Shown: piece by piece, positions 1 to 64,000 of the stretch | How the letters are laid out: each line of letters starts with the position of its first letter | Position numbering within the stretch: the stretch's first letter is position 1 | IMG/VR virus record: IMGVR_UViG_3300031857_000005 | Location: 240,366-304,365 of that record | Strand: one strand, 5' to 3' | Length of the DNA stretch: 64,000 nucleotides | Notes under the pieces: model-generated | The model's input: only the letters and a program-made list of their open reading frames with translations | What the model was told of the DNA's origin: nothing | Database searches by the model: none | Program-made: the position numbers and the translations under genes

Positions 1-780
1 AAATTCTTTGAAGGATCGCCAATGTCACAAGGTATATTCCAATTTGATATGTGGGGATTGAATGAAAGTGATTTATCAGGATACTGGGATTGGAACCAAC
101 TTAAAGAAGATGTAAAAGAATTTGGGGTATGTAATTCATTATTCACGGCACAAATGCCTGTAGCATCTTCAGCGAAAATTACAGGTTCATTTGAAATGAC
201 AGAACCCGCACATTCAGCATTGTTTAACAGAAGAGTGGTAGGTGGTGAAATTATGATTGTGAATAAATACCTCATTAATGACTTTGAAAAAATGGGTATT
301 TGGTCTGAGGATTTGAAGAATGAAATTATTATCAATGAGGGATCGATTCAAAACATTAACTTTAACAATTATTTAGATACTGAAGATAAACACTACAATA
401 AGAAAGTTAAACGAATTGAGCATTTGATTCCAAAGTATAAAACAATTTGGGAGATTTCACAAAGAGAATTGATTGATATGGCGGCAGACAGAGCACCATT
501 TATTGATCAATCACAATCAATGAATATCTATATGGCGAACCCAACATTGTCAAAGATTACATCATCACATTTCCACTCGTGGGAAAAAGGTTTGAAAACT
601 CTTTGTTATTATGTTAGAACCAAGGCAATTTCCACAGGGGCAAAACACTTGGCGGTTGATATGTCAAAAGTAGAAAAACCAAAAGCAACACCATTTGTTC
701 CCAAAGTGGACTATTCAAACATGAATCTACCACCAAAACCTGAAAATAGTGAATTTGATTGTTTTGGATGTTCATCCTAA
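1..780 (+). CDS. nrdA: Ribonucleotide reductase class Ia alpha subunit, C-terminal part (5' truncated by window)
   Basis: Frame is open from base 1. Motifs AQMPVASS, FIDQSQSMN, KGLKTLCYYVRT (radical-transfer YY) and C-terminal redox CFGC. Confidence 0.95.
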   Translation, partial: KFFEGSPMSQGIFQFDMWGLNESDLSGYWDWNQLKEDVKEFGVCNSLFTAQMPVASSAKITGSFEMTEPAHSALFNRRVVGGEIMIVNKYLINDFEKMGIWSEDLKNEIIINEGSIQNINFNNYLDTEDKHYNKKVKRIEHLIPKYKTIWEISQRELIDMAADRAPFIDQSQSMNIYMANPTLSKITSSHFHSWEKGLKTLCYYVRTKAISTGAKHLAVDMSKVEKPKATPFVPKVDYSNMNLPPKPENSEFDCFGCSS

Positions 781-785
781 AATAT

Positions 786-811
786 AATCCCGACTTATGT
801 TGGGATTTTTT
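786..811 (+). terminator. Intrinsic terminator after nrdA
   Basis: AATCCCGAC-ttat-GTTGGGATT hairpin followed by a T run. Confidence 0.8.
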
Positions 812-836
812 ATTTATATAAAACTTCCCAACATTA

Positions 837-844
837 TATTTATT
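837..844 (+). promoter_or_regulatory. Putative late promoter TATTTAT(A/T) before the baseplate operon (second copy at 811-818)
   Basis: The same motif precedes nearly every structural transcription unit in the window. Confidence 0.6.
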
Positions 845-848
845 AGAT

Positions 849-1307
849 ATGGCAAATGGAGTAACATATGGAATAAATTTCCCCTTTCAAAATTCGTATG
901 TGGGAAAGTATTTAGATTGTTCTGATACAACAGATGAAGAAGTGAGGAGTAATCTTATTCATTTACTTTTAACAAGAAAAGGTACTAGGTATTTTTTACC
1001 TGATTTTGGTACTAGACTATATGAATATATTTTTGAACCATTGGATGGACCTACATTTTCGGAAATAGAATCAGAGATTAGAGATTCGGTATCAACTTAT
1101 ATGCCAGGTTTAACTGTTACTAATGTTAAAATAACAGATGCCTCAATGGAAGAAGAAAATAAAGGAACATACATAAATGGTGAGGATAAAAGAGAATATA
1201 CTGTCTCAAATATATCACAATTAGAACACACGGCAAAAATTAGAATTGATTATAAAACGACTAATACCGCTTTTGAATCAAGTGATTTTGTTATTATTAA
1301 TATTTAA
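849..1307 (+). CDS. Baseplate wedge protein, gp25/GPW-like
   Basis: VRSNLIHLLLTRKGTRYFLPDFGTRLYEYIFEP is the typical gp25 motif; first gene of the baseplate cluster. Confidence 0.9.
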   Translation: MANGVTYGINFPFQNSYVGKYLDCSDTTDEEVRSNLIHLLLTRKGTRYFLPDFGTRLYEYIFEPLDGPTFSEIESEIRDSVSTYMPGLTVTNVKITDASMEEENKGTYINGEDKREYTVSNISQLEHTAKIRIDYKTTNTAFESSDFVIINI

Positions 1308-1313
1308 TAGTAT

Positions 1314-3152
1314 ATGGCAAATAAAAAAATATCGTACACAACGAGAGATTTTCAGGGGATAAGAACTGAGTTAATAAATTTTACAAGAACTTATTATCCT
1401 GATTTAGTTCAGAATTTTAATGATGCTGGAATATTTTCGGTAATGTTAGACTTAAATGCCGCAGTAACCGACAACCTACATTTTAATATTGATAGAAGTA
1501 TCCAAGAAACCGTATTACAATACGCACAACAAAAATCATCAATCTATAATATTGCAAGAACTTATGGTTTAAAAATACCTGGGTTGAGACCTTCAGTTGC
1601 ATTGGTTGACTTCTCAATTACAGTTCCTGCGTTTGGGGATAGAGAAGATTTAAGATATTGTGGTATTTTGAGAAGAGGTTCACAAGTTAATGGTGCTGGA
1701 CAACCTTTTGAAACTGTATATGATATTGATTTTGCATCGGCAATTAATGCTGAAGGATCACCAAATAGATTAAAAATACCTAATTTTGATGGTAGTGGTA
1801 AATTAGTTAACTATACAATTGTAAAAAGAGAAGTGGTAGTTAATGGAGTAACAAAAGTATTTAGAAGAGTTGTAACTCCAAATGATGTTAAACCATTCTT
1901 TGAACTTTTCTTACCTGAAAAAAATGTATTGGGAATCACAAGTGTATTATTAAAAGATGGTACACAATATTCTACGGTACCAAGTCCACAGGAGTTTTTA
2001 GGTTTAGAAAATAGATGGTATGAAGTACCTGCTTTAGTTGAGAATAGAGTGTTTATTGAAGACCCTACAAAGGTATCTGATCAACCAGGAGTTAAAGTCG
2101 GTAAATACATAACCACAGATAATAAATTAATTACTGAATATACACCTGAAGGGTTTATGAAATTAACTTTTGGTGGTGGTAATGTTTCTGCAGACGAACA
2201 ATTAAGAGATTTTGCAAGAAATGGATATCAATTAGATTTAAGTAAATATATTAATAATTTAGCTTTGGGTGCGGCTTTAAAATCTAACTCAACACTATTC
2301 ATACAATATAGAGTCGGTGGTGGACAAGGAACGAATTTAGGTGTTAATATTATAAATCAAATAGGTACCGTTTCATTTTATGTGAATGGACCGTCACAAT
2401 CCGTAAATACTACTGTTATTAATTCATTATCATGTAATAATGTTACTGCGGCAATTGGAGGGGCAAATGCTCCATCAACAGAAGAAGTTAGACAATATGT
2501 GACATATAATTTTGCCGCACAAAATAGAGCGGTAACTATAAATGATTATGAATCCATTTTAAGAAATATGCCGTCACAATTTGGGGCACCTGGTAAAGTT
2601 GCAATTACGGAAGAAAACAACAAAATTAAAATTAAAATGTTATCTTACGACGCTGAAGGTAAATTAACTGAAGTAATATCAAATACATTAAAAAATAATG
2701 TCGCCAATTACCTTTCTAATTATAGAATGATAAATGACTATATCTCAATTGAAACTGCAAATGTTATTGACTTAAGTGTTAATGTTGATGTAGTATTAGA
2801 TGCGAGTCAAAATCAAGGTGCGGTAGTTACTAAAATAATTGATATTATATCAAACTATTTTAGTCCATTACAAAGACAGATGGGTGAGAATGTTTATGTA
2901 TCCGAAATAAGACGATTAATTCAAAATGAAAATGGGGTTATTAGTATTTCCGATATAAGTTTTATTAATAATGTTGGAGGACAATATTCATCATCACAAA
3001 CATCACAACCTTACTCTGATTCGGCAACTAAAGAGATTGGATTAATTACTGACACTATATTTGCAGAACCAACTCAAATTTACCAAATTAGATATCCAAA
3101 TAAAGATATTAATGTTAGAGTTCTTAATTTAAAAACGGTGAATTTCTCTTGA
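1314..3152 (+). CDS. Baseplate wedge subunit, T4 gp6 / baseplate J-like
   Basis: N-terminal YTTRDFQGIRTELINF, then YRVGGG, GGANAPSTEEVR and AQNRAVTINDYE; follows the gp25-like gene. Confidence 0.88.
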   Translation: MANKKISYTTRDFQGIRTELINFTRTYYPDLVQNFNDAGIFSVMLDLNAAVTDNLHFNIDRSIQETVLQYAQQKSSIYNIARTYGLKIPGLRPSVALVDFSITVPAFGDREDLRYCGILRRGSQVNGAGQPFETVYDIDFASAINAEGSPNRLKIPNFDGSGKLVNYTIVKREVVVNGVTKVFRRVVTPNDVKPFFELFLPEKNVLGITSVLLKDGTQYSTVPSPQEFLGLENRWYEVPALVENRVFIEDPTKVSDQPGVKVGKYITTDNKLITEYTPEGFMKLTFGGGNVSADEQLRDFARNGYQLDLSKYINNLALGAALKSNSTLFIQYRVGGGQGTNLGVNIINQIGTVSFYVNGPSQSVNTTVINSLSCNNVTAAIGGANAPSTEEVRQYVTYNFAAQNRAVTINDYESILRNMPSQFGAPGKVAITEENNKIKIKMLSYDAEGKLTEVISNTLKNNVANYLSNYRMINDYISIETANVIDLSVNVDVVLDASQNQGAVVTKIIDIISNYFSPLQRQMGENVYVSEIRRLIQNENGVISISDISFINNVGGQYSSSQTSQPYSDSATKEIGLITDTIFAEPTQIYQIRYPNKDINVRVLNLKTVNFS

Positions 3153-3202
3153 TGATTTATTTTTAGAATAAAAGAATTATTTTTTGAAAATAGGAAATAA
3201 AC

Positions 3203-3210
3203 TATTTATC
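3203..3210 (+). promoter_or_regulatory. Putative late promoter (TATTTATC)
   Basis: Recurrent motif, 14 nt upstream of ATG 3225. Confidence 0.55.
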
Positions 3211-3224
3211 AAAAAAAGAATTTA

Positions 3225-6200
3225 ATGCCAAAATCATATAGAATTAGAACCGAGCCAGGTGTAGATAAATCCATAAAAATACAATTAGATCAGGATTTTG
3301 AATACTTGGAGATTTTATCTTTGAAGATATTTCAAAATGATATATACACTCGTATGTGTTCTGATTACGGTGTTGTTGTAGGTAGAGTATTAGTTAACGG
3401 AGGTTTTGGGGTACCAAACGCTAAAGTATCGGTGTTCATCCCAATAACTGACGAAGATGAACAAAACCCAATTATTTCTCAATTATATCCATATAAAAAC
3501 ATTGATGATTTAAATGACGATGGTTATAGATATAATTTATTACCTTATGAACCTTCATATCAAGGACATTCAGCAACAGGTACATTTCCAAGTAGAGAGG
3601 ATGTTTTAACCGATGCAGCATTAGTTGAGGTATACGACAAATATTATAAGTTTACTGTAAAAACAAATGAAAGTGGTGACTATATGATATTTGGGGTACC
3701 AACTGGAGAACAAACAATATTTATGGATGTTGATTTATCCGATATTGGGTGTTTCTCATTATCACCACAAGATTTAATTAACTCAGGATTAGCAACAGAA
3801 ACTCAAGTTGATGGGAACAAGTTCAAAACTTCAACCAACTTACGAGAATTACCACAAGTTAAAACATTAAATAAAATAGTTCAAGTACAACCATTATGGG
3901 GTGAACCTGAAATTTGTTTATTGGGTATCACAAGAGTTGATTTTGATTTAACGGCATCTGCTAATGTAAACATACAACCGACTTCTGTGTTTATGGGTTC
4001 AATGTTCTCAACAACAAATGAGGATGCGGTTAAGAAAAGTTGTAAACCAAAGATTAACACAGGAAATATGTGTGAACTAATTGCGGGTCCTGGACAAATA
4101 TTGGCAATTAGACAAACAATTAATACTGATGATAATGGATATCCTGTTCTTGAACAATATAGATTAGAACAGGATGGTAAGATAATTGATGGTGAGGGTA
4201 CTTGGTTGGTTAATTTACCAATGAATTTGGATTATGTAACAACAAATGAATTTGGTGAACAGGTATTATCTAACGATCCAAAAGTGGGAATACCAACCAC
4301 TTCAAAGTACAGATTTAAAATTAAGTGGCAAAACGAAGAGGGTTTGCAAAATAACTTTATGAGAGGTAACTATTTGGTACCTAATATTAAAGAACACGGA
4401 TGGAATAGTACTGATGAGAATAATGATCCATTTAAAAATTCTGATACATATACAAGTGAATATCAAGCGTCAATACCTGTTGGATCAACATCATTGTCTG
4501 TTGGACCAATACCTAGAGGGGGGTTCTTTCTTAATAGTGTGGTAAATACACAACAATTAACAATTGAAGTAAACGGAGTTCCATATTATGGTAGTTTGGA
4601 TAGTGTACCATTACCCAATGTCAACAATATAATTACATTTAATGCAATACCAATAGATAATACACAACCTATTGATATTGTGTTCACAATATATGACGAA
4701 CCACTATTTAACCTATTAAGATCTTACGCATTCAGTTTAGATTGGGATGATTATTATGATACTCAAGCGGCAATTGATTGTGAGGATAGTTTTTATAAAT
4801 TTCATTACAATAAAGTTTATACCGTAAGTTCATTTATTGATAGGTATAAAAATGGTAGCAATAGAGCCAGACATCTTGGGATTAAAGAAATTACAAATAG
4901 AACTTGTCAGAGTGAAAATAACAAATTACCTGTTAATGATTTAGTTAGGAATTTTGACTTCATATTCTTCTTATTCACTTTGTTACTTGCAATAGTATCA
5001 CCAATGATTGTTATTATAATAGTTGTAAATCACGTATTGGCATTAATATATCCAATAATAGTTGCAATAGCTAACTTTGTTATAAAATTAGTTAATGGTA
5101 TTGTTTATAACATATGTAAAATTGTTAAAAATTTAGGAGGTAATGTTGAATGTAAAAAAGAAACATTAGAACCAATGAGTGAAGATAACCCATTCAAAAG
5201 GTTATCATTACCAATGATGACATATCCTGATTGTGAGGCTTGTTCTTGTCCTGATGAGAGTTTGGTAACATCAAGTTCTGTTGCGGGTTCTTGGAATGCC
5301 GCGGCGTTAGGTATTAATATATCAATATTAAGTGATTTAGGTACTTTAGGTAGTTATAGTACTTGGACATTGAATCCCACAAACAATCCTTGCGGATTAA
5401 CCTTTTCCTCAACTCCGGACCAAACGGCTTGGGATCAAGGTTCTCAACAATTATTTGCTGGGGCAGTTAATCCCGCTAGAGTTTATTATAAAGTACCAAT
5501 ATGGGAGGAATTAGGTCCTGATGGTGCTAGTGCTAATTCGGGACAATTGTTTAAAAGATTTGGTGATGGTATGACATTGGCTCAATCAATGAACATGGCT
5601 AATCTTAGATCGAGATACTTTGATATTACCGCTAGAAACAGAATCACAGTAACACCAAACCCAACATTGGTTGGTACAACAACTTTAGGTGTTGGTGGTA
5701 ATTCATATCAAGATTTATCAATGATAATGTTAGCGGATCAGGGCACAATTAGTCAGTTAGTGGGTAAAGTAATTTCTTTTACTAATCCGGTGAATACTAA
5801 TGACTTTAATGTTACAGGTGGTACCGAAAATCAATTTGGGGGAAATGCAATAACAGGGACTACATTAGGGGTTGGCACATATACAGTACCTTTAACTTAT
5901 ATGAATGACTTAGGTGTTAATATAACATCAGATATAACTGTTGTTGGTACTGAAAGTGAAAAGGAATATTTATATAAATCAGGTATAGAGTATTTCCAAG
6001 TAGTTGCCGGATATACATGGGATGAACTTGTATCCACAGGTCCATTACAACCACAAGGTACCTATGTTGGATCAACAGTAACTAATTCAGGAGTGTTGTG
6101 GAAGTACTTCTTTCAAAATAAAATAAGCTATTTAAATCCAACGGCAAGTTCTCACACACCACCTTGGTTTTGGTTTAATGATTATCAACAACAAGAAATT

Positions 6201-8489
6201 TTAATATTAGTTAGAGGTGTTGATCCATATACTGAAAAACAAGAAATAAAATACGATTTATCTGAATTATTTGGACAACCATTGGGTACCACAACAGTTA
6301 CGGGAGAATATTTTTTAAATATTCCGATACAACAAAATTCTGGTAACCCGACATATTATTATGATCAACAAACACCTGAATCACATAGTTTAGCAACATC
6401 AAACTCAAATACATTTTTATTTCATCAACCAATAGGATTTACGGTAGATACCTCGGCGTTTACTGCATTCACAACCGATTCACCACGATATTACATATCA
6501 ACAGATAAATCAACAATATCTTATATTCACGGTTCGTATGATGCGGGGTATCCTATGTCAAACTGGATAGAGGCAAATGGTAGAGTTGAGAATGGTAATG
6601 GACTACCTCAAATTTTTAGATGGAAAAGTACTATTGGTGCAACAACAATATTAAGTGATTTTATAGGTAGAGTTGATGGTGGCTCATTTACGGTTACAAA
6701 TGCAATTAACTATATTTGTTATGATGGAGGACTTGGACTTATTGGTCCACCGGTATTCTCAACAACCAGCCCATTAGCAAGATGTTACGCACCTGCATAT
6801 CATGTGAGTGCAAATGGTAATATACCATTAACAACAAATATAACCCCAAGTCAAAATTTAATATTTAGATCAGATAGGTTACCTACATCTGACTCAACAG
6901 ATACTGTTGGATATAACTCATTCCCATTACATCAAAATAATAACTTTACATTCTACGCAATTGATGAACAAGGACAGGTAACTAACTTTAACGCTTCAGG
7001 TGATGGAGTACAAGGATTAAATGATTTAGATGCGTTTAGTGAATTAGGAACAGGATCTACGTCAACAATTGTGGAAACATTTAGTTGTGAAGGAATGGTT
7101 CCATTAAAATGTTATTCAGGTGCGGGAATTAATTTTGGTGTTTCAGATCCTTGTACTTTTAATCAAACAGGAGAAAATGGTGTAAATAAAAGAGTTAATG
7201 GTGGATGTTATTATTTTGTTGATGACAAATTAGTGAAAACTATTAAAGATGACATTAAGTATTTAGCGGAATGGAGAACAAGATTTAGAATCATATTTGG
7301 AGCTTGTAGAGGAGTGTTTGGGCATATGTTCCAAAACAATTGGATTAACGGTACATTATATATGCCAACATTCAATAAACAAACAACGTATAATATAATA
7401 GGACAACCTAATTATAATTTCTGTGAAGATATTGTAATGTTTAATGATATTAGTAATAACTTCTATTATAGAAGTACTCCATATGCGGATAATATAGGTG
7501 AATTTATTGGTGGACCTCAACCAACCATAAGTAACTTCTTCACTAATTTGACAGGATATCAACCACAAGATGATTCACAAAATACAAGACAAATTCTATT
7601 CCCAACTACAATTATGGATTTAGGAAAAAGAGACGAATTTATATCAGAGATTTGTGGGGATCCGGACTTCAGTGGTAAATATTTAGCGAATACAATAAAA
7701 AGTACTTCATATCAAGATAGTTCAGATGTATTACAGTTAGCAATAATCTCAAGAATAGTAAACTCAACATTCTTAGAACAAGTACTATCTATCCAAAATG
7801 GTGGTATTGAACAATTCTTTAATCGACCTGGAGATAGAATTGATGGAGATATTGCACAATCCTTCTCAATAAATTCGGAATATCAAGTCAATCCGTTTAT
7901 CGGTGGTAACTATCCTGATGATTATATATGGGTTGCACAAAATACAAATGGGGAACCTGTTTTTGGGATATTCTATAATACAAGTGAAAACGAATATAGA
8001 AATAGGAGAGCATTGTCACCTGGGTATAATATTTACAGTTTCCAAACCAATCCTCCATTACAAACATATATAGGATACCCTGATACACAAGAAGTTCCAT
8101 TATATAAATGGAAAATTGACACAAGTAACGCCAATAGTATTTTTGGAAATCAAGACAATACATGGTATACCGATAGTAGTGGTGGTGGTTTTTATAAAAG
8201 AGGATATCAAGATTTAGACGCAGTATCGGACGATTATTTTAAGACTTCTGATATGTCTCAGACATTCCCTAACATTTATTATGGGTTTATTACAAATTTT
8301 GCGGTACCGCCAGCACCACCCGCAATACCACCCGCAGTACCACCCGCACAACCTAACCCATCTACCGTATTACCATCGGCTAATGGAGTTTTAGTTGGTT
8401 CACCAAACCATTTCTATTTTGGATTAAAAAACGGAAAAACCGCATTAAATAGATTTATAAAAATATATATAGATACAGAATTAGACTAA
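3225..8489 (+). CDS. Large (1754 aa) baseplate/tail structural protein with an internal hydrophobic segment
   Basis: Lies in the baseplate cluster. N-terminal carboxypeptidase-regulatory-like beta domain (GRVLVNGGFGVPNAKVSVF...TNESGDYMIFGVP), a long TM-like stretch near aa 578-625, and a Pro-rich C-terminal patch. Confidence 0.7.
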   Translation: MPKSYRIRTEPGVDKSIKIQLDQDFEYLEILSLKIFQNDIYTRMCSDYGVVVGRVLVNGGFGVPNAKVSVFIPITDEDEQNPIISQLYPYKNIDDLNDDGYRYNLLPYEPSYQGHSATGTFPSREDVLTDAALVEVYDKYYKFTVKTNESGDYMIFGVPTGEQTIFMDVDLSDIGCFSLSPQDLINSGLATETQVDGNKFKTSTNLRELPQVKTLNKIVQVQPLWGEPEICLLGITRVDFDLTASANVNIQPTSVFMGSMFSTTNEDAVKKSCKPKINTGNMCELIAGPGQILAIRQTINTDDNGYPVLEQYRLEQDGKIIDGEGTWLVNLPMNLDYVTTNEFGEQVLSNDPKVGIPTTSKYRFKIKWQNEEGLQNNFMRGNYLVPNIKEHGWNSTDENNDPFKNSDTYTSEYQASIPVGSTSLSVGPIPRGGFFLNSVVNTQQLTIEVNGVPYYGSLDSVPLPNVNNIITFNAIPIDNTQPIDIVFTIYDEPLFNLLRSYAFSLDWDDYYDTQAAIDCEDSFYKFHYNKVYTVSSFIDRYKNGSNRARHLGIKEITNRTCQSENNKLPVNDLVRNFDFIFFLFTLLLAIVSPMIVIIIVVNHVLALIYPIIVAIANFVIKLVNGIVYNICKIVKNLGGNVECKKETLEPMSEDNPFKRLSLPMMTYPDCEACSCPDESLVTSSSVAGSWNAAALGINISILSDLGTLGSYSTWTLNPTNNPCGLTFSSTPDQTAWDQGSQQLFAGAVNPARVYYKVPIWEELGPDGASANSGQLFKRFGDGMTLAQSMNMANLRSRYFDITARNRITVTPNPTLVGTTTLGVGGNSYQDLSMIMLADQGTISQLVGKVISFTNPVNTNDFNVTGGTENQFGGNAITGTTLGVGTYTVPLTYMNDLGVNITSDITVVGTESEKEYLYKSGIEYFQVVAGYTWDELVSTGPLQPQGTYVGSTVTNSGVLWKYFFQNKISYLNPTASSHTPPWFWFNDYQQQEILILVRGVDPYTEKQEIKYDLSELFGQPLGTTTVTGEYFLNIPIQQNSGNPTYYYDQQTPESHSLATSNSNTFLFHQPIGFTVDTSAFTAFTTDSPRYYISTDKSTISYIHGSYDAGYPMSNWIEANGRVENGNGLPQIFRWKSTIGATTILSDFIGRVDGGSFTVTNAINYICYDGGLGLIGPPVFSTTSPLARCYAPAYHVSANGNIPLTTNITPSQNLIFRSDRLPTSDSTDTVGYNSFPLHQNNNFTFYAIDEQGQVTNFNASGDGVQGLNDLDAFSELGTGSTSTIVETFSCEGMVPLKCYSGAGINFGVSDPCTFNQTGENGVNKRVNGGCYYFVDDKLVKTIKDDIKYLAEWRTRFRIIFGACRGVFGHMFQNNWINGTLYMPTFNKQTTYNIIGQPNYNFCEDIVMFNDISNNFYYRSTPYADNIGEFIGGPQPTISNFFTNLTGYQPQDDSQNTRQILFPTTIMDLGKRDEFISEICGDPDFSGKYLANTIKSTSYQDSSDVLQLAIISRIVNSTFLEQVLSIQNGGIEQFFNRPGDRIDGDIAQSFSINSEYQVNPFIGGNYPDDYIWVAQNTNGEPVFGIFYNTSENEYRNRRALSPGYNIYSFQTNPPLQTYIGYPDTQEVPLYKWKIDTSNANSIFGNQDNTWYTDSSGGGFYKRGYQDLDAVSDDYFKTSDMSQTFPNIYYGFITNFAVPPAPPAIPPAVPPAQPNPSTVLPSANGVLVGSPNHFYFGLKNGKTALNRFIKIYIDTELD

Positions 8490-10237
8490 TGGGTATTGAT
8501 AACGAAACAAGAATTATTTTAGGATCTCTGAGAAATAAAGTTTCTCCTAATGTTGATATGCTATCTAATATAACATTAGAACAGACACAAAGAGAAAATA
8601 TTGAATTTGATAGAACTGCGGATGTAAATTTACAACAACTTTATATTAATGAAAGGGAAGCGTCTCAAATTTTTAGACCTACTTGTAAATTTTCATTCAT
8701 ATTTAAAAATAATTATGTTGGATCTACAAACTATACTCCGTTTAAAAATAATATGTTTTATGCAAACGCAATACAAAATGCGGTTACCGCAACTGTAAAC
8801 CCAAATTTACCTTGGGATGGTTATCCTCAGTATTTTGAATTTGATTTTATTAGAACGGATAATAATAATCCTGGATACACACAACCCCCAAATAATCATT
8901 TGACTTTTGTTAATAAAAGTGCGACTACATATAATTGGACTCATTACATGAGTTATGCTTATGATAATAACCCAAACAAACAATTAGAAGCGGTTGATCA
9001 ACAAACAACAACATCTTGGTCGTGGGTGGCATCTGATGGTATCCCATTTATTATTGTTGTTGGAAGTAATGACAATACAAGAGTTATATCTTTTAGATGT
9101 GTTATGCCACATGGGTTAAATATAGGGGATTATGTTTATTTATCTTTTGATTATTTTGGAGATCAGTTGTTTTTAGTATCTAGTTTAGGTGATACGGGGT
9201 TTGGTAGTGAAGAGTACATTTTCAACATAGACAACATAGGTTATATCGGTACAACATTTAATCAGGGAGTTACTGGTACTTTTAAAAAAGTATTGGATGA
9301 TGCGAATTCAGGGGAAACAATGTCAACTTATTATGTGAGAAGACATAAAATACTCACAAGTTCTGATAACGCAGTGTTGGTTAAAGCCGGATTTGAACAA
9401 AATATATTTACATCAAAAAGTAAGTTAGAACCTGCAGTTTTAACCCCAAATAATCTTGTAAGAACATCTGTTAAGGAAGGTAATCAATCTTACACATTAA
9501 CATTTAATTCTGACATTGATATAACAGGATTAATTGATAATCAAAAACGACCTTTAAGTGAATTATACTTCACTACTATATGGAAAGGTTATTTTGGGTG
9601 GACAAACCCATTAAAGGAAGGATTTACATTCAACCTACCATTAGTTAATAATGAACCTTCACCTTGGTGGGATATAAATAATGTATCGTCAGATGCTAAT
9701 TTACCAATAGGTATTTATTTTAGTCAAACTACACCACCTGTTGGACCTTTTGTTTATAATGAAAATTTACAAATAGGTGATATAGTTGACGGAGATTACT
9801 GTGAATTTAATGCATACAACCAAGAAGAAAGAGTAATATCAAATATTCTACACAAATTTACATTTAACCCAACATATTTTAATTTAACTGGTAATACTAC
9901 ATCTAATAATACAAATCAATTAGGATACTATTATCAACCACATAAAACTGTAGTAATCAGAAGATTTTCTGATTATATTGAAGAAGGTGATGCTCAATTA
10001 ATCGTTGGGGTACCCGATTATTCGTTCTATTCAAATTTATCAAATAGTTTTAGATGGAGAGATTTATATCCTTTTGGATATATTGATGCAAGTGGTATTG
10101 GTGTTGACTTCCCATTTATTAATGGAAAACATTATCCGTTTGTTGAAAACATATTTAGATTAATACCTGAAGGTAGTCAAATTGGTAACCAATTCATAAA
10201 CGAAATTGCAGAACCTACAATAGATGAGTGTGAATAA
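8489..10237 (+). CDS. Putative tail/baseplate structural protein
   Basis: 582 aa; TAATG-coupled to the upstream gene; beta-rich Asn/Thr/aromatic composition. Confidence 0.6.
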   Translation: MGIDNETRIILGSLRNKVSPNVDMLSNITLEQTQRENIEFDRTADVNLQQLYINEREASQIFRPTCKFSFIFKNNYVGSTNYTPFKNNMFYANAIQNAVTATVNPNLPWDGYPQYFEFDFIRTDNNNPGYTQPPNNHLTFVNKSATTYNWTHYMSYAYDNNPNKQLEAVDQQTTTSWSWVASDGIPFIIVVGSNDNTRVISFRCVMPHGLNIGDYVYLSFDYFGDQLFLVSSLGDTGFGSEEYIFNIDNIGYIGTTFNQGVTGTFKKVLDDANSGETMSTYYVRRHKILTSSDNAVLVKAGFEQNIFTSKSKLEPAVLTPNNLVRTSVKEGNQSYTLTFNSDIDITGLIDNQKRPLSELYFTTIWKGYFGWTNPLKEGFTFNLPLVNNEPSPWWDINNVSSDANLPIGIYFSQTTPPVGPFVYNENLQIGDIVDGDYCEFNAYNQEERVISNILHKFTFNPTYFNLTGNTTSNNTNQLGYYYQPHKTVVIRRFSDYIEEGDAQLIVGVPDYSFYSNLSNSFRWRDLYPFGYIDASGIGVDFPFINGKHYPFVENIFRLIPEGSQIGNQFINEIAEPTIDECE

Positions 10238-11042
10238 ATATAAGATAGTAATCCCCGCAAATGACAAACAAATTGACATTCCAATTGAACTTAAGTGGGA
10301 CTTTGGAGGAAGAGATGGTGGTATTGAAGATTATGAAAAAACCATTTTAGGTGAGATAGTTGGAATACCAAATGATTTTGAAGTTGATAGATTTTCACAT
10401 GATAATTACGATATATTAAATGTTTTAAAAACTTCGTTAAATTATGAGTTTTATTTTTATAACGGGCTACCTCAAAATATACCATCGGCAAATATTTCTA
10501 ACTATGTGAGTAGTTATACTACAGTTGGGTTTACTGAGAAAGAAATATACTATTATAGTAATCCGTTCACTAAATCATTTTTTAAATTAGATTTTTATGA
10601 CACTGCGGATCCAATAAGTCAAAAAATATATTTTACCATAATTTTACCTGTACAACAAGGGTTTACAGAGTCGGTTTCAATATCTACATTATTACCAAAT
10701 GTTGATGTTAAAAAACCAACAATGAGATTGGATTTTATTGGTGATAAGGAAGGGTTTTTTATATATTGGTTAAGAAAGAGAGACTTTATAGATTTAACAG
10801 AATTTTATATGTCGGCAAAGTTCTTTAATGGAAGAACAGGGACTTACGCAACTATGGTTAATCAACCACAGTTCCAAATACCAAATCCGTACACATTTAA
10901 TGGTGATAATTATTTTTATTATAAAGTTAATTTAAATTATAACAATAAAACTTATCAGGTTTACCGACCTGATAATAATGTACAAAGAGTGGGGTTGGAA
11001 AATAACCCAATTATTTGGTTTGAATATGTAAATCCTGTATAA
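10224..11042 (+). CDS. Putative structural protein
   Basis: 272 aa; overlaps the upstream stop; within the structural operon. Confidence 0.6.
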   Translation: MSVNKYKIVIPANDKQIDIPIELKWDFGGRDGGIEDYEKTILGEIVGIPNDFEVDRFSHDNYDILNVLKTSLNYEFYFYNGLPQNIPSANISNYVSSYTTVGFTEKEIYYYSNPFTKSFFKLDFYDTADPISQKIYFTIILPVQQGFTESVSISTLLPNVDVKKPTMRLDFIGDKEGFFIYWLRKRDFIDLTEFYMSAKFFNGRTGTYATMVNQPQFQIPNPYTFNGDNYFYYKVNLNYNNKTYQVYRPDNNVQRVGLENNPIIWFEYVNPV

Positions 11043-11043
11043 A

Positions 11044-12216
11044 ATGGTTGAGCAAAAGTATTATTTTAAAATATCACCCGAAAATATAAAAGGGGATTTA
11101 ATTACGGTAAATTATACTGGTGGTACTGATTATATTTATGATGTTGATCCTTGTTGCCCAATAACTGCAATAACTGAGAATACATTAACAGGATCAACAG
11201 GTGTTTATACGGGAATGACATATGTTCTGTCAGGAGCGTCTGGAGGAACATCAATTTTAACAGGATTAACTATACCGATTCTCTTAACTCAAACAGGAGT
11301 GGATTACGGTTATTATTCTGTTTTTGATGGTGCGATATTACAAAAAGAAGTTATCACCAACTTTATGTTCTCTGCAACGACAGGTAGTCCATACACCTAT
11401 TACTTTTATAATACTTCAGATTTAGAGTTAAAAAAGTTTTTAGAATTAACAACATTTAAGGTAGATTGGGGTGATGGGTCAACAGTTCAGACAATAACAG
11501 GAACGGCACCATTATCACATAGTTACCCAATAGGTAATGGTCAGTACACAATAACGATGACTGCGACATCACCTTGGGGAATATCCCAAGTATCAAAAAC
11601 AATAACTGTACCGTTTGTTTTTGTACCTAATTTAGATCCGTTTGGTGTCGCAACATTTACACCTGCGGGTGGTAATTGGTCGGCAACTTCATTTAATTAT
11701 GATTATATATTTAGTGGTGATTCTAATACAAATATAGATGATTTCTATAGTTATAATTACACCACAGTACCATTCACAATCACAGGATATACCCAATCAT
11801 CTATAAATGACTTAGCTCAGTATGGACCTAAATATTTATTAGCTGAAGGGAAGTTTAAACCTGGCATTCAAGTGACAGGAACATCAAATAGTGTTGGTAC
11901 ATATTGGGGTCCTGACCCAAGTGGAACTTATGTTTCATATACGATAGATGGTGTTGATTATTATGACTATCCTGATGGTACAACATTATATGTAATACAG
12001 TCTTCAGGTTTCACTCAAGATGATTTGGTATTGTCGGCATTAACAAAAAATGAGGCATTAATTAATGTCATTGATCAACCCGAAATACAGTCCAATATAT
12101 TCATAGAAAGAGGTAAAATGTCTGCATTAGAATATATTGAAAGACTTGGTGAAGTTGATAATGTTGGTGACTTAACCAAATATGGATATGGGTTTTTTAA
12201 TGTGGAAAAACAATGA
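11044..12216 (+). CDS. Structural protein with a PKD-like Ig domain
   Basis: VDWGDGS...SHSY...GQYTITMTA PKD signature. Confidence 0.65.
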   Translation: MVEQKYYFKISPENIKGDLITVNYTGGTDYIYDVDPCCPITAITENTLTGSTGVYTGMTYVLSGASGGTSILTGLTIPILLTQTGVDYGYYSVFDGAILQKEVITNFMFSATTGSPYTYYFYNTSDLELKKFLELTTFKVDWGDGSTVQTITGTAPLSHSYPIGNGQYTITMTATSPWGISQVSKTITVPFVFVPNLDPFGVATFTPAGGNWSATSFNYDYIFSGDSNTNIDDFYSYNYTTVPFTITGYTQSSINDLAQYGPKYLLAEGKFKPGIQVTGTSNSVGTYWGPDPSGTYVSYTIDGVDYYDYPDGTTLYVIQSSGFTQDDLVLSALTKNEALINVIDQPEIQSNIFIERGKMSALEYIERLGEVDNVGDLTKYGYGFFNVEKQ

Positions 12217-12223
12217 TTTTAAG

Positions 12224-12231
12224 TATTTATA
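12224..12231 (+). promoter_or_regulatory. Putative late promoter (TATTTATA)
   Basis: Recurrent motif in a short intergenic gap. Confidence 0.55.
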
Positions 12232-12265
12232 TTTAAAACGATAAACAATATAAAAGATATTAATA

Positions 12266-13174
12266 GTGGCAACAGGTAGTTACGGAACAATTAGACCGGC
12301 AGATGTTAGTCCTGATGATGTAGACATCATTTTGAATTACACTCCAAGTAGAGACGATACTGATAATTTCGTTTTAACAAAATTGGATGCAAAAACAATA
12401 TTACGACCTTATTTTAATAATAACAATACTGGTGGTAATGCGGATGTTGAGATTTTAGGTGGATTATACAACTTAAAACTTCCTGCGGATGTATTCAATA
12501 AATTAGGGATATATACATTATATATTAGACCGGCAGAGATAAGAACTAGAATTACAGATTGTGGTATTTTATCGGCATTACCAAATGTTAAAGGGATTGT
12601 TATTGATGTTAATAATGTCCCAACACAATTTAGGAATAATTTTATTAATCAAGGTTTAATTGGATTTAGAGTTGAATATTTAAATTCTGATGGAACAAAG
12701 ATACCGAACTTTTTTAGGATGATAACCTCATCTTTTTATTGTGAGCCAGTAATACAAAATCTTACAAATACATCACAAAAATCAATTAGATATAGATATA
12801 CTGAAGGAACAACTAATTTAATTTTTTGTACGCTTTCACCATCATCATCACCAACTAATAAACCAAACGCAACACCATTCATTGGACAACCAAATCAAGA
12901 TATTGTTATTAGTAATACATATTTTAATCCGGTAACCACTGAAATTGAGATTGTTGAGCACGATATATCAACATTGGCACTTGCTCTTTATGGGAATCAA
13001 ACTAAGTCAATTGATGATGGTATTTACACTATTTACGACAGTGAAAATAATATATACAAACAATACAACTTATACGAAATTAGAGATCAGTTTAATGAAC
13101 TTCTTTATGAAGTTAGACAAGACAGAGGTAATAATATTGATTTTACTAAAAACTTTACAAATATAACAGGATAA
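12266..13174 (+). CDS. Putative structural protein (GTG start)
   Basis: 302-aa ORF in the structural cluster, coupled to the next gene. Confidence 0.6.
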   Translation: MATGSYGTIRPADVSPDDVDIILNYTPSRDDTDNFVLTKLDAKTILRPYFNNNNTGGNADVEILGGLYNLKLPADVFNKLGIYTLYIRPAEIRTRITDCGILSALPNVKGIVIDVNNVPTQFRNNFINQGLIGFRVEYLNSDGTKIPNFFRMITSSFYCEPVIQNLTNTSQKSIRYRYTEGTTNLIFCTLSPSSSPTNKPNATPFIGQPNQDIVISNTYFNPVTTEIEIVEHDISTLALALYGNQTKSIDDGIYTIYDSENNIYKQYNLYEIRDQFNELLYEVRQDRGNNIDFTKNFTNITG

Positions 13175-16100
13175 TGGCAATTATTAAGTATACTTGCCCA
13201 CCACAGGCTAGCGGAGAAGGAAGTTTTTCTGACAATCTTGTCGGATTTCAATTAGTTGACGGTGGAGGTTTTACTCAAGCAAATTTTGAGTTCACTACCA
13301 ATGTGACCGAAAAAGTTAATAGAAATTTCTCAATTGGATCATTTTCCGATCCAATTTCTTTGGAATCAATGAATATTACCGATATTGAACAATCAAAATT
13401 ATTGGTAAATAAAAATTTTCAAGTATACCCAAATTATGATTTAAGTGAAATTACTAATTTTACAATTTATGGTTCTTTGGCTAAAAGATTTTCAGTATCC
13501 ATAACTAAAATTATTAATTACTTTCCTGCGGCGTTAGAGATATTTTCATCAACAACAAGATTTGTAACAGGACAAACAGTTACAACCTCATCGTATGATG
13601 TTATTGAAAATGAGACATATTTTGAAATTCCATTATATCTTATTCGTAATCCGTTTGACATTGATTTTAGTATTAATGCAACAAGAAACTTACAATTAAG
13701 AGAGATTACAGTATCTCCATTGAGAAATTTAACGGTGGAATACTCAAAATATACGGTTATTATTGATGGGGTAAATTACCCAATTAATACAGTAGTACCA
13801 ACAACAGACACAGATACAACATTAAAATTGTATATTGAAGGAAACCCGTTTAATGGACAATCCGAGATTTTTAAAACAATAATAATAAGACCAACAGACT
13901 TCTATGTTAACAAAGTCTTCAATGAGGAGTTTGATCAAGTTGAAAACTTTTTATTAAATAGAGAAATTTCACCAAAATATAGTGCTTATTTTAATAAACC
14001 AATTGAAAATGATGATGGTACTTATACTATCACTCAAGAAGTTGTAATTTTCCCATTAAGTGGTATTTGGAATTTAAGTATTAGTGGTAATGATTTTAAT
14101 AGTTATCTATTAAAATTAAGTAGTGTTGCGGAAAATTTAGATGAATATAGAACAAATTTAATTTCTAGATTTTTAACTACAGGTGCGATAAAAGAATTTG
14201 ATACATCGGATCAAAAAGTAGAAAAAATATTACAAATATATGGTAGAAGTTTTGATGAAACAAAAAAATTCATAGGTGCTTTAGCGTATATGAATTCAGT
14301 TCATTATACCGTTAAAAATGATATCCCATCACAACTTTTAAAAAATTTAGCACAAACTTTAGGGTGGAAAGATAATATTTCACCAATCACTAACGAACAA
14401 TTATTAGATTCTGTATTCTCAAGTGGGGAAAATACATTTACAGGACTTTCTAAAGGACAAACTCCTGAAGAAATTAATTATCAATATTATAGAAATTTAA
14501 TATTAAATTCCGCATATCTATTTAAGTCAAAAGGAACAAGAAAATCAATTGAAATGTTGTTGAGATTGATTGGTGCTCCTGATGCCATTACCGAATTTAA
14601 TGAATATGTGTATGTTGCTGATCAGAGAATAAATTTAACTCAATTTGGGGAACAATATACTCAAATATCGGGAGGTACATATGTACAGGATATACCTGTA
14701 TTGGATACTACCGACATATATTCAATTATGGGTGTTCAGTATACGGGATTCACAACAAATACTGTAACTCAAGATATTACAGTAACCAAAGTTGATTACC
14801 CTATAGATAGTTTTGGTTATCCAAGTATGCCTGTAGACAGTGATAATTTCTTCTTCCAAATTGGGGGAGGATGGATAGAATCTACACCACAACATAGAAT
14901 GCCGGCACAAGTTGATTTGACGACTAGTGTATTTACAGGTGCAAACCCAAATTATCAAACAACTTTACAACCATTCAATTACGGGGAAGAATATTTACAG
15001 AGATTTAAACAATTTCCATATATGGATTTAGGTTTTAAATTACGAAAAACTGCGGATAATAAAAAAAGTTGGGTGGTAAATAATGAAATTATTAGGAGAA
15101 GTACTGATGGTGGATTTACAGCTTATTACCCTACTGATGATGATAGATTAGTGTTGAATGTTAAAAATATTGACATTTTTATGAATCCAGCTCAGGGACT
15201 TGTTTACGATGTTTGGAATATGTCACGACAATATAATTACCCAATACCTGAAGAAGGATTGAATTATATTGCACCAACATACTGTAACCCAAATCCTAAC
15301 ACACCATACCCACAAAGAGGGGGAATAGATTGGACTGAAATTATACCAAAACCAAAACAAAAAACATTTTTTGAATTTGCTCAAAGTTTTTGGCATAACA
15401 CAATTAATGTTAGAAATAGACAATTTATTACTGATGGAAAGACGGGAGGTTATCCGACACTTCAGTCAATTTATTGGAAATATCTTGAATCACTAGAATT
15501 GGCGGGAATTAAAAACGACAATTTTACTTATCAGACAATGATAGATTATGTAAATGGTATTGGGGATTATTGGATTAGATTAATTGAACAAATGGTTCCG
15601 GCAACAACAATATGGAATGCCGGTACAAAGTACGAAAATTCAATATTCCACAGGCAAAAATATGTGTGGAGAAGACAGATGGGTTGTCAATTAGTACTTG
15701 TACCTTGTAACCCATGTACATTAGTGGGGCAATTATTTACCTACGATTGTCCAATCCAAACGGTAAGTTGTTCAGTGTATCCTTGGGATACAAATCCTTA
15801 TATTAATTCATTTGGTAATGTTCTTGGTGATATGTTAAATGGTTATCTATCATCAAACGGTTTAACATTTGGTGATTGTGATATGAATACGTTACAAACT
15901 ACTTGGTATGTGAATGTTAAATTTAATGGAAATGATATTATTAACTACCCATTCTTCAATGGGGTTGGATATAATAACCCATTATCTGTACCAAGCGGAC
16001 AAACTTGGGTTGATGCAATACAAACAAGTTTTGTTGATTTACAAACATATGGGTTAAGTTATTATTTAAATGATGATGAAACAAGTTTTACTGTATTTAA

Positions 16101-16179
16101 TAGTACTTGTATCCCATTAAGCGTAGTTCAAAGTTTTGAACTTAATGTTGGAATAAATTTTAATTTACTATGTAACTAA
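13174..16179 (+). CDS. Baseplate wedge / tail protein, P2 gpI / T4 gp7-like
   Basis: IPSQLLKNLAQTLGW and LFKSKGTRKSIEMLLRLIG match the tail protein I-type motif; Cys-containing C-terminus. Confidence 0.7.
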   Translation: MAIIKYTCPPQASGEGSFSDNLVGFQLVDGGGFTQANFEFTTNVTEKVNRNFSIGSFSDPISLESMNITDIEQSKLLVNKNFQVYPNYDLSEITNFTIYGSLAKRFSVSITKIINYFPAALEIFSSTTRFVTGQTVTTSSYDVIENETYFEIPLYLIRNPFDIDFSINATRNLQLREITVSPLRNLTVEYSKYTVIIDGVNYPINTVVPTTDTDTTLKLYIEGNPFNGQSEIFKTIIIRPTDFYVNKVFNEEFDQVENFLLNREISPKYSAYFNKPIENDDGTYTITQEVVIFPLSGIWNLSISGNDFNSYLLKLSSVAENLDEYRTNLISRFLTTGAIKEFDTSDQKVEKILQIYGRSFDETKKFIGALAYMNSVHYTVKNDIPSQLLKNLAQTLGWKDNISPITNEQLLDSVFSSGENTFTGLSKGQTPEEINYQYYRNLILNSAYLFKSKGTRKSIEMLLRLIGAPDAITEFNEYVYVADQRINLTQFGEQYTQISGGTYVQDIPVLDTTDIYSIMGVQYTGFTTNTVTQDITVTKVDYPIDSFGYPSMPVDSDNFFFQIGGGWIESTPQHRMPAQVDLTTSVFTGANPNYQTTLQPFNYGEEYLQRFKQFPYMDLGFKLRKTADNKKSWVVNNEIIRRSTDGGFTAYYPTDDDRLVLNVKNIDIFMNPAQGLVYDVWNMSRQYNYPIPEEGLNYIAPTYCNPNPNTPYPQRGGIDWTEIIPKPKQKTFFEFAQSFWHNTINVRNRQFITDGKTGGYPTLQSIYWKYLESLELAGIKNDNFTYQTMIDYVNGIGDYWIRLIEQMVPATTIWNAGTKYENSIFHRQKYVWRRQMGCQLVLVPCNPCTLVGQLFTYDCPIQTVSCSVYPWDTNPYINSFGNVLGDMLNGYLSSNGLTFGDCDMNTLQTTWYVNVKFNGNDIINYPFFNGVGYNNPLSVPSGQTWVDAIQTSFVDLQTYGLSYYLNDDETSFTVFNSTCIPLSVVQSFELNVGINFNLLCN

Positions 16180-18440
16180 TGAGTTGTGGTTTACCATATG
16201 TGTATAATTATTTTGTAAGCGGAGATTGCTCTAATATAGGTGCTGGAGTAGTATCATTTGATATTACAGGAAGTACCGCTCCTCCATATTCTGTAATGGA
16301 ATTAACCACATCAGGTTTGTTACCGACTTCTGCGTCTACTACTTCATATTATTTTAGTGGTTTAACTGGTGGTTCATATAGTTTGGAAATTACGGATTCT
16401 TGTTTAAGTCCAGGACCTTCATCCGCAATAATAAATTTTAATATATCTACAGGTAGTTGTTTATCAATATCGTCAACAACAAATACAACTTGTGGTAATA
16501 ATAACGGATCTTTAACCTCAACATTCTCAGTTGATTATGGGGGTGGAGAAGTTTTTCTATATGAAACAACAAATGGGTATCAATCAAGTGGTGCAACAAC
16601 CCTTGGTAGTTATACTTTTAATTCATTATCAGGTGGTACATATTATGTTATCGGAAATGATGGAGGTGGATGTACTGGGAAAAGTGAAAGTTGTATTGTA
16701 AAATCCTCAACAACGGTTGATTTTGGTGTTTATGTTATAAATGATGGTAGTTGTGTTGCACTTGATGGAAGTGGGAAGATAATTGTTACAGGACAGACGG
16801 GAACATCACCATATACATATAGTTGGAGTAGTAATGCGAATGGACAAACAGGTTCTACAGTTACAGGATTAACGAGCGGTGTTTATAGTGTGACTATGAC
16901 GGATTCGTTAGGATGTTCAAAAACACTAACAAATATTACGGTGAACCAAGTGTTACCTGTTGGTATTGTTAATTTTACTATTGTGTCACCAAGTTGTTTC
17001 TCAAATGACGGGGAGGTTACAGTCCAACTTACAGGAGGGACATCACCTTTCTATTATTCAGGATCAAATGGTAGTGTCGCAATTTCATTCTCAGATAGTT
17101 ATACATTTACGGGGTTATCTTCAGGTGATTTTACTGTTAATGTTACCGATGCTGGATTATGTACTAGCTCACAAACAACAACATTATTAACACCTAACGG
17201 ATTCTCAATTCTTAATCTTAGTACGGTTAATTCAAATTGTAATAATAGTGACGGACAAATTTTTATTGAATTAAATGGTGGTTCTAATGTTGGTACATAT
17301 GTTTACACTTTAATAAATTCTTTAGGTAATACTGTATCTACATCAACTGAAGGTAATAATTATCATTCGCCACCATTATCATCGGATACATATACTATTT
17401 TGATTAGTGGAGGTTCTTGTGTATTTACCGCAACAACAATAATAAATAATACTAATTTATATACAATTACCGCAAATACCACAGGTACAACTTGTGGTTT
17501 TAATAATGGGACAATACAGATTTTAGCGTCAAGTGGGGGTACACTACCATATACCTATCAAATCACCGGATTTCCACCTGGACCCGTATCAACATTTAGT
17601 AATTTATCTCCAGGATTTTATGATGTAACTGTAACGGATTCAGGAGGTTGTCAACAAATTGAAACGGTATATATTACAGGATCGTCTCCAGTGTATTTTG
17701 ATTTTTTTGCTACACAACCTATAAGTGGGAATGATGGAGAACTTGATGTATTAATAACAAGTGGGGAGCCACCGTTTATTTTAAATTGGAGTTCTAATGT
17801 TAATGGACAAACAGGAACTACCGTGACTGGTTTAACTGCGGGAACATATTCATTAGAGGTAATTGATGATAATGGATGTGCATTAATTAAAACGATTGAA
17901 TTATTTGGAACAGTACTATATAGTAGTTATCAAACATATAGAGTATGTTCTAATAATTTCCAAAATAGTGGTACTCTTGGTAGAAGAGGTATACAACAAA
18001 TGTTAAATGAAGGTTTCTTTGATTTAACATCGGGAGATACTAATTGTATATTAAATTCTGCTATTTTTACGCTTGATGTGACAGTAAATGGTGTTAATTC
18101 TCAAACCGTATTTTATACATCAACAGGACTTGATGATTACCCAACAGATGAGGAATGGGTTAATGAAATTAAAACTTCTTTATATGGTTTTTCGGGAATT
18201 ACTTCGGTTGAAACCAATATTGAAACTAATAAAATAATAATTAAGAGTGGTTGTTTAACTGGAGGCACAACTTGTCAACCTACGGTAACAACACAATTGG
18301 ATGACACAAGAGTAATAATTAATTTGTTAATAGATTATGACATATCTTGTGTGGAATGTGGAGTATATCAAAAAGTTTTCCAAGACGACTTTGAGTTTGT
18401 ATTCCAAGATGATAATAGTTATATATTCCAAGGACAGTAA
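16179..18440 (+). CDS. SprB-repeat, Cys-rich virion adhesin/fibre protein
   Basis: Repeated TCGxNxG...GGTxPYxY...GLxxGxYxVTVTDxxGC units (SprB repeat); C-terminal FQDD..F.FQD...Y.FQ motif. Confidence 0.75.
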   Translation: MSCGLPYVYNYFVSGDCSNIGAGVVSFDITGSTAPPYSVMELTTSGLLPTSASTTSYYFSGLTGGSYSLEITDSCLSPGPSSAIINFNISTGSCLSISSTTNTTCGNNNGSLTSTFSVDYGGGEVFLYETTNGYQSSGATTLGSYTFNSLSGGTYYVIGNDGGGCTGKSESCIVKSSTTVDFGVYVINDGSCVALDGSGKIIVTGQTGTSPYTYSWSSNANGQTGSTVTGLTSGVYSVTMTDSLGCSKTLTNITVNQVLPVGIVNFTIVSPSCFSNDGEVTVQLTGGTSPFYYSGSNGSVAISFSDSYTFTGLSSGDFTVNVTDAGLCTSSQTTTLLTPNGFSILNLSTVNSNCNNSDGQIFIELNGGSNVGTYVYTLINSLGNTVSTSTEGNNYHSPPLSSDTYTILISGGSCVFTATTIINNTNLYTITANTTGTTCGFNNGTIQILASSGGTLPYTYQITGFPPGPVSTFSNLSPGFYDVTVTDSGGCQQIETVYITGSSPVYFDFFATQPISGNDGELDVLITSGEPPFILNWSSNVNGQTGTTVTGLTAGTYSLEVIDDNGCALIKTIELFGTVLYSSYQTYRVCSNNFQNSGTLGRRGIQQMLNEGFFDLTSGDTNCILNSAIFTLDVTVNGVNSQTVFYTSTGLDDYPTDEEWVNEIKTSLYGFSGITSVETNIETNKIIIKSGCLTGGTTCQPTVTTQLDDTRVIINLLIDYDISCVECGVYQKVFQDDFEFVFQDDNSYIFQGQ

Positions 18441-18742
18441 TGACACAATTGGTGATAAGTAATGTTACAGGATTAACAATACCATATCAAATATATGTTT
18501 GTGATGTTTATGGTAATAATTGTACAATAGTTGCAACTGTAAATACTGTAATTCCACCAATGGTTACAATTACATTACCATCACAATTTAATATGTCACC
18601 AGCAATAGGAGTATTAGTAAAAGATTTATATTGTGAAAGATTTATTGTTTTAAATTGCGTTAATTTACCACCTGTAGGAAAACAATTCCAAGACGGAGAT
18701 TACTTCTTCTTTATGGATTATAGCATTTATCAGTTCCAATAA
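18440..18742 (+). CDS. Small structural/adaptor protein, paralogue of 30550-30771
   Basis: Shares P(Y/F)x(I/V)YVCDxxxxxC with 30550-30771 and a C-terminal FQD motif with 16179-18440. Confidence 0.65.
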   Translation: MTQLVISNVTGLTIPYQIYVCDVYGNNCTIVATVNTVIPPMVTITLPSQFNMSPAIGVLVKDLYCERFIVLNCVNLPPVGKQFQDGDYFFFMDYSIYQFQ

Positions 18743-18754
18743 TGAATTAAAGTG

Positions 18755-18762
18755 TATTTATA
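18755..18762 (+). promoter_or_regulatory. Putative late promoter (TATTTATA)
   Basis: Recurrent motif, 14 nt upstream of ATG 18777. Confidence 0.6.
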
Positions 18763-18776
18763 TATAAAAAAGAATA

Positions 18777-21700
18777 ATGGCATTTTTAACGGATCAAATA
18801 CCAGCAACCGGGGTTAATTTAACTGATTTATTTCACATAGTGGATCCTAATGATTTATCACAAGGTAATCCTGCTGGATCATCATATAAAGCGTGTTTTC
18901 AGCAAGTACTTGGAGCATTAACGGGTGGAACATCTGTTATGATAGTTGGTTCTGGAATTGGTTCGGTTGAAAGATGTGGTAATAATAATGATGCAAGTGG
19001 GAACTACTCCACTGTAAGTGGTGGTAGAGTAAATACATCAAGTTGTAATTGGTCAACTGTAAGTGGGGGGTATTGTAACACATCAAGTGGGTGTTATTCG
19101 ACAGTAGGTGGCGGACAACAAAATGGTTCAACATCTAATAATTCAACTGTAAGTGGCGGGTATTGTAATACAATCTTAACAGGAGCAACAAACTCAACTA
19201 TAGGTGGAGGGAACTCCAATACAATACTAATAGGATCAACTTTAACAACGATTGGTGGTGGTGGTTTGAATACATCAAGCGGTTCTAGATCAACCGTAAG
19301 TGGTGGTGTTGGTAACACATCAAGTGGTGGTGGATCAACAGTTGGTGGTGGTCAAAGTAACGAATCAAATGGGGCTAACTCAACCGTAAGTGGAGGTTAT
19401 TATAATACATCAAGTGGTGACTGGTCAACAATTGGCGGTGGTAGTGGGAATACATCAAGTAATTATTTTTCAACAATTGGCGGTGGTAGAAGTAACACAT
19501 CAAGTGGGTGTTACTCAACCGTTGGTGGTGGTAAATGTAACACATCATCAGGTACTTATTACTCAACTATAAGTGGAGGATATCGTAATACATCAATTGG
19601 TAGTGAATCAACCATAGGTGGGGGGCGTTTTAATACCTCAAGCGGTTACTATTCAACTATAAGTGGAGGACGTTGTAACTCATCAATTGGTGCGGATTCA
19701 ACCATAAGTGGTGGTCTTAGTAACAAAACAAATAGTGACACATCAACCATAGGTGGTGGGTGTAATAATACAATATTAACTGGTTCAACAAGTTCATCAA
19801 TTGGTGGTGGTGAATGTAATACAATCTTAACAGGATCAACAAGTTCATCAATTGGTGGTGGTGAATGTAATACAATCTTAACAGGATCAACACATTCAAC
19901 AATTGGAGGGGGTGTGAGTAATACTTCAAGCGATTATTATTCAACCGTAGGTGGTGGTGCAAACAACACTTCAAGTGGAGGTAGATCAACCATAAGTGGG
20001 GGAGCAAGTAGTACATCAAGTGGATATTATTCAACCGTAGGTGGTGGTAGATGTAATAGATCGTTAGGGGATTCTACAACCGTAGGTGGTGGTCAATTTA
20101 ATAGGGCGTGTGGTCAAATATCAACAATAAGTGGGGGGCGAGCAAATATTTCGTGTGGAACATATAGTTCAGTCGGTGGTGGAAACGCTAATACGTCAAG
20201 TAGTTATGCATCAACTGTTGGAGGTGGATTCAGTAACACATCTTATGGTGTGTGTTCAACAGTAAGTGGTGGTCGTCAAAATACATCGGTTGGTGATACC
20301 TCAACGGTAAGTGGGGGTATAGGTAATACATCATTAGGAGCGTGCTCAGTAATTGGTGGGGGTGTTTGTAATACAAATATGTCTACGGGTGGTTTTATAG
20401 GATCAGGTTGTGGAAATACTTCGTGTGATGTTTATAGTTTAGTAGTTGGAGGTTATTTTAATAAAGTTAACGGTAAAGCTTCAACAGTTAGTGGAGGTTA
20501 TTGTAATACAATATTAGCTGGAGCAACAAGTTCAACCATTGGTGGTGGACAACAAAATACAATATTAGCATCAGCAGCAAACTCAACCATTGGTGGAGGT
20601 AGTGGTAACACAATAAGTAGTTTTTCATCAGTCGTAGTAGGTGGATGTTTAAACACGTCAAGTGGGGGATACTCATTTATCGGTGGTGGTAGAAGAAATG
20701 TGTCAATCGGTTTTATATCAACCGTAAGTGGAGGTTATTGTAACACATCAATCGGAGATTGCTCAACCGTAGGTGGTGGTAGAGGTAACACATCAAGTGG
20801 GTGTTATTCAACCGTTGGTGGGGGAACGCAAAATAAAAGTAATGGTGTAGTATCAACAATAAGTGGGGGTAGAACTAATACCGCATCAAATTATTTTACA
20901 TTTATTGGTGGAGGTAGAGGTAACACATCAAGTGGGTGTTATTCGACAATAGGTGGTGGATGTTTGAATCGATCTTTAGGTGTTGGATCAACAATAGGTG
21001 GTGGATTGCAAAATATAACAAGTGGTAATTGTTCGTCAATATTAGGAGGAATTAGTAATACATCAAATTGTAATGGATCAACCGTAGGTGGTGGTTGTCG
21101 TAATACTGCATCAAATTATTTTTCGTTTGTTGGTGGAGGACTACAAAATACAAATAATGGTGTTTGGGGTACCTTATCTGGAGGTATATGTAATAGACTT
21201 ATAGGTAACGGAGCATCAATTGGTGGTGGTTCTAACAATACTGCTTGTGGAGATTATTCGGTAATAAGTGGTGGAATATCGGGAACTACAACGGCAAGTA
21301 ATAATTTCATTGGTGGAGGAAGTAATAACACAACAACAGGAAACTACTCCTCAATTTTAGGTGGAGTATTTAACACCTCAATAGGAAATTATTCTTCAAT
21401 TTTAGGAGGTTCAGGAAATACCGTAACACATAATTGTTCATCGGCTTTTGGTGTTGGTATTACATCGGTTTCAGCGTGTACATTCCATACAAATTATTTA
21501 ACATTACAAAATACACCAGATACTGATCCGTCAAATACAAATTTCTTGGTGAGAGATACATCAACAGGTGTCGTTAAATCAAGAGATATTTCATTACCGT
21601 TGAATTATGCGACCTCCGCAATAACATCATCACAAACATTAACTTGGGATAAAAGTTATTGGGGGGTTAGTGGTTCATCAAATGTTGATTTAACATTACC

Positions 21701-21884
21701 GACAACAACATCGAAAGATGGTTATTATTTATTGATAAAAGATGAAGCAGGAACTTCTGGTTCATACAGAATAAGATTAACGCCAGCATCAGGATTGATT
21801 GATGGTAATTCATATGTTGATATGAATATAAACTATATGTCTCTTACTGTTATGGTGAGAAACGGAAATTGGTATATAATATGA
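18777..21884 (+). CDS. Gly/Ser-rich repeat tail fibre (beta-helix / YadA-head-like 15-aa repeats)
   Basis: About 50 tandem ST(V/I)(S/G)GGxxNTSSGxx repeats; C-terminal TLP...IKD..G...IDG fibre domain. Confidence 0.75.
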   Translation: MAFLTDQIPATGVNLTDLFHIVDPNDLSQGNPAGSSYKACFQQVLGALTGGTSVMIVGSGIGSVERCGNNNDASGNYSTVSGGRVNTSSCNWSTVSGGYCNTSSGCYSTVGGGQQNGSTSNNSTVSGGYCNTILTGATNSTIGGGNSNTILIGSTLTTIGGGGLNTSSGSRSTVSGGVGNTSSGGGSTVGGGQSNESNGANSTVSGGYYNTSSGDWSTIGGGSGNTSSNYFSTIGGGRSNTSSGCYSTVGGGKCNTSSGTYYSTISGGYRNTSIGSESTIGGGRFNTSSGYYSTISGGRCNSSIGADSTISGGLSNKTNSDTSTIGGGCNNTILTGSTSSSIGGGECNTILTGSTSSSIGGGECNTILTGSTHSTIGGGVSNTSSDYYSTVGGGANNTSSGGRSTISGGASSTSSGYYSTVGGGRCNRSLGDSTTVGGGQFNRACGQISTISGGRANISCGTYSSVGGGNANTSSSYASTVGGGFSNTSYGVCSTVSGGRQNTSVGDTSTVSGGIGNTSLGACSVIGGGVCNTNMSTGGFIGSGCGNTSCDVYSLVVGGYFNKVNGKASTVSGGYCNTILAGATSSTIGGGQQNTILASAANSTIGGGSGNTISSFSSVVVGGCLNTSSGGYSFIGGGRRNVSIGFISTVSGGYCNTSIGDCSTVGGGRGNTSSGCYSTVGGGTQNKSNGVVSTISGGRTNTASNYFTFIGGGRGNTSSGCYSTIGGGCLNRSLGVGSTIGGGLQNITSGNCSSILGGISNTSNCNGSTVGGGCRNTASNYFSFVGGGLQNTNNGVWGTLSGGICNRLIGNGASIGGGSNNTACGDYSVISGGISGTTTASNNFIGGGSNNTTTGNYSSILGGVFNTSIGNYSSILGGSGNTVTHNCSSAFGVGITSVSACTFHTNYLTLQNTPDTDPSNTNFLVRDTSTGVVKSRDISLPLNYATSAITSSQTLTWDKSYWGVSGSSNVDLTLPTTTSKDGYYLLIKDEAGTSGSYRIRLTPASGLIDGNSYVDMNINYMSLTVMVRNGNWYII
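18990..21430 (+). repeat. Coding tandem repeat array (about 45-nt period, some 51-nt units), including an exact 51-nt duplication at 19785-19886
   Basis: Recurrent AACACATCAAGTGG and TCAACCGTAGGTGGTGG; TCAACAAGTTCATCAATTGGTGGTGGTGAATGTAATACAATCTTAACAGGA occurs twice in tandem. Confidence 0.9.
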
Positions 21885-23101
21885 GTTTTATTTTTAATAA
21901 TCAAGTATCTTATAGTGACAGTGCAAATTTAGATGCATTTGGTAGGTTAAGAACTGCCGCAGTCCAAAATTTATTGGACATTAAACACGTATACGATAAA
22001 AATCCATTACAAGTAAATGAGGTTACCGCAGGAACTGCAACGTCAATTTTTAATCAACAATTTGCGAGAGTTAGAATGTCAACTGCGGCAAATAATGATT
22101 TAGTTATAAGACAATCAAAAACACACCCTATTTACCAACCAGGAAAAAGTCAATTATTCCAAGCAAGTTTCTCAAATTTTCAGTTAGAAACAAATGTCAT
22201 AAAAAGGGTGGGAGGATTCACCTCAACAACGGCATCTACATATAATTCGGTTTTTGATGGGTTCTTTTTAGAAAGTAATGGGGTAACAAACGAAATAAGT
22301 TTTCAAATATGGAGATCGGGAACTACGGTTTATAGTGCGGCAACAACCGTATGGAACACTAATGAATTTAACCCAATAGGTTTAGATTGGTCTAACACTA
22401 ATTTAATGTCAGTTGATTATCAATGGTTAGGTGTTGGTAGAATGAGATTTGGTTTGGATTTAGATGGAATATTAATTTATTTTACCGAACATAATTGTGC
22501 TAATAACGAACCAAATGTTTATATGTCATCACCAAATCAACCAATAAGGTATGAAATAAGACAAGTTGGTGTTGGTTCAGGAAGTTTTGATATGATATGT
22601 TCACAAGTATCAACCGAAGGAGCATTAAACGGACTATATTCCACTGTAGGAGTTATAAACTCAACCACTGCAGATTTAAATTCGTCAGGTACAAAATATC
22701 CATATATTGGTTATAGACTTAAACCAAGTTATAAATCAGTGACATCGCAATATAGTAGTTTGAGTATTTTAAATACCTCAAATGATAATTACTTAGTGAC
22801 TATTGAATTTAATCCTACATTATCTGCAACTCCAAGTTGGACAGATATACCAAATTCACCATTTCAATATTCAATATATAATGGGACTGTTACAACAACG
22901 ATAACATCACCAGGTCACATTATGTCGTCTTTAATTGGTGAATCAGGATCATCAGCACTTTCAACAATTAAAGTGGATGATAATCAAATTAGAGTTGGTT
23001 CTAATGTTGATGGAACACTTGATGAAATGTGGGTATGTATAACACCATTAAGTGCAAGTGCAACATTTTTGGGAACCGCAGAAGTATTATATTATTTATA
23101 A
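21881..23101 (+). CDS. Virion-associated beta-sandwich/lectin-like protein
   Basis: ATGA overlap puts the start at 21881. DAFGRLR, YQPGKSQ, DYQWLGVGRMRFG and PIRYEI motifs resemble a phage structural family. Confidence 0.6.
   Translation: MSFIFNNQVSYSDSANLDAFGRLRTAAVQNLLDIKHVYDKNPLQVNEVTAGTATSIFNQQFARVRMSTAANNDLVIRQSKTHPIYQPGKSQLFQASFSNFQLETNVIKRVGGFTSTTASTYNSVFDGFFLESNGVTNEISFQIWRSGTTVYSAATTVWNTNEFNPIGLDWSNTNLMSVDYQWLGVGRMRFGLDLDGILIYFTEHNCANNEPNVYMSSPNQPIRYEIRQVGVGSGSFDMICSQVSTEGALNGLYSTVGVINSTTADLNSSGTKYPYIGYRLKPSYKSVTSQYSSLSILNTSNDNYLVTIEFNPTLSATPSWTDIPNSPFQYSIYNGTVTTTITSPGHIMSSLIGESGSSALSTIKVDDNQIRVGSNVDGTLDEMWVCITPLSASATFLGTAEVLYYL
23093..23100 (+). promoter_or_regulatory. Putative late promoter (TATTTATA)
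   Basis: Recurrent motif upstream of ATG 23121. Confidence 0.5.
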
Positions 23102-23120
23102 AATAAAAATAGATTAAAAA

Positions 23121-24572
23121 ATGGCAAATCAAAAACTTACAGACAGAGTATTGGCAACGGGAGTCACATTAAATGATTTAATTCATATTGTAATTCCGAC
23201 AGATATAACTGACGATCCTGCGGGTTCATCATATAAAGCAACCGTTAGTCAGATGATGGACACTATAAGTGGTTCCACAATTATGGTTTTGGATGCAGGA
23301 ATTGGATCAACAATGAGATGTGATAATAATAATGAAGCGTCGGGAAGTTATTCAACAGTTAGTGGAGGTTATTGTAATACCTCAAGTGGAAATAAATCAA
23401 CTGTAAGTGGTGGATACCTTAATACATCGAGTAGTTATTACTCAACAGTTGGTGGTGGAGCGGCTAACACATCTAGTTGTGTTTATTCGACGGTAAGTGG
23501 TGGTCGTAACAACACATCAAGCGGTATTTATTCATTTATTGGTGGAGGATCCTTCAATAATAATAGTTCTTGTGGAAGTGTTATATCGGGTGGTGCAAAT
23601 AATTTAACAGGACCAACAGGTGTTATCTCAACTCTAAGTTCATATACTCCAAGTGCTGGATTAGGTCTTGCAGATGCGACTTACGGACCTTATTCTCAAA
23701 CAACAACAAGTGGTTATGGTGTTGGTGCGGATTTTACATTTGATGTTAGTGGTAATACAATAACTGGAGTTACAATCACAAATGGAGGTTTTGGATATAG
23801 TAATGGTGACACTATTTTTATTACAGGAACAACTTTTCCTGGTGGTACATCATCAAATGATGTTACATTAACTATTAATAATGTTTTAAGTAGTTATTAT
23901 TCAACCGTAAGTGGAGGACTAAATAATACATCAAGTGGAGATTGCTCAACCATAGGTGGAGGTAGAGGTAACACATCAAGTGGTAATGGTTCATTTGTTG
24001 GTGGCGGATCATTTAACAAATCAACTAATAATTTTTCAACAGTTGTAGGAGGTGCGGGTAACACATCAAGTTCTTATTATGTGACAATTGGTGGGGGAAA
24101 ATACAACACATCAAGTGCTTGTTACTCAACCGTAAGTGGTGGATATAGAAATACAACATTAACGGGGTCAACATATTCAATAATAGGTGGTGGTCGTAGT
24201 AACACATCAAGTGCTTCGTATTCAACAATAAGTGGTGGGTATTGTAATACAATTTTAACAGGATCAACAAGTACAACAATTGGTGGTGGTTATCAAAATA
24301 CAATATTAACAGGATCTACATATTCAACAATAAGTGGTGGTATATGTAACACATCAATTGGAATATCTTCGTCAATATTAGGTGGTTCTGGAAATACGGT
24401 TATACACGATTGTTCATTTATTGTTGGTAATGGAATAGCAACTTCTTGTCCTAATACGACATATATGAATTGTTTATCAATTATGGATTTACCAAATGAA
24501 TCGTCATTACCATTACCTTCAGGTTCTGTTTATTATTGTACGACAGGTTGTGGTATTTACTATGTTCCATAA
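23121..24572 (+). CDS. Second Gly-rich repeat tail fibre, paralogue of 18777-21884
   Basis: Homologous N-terminus (LTD..ATGV...DL.HIV.P.D....PAGSSYKA), the same 15-aa repeats, and an inserted GGFGYSNGDTIFITG domain. Confidence 0.75.
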   Translation: MANQKLTDRVLATGVTLNDLIHIVIPTDITDDPAGSSYKATVSQMMDTISGSTIMVLDAGIGSTMRCDNNNEASGSYSTVSGGYCNTSSGNKSTVSGGYLNTSSSYYSTVGGGAANTSSCVYSTVSGGRNNTSSGIYSFIGGGSFNNNSSCGSVISGGANNLTGPTGVISTLSSYTPSAGLGLADATYGPYSQTTTSGYGVGADFTFDVSGNTITGVTITNGGFGYSNGDTIFITGTTFPGGTSSNDVTLTINNVLSSYYSTVSGGLNNTSSGDCSTIGGGRGNTSSGNGSFVGGGSFNKSTNNFSTVVGGAGNTSSSYYVTIGGGKYNTSSACYSTVSGGYRNTTLTGSTYSIIGGGRSNTSSASYSTISGGYCNTILTGSTSTTIGGGYQNTILTGSTYSTISGGICNTSIGISSSILGGSGNTVIHDCSFIVGNGIATSCPNTTYMNCLSIMDLPNESSLPLPSGSVYYCTTGCGIYYVP

Positions 24573-24637
24573 TTCACTTTTTACAATACTATAATATCTT
24601 TATTTATAATTAATTTACTAAAAAATGGTAAGTTGAT

Positions 24638-24645
24638 TATTTATA
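24638..24645 (+). promoter_or_regulatory. Putative late promoter (TATTTATA; second copy 24601-24608)
   Basis: Recurrent motif upstream of ATG 24662. Confidence 0.55.
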
Positions 24646-24661
24646 GTAAAAGAGAATATAA

Positions 24662-26248
24662 ATGTCCAATTGTTATTGTTTAGAATTTAGTTTTGCAAAG
24701 GTTAATCAGTATGATTTAACCTATCAAGATTGTAGTGGAAACACTGTAACAGAAACATTCCAAAGTGGTACAACATACAATATATGTAGTGAAAATTTTG
24801 ATCCAATAACAAATTGTTTAGATATTGATTTTGAAGTTAAAGGACTCTGTGTTAATGGAGTTTGCCCTGGTGGATTATTTAAATATCAAAATGAATGCGA
24901 TGTAATAACAATATTCCCATTGGGAGTACAATGTTTAACTGAAAATCCAACAACAAGTAATAGTTTTGACGGTGTGGCATCTTTGTATATTACAGGAGGT
25001 ACACCACCATATTTTATATCATGGGAAAATGGTAATTATTCTCAAACATTAACAAATTTGGGTTCAGGAGAATATGATGCGGTTGTTACCGATTTTTATG
25101 GTGACTTTACCGCAAGAACAACTTGTTATTTAACCGCACCAAGTCCGACACCAACACCAACTCCTACACCAACTCCTACACCGATACCGGCATTTAGTGG
25201 TTTATGTTTAATTGTTGAAGGTAGAATAGGTAAAGATCCTTATCTTGAATTAATTGATTTTGGTTATAATGGGTATTATAATGGAAAACCAACTTGGACA
25301 TCAACACCTTCAGGTTATGATGTGGTATGGATGAGTGGTACAAGTCAGTGGGAAGTGTCAGGATGGACATACGGTAGTTTAGTTAATTTAAATCCAGCTA
25401 CACCACCTATTGCTGGATGGCAATCTATTGGTTCAGTACCACCAAATCCGTCAATATTATCGGTACAAATGAGTGAAGGAACTTGTGCAAGTCAAGACAT
25501 ATTGAGATATGAATTAACAGTTAACCAACCTACTTGTGTTCGTAAAGATGGTTTAGGTGGATGTATTAGTGACGGAAGTATAATATTTAATATTATTGAT
25601 GGAGTTCCACCATATGAGTATAGTATAGATGGATTCAACTTCTTCCCTAACCAACCTATCTTCCAAAGTCTATGTCCTGGGTTATACACAACAATTGTTA
25701 CAGACTCTTCAGGACAAACATTTAGTCAAATTGTGAATTTAATACAACCGGCAGCACCTCAAATATATGCACTAACATTATCACTAAACGCCACGTCAAC
25801 CGCATTTAATGTTACGGTTTCACCACAATTACCTGTAGGTACTACTCTTTCATTTGATTTAGTACATGAGAAATATTTTACAGAACAACCTCAATTTAAT
25901 GCGTACACTTGGAATAATGTGGTTACAGTAAATAAAAATATGATTCCTGTTCCATATAGTACAACCACTAATAGTGGGTCATCAAATGCTTTACCTGATA
26001 AAGTGTGTATTGGAGGTGTTGTTGTTGAGTCACTTACAACATTTACTTGGGATAATATAACTATGGTACAGGGAGACACTGTTAGTGGTACAATTAGTAA
26101 TCCAACACCAATATTGAATCTACCTTTAGAAACTCACTGTTTATCTGAAAAACATTCATATAATTTATATTTAAATGATGTAAAGTTAACTAACTGTCCT
26201 TGTTGTTCGGTAACCGTAATAAATAAACCGATAGGAAAAGTAGGGTAA
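24662..26248 (+). CDS. Cys-rich SprB-repeat virion protein with a Pro-Thr linker
   Basis: GGTPPY...LGSGEYDAVVTD and GVPPYEYSIDG...LCPGLYTTIVTDSSG SprB-like units; PTPTPTPTPTP linker. Confidence 0.65.
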   Translation: MSNCYCLEFSFAKVNQYDLTYQDCSGNTVTETFQSGTTYNICSENFDPITNCLDIDFEVKGLCVNGVCPGGLFKYQNECDVITIFPLGVQCLTENPTTSNSFDGVASLYITGGTPPYFISWENGNYSQTLTNLGSGEYDAVVTDFYGDFTARTTCYLTAPSPTPTPTPTPTPTPIPAFSGLCLIVEGRIGKDPYLELIDFGYNGYYNGKPTWTSTPSGYDVVWMSGTSQWEVSGWTYGSLVNLNPATPPIAGWQSIGSVPPNPSILSVQMSEGTCASQDILRYELTVNQPTCVRKDGLGGCISDGSIIFNIIDGVPPYEYSIDGFNFFPNQPIFQSLCPGLYTTIVTDSSGQTFSQIVNLIQPAAPQIYALTLSLNATSTAFNVTVSPQLPVGTTLSFDLVHEKYFTEQPQFNAYTWNNVVTVNKNMIPVPYSTTTNSGSSNALPDKVCIGGVVVESLTTFTWDNITMVQGDTVSGTISNPTPILNLPLETHCLSEKHSYNLYLNDVKLTNCPCCSVTVINKPIGKVG

Positions 26249-26267
26249 AATAAAATATCAAACATAG

Positions 26268-26275
26268 TATTTATA
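26268..26275 (+). promoter_or_regulatory. Putative late promoter (TATTTATA)
   Basis: 6 nt upstream of ATG 26282. Confidence 0.6.
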
Positions 26276-26281
26276 TAACAA

Positions 26282-28720
26282 ATGGCATATATACTCAAAA
26301 ATACATCTGGTTTAATCAATACAAGAGTTACTGATACAGGTAGACAAAAATTATCTGAAGGTAACTTTAACATTGCGTATTTCCAAGTTGGGGATAGTGA
26401 AGTATCGTACAATGCATTATCGTCAACATATAATCAACCATATAGTATGGTATTGGAACCACCATTTAATAGTCAAAATAGTGCTGGTTCACCACAATCA
26501 AATAGACAAAATGTTAAATACCCTTATTATGTAGATGGTTCTGCCGGTAATACATATGGAATTCCTTATATGGATTCGGTTATTGAACCTGTATTTAATA
26601 GAGCTCCTTTAAGAGGATTTTTTTCAGGAAATACTAGTGCAACCACAATTAGTTGGAGTGCTTTAACTAACAATAATTATGTAGTTAGCTCAAACTATGT
26701 TGTAAATATGTGTTCTTTAAGTGGAACAAACCAAGTTGAATTAATATATTCTGGTTCTAATTTAATTAATGAGGGAATACCTTCAGTTGGTGATTTTATT
26801 ACAATATATTATGACGGTAAATGGGATATAAATAACACTTGTTATAATTTACCAACCCCAACACCATCAGCGTCCGTCGCATCAACACCGACACCAACCC
26901 CAACACCAAGTTCAACGTATACATTTGTGTGTTCGGCAACACCAACGCCAACACCAACTAAGACACCTTGTTTAACACCATCAAACACACCTGCGTGTCC
27001 TCCACCACCTATGGCGGATTGTTATATGTCAATTAATAGTTGTTATCCAATGATGACATATAGAATTATTGCGTACTGTAACAATGTTATTACTGTTGAT
27101 AGGAATTTACCTGACTTTTCATCATTTTCTGGGTCATGTTATTCAAGAACATTAATCTATCCACCAAATATGACAACACTTTATGATAGTATAACACCGG
27201 CACCTCATTGGAGTAGTGATGTTATTAATTTTGAAACTGTTTGTGATATTGATGAGTTTGATGTTAAAATATGGAACATGAATATTCCTTGGAGTGAAAA
27301 TCCTGCAGGTTTATATCCTGCAACATATGAGGGATATGAATATTTTGGATCAATAGATTATCTTGGGACAAAAGAATATTTTGGATACGCATCAAGTTTG
27401 GGACAAAAAGACACTAGTTCGGTATATTACTACAATTCATTTGATGAAAAGATTACGGTACAACCTGAAGAACAAAAAGCAATTGCAATAATACATTATA
27501 CAAATCAAACCATTGACTTCTTCTATGGAGAGAAATTTGCGCTAGAACCATATGATTCCGCAAATCCTGATGATACAACAGGACAAGCAAGAAACTTTAA
27601 ATTACATCTACCTTGGTTGATGTGGCATAAAAATCCTGCGTGTTGTTCGGGAGAAACATTTTGGGTTGATCCTGCGGGGTTTGAAGATAAAAATCTATTT
27701 GATGTCCAATACATACAATCAAATAAAAATTCAGGGATGAATCAACCTGGTATTAGATATTATCATCTTTGGGATACTCACGCAAATGCTGATGGATACC
27801 CAAGTAGAATTGGTAAAGTATTCCCTGATAGTAAGATAGTTATTATTGATGATGAGGAAATAATTGCGGCGATGTCATATAAGTCAAATAGAAACTGGAC
27901 TTTACCAGCACCTCAAGTTTCCTTAGTAACCCCAAATACTTGTGGAACACCAACAACAACGGTAGATGGTATCTTAACAGGAAATAACGAAACTATGTAT
28001 GTGACTTATAGATTCACAAATCAAACTGGTTTTACAGATTCACTACATTGTAATTATTACTCAAAAGTAATCGGTAATAATAATGATTGTAATCCTGACA
28101 CATCTAAAAATGTTGCATTAAGATTTGGTGCGGAATTCGGATGTATGGTACAACCTTCATACAGTGCTGGAACACCTTGTATTACTTCTTGTAACTACTT
28201 ACCTCAAGGATATTTTGGTACTAATTTTGAAATTCTGTGTCAAAAAGTTATAACAGGAAATAGACCTGACTCAACTCAATGGAGAATAATTGATTATACC
28301 GATGTTATTAGTGCGTCAACAATTAATGGATATTTAACTCAAGATGGTATTACAGGCACGACATTCGTAATTACACCTGAATTATACAACGCAGCACCAT
28401 ATTATAATTTAAATAATTACATATCCTTAACTACATTAGGATCCACAGGTGAAACATTAAATTTTGGTGATGAATTTTATTTTTATGGTGGTTTGGAAAC
28501 AGATATCCAAGCAACAATATATGAAATGAAATATAAGATTAATTTGAGTAATGCTGAATTCTTAAACACATCAAATCCTACTTGGACTCAAGGAACTAAA
28601 TCATATATTACTGAGATTGCATTATTGGATAGAAATAAAGATATATTAGTAATGTCCAAACTACAATCACCAGTTCTAAGACAAGGTATCCAACAGTTCG
28701 TAGTTAAGTTAGATTTCTAA
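26282..28720 (+). CDS. Tail-collar / fibre attachment protein (split P2 gpH N-terminal-like domain)
   Basis: N-terminal TRVTDTGRQKL...FQVGD and C-terminal YITEIALLD....LVMSKLQSP resemble the two halves of the tail-collar fibre domain; Pro-Thr linker inside. Confidence 0.6.
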   Translation: MAYILKNTSGLINTRVTDTGRQKLSEGNFNIAYFQVGDSEVSYNALSSTYNQPYSMVLEPPFNSQNSAGSPQSNRQNVKYPYYVDGSAGNTYGIPYMDSVIEPVFNRAPLRGFFSGNTSATTISWSALTNNNYVVSSNYVVNMCSLSGTNQVELIYSGSNLINEGIPSVGDFITIYYDGKWDINNTCYNLPTPTPSASVASTPTPTPTPSSTYTFVCSATPTPTPTKTPCLTPSNTPACPPPPMADCYMSINSCYPMMTYRIIAYCNNVITVDRNLPDFSSFSGSCYSRTLIYPPNMTTLYDSITPAPHWSSDVINFETVCDIDEFDVKIWNMNIPWSENPAGLYPATYEGYEYFGSIDYLGTKEYFGYASSLGQKDTSSVYYYNSFDEKITVQPEEQKAIAIIHYTNQTIDFFYGEKFALEPYDSANPDDTTGQARNFKLHLPWLMWHKNPACCSGETFWVDPAGFEDKNLFDVQYIQSNKNSGMNQPGIRYYHLWDTHANADGYPSRIGKVFPDSKIVIIDDEEIIAAMSYKSNRNWTLPAPQVSLVTPNTCGTPTTTVDGILTGNNETMYVTYRFTNQTGFTDSLHCNYYSKVIGNNNDCNPDTSKNVALRFGAEFGCMVQPSYSAGTPCITSCNYLPQGYFGTNFEILCQKVITGNRPDSTQWRIIDYTDVISASTINGYLTQDGITGTTFVITPELYNAAPYYNLNNYISLTTLGSTGETLNFGDEFYFYGGLETDIQATIYEMKYKINLSNAEFLNTSNPTWTQGTKSYITEIALLDRNKDILVMSKLQSPVLRQGIQQFVVKLDF

Positions 28721-28770
28721 AAACTTTAATTTTAATTAATAGTTGTTATATTATTAATAAATCATTTTTT

Positions 28771-29379
28771 ATGACTAAAACTATTAAAAATTCACCAAAA
28801 GTCCTTGGACTAGATGTCTCAACAAGAACCATTGGGTGGGCATTATTTGATATTAAAGAACAAGAATTATTAGAATTAACTCACATCTCACCAAGACCAA
28901 AAGCAAAAGACTTTGGAGATAATAAAATGATGGAGTTGTTACTTAAATCTGAAATATTCAGAACAAAATTATCCGAATATAAAAATTTAGGGATTGTTAA
29001 TGTAGTTATTGAGGAACCGTTGTTGAACTCAAATAATGTCTATACAATTCAAACTCTTTTAAGATTTAACACATTAATATGTAAAGAAATTTATGATGCG
29101 TTAGGTATAGTTCCCGAATTTATATCAACATATAACTCAAGAAAATTTGCATTCCCTGAATTAGTACAACCTAATGATAAAGGTAAGCATGTTTTATTTG
29201 GGGGACTTCCAAAAGACATAGATAAGAAACAAATTATTTGGGATTTAGTGGCAAAAAAAGAACCTCAAATCCAATGGTTGTACACTAAAAATAACACCTT
29301 AAAGAAAGAAAATTTTGATCAAACCGATGCTTATACCTGTGTATTAGGATATATGAACTCAAAAGAAATTTGGAAATAA
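28771..29379 (+). CDS. RuvC-like Holliday junction resolvase
   Basis: RNase H-fold acidic triad: LGLDVSTRTIGW, VVIEEP, DQTDA. Confidence 0.8.
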   Translation: MTKTIKNSPKVLGLDVSTRTIGWALFDIKEQELLELTHISPRPKAKDFGDNKMMELLLKSEIFRTKLSEYKNLGIVNVVIEEPLLNSNNVYTIQTLLRFNTLICKEIYDALGIVPEFISTYNSRKFAFPELVQPNDKGKHVLFGGLPKDIDKKQIIWDLVAKKEPQIQWLYTKNNTLKKENFDQTDAYTCVLGYMNSKEIWK

Positions 29380-29404
29380 TATCGGTTAGATAAAGGATAA
29401 TTTG

Positions 29405-29436
29405 AAATATCGTCTTTTTAGACGATATTTTTTTTT
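29405..29436. terminator. Terminator between convergent genes
   Basis: AAATATCGTCT-tttt-AGACGATATTT perfect inverted repeat plus a T run. Confidence 0.8.
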
Positions 29437-30547
29437 ATGGTGAACTCGGAGTTGGTGTTGGTGTTTGAGTCAATGTCGGAGTTGGTGTCGGAGTTAATGT
29501 AACACAAGGACAATCAATAAAAACTATATTAATGTTATTACCTACAGGTATCTTATATGATTTTACAGTAATTGTTGAACCACCATTTATGTTTATTACT
29601 TGAGTCTCGTTATTACTACAGTTTTTAATATTAAAAGTATTTGCAGTATATAGTAAATTAGTTACTTTATACTCACAACAAACATCAGGAGTTTGAGTTG
29701 GTGTTAATGTAGGTGTAGGTGTTGGTGTAGGTGTTGGAGTTGAACTAACAGGTGGAATACAAACAAGACATCCTCCTTCAGAAACTAAACCATTCTCAGT
29801 GTTCAAGACTATAATATCAACACCACTAATATTATCCGCAGTACCAATGTACTCAATACAAACATCTATCTCATTCACTTCCGCCTCATATACCATACCA
29901 ATTACTGGAGTACCACCTGTCGGGTTTAATATAACATCAGTGGTTGAATAAATAAATCCATTTAAACAATCTTTGAATTGTTTGCTATTTGGACATTTAA
30001 TATAATCATCAAGAGTGTTAAATGTTACTAAACCTGTATAATTACATGGTCTGGTAATTTCAGGTGAAGGTGTTGGAGTTAATGTTGGAGTTGGTGTTGG
30101 AGTTGGTGTATATGTAATACCCGAAACATTAATACCGATCCCACCACAAGGGTTTGTTGAGGTTGGTGTCATTGTTGGGGTTAATGTCGGAGTTGGTGTC
30201 GGAGTTGGAGTTTGTGTTGTGGGTACATCACAATCAAAAATCGCATCAAAATCTATTGAACAAGCAGCACTTGGTGATGGAGTTGGTGTAGGGCAAATAC
30301 CCGAACTAAAAAGTTCATCACATAAATCAGGACAAGAACTTACACAAGGTGATTTACCAAATAATAAACAATTTGGATCCCCTAAAGTTAATGCTAAACA
30401 CCATTGAGTTTGTCCTGTTGAATAATAAATAGTATATGTATCTCCTGTGAAATAATCATAACCCGCATCGTAAGTACCTGCGGAAAAATATGTACCATCA
30501 AAAGATGATGAAGTACCACTTACACAATATTGACCAAAACAAGACAT
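29435..30547 (-). CDS. Cys-rich, Pro-Thr-repeat putative virion protein
   Basis: About 22 Cys in 370 aa, several PTPTPT linkers, and TGxT motifs like the tail proteins. Confidence 0.65.
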   Translation of the reverse strand: MSCFGQYCVSGTSSSFDGTYFSAGTYDAGYDYFTGDTYTIYYSTGQTQWCLALTLGDPNCLLFGKSPCVSSCPDLCDELFSSGICPTPTPSPSAACSIDFDAIFDCDVPTTQTPTPTPTPTLTPTMTPTSTNPCGGIGINVSGITYTPTPTPTPTLTPTPSPEITRPCNYTGLVTFNTLDDYIKCPNSKQFKDCLNGFIYSTTDVILNPTGGTPVIGMVYEAEVNEIDVCIEYIGTADNISGVDIIVLNTENGLVSEGGCLVCIPPVSSTPTPTPTPTPTLTPTQTPDVCCEYKVTNLLYTANTFNIKNCSNNETQVININGGSTITVKSYKIPVGNNINIVFIDCPCVTLTPTPTPTLTQTPTPTPSSP

Positions 30548-30549
30548 AC

Positions 30550-30771
30550 TTAAACGGTTACGGTGTCAGTTACAACACAATTATTATCATCCACAATTTT
30601 AACTATAAAATCAGTTAAAGATGAGTACACTGGTGGAATCTCAAAGGTATATGGTAAGTCACCACTTACGATTGTTGATACATAAATACAACTTGTGTAT
30701 CCTGTATCACATACATAAACATCAAATGGTGTTGAACCTGAAATATTATTTATTGTTATATCTGTTGGCAT
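30550..30771 (-). CDS. Small structural protein, paralogue of 18440-18742
   Basis: PFDVYVCDTGYTSC versus PYQIYVCDVYGNNC; late motif upstream on the minus strand (30789-30796). Confidence 0.65.
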   Translation of the reverse strand: MPTDITINNISGSTPFDVYVCDTGYTSCIYVSTIVSGDLPYTFEIPPVYSSLTDFIVKIVDDNNCVVTDTVTV

Positions 30772-30822
30772 TTACTATTGTTATCTTAGATAAATATAAA
30801 GGAATGTAAAAACTTGTGAAGT

Positions 30823-30851
30823 TTGATTATTCCATAATTTATGTTTATATT
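30823..30851 (+). promoter_or_regulatory. Sigma70-consensus (putative middle) promoter for primase
   Basis: TTGATT-N17-TATATT. Confidence 0.5.
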
Positions 30852-30858
30852 ATAATTT

Positions 30859-31758
30859 ATGGATGAAAATGAATCTTTGGTTGAATTATTGGAGGATGTT
30901 TTGGGGGATCACGGATTACACTACCCAAATAGAGGACAAATATCCTTCAATTGCCCCGTATGTGACGACGATAGAAACAAATCCAACCTTGAGGTAAATT
31001 ATTTTACAAATGTTTATAAATGTTGGTCTTGTTCTGAAAGTGAGGGTACGCACGGATCTTTGGGTAAACTTTTTGATAAATACGGGAATAAAAAACATAA
31101 AAAATTATATAACATCCTTAAACCTGAAACTGTTCAGGTGAAAGAAAAGAAAAAACCTAAAGTCCAACTACCAAAAGAGTATAAGTTATTTAAGGATGTT
31201 AATCCAAGATATCCAATTAGACAACAAGCAATAAATTACCTATATAATCGGGGAATTTCCGATTATATGATTGAAAAATACCAAATTGGGTTCTGTGATA
31301 ATGGTAGTCATTCTGGTAGGATAATTATTCCATCTTATAGTGCAAAAGGAGAACTTAACTATTACATAGGTAGAAGTTGGGATCCGTATACTAAAGCTAA
31401 ATACCGAAATCCCGAAGCCGAGAAAGAAAAAATTATTTTTTGGGAAAATTTAATTGATTGGAACAAAGATATATACCTTGTTGAAGGTGCTTTTGACGGG
31501 ATTTTCTTAGAAAACTCAATACCAATGCTCGGAAAACATATGTCAGAATTATTGTTTGAATCAATATATAATAAAGCTAAAGGTGATATTATTATTTGTT
31601 TGGATGCTGATGCGTGGGTTAACGCAGTTAAACTTTATCACGAATTAAATGGTGGAGTTCTATGGGGTAGAATAAAAATTATCAAATTACCTGATGATAA
31701 GGATGTTTGTGATTTGAAGGGAGAAATAAATGATTATTATATTGAAATACGAGATTAA
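30859..31758 (+). CDS. DNA primase (zinc finger + TOPRIM)
   Basis: CPVC...CWSC zinc finger, RIIIP, YIGR, LVEGAFD and CLDADA motifs. Confidence 0.9.
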   Translation: MDENESLVELLEDVLGDHGLHYPNRGQISFNCPVCDDDRNKSNLEVNYFTNVYKCWSCSESEGTHGSLGKLFDKYGNKKHKKLYNILKPETVQVKEKKKPKVQLPKEYKLFKDVNPRYPIRQQAINYLYNRGISDYMIEKYQIGFCDNGSHSGRIIIPSYSAKGELNYYIGRSWDPYTKAKYRNPEAEKEKIIFWENLIDWNKDIYLVEGAFDGIFLENSIPMLGKHMSELLFESIYNKAKGDIIICLDADAWVNAVKLYHELNGGVLWGRIKIIKLPDDKDVCDLKGEINDYYIEIRD

Positions 31759-32615
31759 TGGATTTAAAAGAAATTGCAAAGGAGATAAGAGAGATTATTG
31801 AAAACAAACAAAAGGAACTACAATTAACTTTTGAGGAAGATAGTCACACATACACAATGATTGATTCATCGGGTAACTTGAGAAGTGATTGGCCGTCAGT
31901 ATCAAAAGTGATGAAGTTATTTTATACCGAATTTGACTCGGATGGAATTGCTGAAAAGAAGGCTAAAGGTGACCCTGAAGAAAAGGCTCGTTTATTGAAA
32001 GAATGGTCAGATGCGGGAACCTATTCTACAAATATGGGTTCTAGAGTCCACTTCTTTCTTGAACAAAAATCCTTAGAAATGTTTGGAATTGAAAAGGAGG
32101 TTAGACAACCAATATTTGATTGTGATTTCACACAAATATTAAAGGGAGATTCTATGATTCATGCGGGTACTGATTTTTTGGAATTGATGAAAGAAAGGGG
32201 AGCTGTATTATTGGATACTGAAATAGTATTAGGGTGTAATGAGATTGGATATGTTGGACAACCAGATAAATTTTGGTTAATAATGAATAGAGAAGGTACT
32301 GAATTTGGTTTAATTATTACCGATTGGAAGACAAACAAAAAGAAAAATTTTGAGGATAACATCTTTACCAAAAAAATGAAACCACCATTTCAAAGTTTGA
32401 GTGATAACGCCTTAGGGCACTACTTTACACAGTTACCGTTCTATTCAAAGTTAATATTGAAAATGTTAAAAGGTTCTAAGTATGAAAATACCAAATTATA
32501 TGGTGGTATTATTGTTCATTTGAGTGATGAAGGTAAGTTTGAAGAATTTAGAGTACCTAAAGAAGTTATCAATACTATTTTGAATATGGATATGTCAAAA
32601 TACTTGAAAAAATAA
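31758..32615 (+). CDS. PD-(D/E)XK exonuclease
   Basis: GSRVH, TE, GQPD, ITDWKT and QLPFY motifs. Confidence 0.8.
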   Translation: MDLKEIAKEIREIIENKQKELQLTFEEDSHTYTMIDSSGNLRSDWPSVSKVMKLFYTEFDSDGIAEKKAKGDPEEKARLLKEWSDAGTYSTNMGSRVHFFLEQKSLEMFGIEKEVRQPIFDCDFTQILKGDSMIHAGTDFLELMKERGAVLLDTEIVLGCNEIGYVGQPDKFWLIMNREGTEFGLIITDWKTNKKKNFEDNIFTKKMKPPFQSLSDNALGHYFTQLPFYSKLILKMLKGSKYENTKLYGGIIVHLSDEGKFEEFRVPKEVINTILNMDMSKYLKK

Positions 32616-32632
32616 ATTAATTTAATTATAAT
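32604..32632 (+). promoter_or_regulatory. Sigma70-consensus (putative middle) promoter
   Basis: TTGAAA-N17-TATAAT, 5 nt before ATG 32638. Confidence 0.55.
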
Positions 32633-32637
32633 TAAAT

Positions 32638-32730
32638 ATGGAAAATTCAGTGGAATTAATATGGGTATATACAACATCGTGGGATCACGAGTTACCATAT
32701 AAAATAAAAATTAATTATATTATAAAATGA
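32638..32730 (+). CDS. Small 30-aa protein (not in ORF track): MENSVELIWVYTTSWDHELPYKIKINYIIK
   Basis: Directly after a promoter; ATGA overlap with the 32727 gene. Confidence 0.55.
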   Translation: MENSVELIWVYTTSWDHELPYKIKINYIIK

Positions 32731-32978
32731 AAATTAGAATGACAAGATCATATGAAATGTGGGAATCATATGAACCAATTGAAATTAACCCAGAAGATTA
32801 TCCTGAATTGGAAGGAATGACAAATGAAGAAATCATTGATTATTTGAATGAAAATATGTATGAATTTGAAATTAAAGATGGTTCAGAAGGAAGTTTAGTT
32901 GATGAAATTCAGTTTGGACAAGAAATTATTAAAGATAAAATGGGTGATGAAACATTCACATTATATTTAGAAGATTAA
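32727..32978 (+). CDS. Hypothetical acidic protein
   Basis: 83-aa ORF in operon. Confidence 0.6.
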   Translation: MKIRMTRSYEMWESYEPIEINPEDYPELEGMTNEEIIDYLNENMYEFEIKDGSEGSLVDEIQFGQEIIKDKMGDETFTLYLED

Positions 32979-32982
32979 AACT

Positions 32983-33198
32983 ATGGAAGATAATATTATT
33001 AGACCTAAAATTGATTTAAAACAACAAGAAACCGTTGAGTGTGAAAAATGTAAATGTAAATTCTTTAAGGAGGTTGTTTTAATTAAAAAAGTGCCTAAAT
33101 TAATGACAGGAAGTTCGGAAGATACATTAGTACCATTCCCAACATATATGTGTAATGATTGTGGTCATGTGAATATTGATTTTAAATTGTTTGATTAA
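32983..33198 (+). CDS. Zinc-ribbon protein
   Basis: CEKC...CNDCGH. Confidence 0.7.
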   Translation: MEDNIIRPKIDLKQQETVECEKCKCKFFKEVVLIKKVPKLMTGSSEDTLVPFPTYMCNDCGHVNIDFKLFD

Positions 33199-33199
33199 A

Positions 33200-33430
33200 A
33201 TGACACATAGAGAATTTTATATTTGGTTAGAAGGTTATCTTGCTGGTAAACTTGAAAATAAACATATAGATATTACACCTATTGTTGAAAAAATGGGTGA
33301 AGTTATTAGTGATGAACAAAAGTGGATTGATGACTTCAAAAGATATAGAGATATTAATCCATTACCAATAAAACCGAATCCGTATAACCCACCGTATGAA
33401 ATTTATTGCGGTACAAAAGACACAGAATGA
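33200..33430 (+). CDS. Hypothetical protein
   Basis: ATG at 33200 (MTHREFYIWLEGY); ATGA-coupled to the next gene. Confidence 0.65.
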   Translation: MTHREFYIWLEGYLAGKLENKHIDITPIVEKMGEVISDEQKWIDDFKRYRDINPLPIKPNPYNPPYEIYCGTKDTE

Positions 33431-34206
33431 TAAAAAAAATAATACACTTTTCTGATTTACACATTCGTCTTTATAAAGATCATGATTTGTATAAGTCAAT
33501 AATGGAAGATGCGATTAACCAATGGAGAGAAATCAATCCTGATAGAATTGTATTCACTGGTGATTTGGTTCACTCTAAAAATCAAATGACTCCCGAACTT
33601 ATTGAAATGGTTCGGTGGTTGCTTTTGGAATGTTCATTTATTGCACCAACAATCATTATACCTGGTAATCACGATTTCCTTGTAAACAATGTTGAAAGAT
33701 TAGACGCACTTACACCAATCATTAATTCGTTAAATAATAAAAACATTTTCTATTATAGAGATAGAGGTGTGTATGAAGATGAGAATATTAGTTGGTGTGT
33801 GTACTCGCAATATCAAGGGAATATTCCTCCTGATTTGAATGTTGCAACAGGAATAAAAGTGGGATTGTTTCACGGACCAATTCAAGGAATGAAAACCGAT
33901 TTGGGATTTGACTTTGGAGAGGAGGCGTATGATGTTGAAAAGTTCAATGGACTTGATGTTGTATTATGTGGTGATATCCATAAAAGACAAGAATTTAACT
34001 TTAAAACGGGTAAAGGTTATATGATAGGTAGCCCAATACAACAAAATATTGGTGAAAGTATTGGTAGACATGGATATGGAGTTTATAATTTAGAAACAAA
34101 AGAATATAACTATACGGACTTATTCAACCCCAAGCCATTTTTAAAGTTTGAAATTAAATCATTTGAGGATATTGAAAATGGAACCGAATTACTCAAAAAT
34201 CTTTAA
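33427..34206 (+). CDS. Mre11/SbcD/gp47-like metallophosphoesterase nuclease
   Basis: SDLH, TGDLVH, PGNHD, FHG and GDIH motifs; start set by ATGA overlap. Confidence 0.9.
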   Translation: MIKKIIHFSDLHIRLYKDHDLYKSIMEDAINQWREINPDRIVFTGDLVHSKNQMTPELIEMVRWLLLECSFIAPTIIIPGNHDFLVNNVERLDALTPIINSLNNKNIFYYRDRGVYEDENISWCVYSQYQGNIPPDLNVATGIKVGLFHGPIQGMKTDLGFDFGEEAYDVEKFNGLDVVLCGDIHKRQEFNFKTGKGYMIGSPIQQNIGESIGRHGYGVYNLETKEYNYTDLFNPKPFLKFEIKSFEDIENGTELLKNL

Positions 34207-34945
34207 TAAAAAAACAATGCAGACAGTGTCTGCATTTTGTGAATTAAACAAAATTGACGATATAGATAAATTCATCAAAAAATGTTTTACTGATGGATTT
34301 AATATTGAAAAATACGGACTTTTGGGAGAAACACTTAATGAAGGTGAAAAAGACTTAAAAACGGATGTTGTTGAGGAAAAACAATTAATAAAAGAAGTGA
34401 TTGTTGAAAAACGGGTGGAAGTTCCTATTGAGGTTATCAAAGAGGTGGAGAAAATAGTTGAGGTGGTTAGAGAAGTACCCATTGAAATTATTAAGGAAGT
34501 CCCTGTTGAAAAAGTTGTCACAAAAATAGAATATATTAGTGACAAGTCTAGTGAGAACGAATTAACGGAAAAAATTTTCCACTTAAATGAGGAATTAGAA
34601 AAAGAAAGACAAAAATTTTCCACTAAAACCGAAGAAATGGAAAATTTTTTCCAAAATGAAATGTCTAAAAAGGATGAAGAATTAGACGAACTTAGACATA
34701 ATTTAGACGAACTTTTAGACAAACCTCCTGTTGAAATTATCAAGGAGGTAGAGGTAATTAAAGAAGTTGAAAATAATGAAAAGTTAAAAATGATGGGAGA
34801 AACTTTACAGAAACTTAGAAAAGAACTATCATTAAAAGACAAAAAAATTGAAGAATTAGAAGAAATAAATAAACAATTAGAATCTATGAAGGTAAGCCAA
34901 GGTGCTGTATACCTCAAAGGTTCAAACTTAACACGAAGATTATGA
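34178..34945 (+). CDS. Coiled-coil protein with VEVPIEVIKEV repeats
   Basis: Repeated E(V/I)IKEV / VPVEKVV units followed by a coiled coil. Confidence 0.7.
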   Translation: MEPNYSKIFNKKTMQTVSAFCELNKIDDIDKFIKKCFTDGFNIEKYGLLGETLNEGEKDLKTDVVEEKQLIKEVIVEKRVEVPIEVIKEVEKIVEVVREVPIEIIKEVPVEKVVTKIEYISDKSSENELTEKIFHLNEELEKERQKFSTKTEEMENFFQNEMSKKDEELDELRHNLDELLDKPPVEIIKEVEVIKEVENNEKLKMMGETLQKLRKELSLKDKKIEELEEINKQLESMKVSQGAVYLKGSNLTRRL

Positions 34946-35295
34946 TGATATTAATTTGGTTATTAGCGGCATATGGAATGTCAAATATATTGGTTTACGG
35001 ATCAATATTTCAAGGAATAAGAGATTGGTTTAAAAACACAGGTAATAGTGGAATACCAGTAATAAGTGACTTCTTTAAGTTCATATCTGATTTAGTGTCC
35101 TGCATGATGTGTACATCAACTTGGGTAGGATTTTTTATGTCATTGGTTGCGTATTCACCTTGGCATGAAATTATAGGATTAAATCAGTACGCATCTATAT
35201 TTTTTGATGGTATGTTAGCATCAGGATTTGTATGGGCGTTTAATGGTATAGTAGAATGGTTTGAAGAAAATCGACCTAATAATAATGTTTTATAA
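34942..35295 (+). CDS. Membrane protein with CxxC (DUF1360-like)
   Basis: Hydrophobic helices; IFQGIRDW and LVSCMMCTSTWVG. Confidence 0.65.
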   Translation: MMILIWLLAAYGMSNILVYGSIFQGIRDWFKNTGNSGIPVISDFFKFISDLVSCMMCTSTWVGFFMSLVAYSPWHEIIGLNQYASIFFDGMLASGFVWAFNGIVEWFEENRPNNNVL

Positions 35296-35305
35296 ATAAG
35301 TAAAA

Positions 35306-35584
35306 ATGGGAAAAGCAAAGAAAGAACACAGAGCGAAAGTGGTAAAAAGAAATCAGAGAATTGCCGAAGAGAAAGGTAAAATGCAAAGAGCATTTAATAA
35401 ACTTCTTCAAGAACAAATGGAAAAATTCCAAGAAAACGAGGAGTTGAATGTTCAAGTGGGTGATCAACCTGTTCAGTTTAGTGTGGTTGATCCTAATGAG
35501 GTAGAAAACACCATAGACATTGAAACTGTTGGTGAAGGAACCCTTATTAAAGAAACTACCACATTTGAAGACGAAGAACAATAA
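35306..35584 (+). CDS. Hypothetical protein (basic N-terminus, acidic C-terminus)
   Basis: 92-aa ORF in operon. Confidence 0.65.
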   Translation: MGKAKKEHRAKVVKRNQRIAEEKGKMQRAFNKLLQEQMEKFQENEELNVQVGDQPVQFSVVDPNEVENTIDIETVGEGTLIKETTTFEDEEQ

Positions 35585-35587
35585 TAA

Positions 35588-37963
35588 ATGGATCTGTTTA
35601 ATCCACCAAAAACATTTAATTATAAAATTATGATAAAAGATTTAGAGTTTTCTAAATTTGAAAACCCACCTATTCAAGTAGTATGGGAAGACATTTCAGA
35701 GAATTTCACACAAGATAAGATTAAGAGTGTTAAACATTACTTCCAAAAGAAGTACGGTTCCACTAATGTGAATGTTATCACAAAAGTTAAAAACATTCAG
35801 GAAGATACTATGCAAAGTGTTGATGTGTCTGTAAACATTATGGACACAAATTATCAAACTGATTTGTTGAAACAATTTCTTAAGTCTAAGGGGTATGAAA
35901 ATCGTATTGATGAGGTTATGTCAATCAATAGAATGGTTGAGAATAAAATGTCTGAATCAGAAGATGAAACCTCATCATTTAAGAAATGGTATATCAAAAA
36001 TATTGAATTCTCTAATTTCTTATCATATGGTGATAATCAGCGTATTGATTTTGATAAATGTAATGGTATTACAGTAGTTGAATCTAATCCACCTAACTTT
36101 GGTGGTAAGACAGTATTATCGGTGGATTTATTAATGTTCCTATTCTTTAATGAGACAACAAAAACATCAAAGGCGGAAGAAATCTTTAATCGATTTACCG
36201 ATAAAAACTCGGTAGTTGTAAAGGGTGAAATTATTATTGATGGTGAAGAATATATTATTGTTAGAAACATCGAAAGAAAAATGTCTAAGAAAGGTGAATG
36301 GAATGTTAAAACCGAATTAGACTTCTTCAAAAAACTTTCCGACGGTAGTTTACAAAACTTTACTGGTGAACAAAGACGAGAAACCGAACAATTCATTAAA
36401 ACATCAATCGGTTCTAAAGATGATTTCTTAATGACAATTTTAACCACCGCAACAAATCTTGAGGACCTTTTGGAATCAAAACCAACGGCAAGAGGACAGG
36501 TACTCTCAAGGTTTATGGGGTTGGAGTTTTTAAAGAAAAAAGAAGAATCTGCAAAACAAATTTATTCTGATTTTTCTAAATCAATGTTATCTAATGTTTA
36601 TAATACTGAGCAATTAAAAAGTGATAATGAACAATATGAAACTGATATTGAAAATTTTAAAACTAGTATTGATACATTGAAAGACGAACTTAATCAAGTT
36701 GAAGTAAACTTAACAAAGGGTAAGGATTATCGTGACGATATGTTAAAAAAGAAACATACTGATATAGATAATGATATTGCTCAAACAAACCCTGATAAGG
36801 TACAAGATGAGATTAACTCATTTGAGTATCAAAAAGGTGACATCATTAAGAAGTCAAATGAATTACAGGTAGTTGAACCATCTTCTTTTTATTATGAGGA
36901 TCAACACGATAAGGTTAAAGAAGAATATAACGAAGTATTCAAGGAAAAAATCCAAGTTGAGAGTAAGATTAAATCAATTGAGGAATTAAAGAGTTCCGTT
37001 GATGGTGGAATTAAATGCGAACACTGTGGTATTGATTTAATGATGGCATCAATCACCCAATCTAAAATTGCCGAACTTGATGGTTATAATAGGCAAAAAG
37101 AGGAAAAAGAGGGGTTAATGACGGTTTTATCAGGCAAAGAACAGGCATTTGTACAACTTAAAAAAGAGTTTGATGAGTATGAGAAAAACAAACTTATTAA
37201 AGAAAAATATGATTTGAGTATTGAGAGTTATAATCTTAAAATTGAAAATTTAAAACAAAAATTAGGAAGGTATAACGAATTGATTGAAAAAATTAAGGAA
37301 AATGAGAAGATTGAGGGTATGTTGTTAAAAGCAGGTATTAGAATTGAGGAACTTGAAAGAGAAAAGACTCAAAAACAAACACTAATCAATAATAATACTT
37401 ACCAAATCACCTCGTTGGAAGATAAGATTAAAAATAATTTAAATACAATAATCAAAATTCAGGAGGAATCTGAAAAAGAAAAATTATATAAAATATATTT
37501 GGAGGCGTTCGGTAAAAATGGGATATCTAAAATCATAATGAAAACTATGATGCCGATAATAAACTCAGAACTTCAAAGACTAATGGAGGATAGTTCATAC
37601 TTCAAACTTGAAGTTAGAATTAACGATAAGAATGAAGTTGAGTTTATGATGATTGACAACGGTACTGGTGTTGAGAAATTAATGACATCAGGTTCAGGTT
37701 ATGAAAAAACAATTGCATCATTGGCATTGAGATCAGTATTAAGTAAGATTTGTTCGTTACCAAAACCAAATATAATTGTCTTTGATGAGGTGTTCGGAAA
37801 AATATCTAACGACAATTTGGAAATGGTTTCAGAATTCTTTATTAAAATTAAAGAATATTTTGAGAAAATATTTGTCATTACACACAACCCAATGGTTAAT
37901 CAGTGGGCGGACACCATCGTTAAGATTAGAAAAGAAGATAATATTTCAAAGGTATATCAATAA
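35588..37963 (+). CDS. Rad50/SbcC/gp46-like ATPase with an N-terminal extension
   Basis: Walker A NFGGKT, zinc hook CEHC, signature SGYEK, Walker B IVFDE, H-loop ITH. Confidence 0.92.
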   Translation: MDLFNPPKTFNYKIMIKDLEFSKFENPPIQVVWEDISENFTQDKIKSVKHYFQKKYGSTNVNVITKVKNIQEDTMQSVDVSVNIMDTNYQTDLLKQFLKSKGYENRIDEVMSINRMVENKMSESEDETSSFKKWYIKNIEFSNFLSYGDNQRIDFDKCNGITVVESNPPNFGGKTVLSVDLLMFLFFNETTKTSKAEEIFNRFTDKNSVVVKGEIIIDGEEYIIVRNIERKMSKKGEWNVKTELDFFKKLSDGSLQNFTGEQRRETEQFIKTSIGSKDDFLMTILTTATNLEDLLESKPTARGQVLSRFMGLEFLKKKEESAKQIYSDFSKSMLSNVYNTEQLKSDNEQYETDIENFKTSIDTLKDELNQVEVNLTKGKDYRDDMLKKKHTDIDNDIAQTNPDKVQDEINSFEYQKGDIIKKSNELQVVEPSSFYYEDQHDKVKEEYNEVFKEKIQVESKIKSIEELKSSVDGGIKCEHCGIDLMMASITQSKIAELDGYNRQKEEKEGLMTVLSGKEQAFVQLKKEFDEYEKNKLIKEKYDLSIESYNLKIENLKQKLGRYNELIEKIKENEKIEGMLLKAGIRIEELEREKTQKQTLINNNTYQITSLEDKIKNNLNTIIKIQEESEKEKLYKIYLEAFGKNGISKIIMKTMMPIINSELQRLMEDSSYFKLEVRINDKNEVEFMMIDNGTGVEKLMTSGSGYEKTIASLALRSVLSKICSLPKPNIIVFDEVFGKISNDNLEMVSEFFIKIKEYFEKIFVITHNPMVNQWADTIVKIRKEDNISKVYQ

Positions 37964-37968
37964 GATAG

Positions 37969-37997
37969 ATGACTAAGTGGATTTTTATTCTTATATT
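37969..37997 (+). promoter_or_regulatory. Sigma70-consensus promoter for the candidate R-M pair
   Basis: ATGACT-N17-TATATT. Confidence 0.45.
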
Positions 37998-38015
37998 TAG
38001 GTAAATAAGTTTAAA

Positions 38016-38705
38016 ATGAGAGATAAGAAAATTTTGGTTAGGGATTTAGTTATTCATTTAAAAAAATTAAAGTTTGCAAAATATTTAGTTGAGTATATTG
38101 ATAACGAAATTCCTTTAACCATATTCCCTATTGCGAATAGGGAGGGGTTGACAATTAATGAATGGGTGAAAGATGTTGAAGATGATGTAAGACAACACAC
38201 AGTTTTGACTACAACCAGATTATCATATGATGGTGTTAAATCATTTTTAGTTTACAAATTAAATACAATTCTCTCAACCTATAACGACGCAAATATTAAA
38301 GTACTTAAAATTACTGAGATTGTTAATACTGAAGAAATTGAGGGTAAATCTTTTGACGCTATATTTGAGTTTAACGGTGAAATTATTATAATTGAAATTA
38401 AAGTAACCCAAAGCGATACCGCATTTACAGGTGCAACACATACAACATCAAAAGCGGATATTTTTTTATTAATATCATTATCAATTAATCGTGATAAAAA
38501 AGTTAAGGAAAGTGAAAAATATGTTGATGGTATTTTCGGTATGTTAATTAACTTGGATAAAGATTTTTGGAAAGGTGAGGCTAAAAATAATAGTAGTTTT
38601 ACTACACTTAAATTTTTATCAAATATTGACTATAGTGAAAATATTTTTTGTGGTAGTCTTAAAAACAATAAAGTATACCAAAAACTAATTTTTGAAAAAA
38701 TATGA
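38016..38705 (+). CDS. Putative PD-(D/E)XK restriction-type endonuclease
   Basis: SFDAIFEFNGEIIIIEIKVT (D...ExK); ATGA-coupled to a DNA MTase. Confidence 0.55.
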   Translation: MRDKKILVRDLVIHLKKLKFAKYLVEYIDNEIPLTIFPIANREGLTINEWVKDVEDDVRQHTVLTTTRLSYDGVKSFLVYKLNTILSTYNDANIKVLKITEIVNTEEIEGKSFDAIFEFNGEIIIIEIKVTQSDTAFTGATHTTSKADIFLLISLSINRDKKVKESEKYVDGIFGMLINLDKDFWKGEAKNNSSFTTLKFLSNIDYSENIFCGSLKNNKVYQKLIFEKI

Positions 38706-39613
38706 ATGAAGTAATTTTAGGTAATGCGATTGAAGTATTACAAAGATATGAGGATAATACATTTGATTTAACTGTAACATCACCACCGTATGATAACTTA
38801 AGAACTTATAATGGAAAAATTAAGGATGAGGTTGTCTTTGAAGATGGATTTAGTTTCCCATTTGTGGAAATGGCTCGTGAGTTATATAGAGTAACCAAGA
38901 AGGGTGGTGTTGTTATTTGGGTGGTAAATGATCAAGTAAAAAATGGTGGAGAAACTGGTAGTTCATTCAGACAAGCACTTAAATTTAAGGAGATTGGATT
39001 TACATTGTACGATACGATGATTTATCATAAGAATGGAGCCCCATTTCCTGAAACAGGTAGATACTCACAAGTATTTGAATATATGTTCGTCCTTTCAAAA
39101 GGGAAACCAAAAACGGTTAATCTATTAAAAGATAAACCAAATAGATGGGCGGGACATAGTAATTTTGGTGATCCATCAAAAAGAGAAAAAGACGGAAACC
39201 TTAAAAAGGTTGACAAGTTTGTTGTATCTGAATTCGGTACAAGGTATAATGTATGGTATGTTAATAATGGTAAAGGGTTCTCATCCAAAGACGACATTGC
39301 ATTCCAACATCCTGCAATATTTCCGGAATCATTGGCTGAGGATCATATTCTATCTTGGAGTAATGAAGGTGATATAGTATTAGATCCTATGTGTGGTAGT
39401 GGAACGACATTGAAGATGGCGAAACTTAATAACAGGAATTATTTGGGTATTGACATCAATGAAGAATATGTCGATTTATCAAATCTAAGAATACAAAATA
39501 TTGAACCATACACTAATGAAACACCTAATCCAAAGGTTAAATTCCTTTTATCTAAAGAAGATGCTTTATTGAAAAGAAAAAATAATAAAGAATCTAAAAA
39601 TTTGTTGGATTAA
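38702..39613 (+). CDS. DNA methyltransferase, N4/N6 family beta class (SPPY, probably N4-cytosine)
   Basis: TSPPY, then HPAIFP and VLDPMCGSGTT. Confidence 0.92.
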   Translation: MNEVILGNAIEVLQRYEDNTFDLTVTSPPYDNLRTYNGKIKDEVVFEDGFSFPFVEMARELYRVTKKGGVVIWVVNDQVKNGGETGSSFRQALKFKEIGFTLYDTMIYHKNGAPFPETGRYSQVFEYMFVLSKGKPKTVNLLKDKPNRWAGHSNFGDPSKREKDGNLKKVDKFVVSEFGTRYNVWYVNNGKGFSSKDDIAFQHPAIFPESLAEDHILSWSNEGDIVLDPMCGSGTTLKMAKLNNRNYLGIDINEEYVDLSNLRIQNIEPYTNETPNPKVKFLLSKEDALLKRKNNKESKNLLD

Positions 39614-39631
39614 TAATTATTTGTATATTTG
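39601..39631 (+). promoter_or_regulatory. Bacteroidota-type (host sigma, early) promoter
   Basis: TTTG-N19-TATATTTG upstream of 39645 and the sigma gene. Confidence 0.7.
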
Positions 39632-39644
39632 TAAAAAAAACAAT

Positions 39645-40181
39645 ATGAGATATCTAATGTTTGTGTACGGTGAAAGTGAAACTATGGATAGTGAAGCCTT
39701 AACCACTAAAATTGGTAAAGAAATCCAACCCATTGTAATTTCAGAACAGATAAAATACATTTATGGTGATGGTAACGCAATTTTTCATTTTGAATCTGAG
39801 TTAAAATATGAAGAAATGTCTATGTATGTTGAGATGGTTTTTGAAGAATTAGAAGACATTATGTTTACCTTAATACCATTTAATGGTAAGATGGCAACAA
39901 ATATGGGTAAGGATAGAAAAAATCACCTATTGTCTATTGATGAGGAGGATAAGATTGAGATTAATACTTTCACTGTTAGTTCTGAAGATATTAGTAATGA
40001 TGGTGCGATTTTTGATATGTTTATGGATATGATTAATCAAGGTAGTCCATTTATTATCAATAAAACAAATGAAGATGTGTGTAATATGTCATTGGACGAA
40101 CTTTTAGATAAAATCAATGACAAGGGAATAAATTCACTCACAAAGGCGGAGAAATTAAAATTGGAACAATACTCAAAATAA
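39645..40181 (+). CDS. Hypothetical protein with a C-terminal DUF6576-like motif
   Basis: LDELLDKINDKGINSLTKAEK; ATG start at 39645. Confidence 0.6.
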   Translation: MRYLMFVYGESETMDSEALTTKIGKEIQPIVISEQIKYIYGDGNAIFHFESELKYEEMSMYVEMVFEELEDIMFTLIPFNGKMATNMGKDRKNHLLSIDEEDKIEINTFTVSSEDISNDGAIFDMFMDMINQGSPFIINKTNEDVCNMSLDELLDKINDKGINSLTKAEKLKLEQYSK

Positions 40182-40186
40182 AATAT

Positions 40187-40987
40187 ATGAAGGAAAAAGG
40201 AACAGGAATGCCCATTAATCAGGATGAAATCTCTCACTACCTAAAGGATATTAGGAAGATTAAAGTTATGACACCTGAAAGGGAAAAAGAATTATCTAAA
40301 CTTATGATGTCGGATACTTTAACTGACAAACAACGAAAACAAGTTGAACAGGAGTTGTTAACAGGTAATTTACGATTTGTTATTACCGTTGCAAAACAAT
40401 ATCAAAATCAAGGTTTGGATTTTCCTGATTTGGTTGCTGAGGGTAACTTAGGGTTATTGAAAGCAATTAAAAACTTTGATTGGAGTAAAAATTTGAGATT
40501 TATTTCATATGCCGTTTGGTGGGTTAAACAATCTATTATTCAGTCTTTAAATGACAATGCGAGAACAATTAGACTTCCTGTAAATGTTGTTCAGGAACTT
40601 CATAAAGCTAAAAAAGAAATTGAGAATAATGGAGGAAAACTATCGGATAAATTCTCATCTTTACCATCAATGATTGACTTAGATATGAATATCAATGATG
40701 AGGGAGATACATTCCTTGATATGATACCAAATATGGATGCAGACGCTCCTGATGCGGCTTTTAATACTGCGGACATTCTTAAAGAAAAATTAATCAATAC
40801 ACTTAGTGTTTTAGATGAAAGAGAACGAGTAATTATTGAGGATTATTTTGGACTTAGTGGAACACCAAGAACTTTGGAAGATATTGGAGGTGATTTTGGT
40901 TTAACTAAAGAACGAGTAAGACAGATTAAAGAAAGAGCTTTGAGAAGGTTACGAAATGAGAGTTCTGAATTATTTGATTATATCTAA
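40187..40987 (+). CDS. RNA polymerase sigma70 factor, Bacteroidota primary-sigma-like (no region 1.1)
   Basis: NLRFVITVAKQYQNQGL, EGNLGL, FISYAVWW, RTIRLP, TLEDIG...TKERVRQIKE. Confidence 0.93.
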   Translation: MKEKGTGMPINQDEISHYLKDIRKIKVMTPEREKELSKLMMSDTLTDKQRKQVEQELLTGNLRFVITVAKQYQNQGLDFPDLVAEGNLGLLKAIKNFDWSKNLRFISYAVWWVKQSIIQSLNDNARTIRLPVNVVQELHKAKKEIENNGGKLSDKFSSLPSMIDLDMNINDEGDTFLDMIPNMDADAPDAAFNTADILKEKLINTLSVLDERERVIIEDYFGLSGTPRTLEDIGGDFGLTKERVRQIKERALRRLRNESSELFDYI

Positions 40988-41007
40988 ATAATTTTCTATA
41001 CTTTTTG

Positions 41008-41038
41008 TTTGGTGGTTTAAAAAAGATCATTACATTTG
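41008..41038 (+). promoter_or_regulatory. Bacteroidota-type (early) promoter
   Basis: TTTG-N19-TACATTTG. Confidence 0.75.
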
Positions 41039-41061
41039 TAATGTATCTAAAACGAAATATT

Positions 41062-41508
41062 ATGACAAACGACATCATCAAAGTAAACGAAGGAACATTA
41101 TCAGGAGACGTATTCTACGGATCATTCAACACCACAGTAAAAGGTAAAAGAATTTCAGTTTCGGTTTCAAACCACCTTAAAGATGCGGACAAAGAATACG
41201 AATTCCGTATCGCAAATAAATGTCAGGCAGGATTCATCAATATCCACGACACTAAAGGAACTGCGGCGAGTGTTATTCGTGGATACCAAAAAAACTCATT
41301 GGTTAATATCCAAGCAAAAAATGAGTACGGACAGTGGATGAATGTTTACACAATTAAAGGTGGTAAGTGGTACTCAATCGACAAAGGGTTCTTGGATGTG
41401 TTAACTGTTGGGACAATGAGAGAGTCATTCCCTGATATGTGTGACATGGAACTTTGGGGTAGAATGGGAGCAAAAACTTGGGCAGACAAATCATTTAAAC
41501 AAAACTAA
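41062..41508 (+). CDS. Hypothetical early protein
   Basis: ATG 41062 lies downstream of a host-type promoter; C-ending codon bias. Confidence 0.7.
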   Translation: MTNDIIKVNEGTLSGDVFYGSFNTTVKGKRISVSVSNHLKDADKEYEFRIANKCQAGFINIHDTKGTAASVIRGYQKNSLVNIQAKNEYGQWMNVYTIKGGKWYSIDKGFLDVLTVGTMRESFPDMCDMELWGRMGAKTWADKSFKQN

Positions 41509-41536
41509 AAAAATGGGGGGGTATAACCCCCCACAT
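41507..41536. terminator. G/C hairpin; U-tract only on the minus strand
   Basis: A7-TGGGGGGG-TATAA-CCCCCCA. Confidence 0.5.
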
Positions 41537-41573
41537 ACACAAAAACAACCTTATTGGGAAATTAAAAAATAAT

Positions 41574-42020
41574 ATGGGAAGCGTAATTGATTATATTGAA
41601 TGTACAAATTGTAAACACGAAGCGTTTAGTGACTTCTATTACAAAACAGGGGAACAATATGTAAGTTGTAATAACTGTGGGTATCACTACTCACAAACAT
41701 TCCAAAGGGACGGTACCGGAAGGTTCATCACCAAAGACGGAAGTGATGATTATCATTTTGAAAATCTGATTATGAATGTTTCGGAACTTAAAAATCCTTA
41801 TGGTGCGTACAGAATAAAGACATATCATTCACCAGCAACACAGTGTGGTTCTTTTGAGAATGAAGAACAGTGTAACGAGTTTAAGAAAAGTATTATGGAT
41901 GATGTTGAAATTGAATTTGCGTCGGTATCCAGGTTTATTAACGAGGAAATTGTTGTTGAGACAATAATTGATAATGGACCTGAAGTTGATTCTTCTGGAT
42001 TTACAATTGAGGATCGTTAA
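41574..42020 (+). CDS. Zinc-ribbon-containing hypothetical protein
   Basis: CTNC...CNNCGY. Confidence 0.7.
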   Translation: MGSVIDYIECTNCKHEAFSDFYYKTGEQYVSCNNCGYHYSQTFQRDGTGRFITKDGSDDYHFENLIMNVSELKNPYGAYRIKTYHSPATQCGSFENEEQCNEFKKSIMDDVEIEFASVSRFINEEIVVETIIDNGPEVDSSGFTIEDR

Positions 42021-42047
42021 TTTAAAATAACAGCCCTATCATATATG

Positions 42048-42073
42048 AACCCCCACCTAAAATGGGGGTTTTT
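42048..42073 (+). terminator. Intrinsic terminator
   Basis: AACCCCCA-cctaaaa-TGGGGGTT followed by TTT. Confidence 0.8.
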
Positions 42074-42085
42074 CTTTATCTTTTA

Positions 42086-42093
42086 TATTTATT
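42086..42093 (+). promoter_or_regulatory. Putative late promoter (TATTTATT) for the membrane/lysis cluster
   Basis: Recurrent motif immediately after a terminator. Confidence 0.55.
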
Positions 42094-42110
42094 AGGTATA
42101 GTTTAATAAT

Positions 42111-43199
42111 ATGAAAGAAAAATTTTTACCTTGGTTTTTATTATTTTGTGCGATAGGTTTATCGGGAACTGCTGCCTATTATAGTGTTGTTGGATTATCA
42201 ATTGTTTTTATTGGCGTTGCAATACCAGTAATAATAATGGGTTCATTTTTGGAGATATCAAAAATTGCTATTGCAACATATCTTCATGACAAATGGAAGG
42301 AAACATATGGCGCGTTGAAGATATACATGACGATTGCATTGGTGACTTTATCAATTATAACCTCTTTAGGGATTTATGGATTATTGAGTACAGGGTTTCA
42401 GGGAAACATTGCAAAACTTGAAATAAATGAGAAAAAAGTCAAAAATGTTGAAGTTAAAAAGAAACGATTTGAAGAAATAAAAGACGAACTCTCTAAAGAA
42501 AAAACAATTCTTAATGGGGATATAACAAAGTTGAGAGACGGACTTTCAAATAACACCACCACACAATCTGTGGACGGTAGAACTGGACAAGTAGTTACAA
42601 GAGCAAATAATGCGAATAGACGATCATTTGAGACACAACTATCACAAGCACAAGTTAGAAGAGACACTATCGCAAAACGAATTGATTCAATGAATGATAG
42701 TATTACTAAACTTGACATTGAAATTTTAGATATGGAATCTCAAGAAATATCTGGTAGTGAACTTGGGGCTATTAAGTATGTAAGTGAACTTCTTGATTGG
42801 GAAATTAAAAGGACTGCAAATTTATTTATTTTAATTTTAATATTTGTATTCGATCCTTTAGCAATCACATTGGTTATTGCAACAAACCAAGCATTTAAGT
42901 CAAGAAGAAAAGAAGAAGACACCCCCCAAGTACCCATTAACTACCCTCCAAGTACCCCCCAAGTTAATGATACCGATGAACTACCGATGAACTACCGATC
43001 AACTACCGATCAAGTCAATGAGTATAGTTTTATTGATTATGATATATCCAAGGAGTTATCAGATGATATTGAAAATGATACGCCAAAACCATCATCCCCT
43101 GATTTAGTTGTTGATGAATTGTTTGATACAATTGATAAATATGAATTAGATATTAATGAAGTAAAAAATAAAAAAAGATTAGTATATAAAAAAGAATGA
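42111..43199 (+). CDS. Multi-pass membrane protein with a long coiled coil
   Basis: Three N-terminal TMs (AAYYSVVGL, GIYGLLS), coiled coil, ELGAIKY, then TM FVFDPLAITL. Confidence 0.75.
   Translation: MKEKFLPWFLLFCAIGLSGTAAYYSVVGLSIVFIGVAIPVIIMGSFLEISKIAIATYLHDKWKETYGALKIYMTIALVTLSIITSLGIYGLLSTGFQGNIAKLEINEKKVKNVEVKKKRFEEIKDELSKEKTILNGDITKLRDGLSNNTTTQSVDGRTGQVVTRANNANRRSFETQLSQAQVRRDTIAKRIDSMNDSITKLDIEILDMESQEISGSELGAIKYVSELLDWEIKRTANLFILILIFVFDPLAITLVIATNQAFKSRRKEEDTPQVPINYPPSTPQVNDTDELPMNYRSTTDQVNEYSFIDYDISKELSDDIENDTPKPSSPDLVVDELFDTIDKYELDINEVKNKKRLVYKKE
42921..43015 (+). repeat. Two blocks of four 11-bp direct repeats, consensus ACCnnnnAA(G/C)T
   Basis: ACCCCCCAAGT ACCCATTAACT ACCCTCCAAGT ACCCCCCAAGT taatgat ACCGATGAACT ACCGATGAACT ACCGATCAACT ACCGATCAAGT. 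Confidence 0.9.
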
Positions 43200-43792
43200 T
43201 TGATGTTGTAAAATACGGAGAATTTAAACCGACGGGAAAACAAAAGAAGAAAAAACAAATAATTTTATCTCATACATCTAGAGATGTTAAAAACTATTTA
43301 ATGTCTTTAAAGTACCGATATAACGGAAAATACGACAAAGTTCCAAATTATATTGTTAACCGAGAAGGTAAAATTTTAAAACTTCTAAATGATAATGAAC
43401 ACTCTAATTATTTTTCAGAACCCAATATAAATAGGAACTCAATCATAGTATGTTTAGAGAATTTAGGATGGATGGAAAAAGAACCATTAAAAAATTCACA
43501 CATTAATTGGATTGGTAATATTTATAAGGAGAAGATATATGAAAAAAAGTGGAGAGATTACTTTTTTTGGCAACCATATACTGAAATTCAGATAGAAAAA
43601 ACTGCCGAATTATGTAATCATTTAATGAAAGAACTCTCTATAACAAAAGAATGTATCGGACATAATACTAAAATAAATGGTGTTGAAAGATATGAAGGTA
43701 TTGTGACTAAAAGTAATTTTGATAGTGAATTTACTGATGTTAGTCCGGCTTTTAATTTTGAACAATTTATAAAGCTAATTGAAAATGAATAA
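43196..43792 (+). CDS. Amidase_2 (N-acetylmuramoyl-L-alanine amidase)-like protein with a degenerate Zn site
   Basis: QIILSHT, NYIVNREGKI, NRNSIIVCLENLG, YTEIQI, TDVSPAF. Confidence 0.7.
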   Translation: MIDVVKYGEFKPTGKQKKKKQIILSHTSRDVKNYLMSLKYRYNGKYDKVPNYIVNREGKILKLLNDNEHSNYFSEPNINRNSIIVCLENLGWMEKEPLKNSHINWIGNIYKEKIYEKKWRDYFFWQPYTEIQIEKTAELCNHLMKELSITKECIGHNTKINGVERYEGIVTKSNFDSEFTDVSPAFNFEQFIKLIENE

Positions 43793-44399
43793 TTACGAGG
43801 AACTAAAAAAATTATTAGAATCATCAAGAAGATTACTTGGGGGGGATTTATTAAACGAAGAGTCTAATAGAATTAGAAAAAGTTATGGTATGATAACTGA
43901 ACAGTCTAACCCAACAACTGATATAACAAAAAAAATTAATCCATTAGGGGACTCAGAAGAAGAAATTGAATATGAGACTGCTGATAGCGGTGAAGAAGAA
44001 ACAGAGAGTAAACCTGAAAAGAAAAAAGCATATAGAATTTCGGGCGGAATTTTAGTTCTTCATGGAACAGATAGTACTGATATACAATTAACAACCGATG
44101 ATAAAATCGCATTCCAAGAAAGTATGGATGAGTTTGTTGCGGAAGTGGCGGAAATTGTGGACTTCAATAAACTAAATGTTTATGAAAATAATGTAGAATG
44201 GTCAGGTAAAATTACAGAATTGGATCTTGAGTTCTTCTTCTCAATTGGTGAAACTAAAGGGGTATACATAAATGGTACTATGATTAAGTTGGATGATGAA
44301 TTCTTAGAATTTGTTAATAAACTACAAACATACTACGAGAAATTTAAATCTAAGTGGTCTAAAGTGATTGCATCAAAAAAGAAAACACCTGAAAAATGA
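43785..44399 (+). CDS. Hypothetical protein, possibly head-associated
   Basis: ATG 43785; LLE, LLNE and ITE sites near the N-terminus. Confidence 0.6.
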   Translation: MNNYEELKKLLESSRRLLGGDLLNEESNRIRKSYGMITEQSNPTTDITKKINPLGDSEEEIEYETADSGEEETESKPEKKKAYRISGGILVLHGTDSTDIQLTTDDKIAFQESMDEFVAEVAEIVDFNKLNVYENNVEWSGKITELDLEFFFSIGETKGVYINGTMIKLDDEFLEFVNKLQTYYEKFKSKWSKVIASKKKTPEK

Positions 44400-44749
44400 A
44401 ACAATTCTTAAATACCAATTTTAAATACATCCTATTTGTTGGGGTTGGATTATTTGTTATGTACTTTATGGTTTATTTATTTACACCAAAACCTGAAATG
44501 TCAGAATTAGATAAATATAAATTAGAACAATTAGATAAAGACATTGACTCAATTTTAAAAAAACAACAACTGCTTGATAAAAGAATCTTAGAATATAAGA
44601 CAGAACTAAGTAAGATTGACTCAACAATTGCACAAGTCAGAAACCAAAAAACTATAATAAAAGAATATTATAAAGAAAAAGGTGAAGAAATAACAGGAAT
44701 GAAACCATCTCAAATTGACAGTTTATTCCATAAAAGATATAAGTATTAA
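44396..44749 (+). CDS. N-terminal TM + coiled coil protein (i-spanin-like)
   Basis: YILFVGVGLFVMYFMVYLF TM followed by heptads; near the amidase. Confidence 0.55.
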   Translation: MKQFLNTNFKYILFVGVGLFVMYFMVYLFTPKPEMSELDKYKLEQLDKDIDSILKKQQLLDKRILEYKTELSKIDSTIAQVRNQKTIIKEYYKEKGEEITGMKPSQIDSLFHKRYKY

Positions 44750-44750
44750 G

Positions 44751-45158
44751 ATGAAAAATTTATTAATTACATTATTGTTATTCGTTCCATTGTTATCATT
44801 TGGACAAGTTAAAAAGGACACAACACAGATTTGTTTCCCATATAGTGTTGGAAAACAAATTGCGTTAGATTTAAATAAATTAGATCAGTTAACTGAAGTA
44901 CTTAAATTAACTGAAACAGAACTTAAAGAAACTCAAAACAAAGTAAGTGTTCAAAACGATATTATCACTACAATGGAACTTAAAGAAGATAATTATGAGT
45001 TACAAATTCAAAAGGAACAAGAAAAATTTGGAATTGTTGAAGAACAAAATGAAGGATTAAGAAAAGATATTAAAAAAATTAAAACCAAAAATACAGTTAT
45101 TGAAATTGTTGGAGGGGCGATAATTGGTGCATTAACCTATATACTTATTTTTAAATAA
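44751..45158 (+). CDS. Secreted coiled-coil protein with a C-terminal hydrophobic anchor (spanin-like partner)
   Basis: MKNLLITLLLFVPLLSFG|Q signal peptide; C-terminal VGGAIIGALTYILIFK. Confidence 0.55.
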   Translation: MKNLLITLLLFVPLLSFGQVKKDTTQICFPYSVGKQIALDLNKLDQLTEVLKLTETELKETQNKVSVQNDIITTMELKEDNYELQIQKEQEKFGIVEEQNEGLRKDIKKIKTKNTVIEIVGGAIIGALTYILIFK

Positions 45159-45403
45159 TGGCACTATCACAAACAGATAAAAGAGAAATTGAAACATTGG
45201 TTAGAAAAGAGATTAAAGATTTCTTAGGATCAACTACTGTGAAACAGTTTGAAGATAAACTGTTAGATAGAATTTCCAAAGAAATGAAGAGAGGTAAACT
45301 AGAAAAAGATGTAAAAGACTTAATAATAAAATCATTCAGAGAATTCTATACGATAATGTATCAACAAAGAAGTTTCTGGGAATCAAAATTCAGAAGTGCG
45401 TAA
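45158..45403 (+). CDS. Hypothetical protein
   Basis: 81 aa; TAATG-coupled. Confidence 0.65.
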   Translation: MALSQTDKREIETLVRKEIKDFLGSTTVKQFEDKLLDRISKEMKRGKLEKDVKDLIIKSFREFYTIMYQQRSFWESKFRSA

Positions 45404-46104
45404 TGGAAAACCTAACCGACTTATTTAAAAAACAATTCAACCAAGAAGCCAATATGATTGGATTGACAGGTATTGATCAAGCAAAAGCGAGAAAAGAATT
45501 TACTGAAAATAAAAAGTCGGAAGATGATGATATTAGAAATAAATCAAAAGATTATCTTAAAGATGGTGTTGATTTATCCGACATTATGAAATTAGTTAAA
45601 AATAAAAAATTAACTAATAATAAAATCAAAGGTGAAATAAGAAAATTATTAAAGAAACCTGAAGAACTTAAAGATTTCTTAAAATCTTTAATTAGTAAAG
45701 ATAAGACTGAAACTAAAGAGGCAACAGGAACTGGAAGTTCGGGATCTGATATAACAACACCATTGTTTTCAGGTGAAGAACCCAAAAAAGTTGAAGCCAC
45801 AGAAACCGCGTCTTCAGGTTATGGAGTTGGTGCGTATGAAGGACCTAGTATTTGGGCAAAAACCACAAGTAAGAAGAATTGGAAACCATCAAGGAAGACA
45901 CAGATACCAGGAGGAAAATTCGTTCAGGTTAAAAAAAAATGTAAACGATTTCCCTATTGTAATCAGGGAGATATTAAGGCTCTTAATATATTTGAAAACG
46001 AAACTGTTAAAAATGTTATTGAGAAAGTAAGTAACACCTATAACTTACACGAGGAACATATAAAAGACATTATTTTATATGAGTTAAGAAAAACAAACAA
46101 ATAA
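45403..46104 (+). CDS. Putative head-internal / prohead core protein
   Basis: KEATGTGSSG, TETASSG..GAYEGP and CKRFPYC motifs. Confidence 0.5.
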   Translation: MENLTDLFKKQFNQEANMIGLTGIDQAKARKEFTENKKSEDDDIRNKSKDYLKDGVDLSDIMKLVKNKKLTNNKIKGEIRKLLKKPEELKDFLKSLISKDKTETKEATGTGSSGSDITTPLFSGEEPKKVEATETASSGYGVGAYEGPSIWAKTTSKKNWKPSRKTQIPGGKFVQVKKKCKRFPYCNQGDIKALNIFENETVKNVIEKVSNTYNLHEEHIKDIILYELRKTNK

Positions 46105-46129
46105 CGATATTTATTATAAAAACACAATT

Positions 46130-47479
46130 ATGAAAAGTAACACTTATTACGATAATTTATTTAGAAAAGTTCTAACCGAAACTTTAGAAGGAAAGGCTGA
46201 TGAGATAATGGAAAAATTAAAATTTAATCCTCCAGGGAAATCGTTTGACTATGTCCAAGAAGGAGAAACTTGTGAATGTGGAGGTGAAATGAAAGAAGGT
46301 GAATGTATGGAATGTGGATACATGAATGAAGAGATGAAAGAAAGTAGGTATGTTACATCCAAAGGAGGTAAATTCCCTAACGAAAAAAAGGAATTATCAA
46401 GACAAGATTCTGAATGGACTATGCCAGGATTTGATATGGAAGAATACTGTGCTCAATATTACGATATGGATCCTGAAAGATGTCAATCATATTATGATCA
46501 AAAAGAATATAATGATAATAGAGGTGAAATCGATGAAAGACTTCATGGTAAACAATCTCGTTTGGATAAAAACAAAAATGGAAGAATAGATTCGGAAGAT
46601 TTTAGATTACTTAGAAAAAAAGGAAAAAATACGGAAATGGAAGAAGGCAACGCATTTTCAGGAGCTCTTGCCAATGCTAAAAAAGAAGGTAAATCTCATT
46701 TTTCTGTTGATGGTAAAAAATATACTGTTAAAGAAAGTAAAAGACAAAATGATAATGGTGTTTTATATAAATTAGAATACATTAATGAAACCGCATTGTT
46801 TACTGAAGATGAAATAATAGATATTATTGAGGGTATTATTAAAGAAGAAAGTAAAACAAAAAATACGATTAAAACAGGTAAAACACCTGCAGGGTATATG
46901 GCATATGAAAAGTCACATAAAGGTTCGGGAAAAGAAGAAGATGACTATATGAAAAGTTTTGAGAAGAAAATGAAAGATTATCTTAAAGACGGATCTAAAG
47001 GTAAGTATGAAATGAATCCTAAACATTTTCCTATGGGTAATGGTGAAATTGAAAAAATGGAAAAAATGGCTTATGTACCATCAAATGCTGTACAGGATTA
47101 TGTAGATAACTTTACCGCCGCAGCATTAGAAAACTTAGACTTCAATGATGGGATAGCTCCAAATGAGGATTGGATGACAGATAACATTGAAGGTTCATCT
47201 AGAACGGGTAATAACCCTGAATGGGCAAATGCGGTTGAAACACCAACAAACAAGAAAAGAAACAAAATAAGAAAAGATAATTTACTTGGTAAACTAAAAA
47301 GAAAGGCATATAATAAATCTGTACAACCAGTAGTTTCAGATAAAACAGGTAATGAAACAGATAAAGCAAGTAAAGTTATGATGAAACTTGAATCAGTTGA
47401 AAACAAAAAAATTGAAAAACTTAATGAGGAGTTCGATAGAATGAAGTCGTTGATTGGTTATCAAGATAAGACACAATAA
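46130..47479 (+). CDS. Putative head-internal / scaffold-like protein
   Basis: Late motif at 46108; RKVLTE leader; CECGG..CMECG; EF-hand-like LDKNKNGRIDSEDF; MEEGNAF; C-terminal LNEEFDRMKSLIGY. Confidence 0.55.
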   Translation: MKSNTYYDNLFRKVLTETLEGKADEIMEKLKFNPPGKSFDYVQEGETCECGGEMKEGECMECGYMNEEMKESRYVTSKGGKFPNEKKELSRQDSEWTMPGFDMEEYCAQYYDMDPERCQSYYDQKEYNDNRGEIDERLHGKQSRLDKNKNGRIDSEDFRLLRKKGKNTEMEEGNAFSGALANAKKEGKSHFSVDGKKYTVKESKRQNDNGVLYKLEYINETALFTEDEIIDIIEGIIKEESKTKNTIKTGKTPAGYMAYEKSHKGSGKEEDDYMKSFEKKMKDYLKDGSKGKYEMNPKHFPMGNGEIEKMEKMAYVPSNAVQDYVDNFTAAALENLDFNDGIAPNEDWMTDNIEGSSRTGNNPEWANAVETPTNKKRNKIRKDNLLGKLKRKAYNKSVQPVVSDKTGNETDKASKVMMKLESVENKKIEKLNEEFDRMKSLIGYQDKTQ

Positions 47480-47526
47480 TTTACATAAAAAATATCTTTG
47501 TTATTATTCTCCATAGATACTTGTCT

Positions 47527-47991
47527 ATGGAGAATTTTTTTAATTATATAGCAAAACCAATGGATCCCGATGATGTGGACATATGGTTTAGAGTTAATAA
47601 TATAATACCTGAAAAAATGGATTTATATTATGACTTTAGTTTTTCATTATACTATTTGATTTTAGACACATATTTGGGTGACGACAAAAATAGTGAAACC
47701 AAAATAGTATTATCTGATGAAGATAATTTAAAACATTTTGAATGGTGTTGGAATAAAACAATTGAGAACTTTCAAAAAGAAGAAATTACTTTTAATAAAA
47801 AAGGGGATCATTATGAGTATTTCTTATCATTCTTCACTGACATATTCTATAATCAAAAGGAGAACAAAATAAAAAGTTCAATAGGAACATTCTTTAACGA
47901 CTTATTCGACAGGAAAAAACCTTTTACAAAATCTGATTTGGATATGATATCAAGTATATATAAATCATTAGATAAAAATATGTCAGTATAA
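47527..47991 (+). CDS. Hypothetical protein
   Basis: Aromatic-rich 154-aa ORF from ATG 47527. Confidence 0.65.
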   Translation: MENFFNYIAKPMDPDDVDIWFRVNNIIPEKMDLYYDFSFSLYYLILDTYLGDDKNSETKIVLSDEDNLKHFEWCWNKTIENFQKEEITFNKKGDHYEYFLSFFTDIFYNQKENKIKSSIGTFFNDLFDRKKPFTKSDLDMISSIYKSLDKNMSV

Positions 47992-48057
47992 TATTGACAT
48001 TAGAGTTAACTAATTTAGATTTATGATAATATAAATAAACTTTTTTTAATTAACAAA

Positions 48058-48231
48058 ATGGAAACATTAGAAAAAATTAAAGCACTTACAGAGGAACTTA
48101 GTGTTGATGTAACGAAGTTCAACAGTGGTAATAAAAGTGCGGGAACTAGAGCAAGAAAGACTTCCCAAGAATTAAAATCTTTATTACAACAATTAAGAGG
48201 TGAAATTCTAGAATCTAAAAAAGCTGCGTAA
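48058..48231 (+). CDS. Histone H1-like (Hc1-family) DNA-binding protein, 57 aa (not in ORF track)
   Basis: METLEKIKALTEELSVDVTKFNSGNKSAGTRARKTSQELKSLLQQLRGEILESKKAA; GNKxAGTRARK motif; TTGACA at 47994 upstream. Confidence 0.85.
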   Translation: METLEKIKALTEELSVDVTKFNSGNKSAGTRARKTSQELKSLLQQLRGEILESKKAA

Positions 48232-48232
48232 T

Positions 48233-48424
48233 ATGACTAACATAAATACTATATATCTTTTTGTATTTGTGTTCTCACTAATTGCAGTATTTAGAATTGT
48301 TTTTAGATTTACTGTTTCCCTACTACAATCTGAACCGAAAAAATTTGTGATGAGTAGTAGGGAAACTATTTATTTAGGTTTATTCATATCTTACATCATA
48401 ACATATTTAATACAATCAAATTAA
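48233..48424 (+). CDS. Small two-TM membrane protein
   Basis: Two hydrophobic segments in 63 aa. Confidence 0.6.
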   Translation: MTNINTIYLFVFVFSLIAVFRIVFRFTVSLLQSEPKKFVMSSRETIYLGLFISYIITYLIQSN

Positions 48425-48870
48425 TGGGATTATTTGAAGAATTCAGTATACTATTTCCTTACTTACAATCAGTTAGGAAAATTAAAAATTATTTATCTTT
48501 TGACATTGAATTTCCTGAAACATGGAAGTTACCTAAAAAATATGTTAATGAGAAATCTGTAATGGAGAATGAAAAAACAACAACAGGTTATAGGTTCTTC
48601 TCATTTGTTGCTGAGTTTAATGAAACCTCAACAAACCAATTAATTGATAGTATTAAAAATGTCATCTCTTACAATAAAGAAAGAGAAGAAAAAGACAGGT
48701 TATTCCAACACAAGGTAAATGAGTTGAAAGCGATTTTTGAAAAACAAAATTTAAATAGTCTACAAGCTTTGAAATTTGACATAAATGATCCTAAAATTGA
48801 ATTAGAAGATGACGAAGAAACCACTGAGCCAACTGGAAGGGATGCAGGATTGGTTGAAGAACGAGATTAA
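48424..48870 (+). CDS. Hypothetical protein
   Basis: 148 aa; coupled to the upstream gene. Confidence 0.65.
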   Translation: MGLFEEFSILFPYLQSVRKIKNYLSFDIEFPETWKLPKKYVNEKSVMENEKTTTGYRFFSFVAEFNETSTNQLIDSIKNVISYNKEREEKDRLFQHKVNELKAIFEKQNLNSLQALKFDINDPKIELEDDEETTEPTGRDAGLVEERD

Positions 48871-49015
48871 TAAAGATAAGAAAGAACTTGAACTTGAAAA
48901 AATAAAATTTCTAAATGAGATTAAAAATTTTAAAAAAGAAGACATAGTTCAAAAAAATACGAATAAAGTTAAACTAACAATATGGCAGAAACTGAAAAAA
49001 ATGTTAATGGGATAA
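48809..49015 (+). CDS. Hypothetical coiled-coil protein
   Basis: 68 aa; amphipathic C-terminus IWQKLKKML. Confidence 0.55.
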   Translation: MTKKPLSQLEGMQDWLKNEINKDKKELELEKIKFLNEIKNFKKEDIVQKNTNKVKLTIWQKLKKMLMG

Positions 49016-49296
49016 TGGAAAAATTAGCATTAATAACTGATGCCACTCAATCAATGTTCCCAAAAGGTAAATCCGTAATAGTTTTTGAATTGAATGAGGG
49101 AGACTTCAAAGAAGTATTAGGAAATTTTAGACAACTCGATCAAGGACATAAAAAATTTAAAATTGATATATCAGGAGTTGAGGTTGTTTTTATTTTGGAG
49201 GGTCAATACGACGACTCAAAAATAAATGTAGCACCTGTAAAAAGGAGTTTTATTGGGAGACTATTCCCTTTTATAAGTCGTAAATCGTCTATATAA
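48982..49296 (+). CDS. Hypothetical protein
   Basis: 104-aa ORF in operon. Confidence 0.6.
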   Translation: MAETEKNVNGIMEKLALITDATQSMFPKGKSVIVFELNEGDFKEVLGNFRQLDQGHKKFKIDISGVEVVFILEGQYDDSKINVAPVKRSFIGRLFPFISRKSSI

Positions 49297-49899
49297 AACC
49301 GATTTAGGAATACCATTACTGGATAATAAATCATAAAGGTATTTCTTTTGTTGTGGTGATGAATCTTTAACAATAATAGTATCAATTCTACCTTTATTAA
49401 TCATATAATTAGACACACCATCAACAAATCTATCACAATCATCTTCACTCTTTAATGAAAATAGATTTATATCACTGTCATGTTGGATAACAATTTTGTT
49501 ATTAATTTTCGATAAAAGTTTAACCCCAATTTTAGGTAGATGTTTCCTCATAAACTTATCAACACCTATCTTAGTTTTATTTTTAATATCGTATAGTTGT
49601 TCCTCTTTTCTATATGGAGTAATTTCAACTATAGTATAGTTTGGATCTTCAAGTTCAATTTTTATTGTTCTACCAAAATCATCTCTAACAAAATATGGTG
49701 ATGACTCATCCATCTTTGAAACTAATGCAAGTTCGTAGACGCATTTTTTACCATTCTCAGTCTCAACACCAAAAAATACATTTTTATTTTCTTCTATTAA
49801 GTTTTTATAATATTTTGTAGCATTAACTTTAGTTTTAAACTTCTTTATAATTTTCTTTTTTACCTTATTTTTGAATAATACAATTGTGAAATTGTCCAT
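49261..49899 (-). CDS. Hypothetical basic protein
   Basis: 212-aa ORF divergent from dnaJ. Confidence 0.65.
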   Translation of the reverse strand: MDNFTIVLFKNKVKKKIIKKFKTKVNATKYYKNLIEENKNVFFGVETENGKKCVYELALVSKMDESSPYFVRDDFGRTIKIELEDPNYTIVEITPYRKEEQLYDIKNKTKIGVDKFMRKHLPKIGVKLLSKINNKIVIQHDSDINLFSLKSEDDCDRFVDGVSNYMINKGRIDTIIVKDSSPQQKKYLYDLLSSNGIPKSVLYRRFTTYKRE

Positions 49900-49943
49900 T
49901 TTTTCATATCTTTGTAATTAAATATAATTAAAATACTATATAA

Positions 49944-50873
49944 ATGAATATTCCGAATTATTACGACATATTAGGTGTTCCTGAAACTGCAACCCAAGAT
50001 GAGATAAAAAAAGTATATCGTAAACTGGCAAAAGAAAATCACCCTGATGCTGGTGGTGATGAGGAAAAGTTTAAGCAAATTGCTGAAGCATATGATACTA
50101 TTGGTGACGATAACAAACGACAAGAGTATGATATGAGAAGAAAGAACCCATTTGCAGGAATGGGAGGAGGTGACGATATATTCCAACAGATGTTTAATCA
50201 GGCATTTGGTAATCGTAGACAAAAAAATGTGGTACATGATTTAGTTATTGATACTGAATTAAAAGTTACTGAATCATATTTGGGTGCGAATAAAGAAATC
50301 ACATATCGTAGGAAATTAAAATGTGATCCATGTAATGGTAGTGGGGGTGAGAAGAAAATTTGTCCCGAATGTAATGGACAAGGTTCTGTAGTGAGACAGA
50401 TGGGGTCTGGTATGTTTATACAAATGGTACAAGTTGCTTGTAACACTTGTTCAGGACATGGACGAGTTATTACAAATCCTTGTCATATTTGTAATGGTAG
50501 TGGGACTAAAGATGAGATGAAAACTGTTGAAGTTAAATTACCTAATGGTATTGATGATGGACAATTCATCCGATTACAAGGTGTTGGGGATTTTAGAAAC
50601 GGTGTTTATGGTAACTTAGTTGTTAGAGTTAAATTGGTTTCTGATAATAATTTTGAAAAGTACGGACCTCACTTAATTTATAATGCTTATTTCACATTGG
50701 ATGATTTGAAGAAGAGTGATTTTGAAATACCTCATCCTGACGGTACGGTAAGGTTAAGATTCCCAAAGACATTTGATACAACAAAACCCTTAAGAGTTAA
50801 ATCAAAAGGGTTTAAAGGTGAAGTGATAGGTGACTTGTTGGTTAACCAGCATGTCCGATTTGAAAGGGATTAA
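49944..50873 (+). CDS. dnaJ: DnaJ chaperone (J domain, zinc finger, C-terminal domain)
   Basis: YYDILGV...HPD; four CxxCxGxG repeats; TATCTTTG element at 49907-49914 upstream. Confidence 0.93.
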   Translation: MNIPNYYDILGVPETATQDEIKKVYRKLAKENHPDAGGDEEKFKQIAEAYDTIGDDNKRQEYDMRRKNPFAGMGGGDDIFQQMFNQAFGNRRQKNVVHDLVIDTELKVTESYLGANKEITYRRKLKCDPCNGSGGEKKICPECNGQGSVVRQMGSGMFIQMVQVACNTCSGHGRVITNPCHICNGSGTKDEMKTVEVKLPNGIDDGQFIRLQGVGDFRNGVYGNLVVRVKLVSDNNFEKYGPHLIYNAYFTLDDLKKSDFEIPHPDGTVRLRFPKTFDTTKPLRVKSKGFKGEVIGDLLVNQHVRFERD

Positions 50874-51046
50874 AATAAAGAAATTACATCTTTAATTATT
50901 TGGATGGTACCGTAAATTCCGGCACCAAACATATATAATGAGAATATTAATAATCCCCATTGTGTTTTACTCATACCTTTTTTACATTGACTACATCCTG
51001 TAACTTGTGTTGCTTCTTTTTTTGATTGTTCTACTTCTTGTTTCAT
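50870..51046 (-). CDS. Small CxxC + TM protein, 58 aa (not in ORF track)
   Basis: MKQEVEQSKKEATQVTGCSQCKKGMSKTQWGLLIFSLYMFGAGIYGTIQIIKDVISLF; starts 4 nt after the upstream gene's stop. Confidence 0.65.
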   Translation of the reverse strand: MKQEVEQSKKEATQVTGCSQCKKGMSKTQWGLLIFSLYMFGAGIYGTIQIIKDVISLF

Positions 51047-51050
51047 AATG

Positions 51051-51536
51051 TTATTTTTGATAATAAATAATTATATCACCAATTATTTTATAAGTGAATG
51101 ATTGGTTAATAATTGATTCTCTTATCACAATATCATCATTTCTTGTTATTATAATCTCTCTAGTGTTAACATTATTGAATAATTTTTTTGGGTGACGGAT
51201 TGAGGTATTTATTGTTATTTTAAGATTATTATTTTTTATGTTGTAATGAGTAAATAATTGATAATCAAAACCTAAACGGTAATCACGAATCAATAATGCA
51301 CATTTATGTTTACAGGTATTAAATAAAATAAATGATTGATTAATTAAAACATCGTATATGTCCGACATTGAGTCCATGATTTCATCCGTTGGGACTCTAA
51401 TAAATTCACCACTACCGGTAATAGCTCGGAAAGATTCATAAGTTTGAACGATACTCAATGGTTGACCATTAATGGTAACATTTTTAATAGGAACACTCTC
51501 AACAATTATACTCTTAAGTAATGGTAATAAATTCAT
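51051..51536 (-). CDS. Hypothetical late protein with an LLKSIIVE leader
   Basis: ATG 51536 lies 6 nt after TATTTATA (minus strand, 51543-51550). Confidence 0.65.
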   Translation of the reverse strand: MNLLPLLKSIIVESVPIKNVTINGQPLSIVQTYESFRAITGSGEFIRVPTDEIMDSMSDIYDVLINQSFILFNTCKHKCALLIRDYRLGFDYQLFTHYNIKNNNLKITINTSIRHPKKLFNNVNTREIIITRNDDIVIRESIINQSFTYKIIGDIIIYYQK

Positions 51537-51551
51537 ATATAATATAAATAC

Positions 51552-51581
51552 AAGAAACCCCACCTTTTTAGAGATGGGGTT
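51552..51581 (-). terminator. Intrinsic terminator closing the small transcript
   Basis: AACCCCATCT...AGGTGGGGTT followed by TCTT on the minus strand. Confidence 0.75.
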
Positions 51582-51707
51582 ACAATTATTTCATTCCTAA
51601 AATTGAGGTAATCAACCCAGACCGATTCACCCAGTCATTAGCGGTCAGTTTGTTTAATAGGATTCTGACAACCTGTTGATAATATTGATTACTCAACCAC
51701 ATCAACA
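51552..51707 (-). ncRNA. Candidate structured small RNA (about 150 nt); alternatively a near-leaderless 38-aa ORF at 51586-51702
   Basis: Has its own host-type promoter and terminator; GNRA-capped 5' hairpin; long-range helix enclosing two stems. Confidence 0.5.
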
Positions 51708-51710
51708 ATA

Positions 51711-51741
51711 CAAAGATAGTGAAGTTTTTGGTTCTGCCAAA
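51711..51741 (-). promoter_or_regulatory. Bacteroidota-type (early) promoter with an overlapping inverted repeat
   Basis: TTTG-N19-TATCTTTG on the minus strand; AAGTTTTTGG-ttctg-CCAAAACTT at 51722-51745. Confidence 0.75.
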
Positions 51742-51773
51742 ACTTTTGTAATCTTTTTTAAAAAAAATATTCA

Positions 51774-51802
51774 TTGACTGATTATCATAAATATCTTATA
51801 CT
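51774..51802 (+). promoter_or_regulatory. Sigma70-consensus promoter for the Dam-like MTase
   Basis: TTGACT-N17-TATACT, 6 nt before the ATG. Confidence 0.65.
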
Positions 51803-51808
51803 TTACCT

Positions 51809-52648
51809 ATGTTAAGTTATATCGGAGGTAAGAGTAAAATTGGAAAGTGGATAGTCCCTTTCTATGATAATAATATGGAAACATATGTTGAAACATTCGG
51901 AGGGATGTTTTGGTGTTTCTTCAACATGGACTTAAAACAGTTCCCAAACCTAAAGAAAGTTGTTTATAACGACTTTAATCCACTTAATTACAATCTGTTT
52001 AAATGTATTCAGAACCCAACTGAATTATTGAATGCAATTAACGCAATTGATTGTCAGAAATTTGGTGTAGAAGTAACTCCACCAATTTATAAAGAACAGT
52101 TTATCAGGTTTCAGGCTGAAATTTTTAGTGAAGGTTTCAGTGTAGAACCTGGTAATTATGAAGTTGCTGCTAAATACGCTTATGTCCTTACACAGGTTTT
52201 TAGTGGTTCTAAACCTGAGACAAGTTCATTCATTGACTTGAAAGGTAAATACAAATCAAAGTATCTTACATTTAGAGATAAATTATCTAAACCTGATTGG
52301 GTAGAACATTTCTTGAAAATTACGGATGTTGAAAATATGGATTTTGAGGATGTCATTAAAAAGTATGATTCACCAACAACATATTTTTATGTTGATCCAC
52401 CATATTGGAAAACTGAAAATTACTATTCAAATCACGATTTTGACAGAGAAGATCATGAAAGACTTGCAAATATATTAAAAGGAATGGAAGGTAAATTTAG
52501 TTTGTCGTATTATGACTTCCCGTTGTTATCGGAATGGTTCCCTAAAGAACAATATAGTTGGGAGAAAAAAGAATTCGCTAAGGCGGCGGCAGCCAAAAAA
52601 GGTACCAAACAAAATATGGGTGAAGAATTACTTATACTGAATTATTAA
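51809..52648 (+). CDS. DNA adenine methyltransferase, D12/Dam family
   Basis: YIGGKS, YVETFGG, YNDFN, YVDPPY, LSYYD, EELLILNY. Confidence 0.92.
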   Translation: MLSYIGGKSKIGKWIVPFYDNNMETYVETFGGMFWCFFNMDLKQFPNLKKVVYNDFNPLNYNLFKCIQNPTELLNAINAIDCQKFGVEVTPPIYKEQFIRFQAEIFSEGFSVEPGNYEVAAKYAYVLTQVFSGSKPETSSFIDLKGKYKSKYLTFRDKLSKPDWVEHFLKITDVENMDFEDVIKKYDSPTTYFYVDPPYWKTENYYSNHDFDREDHERLANILKGMEGKFSLSYYDFPLLSEWFPKEQYSWEKKEFAKAAAAKKGTKQNMGEELLILNY

Positions 52649-52697
52649 TTAATTTATTCATTTTTATTTATCGTAATATTTATAGTAAAAACATCAA

Positions 52698-54542
52698 ATG
52701 AAATTAGTAAAAATTTTATCATCGGTAATCGTAGAAAATGTTGATCCTAAATTTAGATTAACAGAAATATCAAATAAATTAATGAATCAACTTGTCCTTA
52801 AATTTAGTAACGAAACTAAAGATTCTGAGGATGATATTAAAAGTTATATTGGTGATTTTGATAAATATAAAAACGGATTACCTGCCGACAAACGAGACAT
52901 TACAAAATATACATATGATCAACTTAAGTCTGTGATTTTATCAAAAAGAGTTAAGAAGGAAGAAGGTGATATATTTAAAACCTATATGAAGGGTCCTGGT
53001 AAAGGTTCTGATCAAAGACAAGTTAAGTCTATGATTAAGAAATTCTTAGAGATAAGAAATTATCTACCTGAACCTAATAGGGATATTATGAGATACCCTT
53101 ATTTGAAGTTGGTTGAATTGATACAAAATAAATTTGGTGGAATTATTACCAAGGCGGCATTTGAAAAATATAAGAAAGAAAGAAACGATTTAACAAACGA
53201 GCAAATACTTTCTTACATTGAAAGATATGTTGATTTGTATGATAGATTGGAAGCAAATACGCCACCGATTATGTTAATGTCATTTGATGAGTTGGAGGCG
53301 GCATTGGATCATTTACCTGACGGAGATGATACACCAAAGAAAAAAGGTGACGACTTTAAAGATATTGAAACAATCTACGATAAAGATAATTTGTATATCT
53401 TCAAACCAAACGGTAAAGAACAATGTATTAGATTAGCACATGGAAGACCTTGGTGTACATCAAGAATTGGTGGTGGTAACTTATATTACAACTATCGTTT
53501 GGAAAATAACTTAACACTTTACTATGTTATTGACAGAGATACCCCATTTGATGATTTGAACTTCGCGGTTGTTATCTTGGTTGATGAGTATGGAAGAAAA
53601 AGAATTGCCGATGGTAAAAACATGGCTGGTGGATATTCAGGACACAGAACAGAGACTTGGGATACAATCTCATCTAAAGTTCCGAAGTTAAAAGACAAAG
53701 AATACTTATTTACTCCAGATCCACTTACTGATAGAGAAAAAGGATTATTAAGAAAATACAAACATATTAATGTTCAAGACGATGCAGTTAAAGAACTTGG
53801 TTCGGTTGAAGATGCTGAGTTTTGGTTAGAAATTGCAAGTCCAAACCTAACAAACAAACCAAGAGTTTATATTAATTTACCTTCAGAACTTAAAAAGAAA
53901 TATATTTCTTTGGGTATGGATTTAACAGGTGATATGATTACAAGTTCAGAACCTGATGTTGTTAAATATTATTTGGCAAGAAAGATTGATTCGTTGAGAA
54001 CCAAAACTTTAAATAATCTTACCACCGCGGATATTGCTTTGATTAATATGCCGGGAATGAAAAATCTTAAGGAAGAACTTAAGGTTAAATATGCCGGACA
54101 GTTGGCAACAGAAGGTGACAACATTGTTAAGATTACATACCCGAATGATGCGTCATCAAAATATATTGCATTGTTTGGTTTTGATGAATTATTTGAAAAT
54201 TTACCTGAAAGTATTACATATTTAACAATATCAAATAAATCAAACGATTCTCTTGATTTGGATATACCGGCAAGCATTGGTAAGTTTACAAATATAATAG
54301 CATTGGTACTTGAGAATTGTGTAAAATCACTACCTGAAGAATTAGGAAGAATGGAAGGATTAACATTCCTAACATTACAGAATAATAAAAATCTTCAAAG
54401 TCTACCTGAGTCTTTAGCGGATTTAGAGTATTTGGATCTTATTGCGTTATCGGGATCAAATCCAAGTGTTGTAATACCTGAAAGATTAAAGAATATGATG
54501 GTTGAAGAAGGTGATGGTTTTTACTATATTTCAAGAGACTAA
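52698..54542 (+). CDS. Late protein with a PcfJ-like (WC) domain and C-terminal leucine-rich repeats
   Basis: Late motif at 52677; ILSSVIVE leader; GRPWCTS...LYYVID; IPASIGKFTNI, LPEELGRMEGL and LPESLADLEYL LRRs. Confidence 0.7.
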   Translation: MKLVKILSSVIVENVDPKFRLTEISNKLMNQLVLKFSNETKDSEDDIKSYIGDFDKYKNGLPADKRDITKYTYDQLKSVILSKRVKKEEGDIFKTYMKGPGKGSDQRQVKSMIKKFLEIRNYLPEPNRDIMRYPYLKLVELIQNKFGGIITKAAFEKYKKERNDLTNEQILSYIERYVDLYDRLEANTPPIMLMSFDELEAALDHLPDGDDTPKKKGDDFKDIETIYDKDNLYIFKPNGKEQCIRLAHGRPWCTSRIGGGNLYYNYRLENNLTLYYVIDRDTPFDDLNFAVVILVDEYGRKRIADGKNMAGGYSGHRTETWDTISSKVPKLKDKEYLFTPDPLTDREKGLLRKYKHINVQDDAVKELGSVEDAEFWLEIASPNLTNKPRVYINLPSELKKKYISLGMDLTGDMITSSEPDVVKYYLARKIDSLRTKTLNNLTTADIALINMPGMKNLKEELKVKYAGQLATEGDNIVKITYPNDASSKYIALFGFDELFENLPESITYLTISNKSNDSLDLDIPASIGKFTNIIALVLENCVKSLPEELGRMEGLTFLTLQNNKNLQSLPESLADLEYLDLIALSGSNPSVVIPERLKNMMVEEGDGFYYISRD

Positions 54543-54557
54543 TTTAAATCCGAATAT

Positions 54558-54854
54558 ATGAGTAATGTTGATATTGAAATTTATGTATCACAATTAATTA
54601 ATTTCTTTGAGAGTAATCCAAACGATTTAATTGAATTGATAGGTAATCTTCAGAAAGAAGAGTTCTATCATAAATTGAGAGAGAAGTGTGAAGAGAACTA
54701 TAAGAAAGGTGAAGATATTGTTTTGACAAAAAATCAAATTATTGATATTGTGGTGGAACTTAAAATACCTGAACTATCGGATAAATTAAATCCTAAACAA
54801 GTTGTGGAAGGGTTTATCCAAAAAACAAAGTTTGGGGATATTATTTTAAATTAA
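54558..54854 (+). CDS. Hypothetical protein
   Basis: 98-aa ORF. Confidence 0.65.
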   Translation: MSNVDIEIYVSQLINFFESNPNDLIELIGNLQKEEFYHKLREKCEENYKKGEDIVLTKNQIIDIVVELKIPELSDKLNPKQVVEGFIQKTKFGDIILN

Positions 54855-54866
54855 TTTCATTTCGTA

Positions 54867-54897
54867 TTTGGCAATTACAAATTAATTACTATCTTTG
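54867..54897 (+). promoter_or_regulatory. Bacteroidota-type (early) promoter
   Basis: TTTG-N19-TATCTTTG. Confidence 0.75.
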
Positions 54898-54921
54898 TGA
54901 TGTAATTAAAACCAAAACATT

Positions 54922-55677
54922 ATGATTTATACACCAGAACTTATCAAATCCGTAGCCCCTTCAGTATTCGCAACATCAGCATCAAGCAAGTTGTCTGACA
55001 AGTATGTCTTTGTACCAACCGATCAAGTCATTGAATTTTTCGATCGTGAAGGTTGGGAAATTTCAGATGTTAAACAAACAGGTAAAGGAATTCACGCAAC
55101 CCATCAAATTAGATTCCGTAATGGAGAACTTCCTTCAGTTGGAGACACATTGGTTGAAGCAATTGTTCGTAACTCACACAATGGTATGTCAACATTCTCA
55201 GTCAGTGCTGGACTTCACCGATTGGTATGTTCTAACGGACTTACAGTACCTACATCAGTTGCCGACAAATTTAATGTTAGACACAGTGGGTTTGAACTTG
55301 ACGATGTGAAACGATTGATGGACGGTTTTGCAAAGAAACTACCAACAATCCAAGGATCTGTTGGACGAATGATGGAACGAGAACTTACCATTGACGAACA
55401 AATTCAATATGTTCAGAAAGCGTCAAAAATCCGATGGGCTGAAGGATCAATCCCAACTGACAACCAACTTGTTGACATCCTTACACCAAATCGTGTGGAA
55501 GATAGTAATAACGACTTGTGGACAACCTTCAATGTAGTACAAGAGAAGTTTGTACGAGGAGGGTTTGACTACCGAACTAAAACAGGACGAAAGTCAAAAC
55601 TACGAGATCTTAAAAGTATCTTGGCGGTAAACAACATCAACACAAAACTTTGGGAACTTGCCGAAGAAATGATTTAA
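54922..55677 (+). CDS. DUF932/DUF945-family protein
   Basis: APSVFA, SDKYVFVPT, NSHNG, RLVCSNGL, DLWTTFNVVQE, NTKLWELA. Confidence 0.85.
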   Translation: MIYTPELIKSVAPSVFATSASSKLSDKYVFVPTDQVIEFFDREGWEISDVKQTGKGIHATHQIRFRNGELPSVGDTLVEAIVRNSHNGMSTFSVSAGLHRLVCSNGLTVPTSVADKFNVRHSGFELDDVKRLMDGFAKKLPTIQGSVGRMMERELTIDEQIQYVQKASKIRWAEGSIPTDNQLVDILTPNRVEDSNNDLWTTFNVVQEKFVRGGFDYRTKTGRKSKLRDLKSILAVNNINTKLWELAEEMI

Positions 55678-55684
55678 AAACAAC

Positions 55685-55707
55685 GGAGGGTTAATCACCC
55701 TCCTTTT
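55685..55707 (+). terminator. Intrinsic terminator
   Basis: GGAGGGT-taatc-ACCCTCC followed by TTTT. Confidence 0.8.
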
Positions 55708-55712
55708 CTATT

Positions 55713-56054
55713 ATGGAGAATAGTGAAATAAAATATTTTAAAAAGATTGATGACTTTATTACTTCTTTATTGGAGAAAACGAATAAAGTGTACAGTGTTA
55801 TTGAGTGTATGGATTATATTCCGATTACACCTGAACTTTTATTAACTAAACGATTTACAATTGAGTATCTTGATAGTAAATCTTATGGAGGTTCTTTAAT
55901 CCATACTGAAGGTATTTTTAGAAATAATGCTGGTATCTATTTGTATTTATCTAAAATGGAGGTTGAGACTACTTATAAAATAAAAGTAATATACGACATA
56001 TCACAACTTGATGAAGTTGTGTTATTCATAAAAAATTTAACAAGATTAAAATAA
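55713..56054 (+). CDS. Hypothetical protein
   Basis: 113-aa ORF. Confidence 0.6.
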   Translation: MENSEIKYFKKIDDFITSLLEKTNKVYSVIECMDYIPITPELLLTKRFTIEYLDSKSYGGSLIHTEGIFRNNAGIYLYLSKMEVETTYKIKVIYDISQLDEVVLFIKNLTRLK

Positions 56055-56055
56055 A

Positions 56056-56370
56056 ATGGAAATTACAGGAAATCAATTACAAGAAAAAATAAATAATGGT
56101 GAGAAAGTAATCGTTGAATTATGGGCAACTTGGTGTGGACCCTGCAAAATGATGAAACCAATTTTTGAAAGAGTTGCAACTGAAAATACTACTAATGTAC
56201 AGATGTATACGATGGATGTTGATCAAAACAGAGAAGTTGCAATGGCATTAGGGGTTAGGAGCGTACCGACAATTAAAGTATTTAATGGTGGGAATGTAAC
56301 TAACACAAGAGTTGGGGTTCTCCAAGAAAATGAAATAAAAGGTTTAGTTCAAGAATTAATCAATGGATAA
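56056..56370 (+). CDS. trxA: Thioredoxin
   Basis: WATWCGPCK; VRSVPT. Confidence 0.93.
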   Translation: MEITGNQLQEKINNGEKVIVELWATWCGPCKMMKPIFERVATENTTNVQMYTMDVDQNREVAMALGVRSVPTIKVFNGGNVTNTRVGVLQENEIKGLVQELING

Positions 56371-56647
56371 GGTAGTAGTATTATTCACAATGGAAGGATG
56401 TCCTTTTTGTGTTGAGATGAAAGATATGTTAGTTAAAGAAGGGATTGATTTTGTTGATCGCGACATTGACGAATATGAAGAGGAATATAATATGTTTGTT
56501 GAGATAACAGAGAATGAATTTGTTCCGGCATTTATGTTAATTGAAAATCCTGAGACAGAACCGATTAGTCAATTATTTGCACCTGATAGAGATTATCAAG
56601 ATTTAGAAGACGGTGTCAAGATAATTAGAGAATGGATTGAGAAATAA
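56363..56647 (+). CDS. Glutaredoxin/NrdH-like redoxin
   Basis: GCPFC; FVPAF. Confidence 0.8.
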   Translation: MDKVVVLFTMEGCPFCVEMKDMLVKEGIDFVDRDIDEYEEEYNMFVEITENEFVPAFMLIENPETEPISQLFAPDRDYQDLEDGVKIIREWIEK

Positions 56648-56652
56648 AAAAT

Positions 56653-56681
56653 AAACCCCACCTTTTAGGATGGGGTTTTTT
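56653..56681. terminator. Bidirectional terminator between convergent genes
   Basis: AAACCCCA...TGGGGTTT with flanking A and T runs. Confidence 0.8.
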
Positions 56682-56682
56682 G

Positions 56683-57381
56683 TTAGAATAGAATTATATG
56701 TTCTAATAAATCTTGTTTAAGGTACGGTTTTTCACCATCAGGATTCAGGACATCATCAATTAAATTATAATCCGACAAACGCTCTCTAAATGAGTCCATA
56801 TTAAAATCAAATACATCAAGAATAAGTGACTTAATTGATTTCTTGTCAATTTTTGAGTCGGATATAATTTTAATTTTTAAATCTTCATTATTATCTTCCT
56901 CAGTGGTGAAATAAAATGATACTTCATTGACACCTAATAAATTAAACATATGGTTCATTATGTAATGTGAGTAATATGTGTTTAACCTTCCACAATCTAA
57001 ACTATAACCATATGGGAATTCTGATGAAATTGATATTTCTGAAATATCAGGTTCAGGTTCCTCAACAAAAATATCTTTCTTTACCATAACCCAACCCTTA
57101 TGAATTGTGTTTATATCCTGATTATATCTAACAACATCAATGGTATTAATATCTGACATTTCCAGCTCCTTCAGGGTATCACCAAAAGATTCCTTGAACT
57201 CATTTTTAATTTCGTTTATGTCTAAATACTCATTTGATGTTGTTAAACCATTAACAACCATAAATGCACCACAATCTGTGACTTGGATAATTGATTTTTC
57301 TGTTTTGTTGATTTTTGAGAGAATAAAGTCGGCAAATAAATTTACGATTCCTCTTTTTGAATTTTTGTTAATTAATCTCAT
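56683..57381 (-). CDS. Degenerate S-adenosylmethionine synthetase (MetK)-like protein: N- and C-domains only, catalytic motifs lost
   Basis: By-eye alignment to the MetK N-domain, the DRSAAY helix and the C-terminal FD..PW.K.D motif (see findings). Confidence 0.6.
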   Translation of the reverse strand: MRLINKNSKRGIVNLFADFILSKINKTEKSIIQVTDCGAFMVVNGLTTSNEYLDINEIKNEFKESFGDTLKELEMSDINTIDVVRYNQDINTIHKGWVMVKKDIFVEEPEPDISEISISSEFPYGYSLDCGRLNTYYSHYIMNHMFNLLGVNEVSFYFTTEEDNNEDLKIKIISDSKIDKKSIKSLILDVFDFNMDSFRERLSDYNLIDDVLNPDGEKPYLKQDLLEHIILF

Positions 57382-57433
57382 AACTATTAAATTTTTATAA
57401 TGTGTATGAAATTAAAACAACATTATAAATAGT

Positions 57434-58450
57434 TTAGTAATAAAGACGATCAGGTAACCCGTCATTGATATTCTCAACAACTTTTCTATTATCTGGATAG
57501 TCAGGAACCCTGATTCTTAAAAAATCATCACTATCGCCCATGTAATGGCGTAACATTGATGAGTAATCACCATATTCAAATAAAGTATCCTCATATCCAG
57601 CAAATGAATTTAAAAAATTCTCAATATCACTTTTAATGTTTTTAATTTTAATATAAGGTATATATACGGTTTTTAAACCGTTTTTGTTTTCAACCCAACT
57701 GTGCTTACCCTCAAAGTAAGTTGATAACTCATCAAATACCTCCGAGTACACTTCATCATTATATGCCTGATTGTAAGCCTCATCACCCAACCAACGAAAA
57801 CTATTCATCAAATCATTTAAATCACCTTTAAATAATGAATTCATAGAGTCCTCATCCTCAACAACAGACATCACATTTGATTCAGTAATGATAAATCTAC
57901 CATCGTCATCCGACATATCTCTAAACAATTCACTTTTATAATCATCTAAAGATAATTCTTGATTACCAACCAATTCTAAAACTCTCTCGGCTAATAATTT
58001 CATATTCTTTTCGTTAAGTTCTTCAACAATATCTTTATAAACATCGTAAACGGTATCACTATAAGGTTCCCACCAATCCTCATCTAAAACATTTTTTACA
58101 ATATCTCTATCGTTATATTCTCTTGAATACTGGTTGTCCTTAAAAAAATCGGATAACTCAGATAAGTCACTCAACATTAAATAATAACCATCACCACGAA
58201 TTTCAACATCACTTAAAAAACCCTGAACAATCTCGTTTAGATATGAAGGATCGTTTTGTAGGCGATATAACATCAACTCATTTACAAACCGTTCATCTTC
58301 GTAGTGTATACTATCTAAATCAAAATAATTTAAAAATCCTGCGCGTTTTACATAGGAATAAAATCTTTTTACATCACCTCCGAATACATCAGAGATATCA
58401 TCCCATTCACCATTATTGAATTTATTTACTAAATCTAAAACTTTTGACAT
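57434..58450 (-). CDS. Highly acidic late protein
   Basis: 338 aa, D/E-rich; TATTTATA lies 3 nt before the ATG (58454-58461, minus strand). Confidence 0.7.
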   Translation of the reverse strand: MSKVLDLVNKFNNGEWDDISDVFGGDVKRFYSYVKRAGFLNYFDLDSIHYEDERFVNELMLYRLQNDPSYLNEIVQGFLSDVEIRGDGYYLMLSDLSELSDFFKDNQYSREYNDRDIVKNVLDEDWWEPYSDTVYDVYKDIVEELNEKNMKLLAERVLELVGNQELSLDDYKSELFRDMSDDDGRFIITESNVMSVVEDEDSMNSLFKGDLNDLMNSFRWLGDEAYNQAYNDEVYSEVFDELSTYFEGKHSWVENKNGLKTVYIPYIKIKNIKSDIENFLNSFAGYEDTLFEYGDYSSMLRHYMGDSDDFLRIRVPDYPDNRKVVENINDGLPDRLYY

Positions 58451-58462
58451 ACCTATAAATAT

Positions 58463-58491
58463 AAAAAAAGGTGGAAACTTCCGTAACCACC
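58463..58491 (-). terminator. Intrinsic terminator
   Basis: GGTGG-TT-AC-GGAA-GT-TT-CCACC followed by T7 on the minus strand. Confidence 0.6.
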
Positions 58492-58516
58492 CATTAATTT
58501 CTTTGGTAGAAATAAA

Positions 58517-58663
58517 TTACCTCTTGTTATAATACTTCTCAACGATTTTTTTAACTGACTCTTGAACAGTGGCATTTTTTACTTGCTGTGGCTGTCCTTG
58601 AGCCGGTGCTTGTTGAGTAGCGGGAGTTCCACCATTGTTCTTATTTTTGCATCCACACCCCAT
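58517..58663 (-). CDS. Small 48-aa MGCGC peptide (not in ORF track)
   Basis: MGCGCKNKNNGGTPATQQAPAQGQPQQVKNATVQESVKKIVEKYYNKR; has its own late motif (58694-58701) and terminator. Confidence 0.7.
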   Translation of the reverse strand: MGCGCKNKNNGGTPATQQAPAQGQPQQVKNATVQESVKKIVEKYYNKR

Positions 58664-58693
58664 AGCTGATTGTTTTTATTAGGTTTATTTTCT

Positions 58694-58753
58694 TATAAAT
58701 ATCTTAATAGAATGTATTTTGTAAATAATTTTGGTATATCAATAATATTTATA
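58694..58753. promoter_or_regulatory. Divergent pair of late motifs
   Basis: TATTTATA on the minus strand (58694-58701) and on the plus strand (58746-58753). Confidence 0.6.
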
Positions 58754-58757
58754 AAAT

Positions 58758-60266
58758 ATGAAAAAAGTAATTAGACTTACCGAATCAGATTTAATTAAAA
58801 TAATTAAAACTAAACTCAACGAAGAAGAATCTGAATTTATTGAAATTCCCGCAAATGAATATGAACAGTTATTATCTGTAACTGGATATAATGGTGCGGC
58901 TCTTGAAAAGACAAGAAGGTTTAGAGGTAAGAAAATAAAAGTAAACGGTAGGTTAGATATATCAGGTAAACCAGTTACAAATCTTGGAACAATATATCTA
59001 CAAGGATCATTAGAGGCAACTAGATCAAAGTTAGAAACTTTAAATGGTGTGACAATTACGGGGTCTAAATGGTACTATAATACACCATTGGAGTCTAAAG
59101 AAAAGATAAGGAAACGAAGAAAAGAATTGGATGATGCCCAAGAAAGAAGAGAAAATGGTGTGTGGGACTTAGATTATCCGAACATTGATGATGAGGGATT
59201 AAAAGCAAATGCTGCGTTTCAGTACCTTGTTGAAAATGGTGAGATAGAAGAAATAACATCAGAAGAAAAAAGAGAATTAAAAAATTTAGAACAAAGACAA
59301 CTTAATATTTCTGATAGAATGGAAGCGGAAAATGATGAGGAACTTTTATCTGAATTGCAAAGTGAATACGATGAATTACAAGAAGACATTGATGATTTAT
59401 TAAGAAAGGAAAATAATGATGTTTATGGATTGATACCCAAAAGTTTTGGACATTATAATATGTTATCTTTTATGACAACATATGATGATTTTAATGATGT
59501 GACAATTGCCGTTGGAACCGAATATGAAGCGGATGAATCAAAAAAAGAATGGGTTGAACAATTATTGGATGATGGAGGATATAGACACTTTAATCAATAT
59601 ACGGTTGAAAGACATATTGATGGTGATGAGGTTGCCGACTATTTTGAAGATGTTATTAGAGAATGGATATATGATGATCCTGATAATTATGACGTTGTAA
59701 AAGATTTAAGTAGAAGTCAAAAAGATGAACTTTGGGTTCTTAAAATGGAGAAATGGGTTTATGAAAATGAAGGAGTCAGGTTTCCAATAAAGTACCCAAC
59801 AAAAGAAGAAAATGGAACTGTATTTGATTTTTGGGATGAAGATGAAGAACACGAATTTCAATTAAAATATGAAGGAAATAAGTGGGTATTATATAAAGAC
59901 GGATCGATAGTTCAACCAGGTCAACTATATGATGATGAAGACACTGACGATCACCAAGATGATCGTGAAAGTAGAATTTCTGATATTGAATATGAAATAC
60001 AAGAAATTGAAGAAAATCCTGATGGTGATTTGGATGAAGATTCGGTTGAAGAAAGGGTTGAAGATAAAAAATACGAAATTTCTAATGACCCTATAAGTTG
60101 GTTGAGAAATTACGACATGGATGTTGATAATTTTATTGATGAAAAGGCATTTATTGAAGATGTTGCTGGTGATGAGGATTATGGTATTTTGAATGGTTAC
60201 GACTCAACATATGATATTATTAATTTGGGTAACCAAAGTTATGTTGTAATGATAACCGATAAATAA
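58758..60266 (+). CDS. Highly acidic late protein with an MKKVIRLTESDL leader
   Basis: N-terminal MKKVIRLTESDLIKIIK...LNE; very D/E-rich body. Confidence 0.7.
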   Translation: MKKVIRLTESDLIKIIKTKLNEEESEFIEIPANEYEQLLSVTGYNGAALEKTRRFRGKKIKVNGRLDISGKPVTNLGTIYLQGSLEATRSKLETLNGVTITGSKWYYNTPLESKEKIRKRRKELDDAQERRENGVWDLDYPNIDDEGLKANAAFQYLVENGEIEEITSEEKRELKNLEQRQLNISDRMEAENDEELLSELQSEYDELQEDIDDLLRKENNDVYGLIPKSFGHYNMLSFMTTYDDFNDVTIAVGTEYEADESKKEWVEQLLDDGGYRHFNQYTVERHIDGDEVADYFEDVIREWIYDDPDNYDVVKDLSRSQKDELWVLKMEKWVYENEGVRFPIKYPTKEENGTVFDFWDEDEEHEFQLKYEGNKWVLYKDGSIVQPGQLYDDEDTDDHQDDRESRISDIEYEIQEIEENPDGDLDEDSVEERVEDKKYEISNDPISWLRNYDMDVDNFIDEKAFIEDVAGDEDYGILNGYDSTYDIINLGNQSYVVMITDK

Positions 60267-60295
60267 TTTACAGATGACAAAACCTTTATTATACT
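60267..60295 (+). promoter_or_regulatory. Sigma70-consensus promoter
   Basis: TTTACA-N17-TATACT, 7 nt before ATG 60303. Confidence 0.6.
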
Positions 60296-60302
60296 TGAAT
60301 AA

Positions 60303-61094
60303 ATGGCAAGAAAAAAGAAAAATAAAGGAATTGAATTTATAATGGAAACAGATTGGTTATTTGAAAAACCAATTGATCAAGAACACAAAGAATATAAATT
60401 ATTAAGTTACTTCCAAAAAATGGGAGAGAAACTTGATAATATGGAACTATATCCTGGTTTCATAGAGTTGTCATTGCATTTGGCAAGTATTCAAACCCTA
60501 ATTAAAGATAAAAAATTAATTTATACTGATAAGAAGTTTGATACGATTGATGATGAACTCCTTGTTAAGGATTTGAAAATCAAACAAATTCCTGACATGA
60601 CACAGGAAGAAACTCAAGAGTTTATTAGTATATTAAAATTTTCCGCACCAAGACTAATGGAGTACTTCAATGTTGCAAAGTCCGTGTGGTCAGTCGTGTT
60701 TGAAACAATTGAAGTTAAAATTAAAAAGAACAAAAAAAATCTATCGTTAAACAAAGGATACTTTTACTACAATGAGAATAAAACAAATAGTTTATATGTT
60801 TGGGAGTACAACATAACACCAGCATCAAGAGGTTCCATTGAGAAAAAAACACTTGTAAATTTAATTCATTCCGAACCAAAAGATAAGTTGACTATACCAA
60901 AAATAATTAATACATTTTCTCAATGGAGTTCTGATGAAGAAAAACCATCATTACCTGTGTTTGAAATGAAATGTAGTGATATATTCCCAATCAATGAAAC
61001 ATTACTACCATTATTCAAAAGAAAACTGATTTCATATATTAATCAAGAAATGTATGGGAAAGAAAAAAAAGTGATACAAATTAAAGTTAAGTAA
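60303..61094 (+). CDS. Hypothetical protein
   Basis: 263 aa; PIDQEHKEYKLL.Y and P..ETLLP..KR motifs. Confidence 0.7.
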   Translation: MARKKKNKGIEFIMETDWLFEKPIDQEHKEYKLLSYFQKMGEKLDNMELYPGFIELSLHLASIQTLIKDKKLIYTDKKFDTIDDELLVKDLKIKQIPDMTQEETQEFISILKFSAPRLMEYFNVAKSVWSVVFETIEVKIKKNKKNLSLNKGYFYYNENKTNSLYVWEYNITPASRGSIEKKTLVNLIHSEPKDKLTIPKIINTFSQWSSDEEKPSLPVFEMKCSDIFPINETLLPLFKRKLISYINQEMYGKEKKVIQIKVK

Positions 61095-61095
61095 T

Positions 61096-61236
61096 ATGGA
61101 TATAATAGAAATTTTTGAAAAGTTGGTTAAGGAAAATCCAAACGATAGTGATTTGGGTAAAAAAGTTAGAGAAATGTATCACAAATTAAAGAGTGAAAAT
61201 AATGGGATTCAACAAGAGGATACTCAGAAAAGATAA
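61096..61236 (+). CDS. Small 46-aa protein (not in ORF track)
   Basis: MDIIEIFEKLVKENPNDSDLGKKVREMY...; starts 1 nt after the upstream stop. Confidence 0.6.
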   Translation: MDIIEIFEKLVKENPNDSDLGKKVREMYHKLKSENNGIQQEDTQKR

Positions 61237-61384
61237 TATTATTAATAATCTTGATAACCTATCAAGATATCTATCAGCCGATGCAATTATTATTAGTGAC
61301 GACTTTTCAAATGAAGTGTTCAAAATGTTCTGCGAAGGAAAAACTGAGGATGAAATCATAAAATATATAAATAAAAACAAATGA
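61202..61384 (+). CDS. Hypothetical protein
   Basis: ATG 61202 (MGFNKR); ATGA-coupled to glutamine synthetase. Confidence 0.6.
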   Translation: MGFNKRILRKDNIINNLDNLSRYLSADAIIISDDFSNEVFKMFCEGKTEDEIIKYINKNK

Positions 61385-62580
61385 AGATTAAACTTGAATA
61401 TCTGTGGTTAGACGGATATATGCCGGAACCAAATTTAAGAAGTAAGGTAAAAATTGTTAATTACGATGACATAAAAAATTCATTTATAACGGGTAGATTT
61501 CCTGAATGGAACTTTGACGGATCATCAACAAACCAAGCAGAAACTGGGACTTCAGACTGTATTTTAAAACCTGTAAGACATTATTTGGATGATAAATTTG
61601 GTAGTGTGTATGTTCTTTGTGAGGTTATGAATTCAGACGGAACACCACATCAATCAAATACCAGATCATTACTTGGTAATGAACAAGAGGATTTGTGGTT
61701 TGGTTTTGAACAAGAATACTTTATCTATGATAGAAAAAATAAATGTATTTTAGGCCACGATGAAAACAACTTGGAACCACAAGGTAAATATTATTGTGGT
61801 GTTGGAGAATATGTTGCGGGTAGAGAATTTGTTGAAGAACATATGAATTTATGTTTAAGGTATGGGATTAACATAACAGGAATAAATGCCGAGGTTGCAC
61901 TTGGACAATGGGAGTATCAAGTATTCTCTCAAGGTAAATTGAAATCAGGAGATGATTTATGGATGTCTAGATACCTATTACATAAGTTGTCCGAAAAATA
62001 TAATTATGGGATTGAACTACACCCAAAACCAATCCAAAAAGGTGAATGGAATGGATCTGGACTTCACACAAACTTCTCAAATTATAAAATGAGGGAAGAA
62101 GGTGGTGAAAATCATTTTAAATCAATTTTCTCAAGTTTTGCCACAAGACACCAAGAACATATTGAAAATTATGGTTCATCAAATGAATTAAGATTGACGG
62201 GTAAATTTGAAACCCAATCAATTAATAAGTTTAGTTGGGGTATTTCAGATAGAGGTGCATCAATTAGAGTTCCACAATCAACCGCAAAAGAATGGAAGGG
62301 ATATGTTGAAGATAGACGACCATCATCTAATGCTGATCCATATAAAATCATTTATCAAATATGTGAATCATTAAGAAACGCTGAAGAGATTGACGACATC
62401 AAACATAAAATGAATTATAAACTTGATATGGACAACCTTAAGATGGATTATAAAACAATCCCAACCGATGAACTATTAAAAGAATACTTCAATGATGAAG
62501 AATTTGAATTGGATGGTAAAACAATGGATGGAAGTAATATCCCTACAAAAGAAATTAAATTTGATTTAAATGGAAAATAA
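61381..62580 (+). CDS. Glutamine synthetase, type II
   Basis: EYLWLDG, LRSK, WNFDGSST, FGFEQEY, GINAEV..GQWEYQ, HPKP..WNGSGLHTNFS, RLTG.FET, DRGASIRVP, YVEDRRP.SNADPY. Confidence 0.95.
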   Translation: MKIKLEYLWLDGYMPEPNLRSKVKIVNYDDIKNSFITGRFPEWNFDGSSTNQAETGTSDCILKPVRHYLDDKFGSVYVLCEVMNSDGTPHQSNTRSLLGNEQEDLWFGFEQEYFIYDRKNKCILGHDENNLEPQGKYYCGVGEYVAGREFVEEHMNLCLRYGINITGINAEVALGQWEYQVFSQGKLKSGDDLWMSRYLLHKLSEKYNYGIELHPKPIQKGEWNGSGLHTNFSNYKMREEGGENHFKSIFSSFATRHQEHIENYGSSNELRLTGKFETQSINKFSWGISDRGASIRVPQSTAKEWKGYVEDRRPSSNADPYKIIYQICESLRNAEEIDDIKHKMNYKLDMDNLKMDYKTIPTDELLKEYFNDEEFELDGKTMDGSNIPTKEIKFDLNGK

Positions 62581-63409
62581 TATATTTAACAAATTACCCG
62601 GAATGATGTTTGGTAAGGGTGAGGGTAACATTAGTTGGTACCCAGAAAGGATTCATACCCTACAAGATTTGGTATACCAAATTAAACCAAGAAATATTAT
62701 TGAAATAGGATTCAATGAAGGACATTCAATGGTTTTAATATGTGAGACATTATTGAAAATAATTAATGAAGATCCTGATTTTAATAGGAAACCAATAATT
62801 GTTTTTGTATTTGATGACTGTAAATATGAGAGTACTGTTAACAATCACTCAATACTTGCCAAGCATTACAGGAAGTGGAACATACATTTGAGTTTATTTC
62901 CTGGTAACTCCCTTGAGGTTGTTCCAAGAGTTTTAGACACATCAAAAACAAAATTTGATTTTATTGAGATTGATGGGTGCCACTTTGAGGAATGCGTTAG
63001 AGGTGATATTAATAATGTGATTAATTTTATTAATGATGATGGTATTGTATATTTGGATGATTATAAGTCCTCAAAAGATCCTACTGAAGGTGTTAATAAT
63101 GTAATTGAATCATTTGACTGGCAAGGATTTAATACCTATCATATTGATGGAGTATTTTGGGCTCACAAAAAGAAAAAAGAAATGGAAGAAAAAAAGGAAC
63201 AAGTAAATCACCCTAACCACTATGGGGGAGAGTCAAACCCATATGAAGCAATCAAGGTGATTGATGCTTGGGACTTAGGATTCTCCCTTGGTAATACTGT
63301 GAAGTATATCTCAAGAGCGGGTAAGAAAGAGTTAGATAAAGAATTACAGGATCTTAAAAAAGCATTGTGGTATTTGCAACACCACATTGAAACATTGGAG
63401 AAAAAATGA
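62570..63409 (+). CDS. Class I SAM-dependent methyltransferase (Methyltransf_24-like) fused to a DUF3310-like domain
   Basis: IIEIGFNEGHS, FDFIEIDGCH, GIVYLDDY; C-terminal VNHPNHY...GNTVKYISRAGKK...DLKKALWYL. Confidence 0.75.
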   Translation: MENNIFNKLPGMMFGKGEGNISWYPERIHTLQDLVYQIKPRNIIEIGFNEGHSMVLICETLLKIINEDPDFNRKPIIVFVFDDCKYESTVNNHSILAKHYRKWNIHLSLFPGNSLEVVPRVLDTSKTKFDFIEIDGCHFEECVRGDINNVINFINDDGIVYLDDYKSSKDPTEGVNNVIESFDWQGFNTYHIDGVFWAHKKKKEMEEKKEQVNHPNHYGGESNPYEAIKVIDAWDLGFSLGNTVKYISRAGKKELDKELQDLKKALWYLQHHIETLEKK

Positions 63410-64000
63410 TAGAAACAGGAAAAATAATAACAGGAGATTGTATTGAGGTGATGAAAACATTACCTGAAGGGTCTGTGGATTTAATCGTCACATCACCACC
63501 CTACGGAGTCGGGATTGCGTATGATACCCACGATGATGATGTGGAGTTTGAGGAGTATTTGGTATTTGCCAAAAATTGGTTAACTGAAGCATATAATGTT
63601 TTGAAAGATGATGGACGAATCGCGTTGAATATTCCATATGAAATCAATAGACAAAAGAAAGGGGGAAGAATTTTCTTTGTTTCTGAAATGTATCAATTAA
63701 TGAAACAAATTGGGTTTGGTTTCTTCGGTATCGTGGATTTAGAAGAAGATTCACCTCATCGTAGTAAAACAACTGCTTGGGGATCTTGGATGAGTCCGTC
63801 AAGTCCGTATATTTATAATCCAAAGGAGTGTGTAATACTTGCATACAAAAAACACCACATTAAAAAGGTTAAGGGAGAACCTCAGTGGAAAGGGACACCT
63901 ACTGAAATTGAACAGGAGGATGGAACCATAAAAAAGAAAGTTGTATATGAAGAACAAGATAAGAAGGAGTTTATGGAACTTGTTTTTGGTCAGTGGAATT
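63406..64000 (+). CDS. DNA methyltransferase, N4/N6 beta class (3' truncated; not in ORF track)
   Basis: MIETGKIITGDCIEVMKTLPEGSVDLIVTSPPY...TAWGSWMSPSSPY; ATGA overlap; open to the window end. Confidence 0.9.
   Translation, partial: MIETGKIITGDCIEVMKTLPEGSVDLIVTSPPYGVGIAYDTHDDDVEFEEYLVFAKNWLTEAYNVLKDDGRIALNIPYEINRQKKGGRIFFVSEMYQLMKQIGFGFFGIVDLEEDSPHRSKTTAWGSWMSPSSPYIYNPKECVILAYKKHHIKKVKGEPQWKGTPTEIEQEDGTIKKKVVYEEQDKKEFMELVFGQWN

What the first reader, a model, noticed from the sequence alone, without database searches (positions are those of the whole stretch)
811..58753. Late promoter TATTTAT(A), the reverse complement of the T4 late promoter, often giving near-leaderless mRNAs
Seen: TATTTAT(A/T/C) lies on the coding strand just upstream of structural or head-type units. 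Plus-strand copies: 811/837, 3203, 12224, 18755, 23093, 24638, 26268, 42086, 46108, 52677, 58746. Minus-strand copies: 30789, 51543, 57424, 58454, 58694. It flips orientation with gene direction, and I did not see it before the primase, sigma, DnaJ, Dam or 60303 units. Several copies sit only 3-6 nt from the ATG. Known: the T4 gp55 late promoter is TATAAATA on the coding strand. Inference: a distinct late-sigma specificity. The motif also predicts which hypothetical genes are late or virion genes. Caveat: the genome is very AT-rich.
Basis: partly seen in the sequence, partly recalled or inferred. Interest (0 to 1): 0.6.

Follow-up and report, generated by a model that had tools for sequence, protein, structure and literature searches.

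The report
Phage late-type promoter motif TATTTAT
A strict seven-base signal, TATTTAT, sits just upstream of about a quarter of the genes of this 304-kb uncultured lake phage and of its relatives. It is most likely the phage's own T4-style late promoter with two central bases changed, read by a phage sigma factor distantly related to T4 gp55.

Summary
The whole-window count of TATTTAT is at chance (59 vs 57). In DNA just upstream of genes, read in the gene's direction, it is the commonest 7-mer of the genome: 107 copies against 16-29 expected. In co-directional spacers the split is 82 sense to 17 antisense. No single-mismatch variant shows any strand bias. There is no -35-like box. A quarter of the copies directly follow a terminator hairpin. 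The motif and its spacing are kept upstream of orthologous genes in related contigs. It also recurs in distant relatives of 38-53% GC and, with long Shine-Dalgarno leaders, in the cultured Microcystis phage Mel-JY01.

The phage belongs to the T4 superfamily (gp23-type capsid protein) and encodes no RNA polymerase. It has two sigma-like genes: an RpoD-like one in the window, and outside it a divergent one whose sigma-2 domain resembles T4 gp55. In T4's register, TATTTATA equals TATAAATA except at -10 and -9.

Best reading: a -10-only late-type promoter for this sigma. Spacing peaks at 4-6 and 14-16 nt predict leaderless or 8-10-nt-leader mRNAs. No transcript data exist, so timing, start sites and the sigma assignment are inferred.

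The parts
811..817 (+). TATTTAT copy directly after a terminator-like hairpin, 31 nt before the ATG at 849 (first of two copies)
837..843 (+). TATTTAT 5 nt before the ATG of the gp25-like baseplate wedge gene 849-1307. A second baseplate wedge gene, 1314-3152, follows after a 6-nt gap.
3203..3209 (+). TATTTAT 15 nt before the ATG of the 1754-aa gene 3225-8489
12224..12230 (+). TATTTAT in the spacer, 35 nt before the GTG of ORF 12266-13174
18755..18761 (+). TATTTAT 15 nt before gene 18777-21884. The next gene, 21881-23101, is a PHROG 'virion structural protein'.
23093..23099 (+). TATTTAT overlapping the stop of the preceding gene, 21 nt before gene 23121-24572
24601..24644 (+). Two TATTTAT copies (24601-24607 and 24638-24644), 54 and 17 nt before gene 24662-26248.
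26268..26274 (+). TATTTAT 7 nt before gene 26282-28720
30790..30796 (-). TATTTAT 18 nt before the minus-strand gene 30550-30771. It is antisense to the primase gene 30859-31758.
42086..42092 (+). TATTTAT after a terminator hairpin, 18 nt before gene 42111-43199
46108..46114 (+). TATTTAT 15 nt before gene 46130-47479
51544..51550 (-). TATTTAT following a GC-rich hairpin and T-run visible in the sequence, 7 nt before the minus-strand gene 51051-51536
51787..51793 (-).
52665..52683 (+). Two TATTTAT copies (52665-52671 and 52677-52683), 26 and 14 nt before gene 52698-54542
57425..57431 (-). TATTTAT 43 nt before the minus-strand gene 56683-57381
58455..58461 (-). TATTTAT after a terminator hairpin, 4 nt before the ATG of the minus-strand gene 57434-58450
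58695..58701 (-). TATTTAT 31 nt before the small minus-strand ORF 58517-58663, in a divergent spacer
58746..58752 (+). TATTTAT 5 nt before the ATG of gene 58758-60266, in the same divergent spacer but facing the other way
40187..40987 (+). RpoD-like phage sigma factor (regions 1.2, 2 and 4). It has no TATTTAT upstream.
39601..39631 (+). Host-type Bacteroidota promoter (TTTG, 19-nt spacer, TATATTTG) 13 nt before gene 39645-40181. That gene heads the two-gene unit containing the RpoD-like sigma.

Best explanation
TATTTAT, in full [T/G]A-TATTTAT-[A/T], is the core and probably the only sequence-specific element of a phage-specific promoter class in a T4-superfamily jumbo phage of a Bacteroidota host. 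It is a -10-like box on the non-template strand with no -35 partner.

The phage has no RNA polymerase of its own. The host core enzyme is therefore most likely redirected to these sites by a phage sigma factor. The best candidate is the 248-aa protein at genome position 152654-153400 (minus strand, outside the window), whose N-terminal domain is a sigma-2 domain resembling T4 gp55.

In the T4 register (-13 to -6) the motif keeps T-13, A-12, T-11, A-8, T-7 and A-6 of TATAAATA. It swaps A-10 and A-9 for T.

The class drives most recognisable virion and packaging genes, many unknown genes, and a few replication genes. It is therefore a late, or middle-plus-late, class. Transcription is predicted to start a few bases after the box. 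This would give leaderless or almost leaderless mRNAs at the 4-6-nt sites and 8-10-nt A-rich leaders at the 14-16-nt sites, which fits a host that does not use Shine-Dalgarno pairing.

Shown here: enrichment, orientation, strictness, conservation, the sigma-like fold, and the lack of a detectable RNA polymerase gene. Inferred: promoter activity, start sites, timing, and which sigma reads the motif.
For: Enrichment, orientation and strictness:
- 107 sense copies against 16-29 expected.
- 82 sense to 17 antisense in co-directional spacers.
- All 21 single-mismatch variants are unbiased between strands, so all seven positions are near invariant, as in T4 late promoters.
- The logo shows no -35-like element, and A-rich positions lie 4-6 nt downstream.

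Need for re-initiation:
- 25 of 107 copies directly follow a terminator-like hairpin plus T-run, against 7 of 102 motif-less spacers.
- At divergent junctions, where a promoter must exist, 23 of 64 first genes carry the motif.

Conservation:
- In 80 related IMG/VR loci it is again the top oriented 7-mer, 297 against 110.
- Upstream of orthologues of two genes, the box and its 4-nt or 14-16-nt spacing persist while the flanks drift.
- In distant relatives that carry the same sigma-like family, the only TATTTAT in 10 kb (L112) and in 20.7 kb (L109), both 53% GC, is intergenic and sense. The figures are 4 of 6 in a 38% GC marine contig and 2 of 4 in a 45% GC contig.
- In Microcystis phage Mel-JY01 the first 50 kb have 12 sense and 1 antisense copy. 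They lie 14-45 nt upstream of structural genes, with GGAG between box and ATG, so the box is not a translation signal.

The reader protein:
- Weak but convergent sequence hits: Sigma70_r2 at E 0.007; the gp55 family phrog_234 at E 1.5e-4; T4 gp55 as the top PDB hit; a profile search hitting only sigma factors.
- A confident model (pLDDT 91) whose residues 25-147 align to gp55 at Z 10.8, rmsd 4.0 A, 116 residues, and to sigma-2 domains at rmsd 2.6-3.0 A.
- gp55 flips A-12, A-9 and A-8 into pockets (PMC7892883). In the alignment the -12 stacking Tyr is kept (Y97 ~ Y108, 96% conserved in the family). The -9 pocket residues differ (H95 ~ Y106, N13 ~ E29).

Other points:
- No RpoB, RpoC or T7-type RNA polymerase was found.
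- The capsid protein matches Pfam Gp23 at E 2e-64.
- 8 of 9 annotated virion or packaging genes are served by the motif.
- A separate TTGACA-N17-TATAAT class (15 sense, 1 antisense) can account for the RpoD-like sigma.
Against: - There are no transcript data. No sequencing run held the stretch as RNA.
- Sequence similarity of the candidate sigma to gp55 is marginal (E 1e-4 to 0.1). For helical proteins a Z near 11 is not decisive on its own.
- That protein has an extra C-terminal, sigma-4-like domain that gp55 lacks, yet no -35 box is seen.
- T4's partners gp33 and gp45, and a DnaN-type clamp, were not detected.
- The motif also precedes a DnaB-like helicase, a homing endonuclease with ribonucleotide reductase behind it, and a kinase-like gene. 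The portal gene has only a one-mismatch copy (TACTTAT).
- With T4's start site, six bases after the 8-mer, the 4- and 5-nt sites would start inside or after the ATG. The geometry must therefore differ, or those start codons are wrong.
- Most motif-bearing proteins have no PHROG match, so 'virion' is unverified for them.
Confidence: 0.7

Rival explanations
1. The motif is a promoter, but it is read by the RpoD-like sigma encoded in the window (40187-40987) or by a modified host sigma, not by the gp55-like protein.
For: - The RpoD-like sigma is a clear sigma-70 family member (Pfam regions 1.2, 2 and 4).
- It is apparently expressed early, from a host-type promoter.
- The gp55 similarity of the other candidate is weak.
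- The upstream part of the extended motif, [T/G]ATATT, resembles a TATAAT-type hexamer.
Against: - A full-length RpoD-like sigma would be expected to use a -35 box, and none accompanies TATTTAT.
- A separate class with canonical TTGACA-N17-TATAAT architecture exists and suits this sigma better: 15 sense, 1 antisense, shuffles 4.4 +/- 2.1.
- The motif travels with the gp55-like family into distant and GC-rich relatives. I did not test whether those relatives also have an RpoD-like sigma.
Confidence: 0.2
2. The motif marks a general phage-specific promoter class (middle and late together) rather than a strictly late, virion-gene class.
For: - About 99 of roughly 410 genes carry it, including many small genes at 37-100 kb.
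- It also precedes a DnaB-like helicase, a homing endonuclease with ribonucleotide reductase behind it, and a kinase-like gene.
- The association with structural genes is only borderline (p = 0.05).
Against: - 8 of 9 recognisable virion or packaging genes use it.
- The core replication genes (DNA polymerase, primase, SbcCD, UvsX-like) do not.
- The first 36 kb of small, early-looking genes almost lack it and carry host-type promoters instead.
Confidence: 0.3
3. The motif acts in RNA, either as an AU-rich ribosome-loading or translation signal for a host without Shine-Dalgarno pairing, or as a cleavage site for an endoribonuclease that trims polycistronic mRNAs just upstream of ORFs.
For: - The spacing to the start codon is tight and bimodal, at 4-6 and 14-16 nt.
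- Many copies lie inside operons, in spacers of only 12-25 nt.
Against: - In Mel-JY01 the same box lies 14-45 nt upstream, with a normal GGAG ribosome site between it and the ATG.
- A quarter of the copies directly follow terminators, and many stand at divergent junctions where no upstream transcript on that strand is expected.
- Bona fide host-type promoters (with a -33 box) show the same 4-nt and 13-16-nt spacing, so the spacing reflects leader length, not the motif.
- Seven invariant positions suit protein-DNA recognition better than an AU-rich RNA element.
Confidence: 0.07
4. The pattern is a by-product of AT-rich spacers or of duplicated gene families carrying their upstream DNA along.
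For: - The spacers are 24% GC.
- The whole-window count is at chance.
- About 17 of the short-spacing genes belong to one paralogous family.
Against: - Markov models trained on the spacers expect 16-29 copies, not 107.
- Equally AT-rich one-mismatch variants show no excess or strand bias.
- The flanks of paralogue copies are not alike.
- In 53% GC relatives the single copy present is intergenic and sense.
Confidence: 0.02

Closest known systems
Bacteriophage T4 late promoter TATAAATA, read by gp55 with gp33 and the gp45 sliding clamp
   Same: - A single, very strict 8-bp -10-like box with no -35 element.
- It lies just upstream of virion genes, in a phage with a gp23-type capsid protein and no RNA polymerase of its own.
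- A sigma-2-only style of recognition is plausible.
- 6 of 8 bases are identical in the same orientation and register, including A-12 and A-8, which gp55 flips into pockets (PMC7892883).
   Different: - The bases at -10 and -9 are T, not A.
- The candidate sigma is 248 aa with an added C-terminal sigma-4-like domain.
- gp33 and gp45 homologues were not detected.
- Many boxes lie only 4-6 nt from the ATG, which T4's start-site geometry would not allow.
Bacteroidota primary-sigma promoters (-33 TTTG, -7 TAnnTTTG)
   Same: - Same host group, and the same very short or absent leaders.
- Both begin with TA and are T-rich.
- The phage itself carries about 38 such promoters, mostly in early-looking regions and before its RpoD-like sigma.
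   Different: - TATTTAT ends in TAT(A), not TTTG.
- It has no -33 box.
- Only 5 genes carry both motifs.
Group 2 jumbo phages of Iyer et al. 2021 (PMC7824862): gp23-type capsid, family B polymerase, no RNA polymerase, a minimal sigma and/or an RpoD-like sigma
   Same: The gene complement matches: a gp23-like capsid protein, family B DNA polymerase, UvsX-like protein, no RNA polymerase, and both kinds of sigma.
   Different: In the passages of that review that I read, no promoter consensus for these phages is given. The review reports a gp33 orthologue in group 2, which I could not detect here.
Sigma cascades of large lytic phages, such as Bacillus phage SPO1 gp28 then gp33/34 (from general knowledge)
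   Same: Successive phage sigmas redirect the host core enzyme to promoter classes that differ from the host consensus. Three classes are visible here too.
   Different: The SPO1 sigmas use two-box promoters. Here the presumed late class has one box. The cascade order here is inferred only from which promoter type precedes which gene.

Membership tests
T4-type (gp55-dependent) late promoter | Consensus TATAAATA on the non-template strand | tested here: not met
   The consensus here is TATTTAT(A/T). Sense TATAAATA is not enriched beyond antisense copies of TATTTATA. Six of eight positions agree.
T4-type (gp55-dependent) late promoter | A single -10-like box with no -35 element | tested here: met
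   The logo of 107 sites shows no conserved position from -45 to -3.
T4-type (gp55-dependent) late promoter | The phage encodes a gp55-family sigma (sigma-2 homology domain) | tested here: met
   The protein at genome 152654-153400(-) gives phrog_234 E 1.5e-4, T4 gp55 as top PDB sequence hit, and a structural match to 7d7c_F at Z 10.8, rmsd 4.0 A over 116 residues. Sequence support is weak, and the protein has an extra C-terminal domain.
T4-type (gp55-dependent) late promoter | gp33 co-activator present | tested here: inconclusive
   phrog_254 gives only a noise-level hit (E 0.01) inside the FtsH-like gene. A divergent small protein could be missed.
T4-type (gp55-dependent) late promoter | Phage sliding clamp (gp45) as activator | tested here: inconclusive
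   There is no match to phrog_223 or to Pfam DNA_pol3_beta. Divergent clamps or use of the host clamp cannot be excluded.
T4-type (gp55-dependent) late promoter | Late, replication-coupled timing, with the start site 6 nt after the box | not testable with these tools
   No RNA run holds the sequence.
Bacteroidota primary-sigma promoter | -7 box TAnnTTTG with -33 TTTG | tested here: not met
   TATTTAT sites lack both elements. Only 5 of 99 motif genes also have TAnnTTTG.
Canonical sigma-70 promoter | TTGACA, 17-nt spacer, TATAAT | tested here: not met
   TATTTAT has no -35 partner. The canonical architecture forms a separate class of about 15 sites.
T4 superfamily of phages | gp23-type major capsid protein and T4-like core genes | tested here: met
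   Pfam Gp23 E 1.8e-64; 1,811 T4-like records matched by tblastn; gp25- and gp6-like baseplate wedge, tail sheath, SbcCD (gp46/47-like) and UvsX-like genes.

The most novel reading that the evidence does not exclude
A whole, mostly uncultured branch of the T4 superfamily has switched its late-promoter code from TATAAATA to TATTTATA. The branch includes 300-kb lake and marine phages of Bacteroidota and the cultured Microcystis phage Mel-JY01. The switch would have come from remodelling the -9/-10 pocket of a gp55-like sigma. That sigma has gained a sigma-4-like domain and works without gp33 or a clamp. In the Bacteroidota-infecting members many late mRNAs are truly leaderless. These promoters form the last tier of a three-sigma cascade: host TAnnTTTG, then TTGACA/TATAAT read by a phage RpoD-like sigma, then TATTTATA.
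Probability: 0.3. Interest if true: 0.7.

Novelty: new variant of a known kind. Interest (0 to 1): 0.55.

Why it matters
- A simple, strict and testable promoter code would let late or virion genes be predicted in a very large family of uncultured jumbo phages whose proteins mostly have no annotation. The sigma-like family alone has more than 1,100 clusters at 50% identity.
- It offers a natural specificity variant for studying how gp55-type sigmas read single-stranded -10 DNA. Two central bases change, while the residues aligned to gp55's -9 pocket differ and the -12 stacking tyrosine is kept.
- It suggests how phages of Bacteroidota, whose hosts use an unusual promoter code and no Shine-Dalgarno pairing, organise a sigma cascade and short-leader or leaderless expression.
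- Mel-JY01 on Microcystis gives a cultured system in which to test all this.

Tried and rejected
I therefore did not use read laying, and no start site could be mapped.
- tblastn of the window ORF 24662-26248 against GenBank phages found nothing. Its IMG/VR relatives were only near-identical contigs.
- The GC-rich family members P0146 and P0152 had no IMG/VR relatives. The record behind L110 is not held. The GC-rich test therefore rests on a few contigs.
- I tried to follow a possible sigma-70-like promoter upstream of the operon holding the gp55-like gene into relatives. No orthologous spacers were found.
- PHROG scans left most motif-driven proteins unannotated, so the 'virion gene' prediction could be checked on only nine genes.
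- I considered and rejected a phage RNA polymerase promoter (no polymerase genes) and an AT-richness artefact.
- My gene list is a simple longest-ORF call, not a trained gene finder. A few tiny ORFs, and the small ORFs it calls over the tRNA cluster, are probably spurious. They inflate the 'no motif' counts at divergent junctions.

Full report
**What the sequence is.** The window is the last 64 kb of a 304,365-bp IMG/VR virus record that CheckV rates as complete. It came from lake water and has about 31% GC. The phage belongs to the T4 superfamily:
- Its capsid protein matches Pfam Gp23 at E 1.8e-64 and 1,811 T4-like records.
- It has gp25- and gp6-like baseplate wedge proteins, a tail sheath, a large terminase, a portal, SbcCD, a UvsX-like protein, a family B DNA polymerase, primase and DnaB.
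- No RpoB, RpoC or T7-type RNA polymerase was found.

This matches the 'group 2' jumbo phages of Iyer et al. (PMC7824862). Upstream regions carry no Shine-Dalgarno motifs. Many carry the Bacteroidota promoter TTTG-N19-TAnnTTTG, so the host is very probably a member of Bacteroidota.

**Checking the observation.** All listed copies exist. The total in the window (59) equals the shuffle expectation (57), so composition alone explains the count. It does not explain the placement.

I called genes with a simple longest-ORF rule, which gave 410 genes covering 94% of the genome. I then collected the non-coding DNA upstream of each gene in the gene's orientation: 254 spacers, 17,066 nt, 24% GC.
- TATTTAT is the commonest 7-mer there, with 107 sense and 42 antisense copies. 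ATATTTAT and TATTTATA are the commonest 8-mers.
- Markov models trained on these spacers expect 16 +/- 4 (order 1) or 29 +/- 6 (order 3).
- In co-directional spacers the split is 82 sense to 17 antisense. The antisense copies in divergent spacers are the sense copies of the opposite gene.
- In the window alone, 18 sense copies lie in 2,310 nt of spacer, a 27-fold higher density than elsewhere.
- None of the 21 one-mismatch variants shows any excess or strand bias. All seven positions are effectively invariant.
- The logo adds a preferred A, preceded by T or G, before the box, and A or T after it. It shows no -35-like element and an A-rich patch 4-6 nt downstream.

**Is it a promoter?** Four lines of evidence say yes.
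1. 25 of 107 copies lie directly behind a GC-rich hairpin plus T-run, against 7 of 102 motif-less spacers. Transcription must restart there.
2. At divergent junctions, where a promoter is obligatory, 23 of 64 first genes have the box and 13 have a host-type promoter.
3. The box is conserved.
   - In 80 related IMG/VR loci it is again the top oriented 7-mer, 297 against 110.
   - Upstream of orthologues of two genes, the box and its spacing are kept while the flanking spacer sequence changes.
   - In distant carriers of the same sigma-like family with higher GC, the box is rare, and where it does occur it is usually intergenic and sense. The only copy in 10 kb and the only copy in 20.7 kb (both 53% GC) fit this. 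So do 4 of 6 copies in a 38% GC marine contig and 2 of 4 in a 45% GC contig.
4. In the first 50 kb of the cultured Microcystis phage Mel-JY01 there are 12 sense copies and 1 antisense copy in 1.8 kb of spacer. This phage's capsid protein is 42% identical to the one here. The copies precede structural-region genes, including the tail tube gene. They lie 14-45 nt from the ATG, with a GGAG ribosome site in between. That separates the box from any translational role. It also shows that the very short leaders are a feature of the Bacteroidota-infecting members.

**Spacing and leaders.** The gap between the box and the start codon peaks at 4-6 nt (about 30 genes) and 14-16 nt (29 genes). The 14-16 class continues as TATTTAT-A-n-(T/A)-AAAA. 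With T4's geometry, where the start site is six bases after the 8-mer, transcription would begin in that A-run and give 8-10-nt leaders. For the 4-6 class, only the 6-nt spacing would include the AUG under that geometry. Either initiation is one or two bases closer here, or some start codons are miscalled. The phage's host-type promoters, which do have a -33 box, show the same peaks: 4 nt in nine cases and 13-16 nt in five. Zero or roughly 10-nt leaders therefore look like a general property of this phage-host system.

**Who reads it?** Two sigma-like genes exist.
- *RpoD-like sigma, window 40187-40987.* It has Pfam regions 1.2, 2 and 4 and is about 36% identical to bacterial RpoD. It follows a host-type promoter.
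- *gp55-like protein, genome 152654-153400, minus strand, outside the window, 248 aa.*
  - It gives weak but convergent sequence hits: Sigma70_r2 (E 0.007), the gp55 family phrog_234 (E 1.5e-4 in the genome search), and T4 gp55 as the best PDB sequence hit.
  - A profile of 80 family members hits only sigma factors in the PDB. hhalign against gp55 gives E 2e-4.
  - The AlphaFold model (pLDDT 91) matches only sigma factors in Foldseek. In VIA-align it matches gp55 at Z 10.8, rmsd 4.0 A, 116 residues, and sigma-2 domains at rmsd 2.6-3.0 A. Whole-length alignments to full sigmas suggest an additional sigma-4-like C-terminal domain.
  - The family is very large: more than 7,900 close proteins and 1,159 clusters at 50% identity.

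gp55 recognises TATAAATA by flipping A-12, A-9 and A-8 into pockets (PMC7892883). TATTTATA in the same register keeps A-12 and A-8 and changes -10 and -9. In the alignments, the Tyr that stacks on A-12 is conserved (Y97 ~ Y108). The -9 pocket residues differ (H95 ~ Y106, N13 ~ E29). This correspondence is suggestive only.

A third promoter class, TTGACA-N17-TATAAT, has 15 sense hits against 1 antisense, with shuffles giving 4.4 +/- 2.1. It precedes the DNA polymerase and other replication-type genes, and it is the natural target for the RpoD-like sigma. I therefore favour the gp55-like protein as reader of TATTTAT, but I have not shown it. gp33, gp45 and DnaN homologues were not detected.

**Which genes?** Walking upstream to the nearest promoter-like signal, 8 of 9 annotated virion or packaging genes are served by TATTTAT. 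These are two baseplate wedge proteins, two virion structural proteins, terminase, capsid, adaptor-like protein and tail sheath. The portal gene has a one-mismatch TACTTAT, a variant that also replaces the box in some orthologous spacers. A DnaB-like helicase, a homing endonuclease with the ribonucleotide reductase behind it, and a kinase-like gene are. The first 36 kb of small genes almost lack the box. The contrast is in the expected direction but only borderline in this small sample (Fisher p = 0.05).

**Comparison with what is known, and novelty.** It works like a T4 late promoter, but it fails the defining consensus test. Its presumed sigma differs in architecture, and the T4 co-factors were not found. 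I therefore file it as a new variant of a known kind, not as a member. Searches of the paper library for the motif together with phage, promoter or late genes found nothing relevant. No paper on Mel-JY01 is held. Absence from this library is not proof that the motif has never been described.

**Verdict.**
- The promoter reading is well supported by sequence evidence (about 0.8).
- The late timing, the leaderless mRNAs and the gp55-like reader are plausible inferences (about 0.5-0.6 each) that need transcript mapping or biochemistry.

Noticed in passing
window 39601-39631; genome-wide list: The phage carries about 38 host-type Bacteroidota promoters (TTTG, roughly 19-nt spacer, TAnnTTTG; 38 sense, 22 antisense). 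They lie mostly in the first 36 kb of small genes and before the unit with the RpoD-like sigma. Nine of them end exactly 4 nt before the ATG, which predicts leaderless early mRNAs.
   Followed up: partly
window about 32600-32632, 47990-48021, 51770-51802 and 60265-60295; genome 81634, 99714, 200402 (DNA polymerase), 232088: A third promoter class has the canonical sigma-70 layout, TTGACA-N17-TATAAT. With two or fewer mismatches there are 15 sense hits and 1 antisense; shuffles give 4.4 +/- 2.1. Both perfect matches in the genome are intergenic. From general knowledge, Bacteroidota hosts do not read this consensus. The phage's RpoD-like sigma may serve it as a middle class.
   Followed up: partly
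window 58758-60266 and about 16 other genes across genome 12-122 kb: Many genes with the box 4-6 nt from the ATG share N-termini of the type MK(K)IIITE.Q or M.L.E.IR.ILREE. This looks like a multigene family with a common N-terminal signal ending in an (I/L)xE motif. That is reminiscent, from memory, of T4 capsid-targeting sequences cut by the prohead protease.
   Followed up: no
window 60734-64000 versus genome 1-3269: The first 3.3 kb and the last 3.3 kb of the record are direct repeats at only 80.5% identity. This may be a diverged terminal repeat, a duplicated gene module, or two strain variants joined at the ends of the assembly.
   Followed up: partly
genome 102.9-114.7 kb (loci L096, L097), outside the window: ARAGORN calls a cluster of 24 tRNA genes there, one of them with an unassigned anticodon, plus a doubtful tmRNA call at about 120.2-120.6 kb. 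My ORF caller places small spurious ORFs over this region.
   Followed up: partly
genome 132372-132441 (portal gene upstream spacer); loci L041, L043, L047, L051, L052: The variant TACTTAT(A) replaces TATTTAT before the portal gene and, in some relatives, in the spacer before the gene that follows the gp55-like gene. It may be a tolerated weaker form of the box.
   Followed up: no
L123 (Microcystis phage Mel-JY01, PP395634, 1-50000): This cultured cyanophage is a distant relative. It has TATTTAT(A/G)T before about ten structural-region genes, with normal Shine-Dalgarno leaders, and it encodes a weak homologue of the gp55-like protein at 158791-159342.
   Followed up: partly
genome 143-172 kb, minus strand: A 37-gene minus-strand block holds several glycosyltransferases and two nucleotide-sugar epimerases together with the gp55-like gene. 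A glycosyltransferase directly upstream of the sigma-like gene is conserved in distant relatives.
   Followed up: no
genome 122555-124612, minus strand: The genome encodes an FtsH-like ATP-dependent protease (phrog_4871, E 6e-236). A TAnnTTTG box lies 133 nt upstream.
   Followed up: no

What the first reader, a model, noticed from the sequence alone, without database searches (positions are those of the whole stretch)
30823..60295. Bacteroidota-derived phage sigma may have switched to E. coli-type -35/-10 promoters
Seen: two further promoter classes. Host-type TTTG-N19-TAnnTTTG occurs at 39601, 41008, 54867 and 51741 (minus); the 39601 copy drives the operon containing the sigma gene. Canonical sigma70-type hexamers with an exact 17-nt spacer precede replication and modification genes: TTGATT/TATATT (30823), TTGAAA/TATAAT (32604), ATGACT/TATATT (37969), TTGACT/TATACT (51774), TTTACA/TATACT (60267). 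Known: Bacteroidota primary sigma uses -33/-7 elements, not TTGACA/TATAAT. The phage sigma (40187-40987) resembles that host sigma but differs in region 2.4-3 (VKQSIIQSLNDNARTIRLP). Inference: an early, middle, late cascade in which a captured host sigma reads an orthogonal promoter set, which could also be useful for Bacteroidota engineering.
Basis: partly seen in the sequence, partly recalled or inferred. Interest (0 to 1): 0.65.

Follow-up and report, generated by a model that had tools for sequence, protein, structure and literature searches.

The report
Sigma70-like promoters in a Bacteroidota phage
A 304-kb freshwater jumbo phage that apparently infects Bacteroidota has three conserved promoter types, and its E. 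coli-like TTGACA-17-TATAAT type, which sits before the replication genes, is most likely read by the phage's own sigma factor, though no experiment has tested this.

Summary
All nine sites are at the stated coordinates. Across the whole 304,365-bp phage genome, TTGACA-N17-TATAAT sites (at most 2 mismatches) occur 15 times in gene-upstream DNA, against 3.6 +/- 1.8 in shuffles, and only at a spacer of exactly 17. A diverged 321-kb relative gives 14 against 3.7. A 400-kb Flavobacteriaceae chromosome shows no enrichment (4 against 5.5).

These sites precede the genes for DNA polymerase B, gp32, DnaB helicase, SNF2 helicase, primase, a gp46/47-like nuclease operon and Dam methylase. In relatives the two boxes are kept while the spacer drifts; for gp32 this holds in 58 of 60 distinct sequences.

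Host-type TTTG-N19/20-TAnnTTTG promoters are also real (10 against about 0.16). One precedes the DUF6576-like/sigma operon in all 53 distinct relatives.

The dominant class is TATTTAT(A), which has no -35 box. It lies before baseplate and other large genes. A second, very divergent sigma-like protein (its best structural match is T4 gp55) is a candidate reader.

A three-step cascade (host sigma, then phage sigma, then a gp55-like factor) fits the data. Assigning the phage sigma to the sigma70-like class remains an inference. The sigma is not a recent capture from Bacteroidota: it belongs to an old viral clade and is at most about 42% identical to any cellular sigma.

The parts
40187..40987 (+). 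Phage sigma factor (266 aa, P0001). It is compact and group-1/2-like: regions 1.2, 2, 3.0 and 4 are present, and about 20 aa of region 3.1 are deleted.
   Evidence: Pfam PF00140, PF04542 and PF04545. PHROG 351, sigma factor. Only the sigma-70 superfamily cut-off is passed in NCBIfam. Deletion and residues. Relatives of 75-100% identity were confirmed at 381 places in IMG/VR.
39645..40181 (+). Upstream partner gene with a DUF6576-like C-terminus. It ends 5 nt before the sigma gene, so the two are probably co-transcribed.
   Evidence: Pfam DUF6576, E = 2e-11. Syntenic with the sigma gene in 77 of 80 related loci. ATG at 39645.
39601..39631 (+). Class A (Bacteroidota host-type) promoter of the sigma operon: TTTG-N19-TATATTTG.
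   Evidence: A -7 box of the form TA(T)(A/C)TTTG is present upstream of the operon in all 53 distinct related sequences, while the flanks diverge.
41008..41038 (+). Class A promoter, TTTG-N19-TACATTTG, before the gene that follows sigma (probable start at 41062).
   Evidence: Exact pattern match. The gene is found only in 8 close relatives, so conservation could not be tested.
54867..54897 (+). Class A promoter, TTTG-N19-TATCTTTG, before the DUF932 gene (54922-55677).
51552..51741 (-). Class A promoter (51741-51711, TTTG-N19-TATCTTTG), followed by about 130 nt without a long ORF and then an intrinsic terminator hairpin (51579-51552). This is a candidate short early transcript.
   Evidence: The -33 part (GTTTTGGCA) recurs in many relatives. 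No Rfam match. Folding is unremarkable, z = -0.76.
30823..30851 (+). Class B (sigma70-like) promoter, TTGATT-N17-TATATT, 7 nt before the primase ATG (30859). The spacing predicts a leaderless mRNA.
   Evidence: About 30 relatives keep TTGAyw-N17-TATAyT-N6-8-ATG. A few have TATCTTTG or TATATTTG as the -10 box. Primase domain.
30812..30821 (+). Conserved element ACTTGTGAAG next to the primase -35 box. Role unknown; possibly an operator.
   Evidence: Kept in most relatives. It is the only intergenic exact copy in both G000 and G002.
32604..32632 (+). Class B promoter, TTGAAA-N17-TATAAT. Its -35 box overlaps the last codons of the exonuclease gene. The ATG of a 30-aa ORF lies 5 nt downstream, and genes for a gp47-like phosphoesterase and a gp46/SbcC-like protein follow.
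   Evidence: 31 of 38 distinct relatives keep TTGA(C/A)(A/T)-N17-TAnnnT. Gene content.
51774..51802 (+). Class B promoter, TTGACT-N17-TATACT, 6 nt before the Dam methylase ATG (51809).
   Evidence: Orthologues keep TTGAnn-N17, but the -10 box varies among TATACT, TATAAT, TATATT, TATATTTG and TATTTTTG. Dam: Pfam D12 methylase.
60267..60295 (+). Class B promoter, TTTACA-N17-TATACT, 7 nt before the ATG at 60303 (263-aa protein of unknown function).
   Evidence: All 6 distinct orthologous sequences keep TTTAC(A/T)-N17-TATAnT while the spacer varies.
37969..37997 (+). Claimed sigma70-type site, ATGACT-N17-TATATT. Unverified.
   Evidence: Three mismatches in all. Sites of this quality are common by chance (43 observed against 29 expected). 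The downstream gene is found only in near-identical relatives.
18755..18761 (+). One example of the class C motif TATTTAT(A), which has no -35 box. Other copies in the window: 837-843, 3203-3209, 24638-24644, 26268-26274, 42086-42092, 46108-46114, 52677-52683 and 58746-58752.
   Evidence: 82 sense copies against 16.6 +/- 4.3 in shuffles. Distance to the start codon peaks at 4-5 nt and 14-15 nt. The motif precedes the operon that holds a baseplate wedge gene. Coordinates.

Best explanation
The window is the right end of a roughly 304-kb T4-like jumbo phage. It belongs to a very abundant, uncultured freshwater clade that infects Bacteroidota, probably Flavobacteriia, and is probably the 'moraphage' lineage or close kin.

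No RNA polymerase beta or beta' subunit domain was detected, so the phage presumably reprograms the host core enzyme in three steps:

1. Host sigma-A reads class A promoters (tTTG-N19/20-TAnnTTTG). These precede small early genes and the DUF6576-like/sigma operon.
2. The phage's compact sigma (P0001) then directs the core enzyme to class B promoters, TTGAC(A/T)-N17-TATA(A/C/T)T. These precede the replication, recombination and DNA-methylation genes.
3. A second, very divergent gp55-like sigma (248 aa, genome 152654-153400, minus strand, outside the window) reads the dominant class C promoters, which lack a -35 box (aTATTTATa...AAA) and include those before virion genes.

Shown: the three classes exist, they are conserved, they map to gene functions as stated, class B is absent from a host-type chromosome, and the sigma operon is driven by class A.

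Inferred: which factor reads which class, and the timing.
For: - Class B is enriched only at spacer 17, in two diverged genomes. It is not enriched in 400 kb of a Flavobacteriaceae chromosome, where TAnnTTTG is enriched (75 against 26).
- A published transcription-start map of Flavobacterium psychrophilum assigns about 93% of starts to TAnnTTTG variants and reports no sigma70-like class (PMC9723704).
- Class B genes form a coherent set: DNA polymerase B, SNF2 helicase, gp32, DnaB helicase, primase, Dam methylase and a gp46/47-like operon.
- Conservation in relatives: for gp32, 58 of 60 distinct sequences keep TTGAC(A/T)-N17-TATA(A/C/T)T over unrelated spacers and none has TTTG.
- Classes A and B differ at the -35 box. 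The fourth base is A in 1 of 13 class A sites and in 28 of 40 class B sites (Fisher p = 1.8e-4). All 28 full sigma-operon promoters in relatives have TTG followed by T or G.
- P0001 is the only phage protein with canonical sigma regions 2 and 4. It keeps the residues that, by my alignment to E. coli numbering, correspond to Glu585, Arg588 and Gln589 of the -35 helix, and it has a clade-specific Lys at the Arg584 position.
- No RNA polymerase beta or beta' domain was found, in agreement with the moraphage paper.
- The 248-aa ORF: every top structural match is a sigma factor. The best is T4 gp55 (Z = 11.0). Sigma-2 domains match at Z about 10 with rmsd 2.3-2.7 A over 91-97 residues. There is a weak Pfam region-2 match.
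- Class C resembles T4 late promoters, which are a -10-only box (from my own knowledge).
Against: - There are no transcript or biochemical data.
- The -10-reading part of P0001 looks like that of Bacteroidota sigma-A, not like a canonical sigma. Host sigma-A already carries the canonical -35 recognition residues. So no residue explains why host sigma-A should fail on class B, or why P0001 should prefer TATAAT.
- Orthologous Dam, primase and 60303 promoters switch between TATAnT and TAnnTTTG boxes while keeping a TTGAnn -35 box. The two classes are therefore interconvertible, and a hybrid could be read by either factor.
- The sigma-like nature of the 248-aa ORF rests on a model of moderate confidence (pLDDT 72) and on Z values in a range where helical proteins can match by chance. 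hhalign gave only 1.7% probability.
- The host control is a representative Flavobacteriaceae genome, not the true host.
Confidence: 0.55

Rival explanations
1. Host sigma-A alone reads class B. A consensus -35 box (TTGACA) compensates for the missing TTTG of the -7 box, so class B is only a host-dependent variant. P0001 then reads something else, for example the abundant class C motif.
For: - Bacteroidota sigma-A has the same -35 recognition residues as canonical sigmas (LTRERVRQIKEK).
- Class A with N20 spacing has the same geometry as TTGnnn-N17-TAnnTT.
- Orthologous promoters switch between TATAnT and TAnnTTTG.
- Class C has no proven reader.
Against: - A Flavobacteriaceae chromosome shows no enrichment of class B, and a published Flavobacterium map has no such class.
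- Published work describes a unique Bacteroides promoter consensus, recognised by the core RNA polymerase with its own unusual primary sigma, and finds E. coli genetic tools of very limited use there (PMC4942465, citing Bayley 2000 and Vingadassalom 2005).
- Class C has no -35 box, whereas P0001 keeps an intact region 4.
- A gp55-like candidate exists for class C.
Confidence: 0.2
2. P0001 is a surrogate housekeeping sigma with broad, overlapping specificity. It reads both class A and class B, and takes over after the phage disables host sigma-A. The orthogonality would then lie in resistance to an anti-sigma factor, not in promoter sequence.
For: - Region 2.3-2.4 is Bacteroidota-like.
- Hybrid promoters (TTGACA with TAnnTTTG) exist in relatives.
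- A conserved co-transcribed partner gene of unknown function lies just upstream.
- Region 3.1 is deleted and region 4.2 has a Lys at the position corresponding to E. coli Arg584. These could be surface changes.
Against: - No anti-sigma factor has been identified.
- The clear split at the -35 box, and the split by gene function between classes A and B, suggest separate regulation.
- The idea does not explain why replication promoters avoid TTTG.
Confidence: 0.15
3. The sigma70-like hexamers are chance products of AT-rich intergenic DNA.
For: The genome is 30% G+C. Across the whole genome, 387 sites with at most 2 mismatches occur at spacers 16-18, mostly inside genes. Site 37969 taken alone is not significant.
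Against: - Spacer-specific enrichment on the sense strand in two genomes.
- Conservation of the boxes over diverged spacers in dozens of relatives.
- A coherent set of downstream gene functions.
Confidence: 0.02

Closest known systems
Bacillus phage SPO1 sigma cascade (gp28 for middle genes, gp33/34 for late genes); from my own knowledge
   Same: Host sigma-A transcribes the early genes, including a phage sigma. That sigma redirects the host core enzyme to middle (replication) promoters, and a further phage factor reads late promoters. The phage has no RNA polymerase of its own.
   Different: - Here the middle-class promoter is the canonical bacterial consensus, while the host consensus is the odd one.
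- The phage sigma is a compact group-1/2-like protein with regions 1.2 to 4, not a small divergent sigma.
- Nothing has been shown experimentally.
T4 gp55 late sigma and TATAAATA late promoters (PDB 7d7c)
   Same: - The 248-aa ORF has a sigma-2-like fold, and gp55 is its best match (Z = 11.0).
- Class C is an 8-9-nt A/T box without a -35 element, placed before virion genes.
- The phage has T4-like genes: gp32, gp46/47-like, baseplate wedge.
   Different: - No sequence family match in Pfam, PHROGs or NCBIfam.
- The motif is TATTTATA, not TATAAATA.
- The ORF is longer than gp55 and has a C-terminal helical domain.
- I did not look for gp33 or a clamp dependence.
Bacteroidota primary sigma (sigma-AB) and its -33 TTTG / -7 TAnnTTTG promoters (Bayley 2000 and Vingadassalom 2005 as cited in PMC4942465; PMC9723704)
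   Same: - Class A promoters match this consensus and spacing.
- P0001 shares the FISYAVWW..QSI.Q signature.
- P0001 is short (266 aa against about 287 aa), and its alignment to other sigmas begins at region 1.2.
   Different: - P0001 lies outside the Bacteroidota sigma-A clade and is at most about 42% identical.
- It has a region 3.1 deletion, a 6-aa insert after region 1.2, and Lys at the position corresponding to E. coli Arg584.
Moraphages: freshwater jumbo phages of Bacteroidota (Perez-Hernandez et al. 2025, PMC12619734)
   Same: Genome of about 300 kb, freshwater metagenome origin, predicted Bacteroidota/Flavobacteriia hosts, a sigma factor and DNA polymerase B among the core genes, no RNA polymerase genes, and glutamine synthetase and DnaJ present.
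   Different: - I infer membership of this genome in that lineage from shared traits; I did not test it against their genomes.
- The paper reports no promoter analysis and does not say what the sigma reads.

Membership tests
Sigma-70 family, group 1/2-like (RpoD/RpoS-like) | Region 2 (core binding and -10 recognition) | tested here: met
   PF04542, E = 5e-17, residues 59-127. The aromatic YxxWW motif and the Gln that corresponds, by my alignment, to E. coli Gln437 are kept.
Sigma-70 family, group 1/2-like (RpoD/RpoS-like) | Region 4 helix-turn-helix (-35 recognition) | tested here: met
   PF04545, E = 2e-15, residues 206-257. The helix reads LTKERVRQIKE.
Sigma-70 family, group 1/2-like (RpoD/RpoS-like) | Region 1.2 | tested here: met
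   PF00140, E = 1.9e-5, 25.0 bits against a cut-off of 22.
Sigma-70 family, group 1/2-like (RpoD/RpoS-like) | Full region 3 (3.0 to 3.2) | tested here: inconclusive
   No Pfam region 3 match. Region 3.0 aligns, but about 20 residues of region 3.1 are missing compared with cellular sigmas.
Sigma-70 family, group 1/2-like (RpoD/RpoS-like) | Scores above the curated cut-off of an RpoD or RpoS equivalog model | tested here: not met
   Best scores are 181 bits against a cut-off of 379 (RpoS) and 178 against 572 (RpoD). Only the sigma-70 superfamily model is passed.
Sigma-70 family, group 1/2-like (RpoD/RpoS-like) | Binds core RNA polymerase and directs promoter-specific initiation | not testable with these tools
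   Needs biochemistry or reporter assays.
Bacteroidota primary sigma (sigma-AB), as a recent capture | Nested within the Bacteroidota sigma-A clade | tested here: not met
   The compact phage and metagenome sigmas form a separate clade (SH-aLRT 96 and 94), outside the FCB and Bacillota clades. Second sigma-A copies in Flavobacteriaceae are host duplicates, not kin of the phage sigma.
Bacteroidota primary sigma (sigma-AB), as a recent capture | Signature residues of region 2.3-2.4 | tested here: met
   FISYAVWWVKQSIIQ in the phage, FISYAVWWIRQSILQ in Bacteroidota, FSTYATWWIRQAITR in Bacillota.
Bacteroidota sigma-A promoters (-33 TTTG / -7 TAnnTTTG) | Both boxes present, 19-20 nt apart, upstream of a gene | tested here: met
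   Sites 39601, 41008, 54867 and 51741(-). Across the genome: 10 against about 0.16 expected.
Bacteroidota sigma-A promoters (-33 TTTG / -7 TAnnTTTG) | Kept by selection in relatives | tested here: met
   The -7 box is present upstream of the sigma operon in 53 of 53 distinct relatives.
Bacteroidota sigma-A promoters (-33 TTTG / -7 TAnnTTTG) | Mapped transcription start about 5 nt after the G of the -7 box | not testable with these tools
   No RNA data were available.
Canonical sigma70-type promoters (TTGACA-17-TATAAT) | Two hexamers near consensus with a 17 +/- 1 nt spacer | tested here: met
   The spacer is strictly 17.
Canonical sigma70-type promoters (TTGACA-17-TATAAT) | Excess over chance and conservation in relatives | tested here: met
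   15 against 3.6 and 14 against 3.7. Conservation data.
Canonical sigma70-type promoters (TTGACA-17-TATAAT) | Initiation by a defined holoenzyme | not testable with these tools
   Which sigma reads these promoters is inferred only.
T4 gp55-type late sigma (248-aa ORF, genome 152654-153400, minus strand) | Sigma-2-like fold | tested here: met
   VIA-align: gp55 (7d7c_F) Z = 11.0; SigB, sigma-E and sigma-70 region 2 at Z 9.8-10.8 with rmsd 2.3-2.7 A over 91-97 residues. All 50 top rows are sigma factors or phage sigma-like RNA polymerase subunits. Caveat: the model has pLDDT 72, and helical folds reach such Z values more easily.
T4 gp55-type late sigma (248-aa ORF, genome 152654-153400, minus strand) | Sequence membership in a known sigma or gp55 family | tested here: not met
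   No match in PHROGs or NCBIfam. Pfam region 2 scores only E = 0.099. hhalign probability is 1.7%.

The most novel reading that the evidence does not exclude
The compact phage sigma is by itself enough to make Bacteroidota core RNA polymerase use E. coli-type TTGACA-N17-TATAAT promoters that host sigma-A ignores. That would be a natural orthogonal sigma/promoter pair for Bacteroidota. It is carried by hundreds of freshwater jumbo-phage genomes and forms the middle tier of a cascade with two phage sigmas.
Probability: 0.45. Interest if true: 0.75.

Novelty: new variant of a known kind. Interest (0 to 1): 0.62.

Why it matters
Bacteroidota are well known for not using the standard bacterial promoter, and this limits the genetic tools available for them. 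Here a very abundant, uncultured clade of their jumbo phages keeps near-consensus standard promoters, under clear selection, before its replication genes. It also encodes its own compact sigma, and no such promoters are enriched in a host-type chromosome.

If the sigma reads these promoters, three things follow:
- It shows how a phage without its own polymerase separates its middle genes from host transcription.
- It offers a ready-made orthogonal expression switch for Flavobacteria and Bacteroides.
- It gives a natural pair of related sigmas for working out which residues set the TAnnTTTG versus TATAAT preference.

The result also gives the 'moraphage'-type lineage its first regulatory map: three promoter classes, two sigma-like factors and many apparently leaderless genes.

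Tried and rejected
- Megablast of 20 kb against cultured-phage records found no match. tblastn with gp32 found only distant cyanophage hits. So there is no cultured relative and no transcriptome to borrow.
- Pfam searches for RNA polymerase beta and beta' domains in the whole genome found nothing.
- I tested whether a second sigma-A copy in Flavobacteriaceae is the source of the phage sigma or a host reader of class B. Those copies are recent duplicates of host sigma-A, 76-79% identical to it, and are not related to the phage clade.
- I tested whether the conserved ACTTGTGAAG element is a shared part of class B promoters. It is unique to the primase promoter.
- hhalign of the 248-aa family against the sigma alignment gave 1.7% probability, although the aligned stretch is region 2.2-2.3. 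The sigma-like call therefore rests on structure.
- Rfam found no match in the window or in the insertion after the sigma gene in relatives. Folding of the candidate short transcript was not significant.
- The listing of cluster members gave no taxonomy for the cellular-length homologues; the scan of named genome contigs replaced it.
- No intergenic promoter could be found directly upstream of the gp55-like gene. In both G000 and G002 it sits inside a tight leftward operon.
- My first two shuffle scripts failed or timed out. Only onward is used.

Full report
**What the window is.** The 64-kb window is the right end (240366-304365) of a 304,365-bp IMG/VR virus record that CheckV rates as 100% complete. 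The genome has 30-33% G+C. It carries T4-like genes: a baseplate wedge gene, gp32, DNA polymerase B, a DnaB-like helicase, primase, a gp47-like phosphoesterase, a gp46/SbcC-like protein and two DNA methylases. It also carries DnaJ and a glutamine synthetase. No RNA polymerase beta or beta' domain was found. The sigma protein has relatives of 75-100% identity confirmed at 381 places in IMG/VR, on contigs up to about 322 kb. There is no cultured relative. These traits match the recently described 'moraphages': freshwater jumbo phages up to 307 kb, with predicted Bacteroidota/Flavobacteriia hosts, a sigma factor among the core genes, no RNA polymerase, and glutamine synthetase and DnaJ/K (PMC12619734). 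That paper contains no promoter analysis. I infer membership in that lineage from shared traits and did not test it.

**Checking the observation.** To ask whether this exceeds chance, I called genes across the whole genome and took 187 upstream segments (14,125 nt). I compared them with 300 dinucleotide-preserving shuffles and with the antisense strand. TTGACA-Nx-TATAAT sites with at most 2 mismatches number 15 at x = 17, against 3 antisense and 3.6 +/- 1.8 in shuffles; no shuffle reaches 15. Most other spacers from 12 to 22 are near background. Spacer 16 gives 7 and spacer 22 gives 9, against about 3 to 3.5 in shuffles; I cannot explain the spacer-22 excess. The Bacteroidota pattern TTTG-N19/20-TAnnTTTG occurs 2 + 8 times against 0.08 each. 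A third motif, TATTTAT, occurs 82 times against 16.6. All three results repeat in a complete, diverged relative (G002, 321,403 bp, with terminal repeats, sigma 78% identical): 14 against 3.7, 5 + 3 against about 0.07, and 94 against 17.7. As a control I ran the same test on 400 kb of an Aequorivita (Flavobacteriaceae) chromosome. TAnnTTTG is enriched there (75 against 26.3), but the sigma70-type pattern is not (4 against 5.5 at spacer 17), and neither is TATTTAT (23 against 18.9). So the sigma70-like class is real and belongs to the phage.

**Conservation in relatives.**
- Sigma operon: a TA(T)(A/C)TTTG box lies upstream of the DUF6576-like/sigma operon in all 53 distinct related sequences, although the flanks have diverged.
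- Primase: about 30 relatives keep ACTTGTGAAG-TTGAyw-N17-TATAyT-N6-8-ATG.
- Site 32604: kept in 31 of 38 distinct relatives.
- Site 60267: kept in 6 of 6.
- gp32 (outside the window): 58 of 60 distinct sequences read TTGAC(A/T)-N17-TATA(A/C/T)T over unrelated spacers, and none has TTTG after the -10 box.
- Dam: the -35 box stays TTGAnn, but the -10 box varies among TATACT, TATAAT, TATATT, TATATTTG and TATTTTTG.
- Site 37969: cannot be supported. Its -35 is poor, sites of that quality are common by chance, and its gene occurs only in near-identical genomes.

**Two classes or one?** With N20 spacing, the host pattern has the same geometry as TTGnnn-N17-TAnnTT. The minimal anchor TTG-N20-TAnnnT peaks sharply at that spacing (53 against about 15 at neighbouring spacings). 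Within these sites, those with TAnnTTTG have T or G after TTG, and an A in only 1 of 13. Those without TTTG mostly read TTGA(C/T)(A/T), with an A in 28 of 40 (Fisher p = 1.8e-4). All 28 full sigma-operon promoters in relatives read TTG followed by T or G, whereas all gp32 promoters read TTGAC. The classes also differ by gene function. Class A lies before small ORFs, mostly between 10 and 83 kb of the genome, and before the sigma operon. Class B lies before DNA polymerase B, SNF2 helicase, gp32, DnaB helicase, primase, the gp46/47-like operon, Dam methylase and a nitroreductase. Class C is everywhere else, including before the largest genes and the baseplate operon. The hybrid promoters seen among Dam orthologues show that the boundary can be crossed in evolution.

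**The sigma.** P0001 has regions 1.2, 2 and 4, but it reaches only the sigma-70 superfamily cut-off in NCBIfam. Compared with cellular sigmas it lacks about 20 residues of region 3.1 and has a 6-residue insert after region 1.2. Among named genomes, the best matches are mostly Bacteroidota at 38-42% identity, against 35-38% for other phyla. In two maximum-likelihood trees, the compact 250-270-aa sigmas from phages and metagenomes form their own long-branched clade (support 96 and 94). This clade lies outside both the Bacteroidota/FCB sigma-A clade and the Bacillota-type clade. With only three groups and no root, the trees cannot show a Bacteroidota origin, and they exclude a recent capture. At the residue level, region 2.3-2.4 follows the Bacteroidota pattern and not the canonical one. 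The -35 helix is identical in Bacteroidota and canonical sigmas; by my alignment to E. coli numbering, the phage clade differs there only by Lys at the Arg584 position. From my own knowledge, Arg584 reads position -31. The protein sequence therefore neither demonstrates nor excludes a change of specificity.

**A second sigma-like factor.** A Pfam scan of the genome gave a weak region-2 match in a 248-aa ORF at 152654-153400 on the minus strand, outside the window. The ORF is 75-92% conserved in the clade. An AlphaFold model (pLDDT 72) matches almost only sigma factors. The best match is T4 gp55 (Z = 11.0). Sigma-2 domains match at Z about 10, with rmsd 2.3-2.7 A over 91-97 residues. The profile comparison was weak. 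This protein is a reasonable candidate reader of class C, which has no -35 box, by analogy with T4 late promoters. It lies in a long leftward operon. An upstream gene of that operon has a one-mismatch class B promoter, but that promoter is 17 kb away, so the link is only a hint.

**Most likely mechanism and rivals.** My best reading, at confidence 0.55, is a cascade. Host sigma-A reads class A, which includes the phage sigma operon. P0001 reads class B, the replication genes. The gp55-like factor reads class C. The main rival (0.2) is that host sigma-A reads class B because a consensus -35 box makes up for the missing TTTG, and P0001 reads something else. A second rival (0.15) is that P0001 is a broad surrogate sigma that reads both A and B after host sigma-A is neutralised. 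Chance is excluded. In the best reading and in the second rival P0001 reads class B, so I put that single claim at about 0.65-0.7.

**Known or new.** Phage sigma cascades are classical (SPO1, T4), and the sigma gene of this lineage has been noted as a core gene. What is new is the regulatory map, together with the inversion it implies: in a host phylum with a deviant promoter consensus, the phage keeps the canonical bacterial consensus as its private class. I rate this a new variant of a known kind, with interest 0.62.

Noticed in passing
G000 152654-153400 (-), outside the window (locus L003:1108-1854:-): A second, very divergent sigma-like protein (248 aa), conserved at 75-92% identity in the clade. 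It has no family match, but its model matches sigma-2 domains, with T4 gp55 as the best match. It is a candidate late sigma for the TATTTATA promoters.
   Followed up: partly
window 30812-30821: The element ACTTGTGAAG lies next to the primase -35 box. It is conserved in most relatives and is the only intergenic exact copy in two genomes. It may be an operator or a site linked to replication.
   Followed up: partly
window 51552-51741 (-): A host-type promoter is followed by about 130 nt without a long ORF and then a strong terminator hairpin. This is a candidate short early RNA, divergent from the Dam promoter. There is no Rfam match and folding is not significant.
   Followed up: partly
whole genome; in the window at 30851/30859, 32632/32638, 51802/51809, 60295/60303, 837-843/849 and 58746-58752/58758: In many promoters of all three classes the start codon falls where transcription should begin: 4 nt after TAnnTTTG, 5-8 nt after the class B -10 box, and 4-5 nt after TATTTAT. 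This predicts many leaderless mRNAs, whereas Flavobacterium psychrophilum is reported to have 5.5%. Class C has a second preferred distance of 14-15 nt.
   Followed up: partly
G000 about 232090-232119 (upstream of gp32, locus L192) and loci L274-L353: The gp32 5' leader holds a conserved (G/A)TAAAC(T/C)TTTAAT element in nearly all relatives, downstream of the promoter. It may be a translational operator like the one through which T4 gp32 regulates itself.
   Followed up: no
loci L023, L024, L026, L032, L039, L050 and others, directly after the sigma stop codon (about 10800-10950): Several relatives carry a conserved G+C-rich insertion starting GGGTTGAACCGAGATTACCC after the sigma gene, where this phage has a different gene. 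It looks like a structured RNA or a mobile element. No Rfam match.
   Followed up: partly
window 39645-40181: A gene with a DUF6576-like C-terminus ends 5 nt before the sigma gene and is probably co-transcribed with it. It is syntenic with sigma in 77 of 80 relatives and could be a functional partner (an anti-sigma or a helper). Binding was not tested.
   Followed up: no
upstream regions genome-wide (for example after GGGGTTTTTT hairpins): Class C boxes often lie directly after intrinsic terminators (GGGGTTTT is enriched about 19-fold in upstream DNA). This gives a terminator-then-promoter arrangement between genes.
   Followed up: no
genomes G006 (C2:235257-236045) and G007 (C16:25967-26752): Aequorivita and Mesoflavibacter each carry a second sigma-A copy of about 288 aa, 76-79% identical to the primary one. 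These are lineage-specific duplicates of the housekeeping sigma.
   Followed up: partly

What the first reader, a model, noticed from the sequence alone, without database searches (positions are those of the whole stretch)
42921..43015. Iteron-like 11-bp array hidden inside a membrane-protein gene
Seen: two blocks of four 11-bp units (ACCnnnnAA(G/C)T) separated by 7 nt. Because 11 is not a multiple of 3, the peptide (TPQVPINYPPSTPQVNDTDELPMNYRSTTDQV) does not repeat unit by unit, so the pattern is at DNA level. The period is about one helical turn and the tract is C-rich in an AT-rich genome. Inference: a phased protein-binding array (origin iterons, partition or packaging site), or a slippage cassette that frameshifts the cytoplasmic tail.
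Basis: partly seen in the sequence, partly recalled or inferred. Interest (0 to 1): 0.6.

Follow-up and report, generated by a model that had tools for sequence, protein, structure and literature searches.

The report
Three-frame 11-base repeat linker
The 11-base repeats are real, but they look like a slippage-prone coding repeat read in all three frames to make a floppy linker in a phage membrane protein, not a protein-binding site; near-identical arrays also sit in unrelated phage and bacterial genes.

Summary
There are two arrays of four 11-nt units (42921-42964 and 42972-43015), far beyond chance and unique in the 304-kb phage genome. Both start in codon phase 0. Three units make 11 codons, so each array encodes a 15-residue peptide in the predicted disordered cytoplasmic tail of a conserved membrane protein. 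That gene's stop overlaps the start of the endolysin gene.

Relatives carry the purer form (ACCGACCAAGT)x4, which encodes TDQVPTKYRPSTDQV. It is identical in lineages whose synonymous sites elsewhere are about 55% different. It sits next to 12-nt arrays whose copy number varies freely.

The same array also lies in frame in other phage genes. In a few bacterial genomes it lies just before the Fic-like_C domain of Fic, AlbA_2 and DUF4062 proteins. Some arrays are intergenic.

Otherwise identical gene copies differ by one or two units, which frameshifts the downstream part. One phage relative has five units and a truncated tail.

I found no support for an origin, partition or packaging site. The best reading is a hypermutable coding minisatellite at a module junction. 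What conserves the unit is unexplained. I found no description of it in the papers I could search.

The parts
42111..43199 (+). ORF of 362 aa, a phage membrane protein. It has N-terminal transmembrane helices, a long coiled-coil hairpin, a last transmembrane helix and a disordered acidic tail that ends in KRLVYKKE.
   Evidence: ORF list. No Pfam or PHROG family. More than 4500 homologues, almost all unnamed. AF2 model: helices 5-57, 62-147, 167-215 and 230-266; residues 266-355 have pLDDT below 50. Hydropathy.
42798..42908 (+). Last transmembrane helix region (residues 230-266, containing FDPLAITLVIATNQAF). The KSRRKEED stretch that follows it suggests the tail is cytoplasmic.
   Evidence: This stretch is invariant across relatives. 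The topology is inferred from the positive-inside rule.
42921..42964 (+). Block 1: four 11-nt units, a decayed ACCCCCCAAGT type. With base 42965 it encodes TPQVPINYPPSTPQV (residues 271-285).
   Evidence: Equivalent blocks occur in relatives L009, L013, L026, L155 and others.
42965..42971 (+). A 7-nt spacer: the last base of the Val285 codon plus the codons for N286 and D287. It puts block 2 back into codon phase 0.
   Evidence: Read directly from the sequence.
42972..43015 (+). Block 2: four 11-nt units, a lineage-specific variant of ACCGACCAAGT. With base 43016 it encodes TDELPMNYRSTTDQV (residues 288-302).
   Evidence: Close strains differ here by conversion-like changes without any length change.
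43017..43196 (+). The rest of the tail: an acidic segment and the conserved C-terminal KRLxYxK motif. It is lost if either array gains or loses one or two units.
   Evidence: The whole tail has a net charge of -13.
43196..43792 (+). Amidase_2 (N-acetylmuramoyl-L-alanine amidase) endolysin gene. Its ATG overlaps the stop of the membrane-protein gene (ATGA).
   Evidence: Pfam PF01510, E = 8e-11. Coordinates.

Best explanation
The tract is a coding minisatellite. An 11-nt unit (family consensus ACCGACCAAGT, scaffold ACC-N4-AAGT) was multiplied by replication slippage or template switching. Because 11 is not divisible by 3, successive units are read in the three frames in turn. Three units make 11 codons, and four units plus one base make a 15-residue peptide. 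Only 1, 4, 7... units keep the downstream frame. In the window both arrays are in the in-frame four-unit state and partly decayed. They encode an unstructured Pro/Thr/Gln-rich spacer between the last membrane helix and the acidic C-terminal tail of a membrane protein in the lysis gene cluster. On this reading the helical-turn period is a by-product of the unit length, not a binding register. Units stay alike through repeated slippage and conversion between units, limited by the need to avoid stop codons and to keep linker-like residues in all three frames. Shown: the anatomy, the conservation, the unit-number polymorphism in relatives and the predicted disorder. Inferred: the slippage and conversion mechanism, the cytoplasmic location and the lysis role.
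For: (1) Both blocks start in phase 0 and lie in a tail with pLDDT below 50 and no secondary structure.
(2) Of 58 distinct relatives' tails, 21 have an 11-nt run, 30 have 12-nt runs (TPQV, TIHD) and 19 have neither. The 12-nt copy number differs between near-identical relatives (3 against 5), whereas the 11-nt arrays are held at about 4 units.
(3) The only in-frame states seen are n = 1 and n = 4. L051 has n = 5 and stops right after the array, with the next 135 codons of tail open in another frame.
(4) Otherwise identical bacterial gene copies differ by exactly one unit (0 mismatches in 338 nt) or two units (1 mismatch in 338 nt), which frameshifts the downstream domain.
(5) Close strains of the window phage show conversion-like changes: a variant base moves exactly 11 nt (42947/42958), and there is a two-base change TG>CC in unit 2.
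(6) Unit variants respect the frames. A T at unit position 7 appears only where it does not create TAA (L017). In the window, G at position 7 appears only in units where it does not create TGA.
(7) The codons are rare for this genome, which fits a DNA-level origin rather than peptide-driven codon choice.
(8) The array is absent from some relatives, including one on a 296-kb contig.
Against: Ordinary slippage does not explain why the same unit sequence is kept across lineages whose four-fold sites differ by 47-65%. It also does not explain why the same array sits in unrelated genes of phages and bacteria, or why some arrays are intergenic. The ACC-N4-AAGT scaffold is 53 against 3 relative to a reversed control in viral contigs, although many of the hits are related to one another. 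These points leave room for a sequence-specific factor or function. How units are homogenised without passing through frameshifted intermediates is inferred, not shown. No raw reads were available, so slippage was not seen in the window phage itself.
Confidence: 0.6

Rival explanations
1. It is an adaptive phase-variation (contingency) switch. Gain or loss of a unit reversibly removes the C-terminal tail and uncouples translation of the overlapping endolysin gene, so a phage population would hold variants with different lysis behaviour. In bacteria the same device would switch the Fic-like_C domain of defence-type proteins on and off.
For: Out-of-frame alleles that differ only in unit number exist: L051/L099 (n = 5 against 4), L108 (5 against 6), L137 (3 against 5) and L123. 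In the window, a change of one or two units would truncate the protein to 272-324 aa. The stop of this gene overlaps the endolysin start.
Against: In the phage family only one allele out of about 60 array-bearing sequences seen is out of frame, and it comes from a single contig. The window's units are impure (72% and 96%). There was no length difference in contigs from four other samples. Three to seven copies of an 11-nt unit should slip far less often than classical contingency repeats (my inference). Frameshift alleles could simply be deleterious mutants.
Confidence: 0.15
2. It is a recombination junction. The conserved array would be a short block of shared DNA at module boundaries that lets diverged genomes exchange what lies on either side, spreading to new sites by microhomology.
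For: Breakpoints fall at the array. L101 and L119 are 88% identical in the 60 nt upstream and 22% downstream. L130 and L155 are 32% and 77%. L089 and L133 are 38% and 78%. Sister lineages on the N-terminal tree carry different tail modules. In bacteria the array always sits at the junction before Fic-like_C, in three different architectures. In a phage glycosyltransferase it lies between two domains. In L192/L197 it is the spacer between two large ORFs. In the small Pyr_excise-like gene it abuts a native sequence resembling the unit, and the window genome's own orthologue has no array.
Against: Mosaicism around any fast-evolving linker would look similar. No recombination event has been reconstructed. 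Arrays of 33-77 bp are near the lower limit for homologous recombination (my knowledge). Selection for promoting recombination is hard to demonstrate.
Confidence: 0.15
3. It is a phased protein-binding array: origin iterons, a parC-like centromere or a pac site, with one binding site per helical turn.
For: The period is 11 bp and there are two clusters of four. There is DNA-level conservation that includes synonymous sites. The scaffold is enriched over a reversed control. Some arrays are intergenic. Precedents for functional arrays inside genes, such as lambda ori in gene O and P1 pac, are from my memory.
Against: Cumulative GC skew tracks gene strand and shows no inflection at the site. The neighbouring genes encode a sigma factor, a methylase and an amidase, not a replication initiator, ParM/ParR or terminase. 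The array is missing in several relatives and sits in other genes in related phages. Neighbouring arrays use a 12-nt spacing with variable copy number. The window's block 2 has lost the AAGT part of the scaffold in three units. In the coding cases I examined the array lies in the sense orientation with stops avoided, which points to translation as the constraint. G000 has no Fic-like_C domain that could bind it.
Confidence: 0.05
4. It is a rare-codon cluster selected to slow ribosomes just after the last transmembrane helix is made, to help membrane insertion.
For: The array's codon usage is in the bottom 0.24% of the genome, and it starts about 5 codons after the helix ends.
Against: Selection for slow codons would not keep one exact 11-nt unit or its periodicity. 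The same array occurs in soluble proteins and between genes.
Confidence: 0.03

Closest known systems
Simple-sequence-repeat contingency loci (for example the CTCTT repeats in Neisseria opa genes, or the tetranucleotide repeats in Haemophilus and in Type III mod genes; surveys in PMC5909438 and PMC7383803)
   Same: It is a tandem repeat inside a coding region whose unit length is not a multiple of three, and unit-number changes shift the frame. Alleles in both states occur in nature.
   Different: The unit is 11 nt and there are only 3-7 copies. The array is translated in all three frames into a defined 11-residue peptide. The switch removes a C-terminal module rather than the whole protein. 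The same unit recurs in unrelated genes of phages and bacteria. High-frequency reversible switching has not been shown.
Ohno and Epplen's oligomer repeats whose length is not a multiple of three (PNAS 1983, 80:3391; listed as reference 38 of PMC6821194; the content is from my memory)
   Same: Three consecutive copies are read in three frames, so the peptide period equals the unit length in residues. The array itself is open in every frame.
   Different: Theirs was a hypothesis about primordial genes. Here it is a living, polymorphic linker, and the sequence downstream of the array is not immune to frameshift.
Plasmid R1 parC centromere: two sets of five iterons bound by ParR (PMC2241845; the 11-bp unit length is from my memory)
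   Same: Two clusters of direct repeats of about one helical turn each.
   Different: parC is intergenic, flanks the par promoter and sits next to parM and parR. Here the array is inside an ORF, no ParM-like gene was found (although the control gave no signal), and the array is dispensable in relatives.
Lambda ori iterons inside gene O and the P1 pac hexamer array inside pacA (from my memory)
   Same: Repeated DNA sites hidden in a coding region, in lambda within a linker-coding part.
   Different: Those arrays lie in the gene of the protein that uses them, or next to it, and are fixed in position. This one moves between genes and varies in presence.
Rickettsia palindromic elements, selfish DNA inserted in frame into protein genes (Ogata et al. 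2000, from my memory)
   Same: The same short DNA element is found in frame in unrelated protein-coding genes, adding a surface or linker peptide. There is an insertion polymorphism between orthologues.
   Different: RPEs are 100-150 bp and palindromic. This element is a direct tandem repeat of 33-77 bp with no inverted ends and low copy number (1-3 per genome).
Boundary or linker sequences at module junctions of mosaic lambdoid phages (Clark et al. 2001, from my memory)
   Same: A short conserved DNA block at the junction between exchangeable modules.
   Different: Those are mostly intergenic and not tandemly repeated. A role in recombination here is only inferred.

Membership tests
Replication-origin iterons | Several phased direct repeats | tested here: met
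   Two arrays of four 11-nt units.
Replication-origin iterons | Located at an origin: a strand-skew switch, an adjacent initiator gene or an unwinding element | tested here: not met
   Cumulative GC skew is monotonic through the site and follows gene strand. The neighbours are a sigma factor, a methylase, an SbcC-like protein and an amidase.
Replication-origin iterons | Conserved in place among relatives | tested here: not met
   19 of 58 distinct tails have no periodic tract. The same array sits in other genes of related phages.
Replication-origin iterons | Bound by an initiator protein | not testable with these tools
   Needs EMSA or ChIP.
Type II partition centromere (parC-like) | Repeat clusters flanking the promoter of an adjacent parM/parR operon | tested here: not met
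   The array is inside an ORF. There is no StbA_N/ParM match in the genome (the control genomes gave no signal either, so this is weak). The neighbouring genes are unrelated.
Phase-variable simple-sequence-repeat (contingency) locus | Tandem repeat in a coding region with a unit that is not a multiple of three | tested here: met
Phase-variable simple-sequence-repeat (contingency) locus | Unit-number polymorphism that toggles the reading frame between otherwise like alleles | tested here: inconclusive
   Met in relatives and in the bacterial genes. Not seen for the window's own phage in contigs of four runs. No raw reads were available.
Phase-variable simple-sequence-repeat (contingency) locus | High, reversible switching rate with a phenotypic consequence | not testable with these tools
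   Needs fluctuation assays or deep amplicon sequencing.
11-nt ACC-N4-AAGT coding array family (defined here) | Units matching the scaffold, 11-nt period, sense orientation, read through without a stop | tested here: met
   Block 1 matches in three of four units. Block 2 has AACT in three units and AAGT in the last. Orthologous arrays in relatives are the pure form.
Holin or other lysis-timing membrane protein (for the host gene) | Small membrane protein encoded next to the endolysin gene | tested here: inconclusive
   The gene overlaps the Amidase_2 gene, and the Pelagibacter phage Mosig homologue follows a glucosaminidase gene. But at 362 aa with a coiled coil it is atypical, no holin family matched, and in Flavobacterium phage immuto a separate holin is annotated.

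The most novel reading that the evidence does not exclude
ACC-N4-AAGT 11-nt arrays (core GACCAAGT) are a distinct, portable DNA module shared between certain phages and bacterial Fic, AlbA_2 and DUF4062 proteins that end in Fic-like_C. The module would be a frame-cycling linker that spreads to new genes by microhomology. It would act as a built-in on/off and module-swapping device at domain boundaries. Its unit sequence would be held constant by something beyond slippage, either a dedicated binding or processing factor or three-frame coding constraint.
Probability: 0.2. Interest if true: 0.85.

Novelty: new variant of a known kind. Interest (0 to 1): 0.62.

Why it matters
If the main reading holds, this is a clear natural case of a repeat unit that is not a multiple of three being translated in all three frames as a working protein linker. 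Its copy number is locked to 3n+1 by the reading frame, and natural alleles show the lock being broken.

The wider pattern is the more interesting part. The same 11-nt unit is kept letter for letter in lineages whose silent sites are close to saturated. It sits at module junctions of unrelated phage proteins, and just before the Fic-like_C domain of some bacterial Fic, AlbA_2 (Schlafen-like) and DUF4062 proteins, where one-unit changes switch that domain out of frame. I suspect, but did not test, that these are defence-type proteins. If so, this would be an undescribed hypermutable or recombinogenic device shared by phages and host defence genes. It would be directly testable by amplicon sequencing and recoding experiments.

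The array also hints that the host of this 304-kb freshwater phage belongs to the Bacteroidota.

Tried and rejected
- **Origin, partition or packaging site:** rejected for the reasons given under that rival.
- **RNA element:** the fold of 42890-43050 is no better than shuffles (z = -1.13), and no Rfam family matches.
- **Family assignment of the membrane protein:** nothing in Pfam or PHROGs. The Atlas gave only unnamed viral clusters and generic coiled-coil look-alikes.
- **blastn of the region against cultured phages:** no match. tblastn found 25-33% identical 'hypothetical proteins' in Flavobacterium, Pelagibacter, Microcystis, Xanthomonas and other large phages.
- **Read-level length variation:** only assembled contigs were on offer, so rare variants and coverage could not be assessed. 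No indel was seen in four samples.
- **Other copies in the window's genome:** none.
- **Fic-like_C in the phage genome:** none.
- **Orthologue of the array-bearing glycosyltransferase in the window genome:** only a weak partial match, so there was no clean comparison with and without the array.
- **A sample of 400 further genomes of the same phylum as one bacterial carrier:** none holds two units. The exact unit is therefore rare in bacteria (15 of 185,579 species genomes), and I do not call it widespread there.
- **The truncated five-unit phage allele:** it rests on one contig. An assembly error cannot be excluded, though a 55-nt array is shorter than a typical short read (my inference).
- **Literature:** the peptide strings were absent from about 8.4 million papers, and the 11-mer appeared only in unrelated papers. 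No paper links Fic-like_C, HATPase_c_4 or DUF4062 to tandem repeats, and none describes 11-nt phase-variable repeats.
- **G-quadruplex or i-motif from the C-runs of block 1 and the TPQV arrays:** considered but not tested. The commoner ACCGACCAAGT unit lacks such runs.
- **Not used:** the large profile search and complex prediction, because no claim depended on them.

Full report
**Where the window lies.** The window is the last 64 kb of a 304,365-bp virus record judged complete. It has 31% G+C and nearly all genes on one strand. The finding lies in the ORF 42111-43199 (362 aa).

The sequence shows four 11-nt units at 42921-42964, a 7-nt spacer, and four more units at 42972-43015.
- Tandem Repeats Finder reports both arrays, at 72% and 96% matches.
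- Lag-11 identity is 24/33 for block 1 and 31/33 for block 2. The maximum in 2000 codon shuffles of the gene was 23/33.
- Only four regions of the genome reach 24/33, and two of them are these blocks. Adjacent motif pairs occur nowhere else in the genome.
- Both blocks start in codon phase 0. Each is 44 nt plus one base, or 15 codons: TPQVPINYPPSTPQV, then N and D, then TDELPMNYRSTTDQV. The peptide therefore repeats with an 11-residue period, because three units make 11 codons.
- The codons used are among the rarest stretches in the genome (bottom 0.24%).

**The host gene.** An AlphaFold model built on 41 homologues gives N-terminal membrane helices, a long helical hairpin and helices at 230-266. 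Residues 266-355 have pLDDT below 50 and no secondary structure. The arrays (residues 271-302) therefore lie in a predicted disordered tail. The tail is acidic (net charge -13) and ends in KRLVYKKE.
- The stop codon overlaps the ATG of an Amidase_2 endolysin gene.
- No family matched the membrane protein.
- Distant homologues in cultured Flavobacterium, Pelagibacter, Microcystis and Xanthomonas phages are all annotated as hypothetical. The Pelagibacter phage copy follows a glucosaminidase gene.
- I take it to be a membrane protein of the lysis gene cluster, with low confidence about its exact role.

**Relatives.** Eighty related loci gave 58 distinct tails. The first 266 residues are conserved and the tail is hypervariable. 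Three kinds of short repeat follow the last helix:
- 12-nt units ACCCCCCAAGTT (TPQV), in 2-5 copies.
- 12-nt units ACCATACATGAT (TIHD), in 2-4 copies.
- An 11-nt unit ACCGACCAAGT, in about four copies, encoding TDQVPTKYRPSTDQV.

The 12-nt copy number differs between almost identical relatives, whereas the 11-nt arrays stay at four units. That is expected if only 1, 4 or 7 units keep the frame. Of the 58 tails, 21 have a strong 11-nt run, 30 have a strong 12-nt run and 19 have neither. The array is therefore dispensable.

**DNA-level conservation.** Several lineages carry four perfect units. Yet four-fold degenerate sites in the N-terminal part of the same genes differ by 47-65% between these lineages. 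Among 16 distinct arrays, four-fold sites inside the unit are almost invariant (0-1 variants at five of the six such sites; the sixth, column 18, has five), while the base just after the fourth unit varies in 8 of 16. Where units do vary, they respect the frames:
- A T at unit position 7 occurs only in units where it does not make TAA.
- In the window, G at position 7 occurs only where it does not make TGA.

The window's block 2 shows a change at position 6 in all four units, which looks like concerted change. Close strains (about 98% identical) have no indel, but they show conversion-like differences: a variant base that moves exactly 11 nt, and an adjacent two-base change.

**Frameshift alleles.**
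- L051 has five 11-nt units where its sister L050 has four. The ORF stops right after the array, and 135 further codons, ending in the usual C-terminal motif, are open in another frame. This rests on one contig.
- In the window, gain or loss of one or two units would truncate the protein to 272-324 aa.

**The array occurs elsewhere.** An exact scan for three units found 17 viral, 15 genomic and 39 metagenomic stretches. Besides the membrane protein, the array lies in frame in several other places:
- A phage multi-domain glycosyltransferase, between two domains.
- A loop of a small Pyr_excise-like phage protein found on about 30 contigs. The window genome's own orthologue has no array there, and the native DNA at that spot resembles one unit.
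- Bacterial proteins of three architectures: DUF4062-HATPase_c_4, AlbA_2-HATPase_c_4 and Fic. In each the array sits just before the Fic-like_C domain.

The bacterial carriers are mostly Bacteroidota, plus one Elusimicrobiota bin. They hold 1-3 arrays each. The exact unit is rare in bacteria: none of 400 further genomes of that phylum has it.

Two pairs of otherwise identical bacterial gene copies differ only by one unit (0 mismatches in 338 nt) or two units (1 mismatch in 338 nt). Both changes put Fic-like_C out of frame.

**The scaffold beyond this one unit.**
- The general scaffold repeated four times gave 53 viral stretches against 3 for a reversed control. Many of the 53 are related to one another, but at least a dozen contexts are independent.
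- Higher-GC contigs carry CGG- or TGG-GACCAAGT units that encode GTKSGPSRDQV-like peptides.
- Some arrays are intergenic. One forms the spacer between two large ORFs.

**Module junctions.** Pairs of phage loci are near-identical on one side of the array and unrelated on the other (88% against 22%; 32% against 77%). Sister lineages on the N-terminal tree carry different tail modules.

**Interpretation.** The best-supported reading is a coding minisatellite, made and kept homogeneous by slippage and conversion between units. It is read in three frames as a disordered linker, with unit number constrained by the frame.
- The protein-binding reading fails on position, conservation of place, neighbouring genes and skew.
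- An adaptive switch and a recombination junction remain possible.
- What holds the unit sequence constant across such distances, and how it reaches new genes, is not explained.
- I found no description of this array in the papers I could search.

Noticed in passing
L192:3973-4037 and L197:1523-1587: An array of ACCGACTAAGT units forms the whole 57-nt spacer between a 1034-aa ORF and a 769-aa ORF. The stop codon (TAA) lies in the first unit and the ATG comes right after the last unit. It looks as if a linker between two domains had turned into a gene boundary.
   Followed up: partly
L186:2337-2380, L205:5119-5162, L213:5119-5162, L219:5899-5942: Four perfect ACCGAGCAAGT units lie in intergenic DNA of higher-GC viral contigs. 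The same short flanks (GTGAAGGTGACTACTC on one side, AGTGAGTAGGACT on the other) recur in different surroundings. The nature of this element is unknown.
   Followed up: no
L094:430-560 (same as L132): The array is flanked on both sides by a direct repeat of about 17 nt (CAAAAGTTTACTATA). This could be a duplication or an insertion footprint.
   Followed up: no
G000:C1:117234-117704 (L156) compared with L093, L097 and about 30 viral contigs: A small Pyr_excise-like protein of related phages carries the 11-nt array in one loop. The window phage's own copy has five ordinary residues there instead.
   Followed up: yes
window 40187-40987: A phage-encoded sigma-70-type factor (regions 1.2, 2 and 4) lies two genes upstream of the membrane-protein gene.
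   Followed up: no
window 38702-39613: An N6/N4 DNA methyltransferase gene (PF01555, E = 9e-43). Its target site is unknown. The array junction AAGTACC contains GTAC.
   Followed up: no
window 44396-45158: Downstream of the endolysin gene are a 117-aa protein with one N-terminal membrane helix plus a coiled coil, and an overlapping 147-aa protein with a signal-like N-terminus and a C-terminal membrane helix. They could be a spanin-like pair.
   Followed up: no
window 18777-24572: Large ORFs contain 45-, 51-, 90- and 96-nt tandem repeats rich in Gly, Ser, Thr and Asn codons. They are probably fibre or beta-helix structural proteins.
   Followed up: no
window 25137-25188 and 29697-30212: Further short in-frame repeats with periods of 6, 12 and 18 nt (units CACCAA/ACACCAACTCCT and GTTGGT). 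These are ordinary multiple-of-three linkers and contrast with the 11-nt arrays.
   Followed up: no
whole record G000: Host hint: the exact array is shared almost only with Bacteroidota genomes (Flavobacterium, Fluviicola, Cytophaga, Prevotella and others). Among the best-scoring cultured-phage homologues of the membrane protein are those of Flavobacterium phages. The record comes from lake-water samples.
   Followed up: partly
L104:100-300: One bacterial Fic-like_C gene holds two unit types in a row, ACCGACCAAGT and ACCGGGGAAGT, which encode TDQVPTKYRPS and then TGEVPGKYRGS.
   Followed up: no
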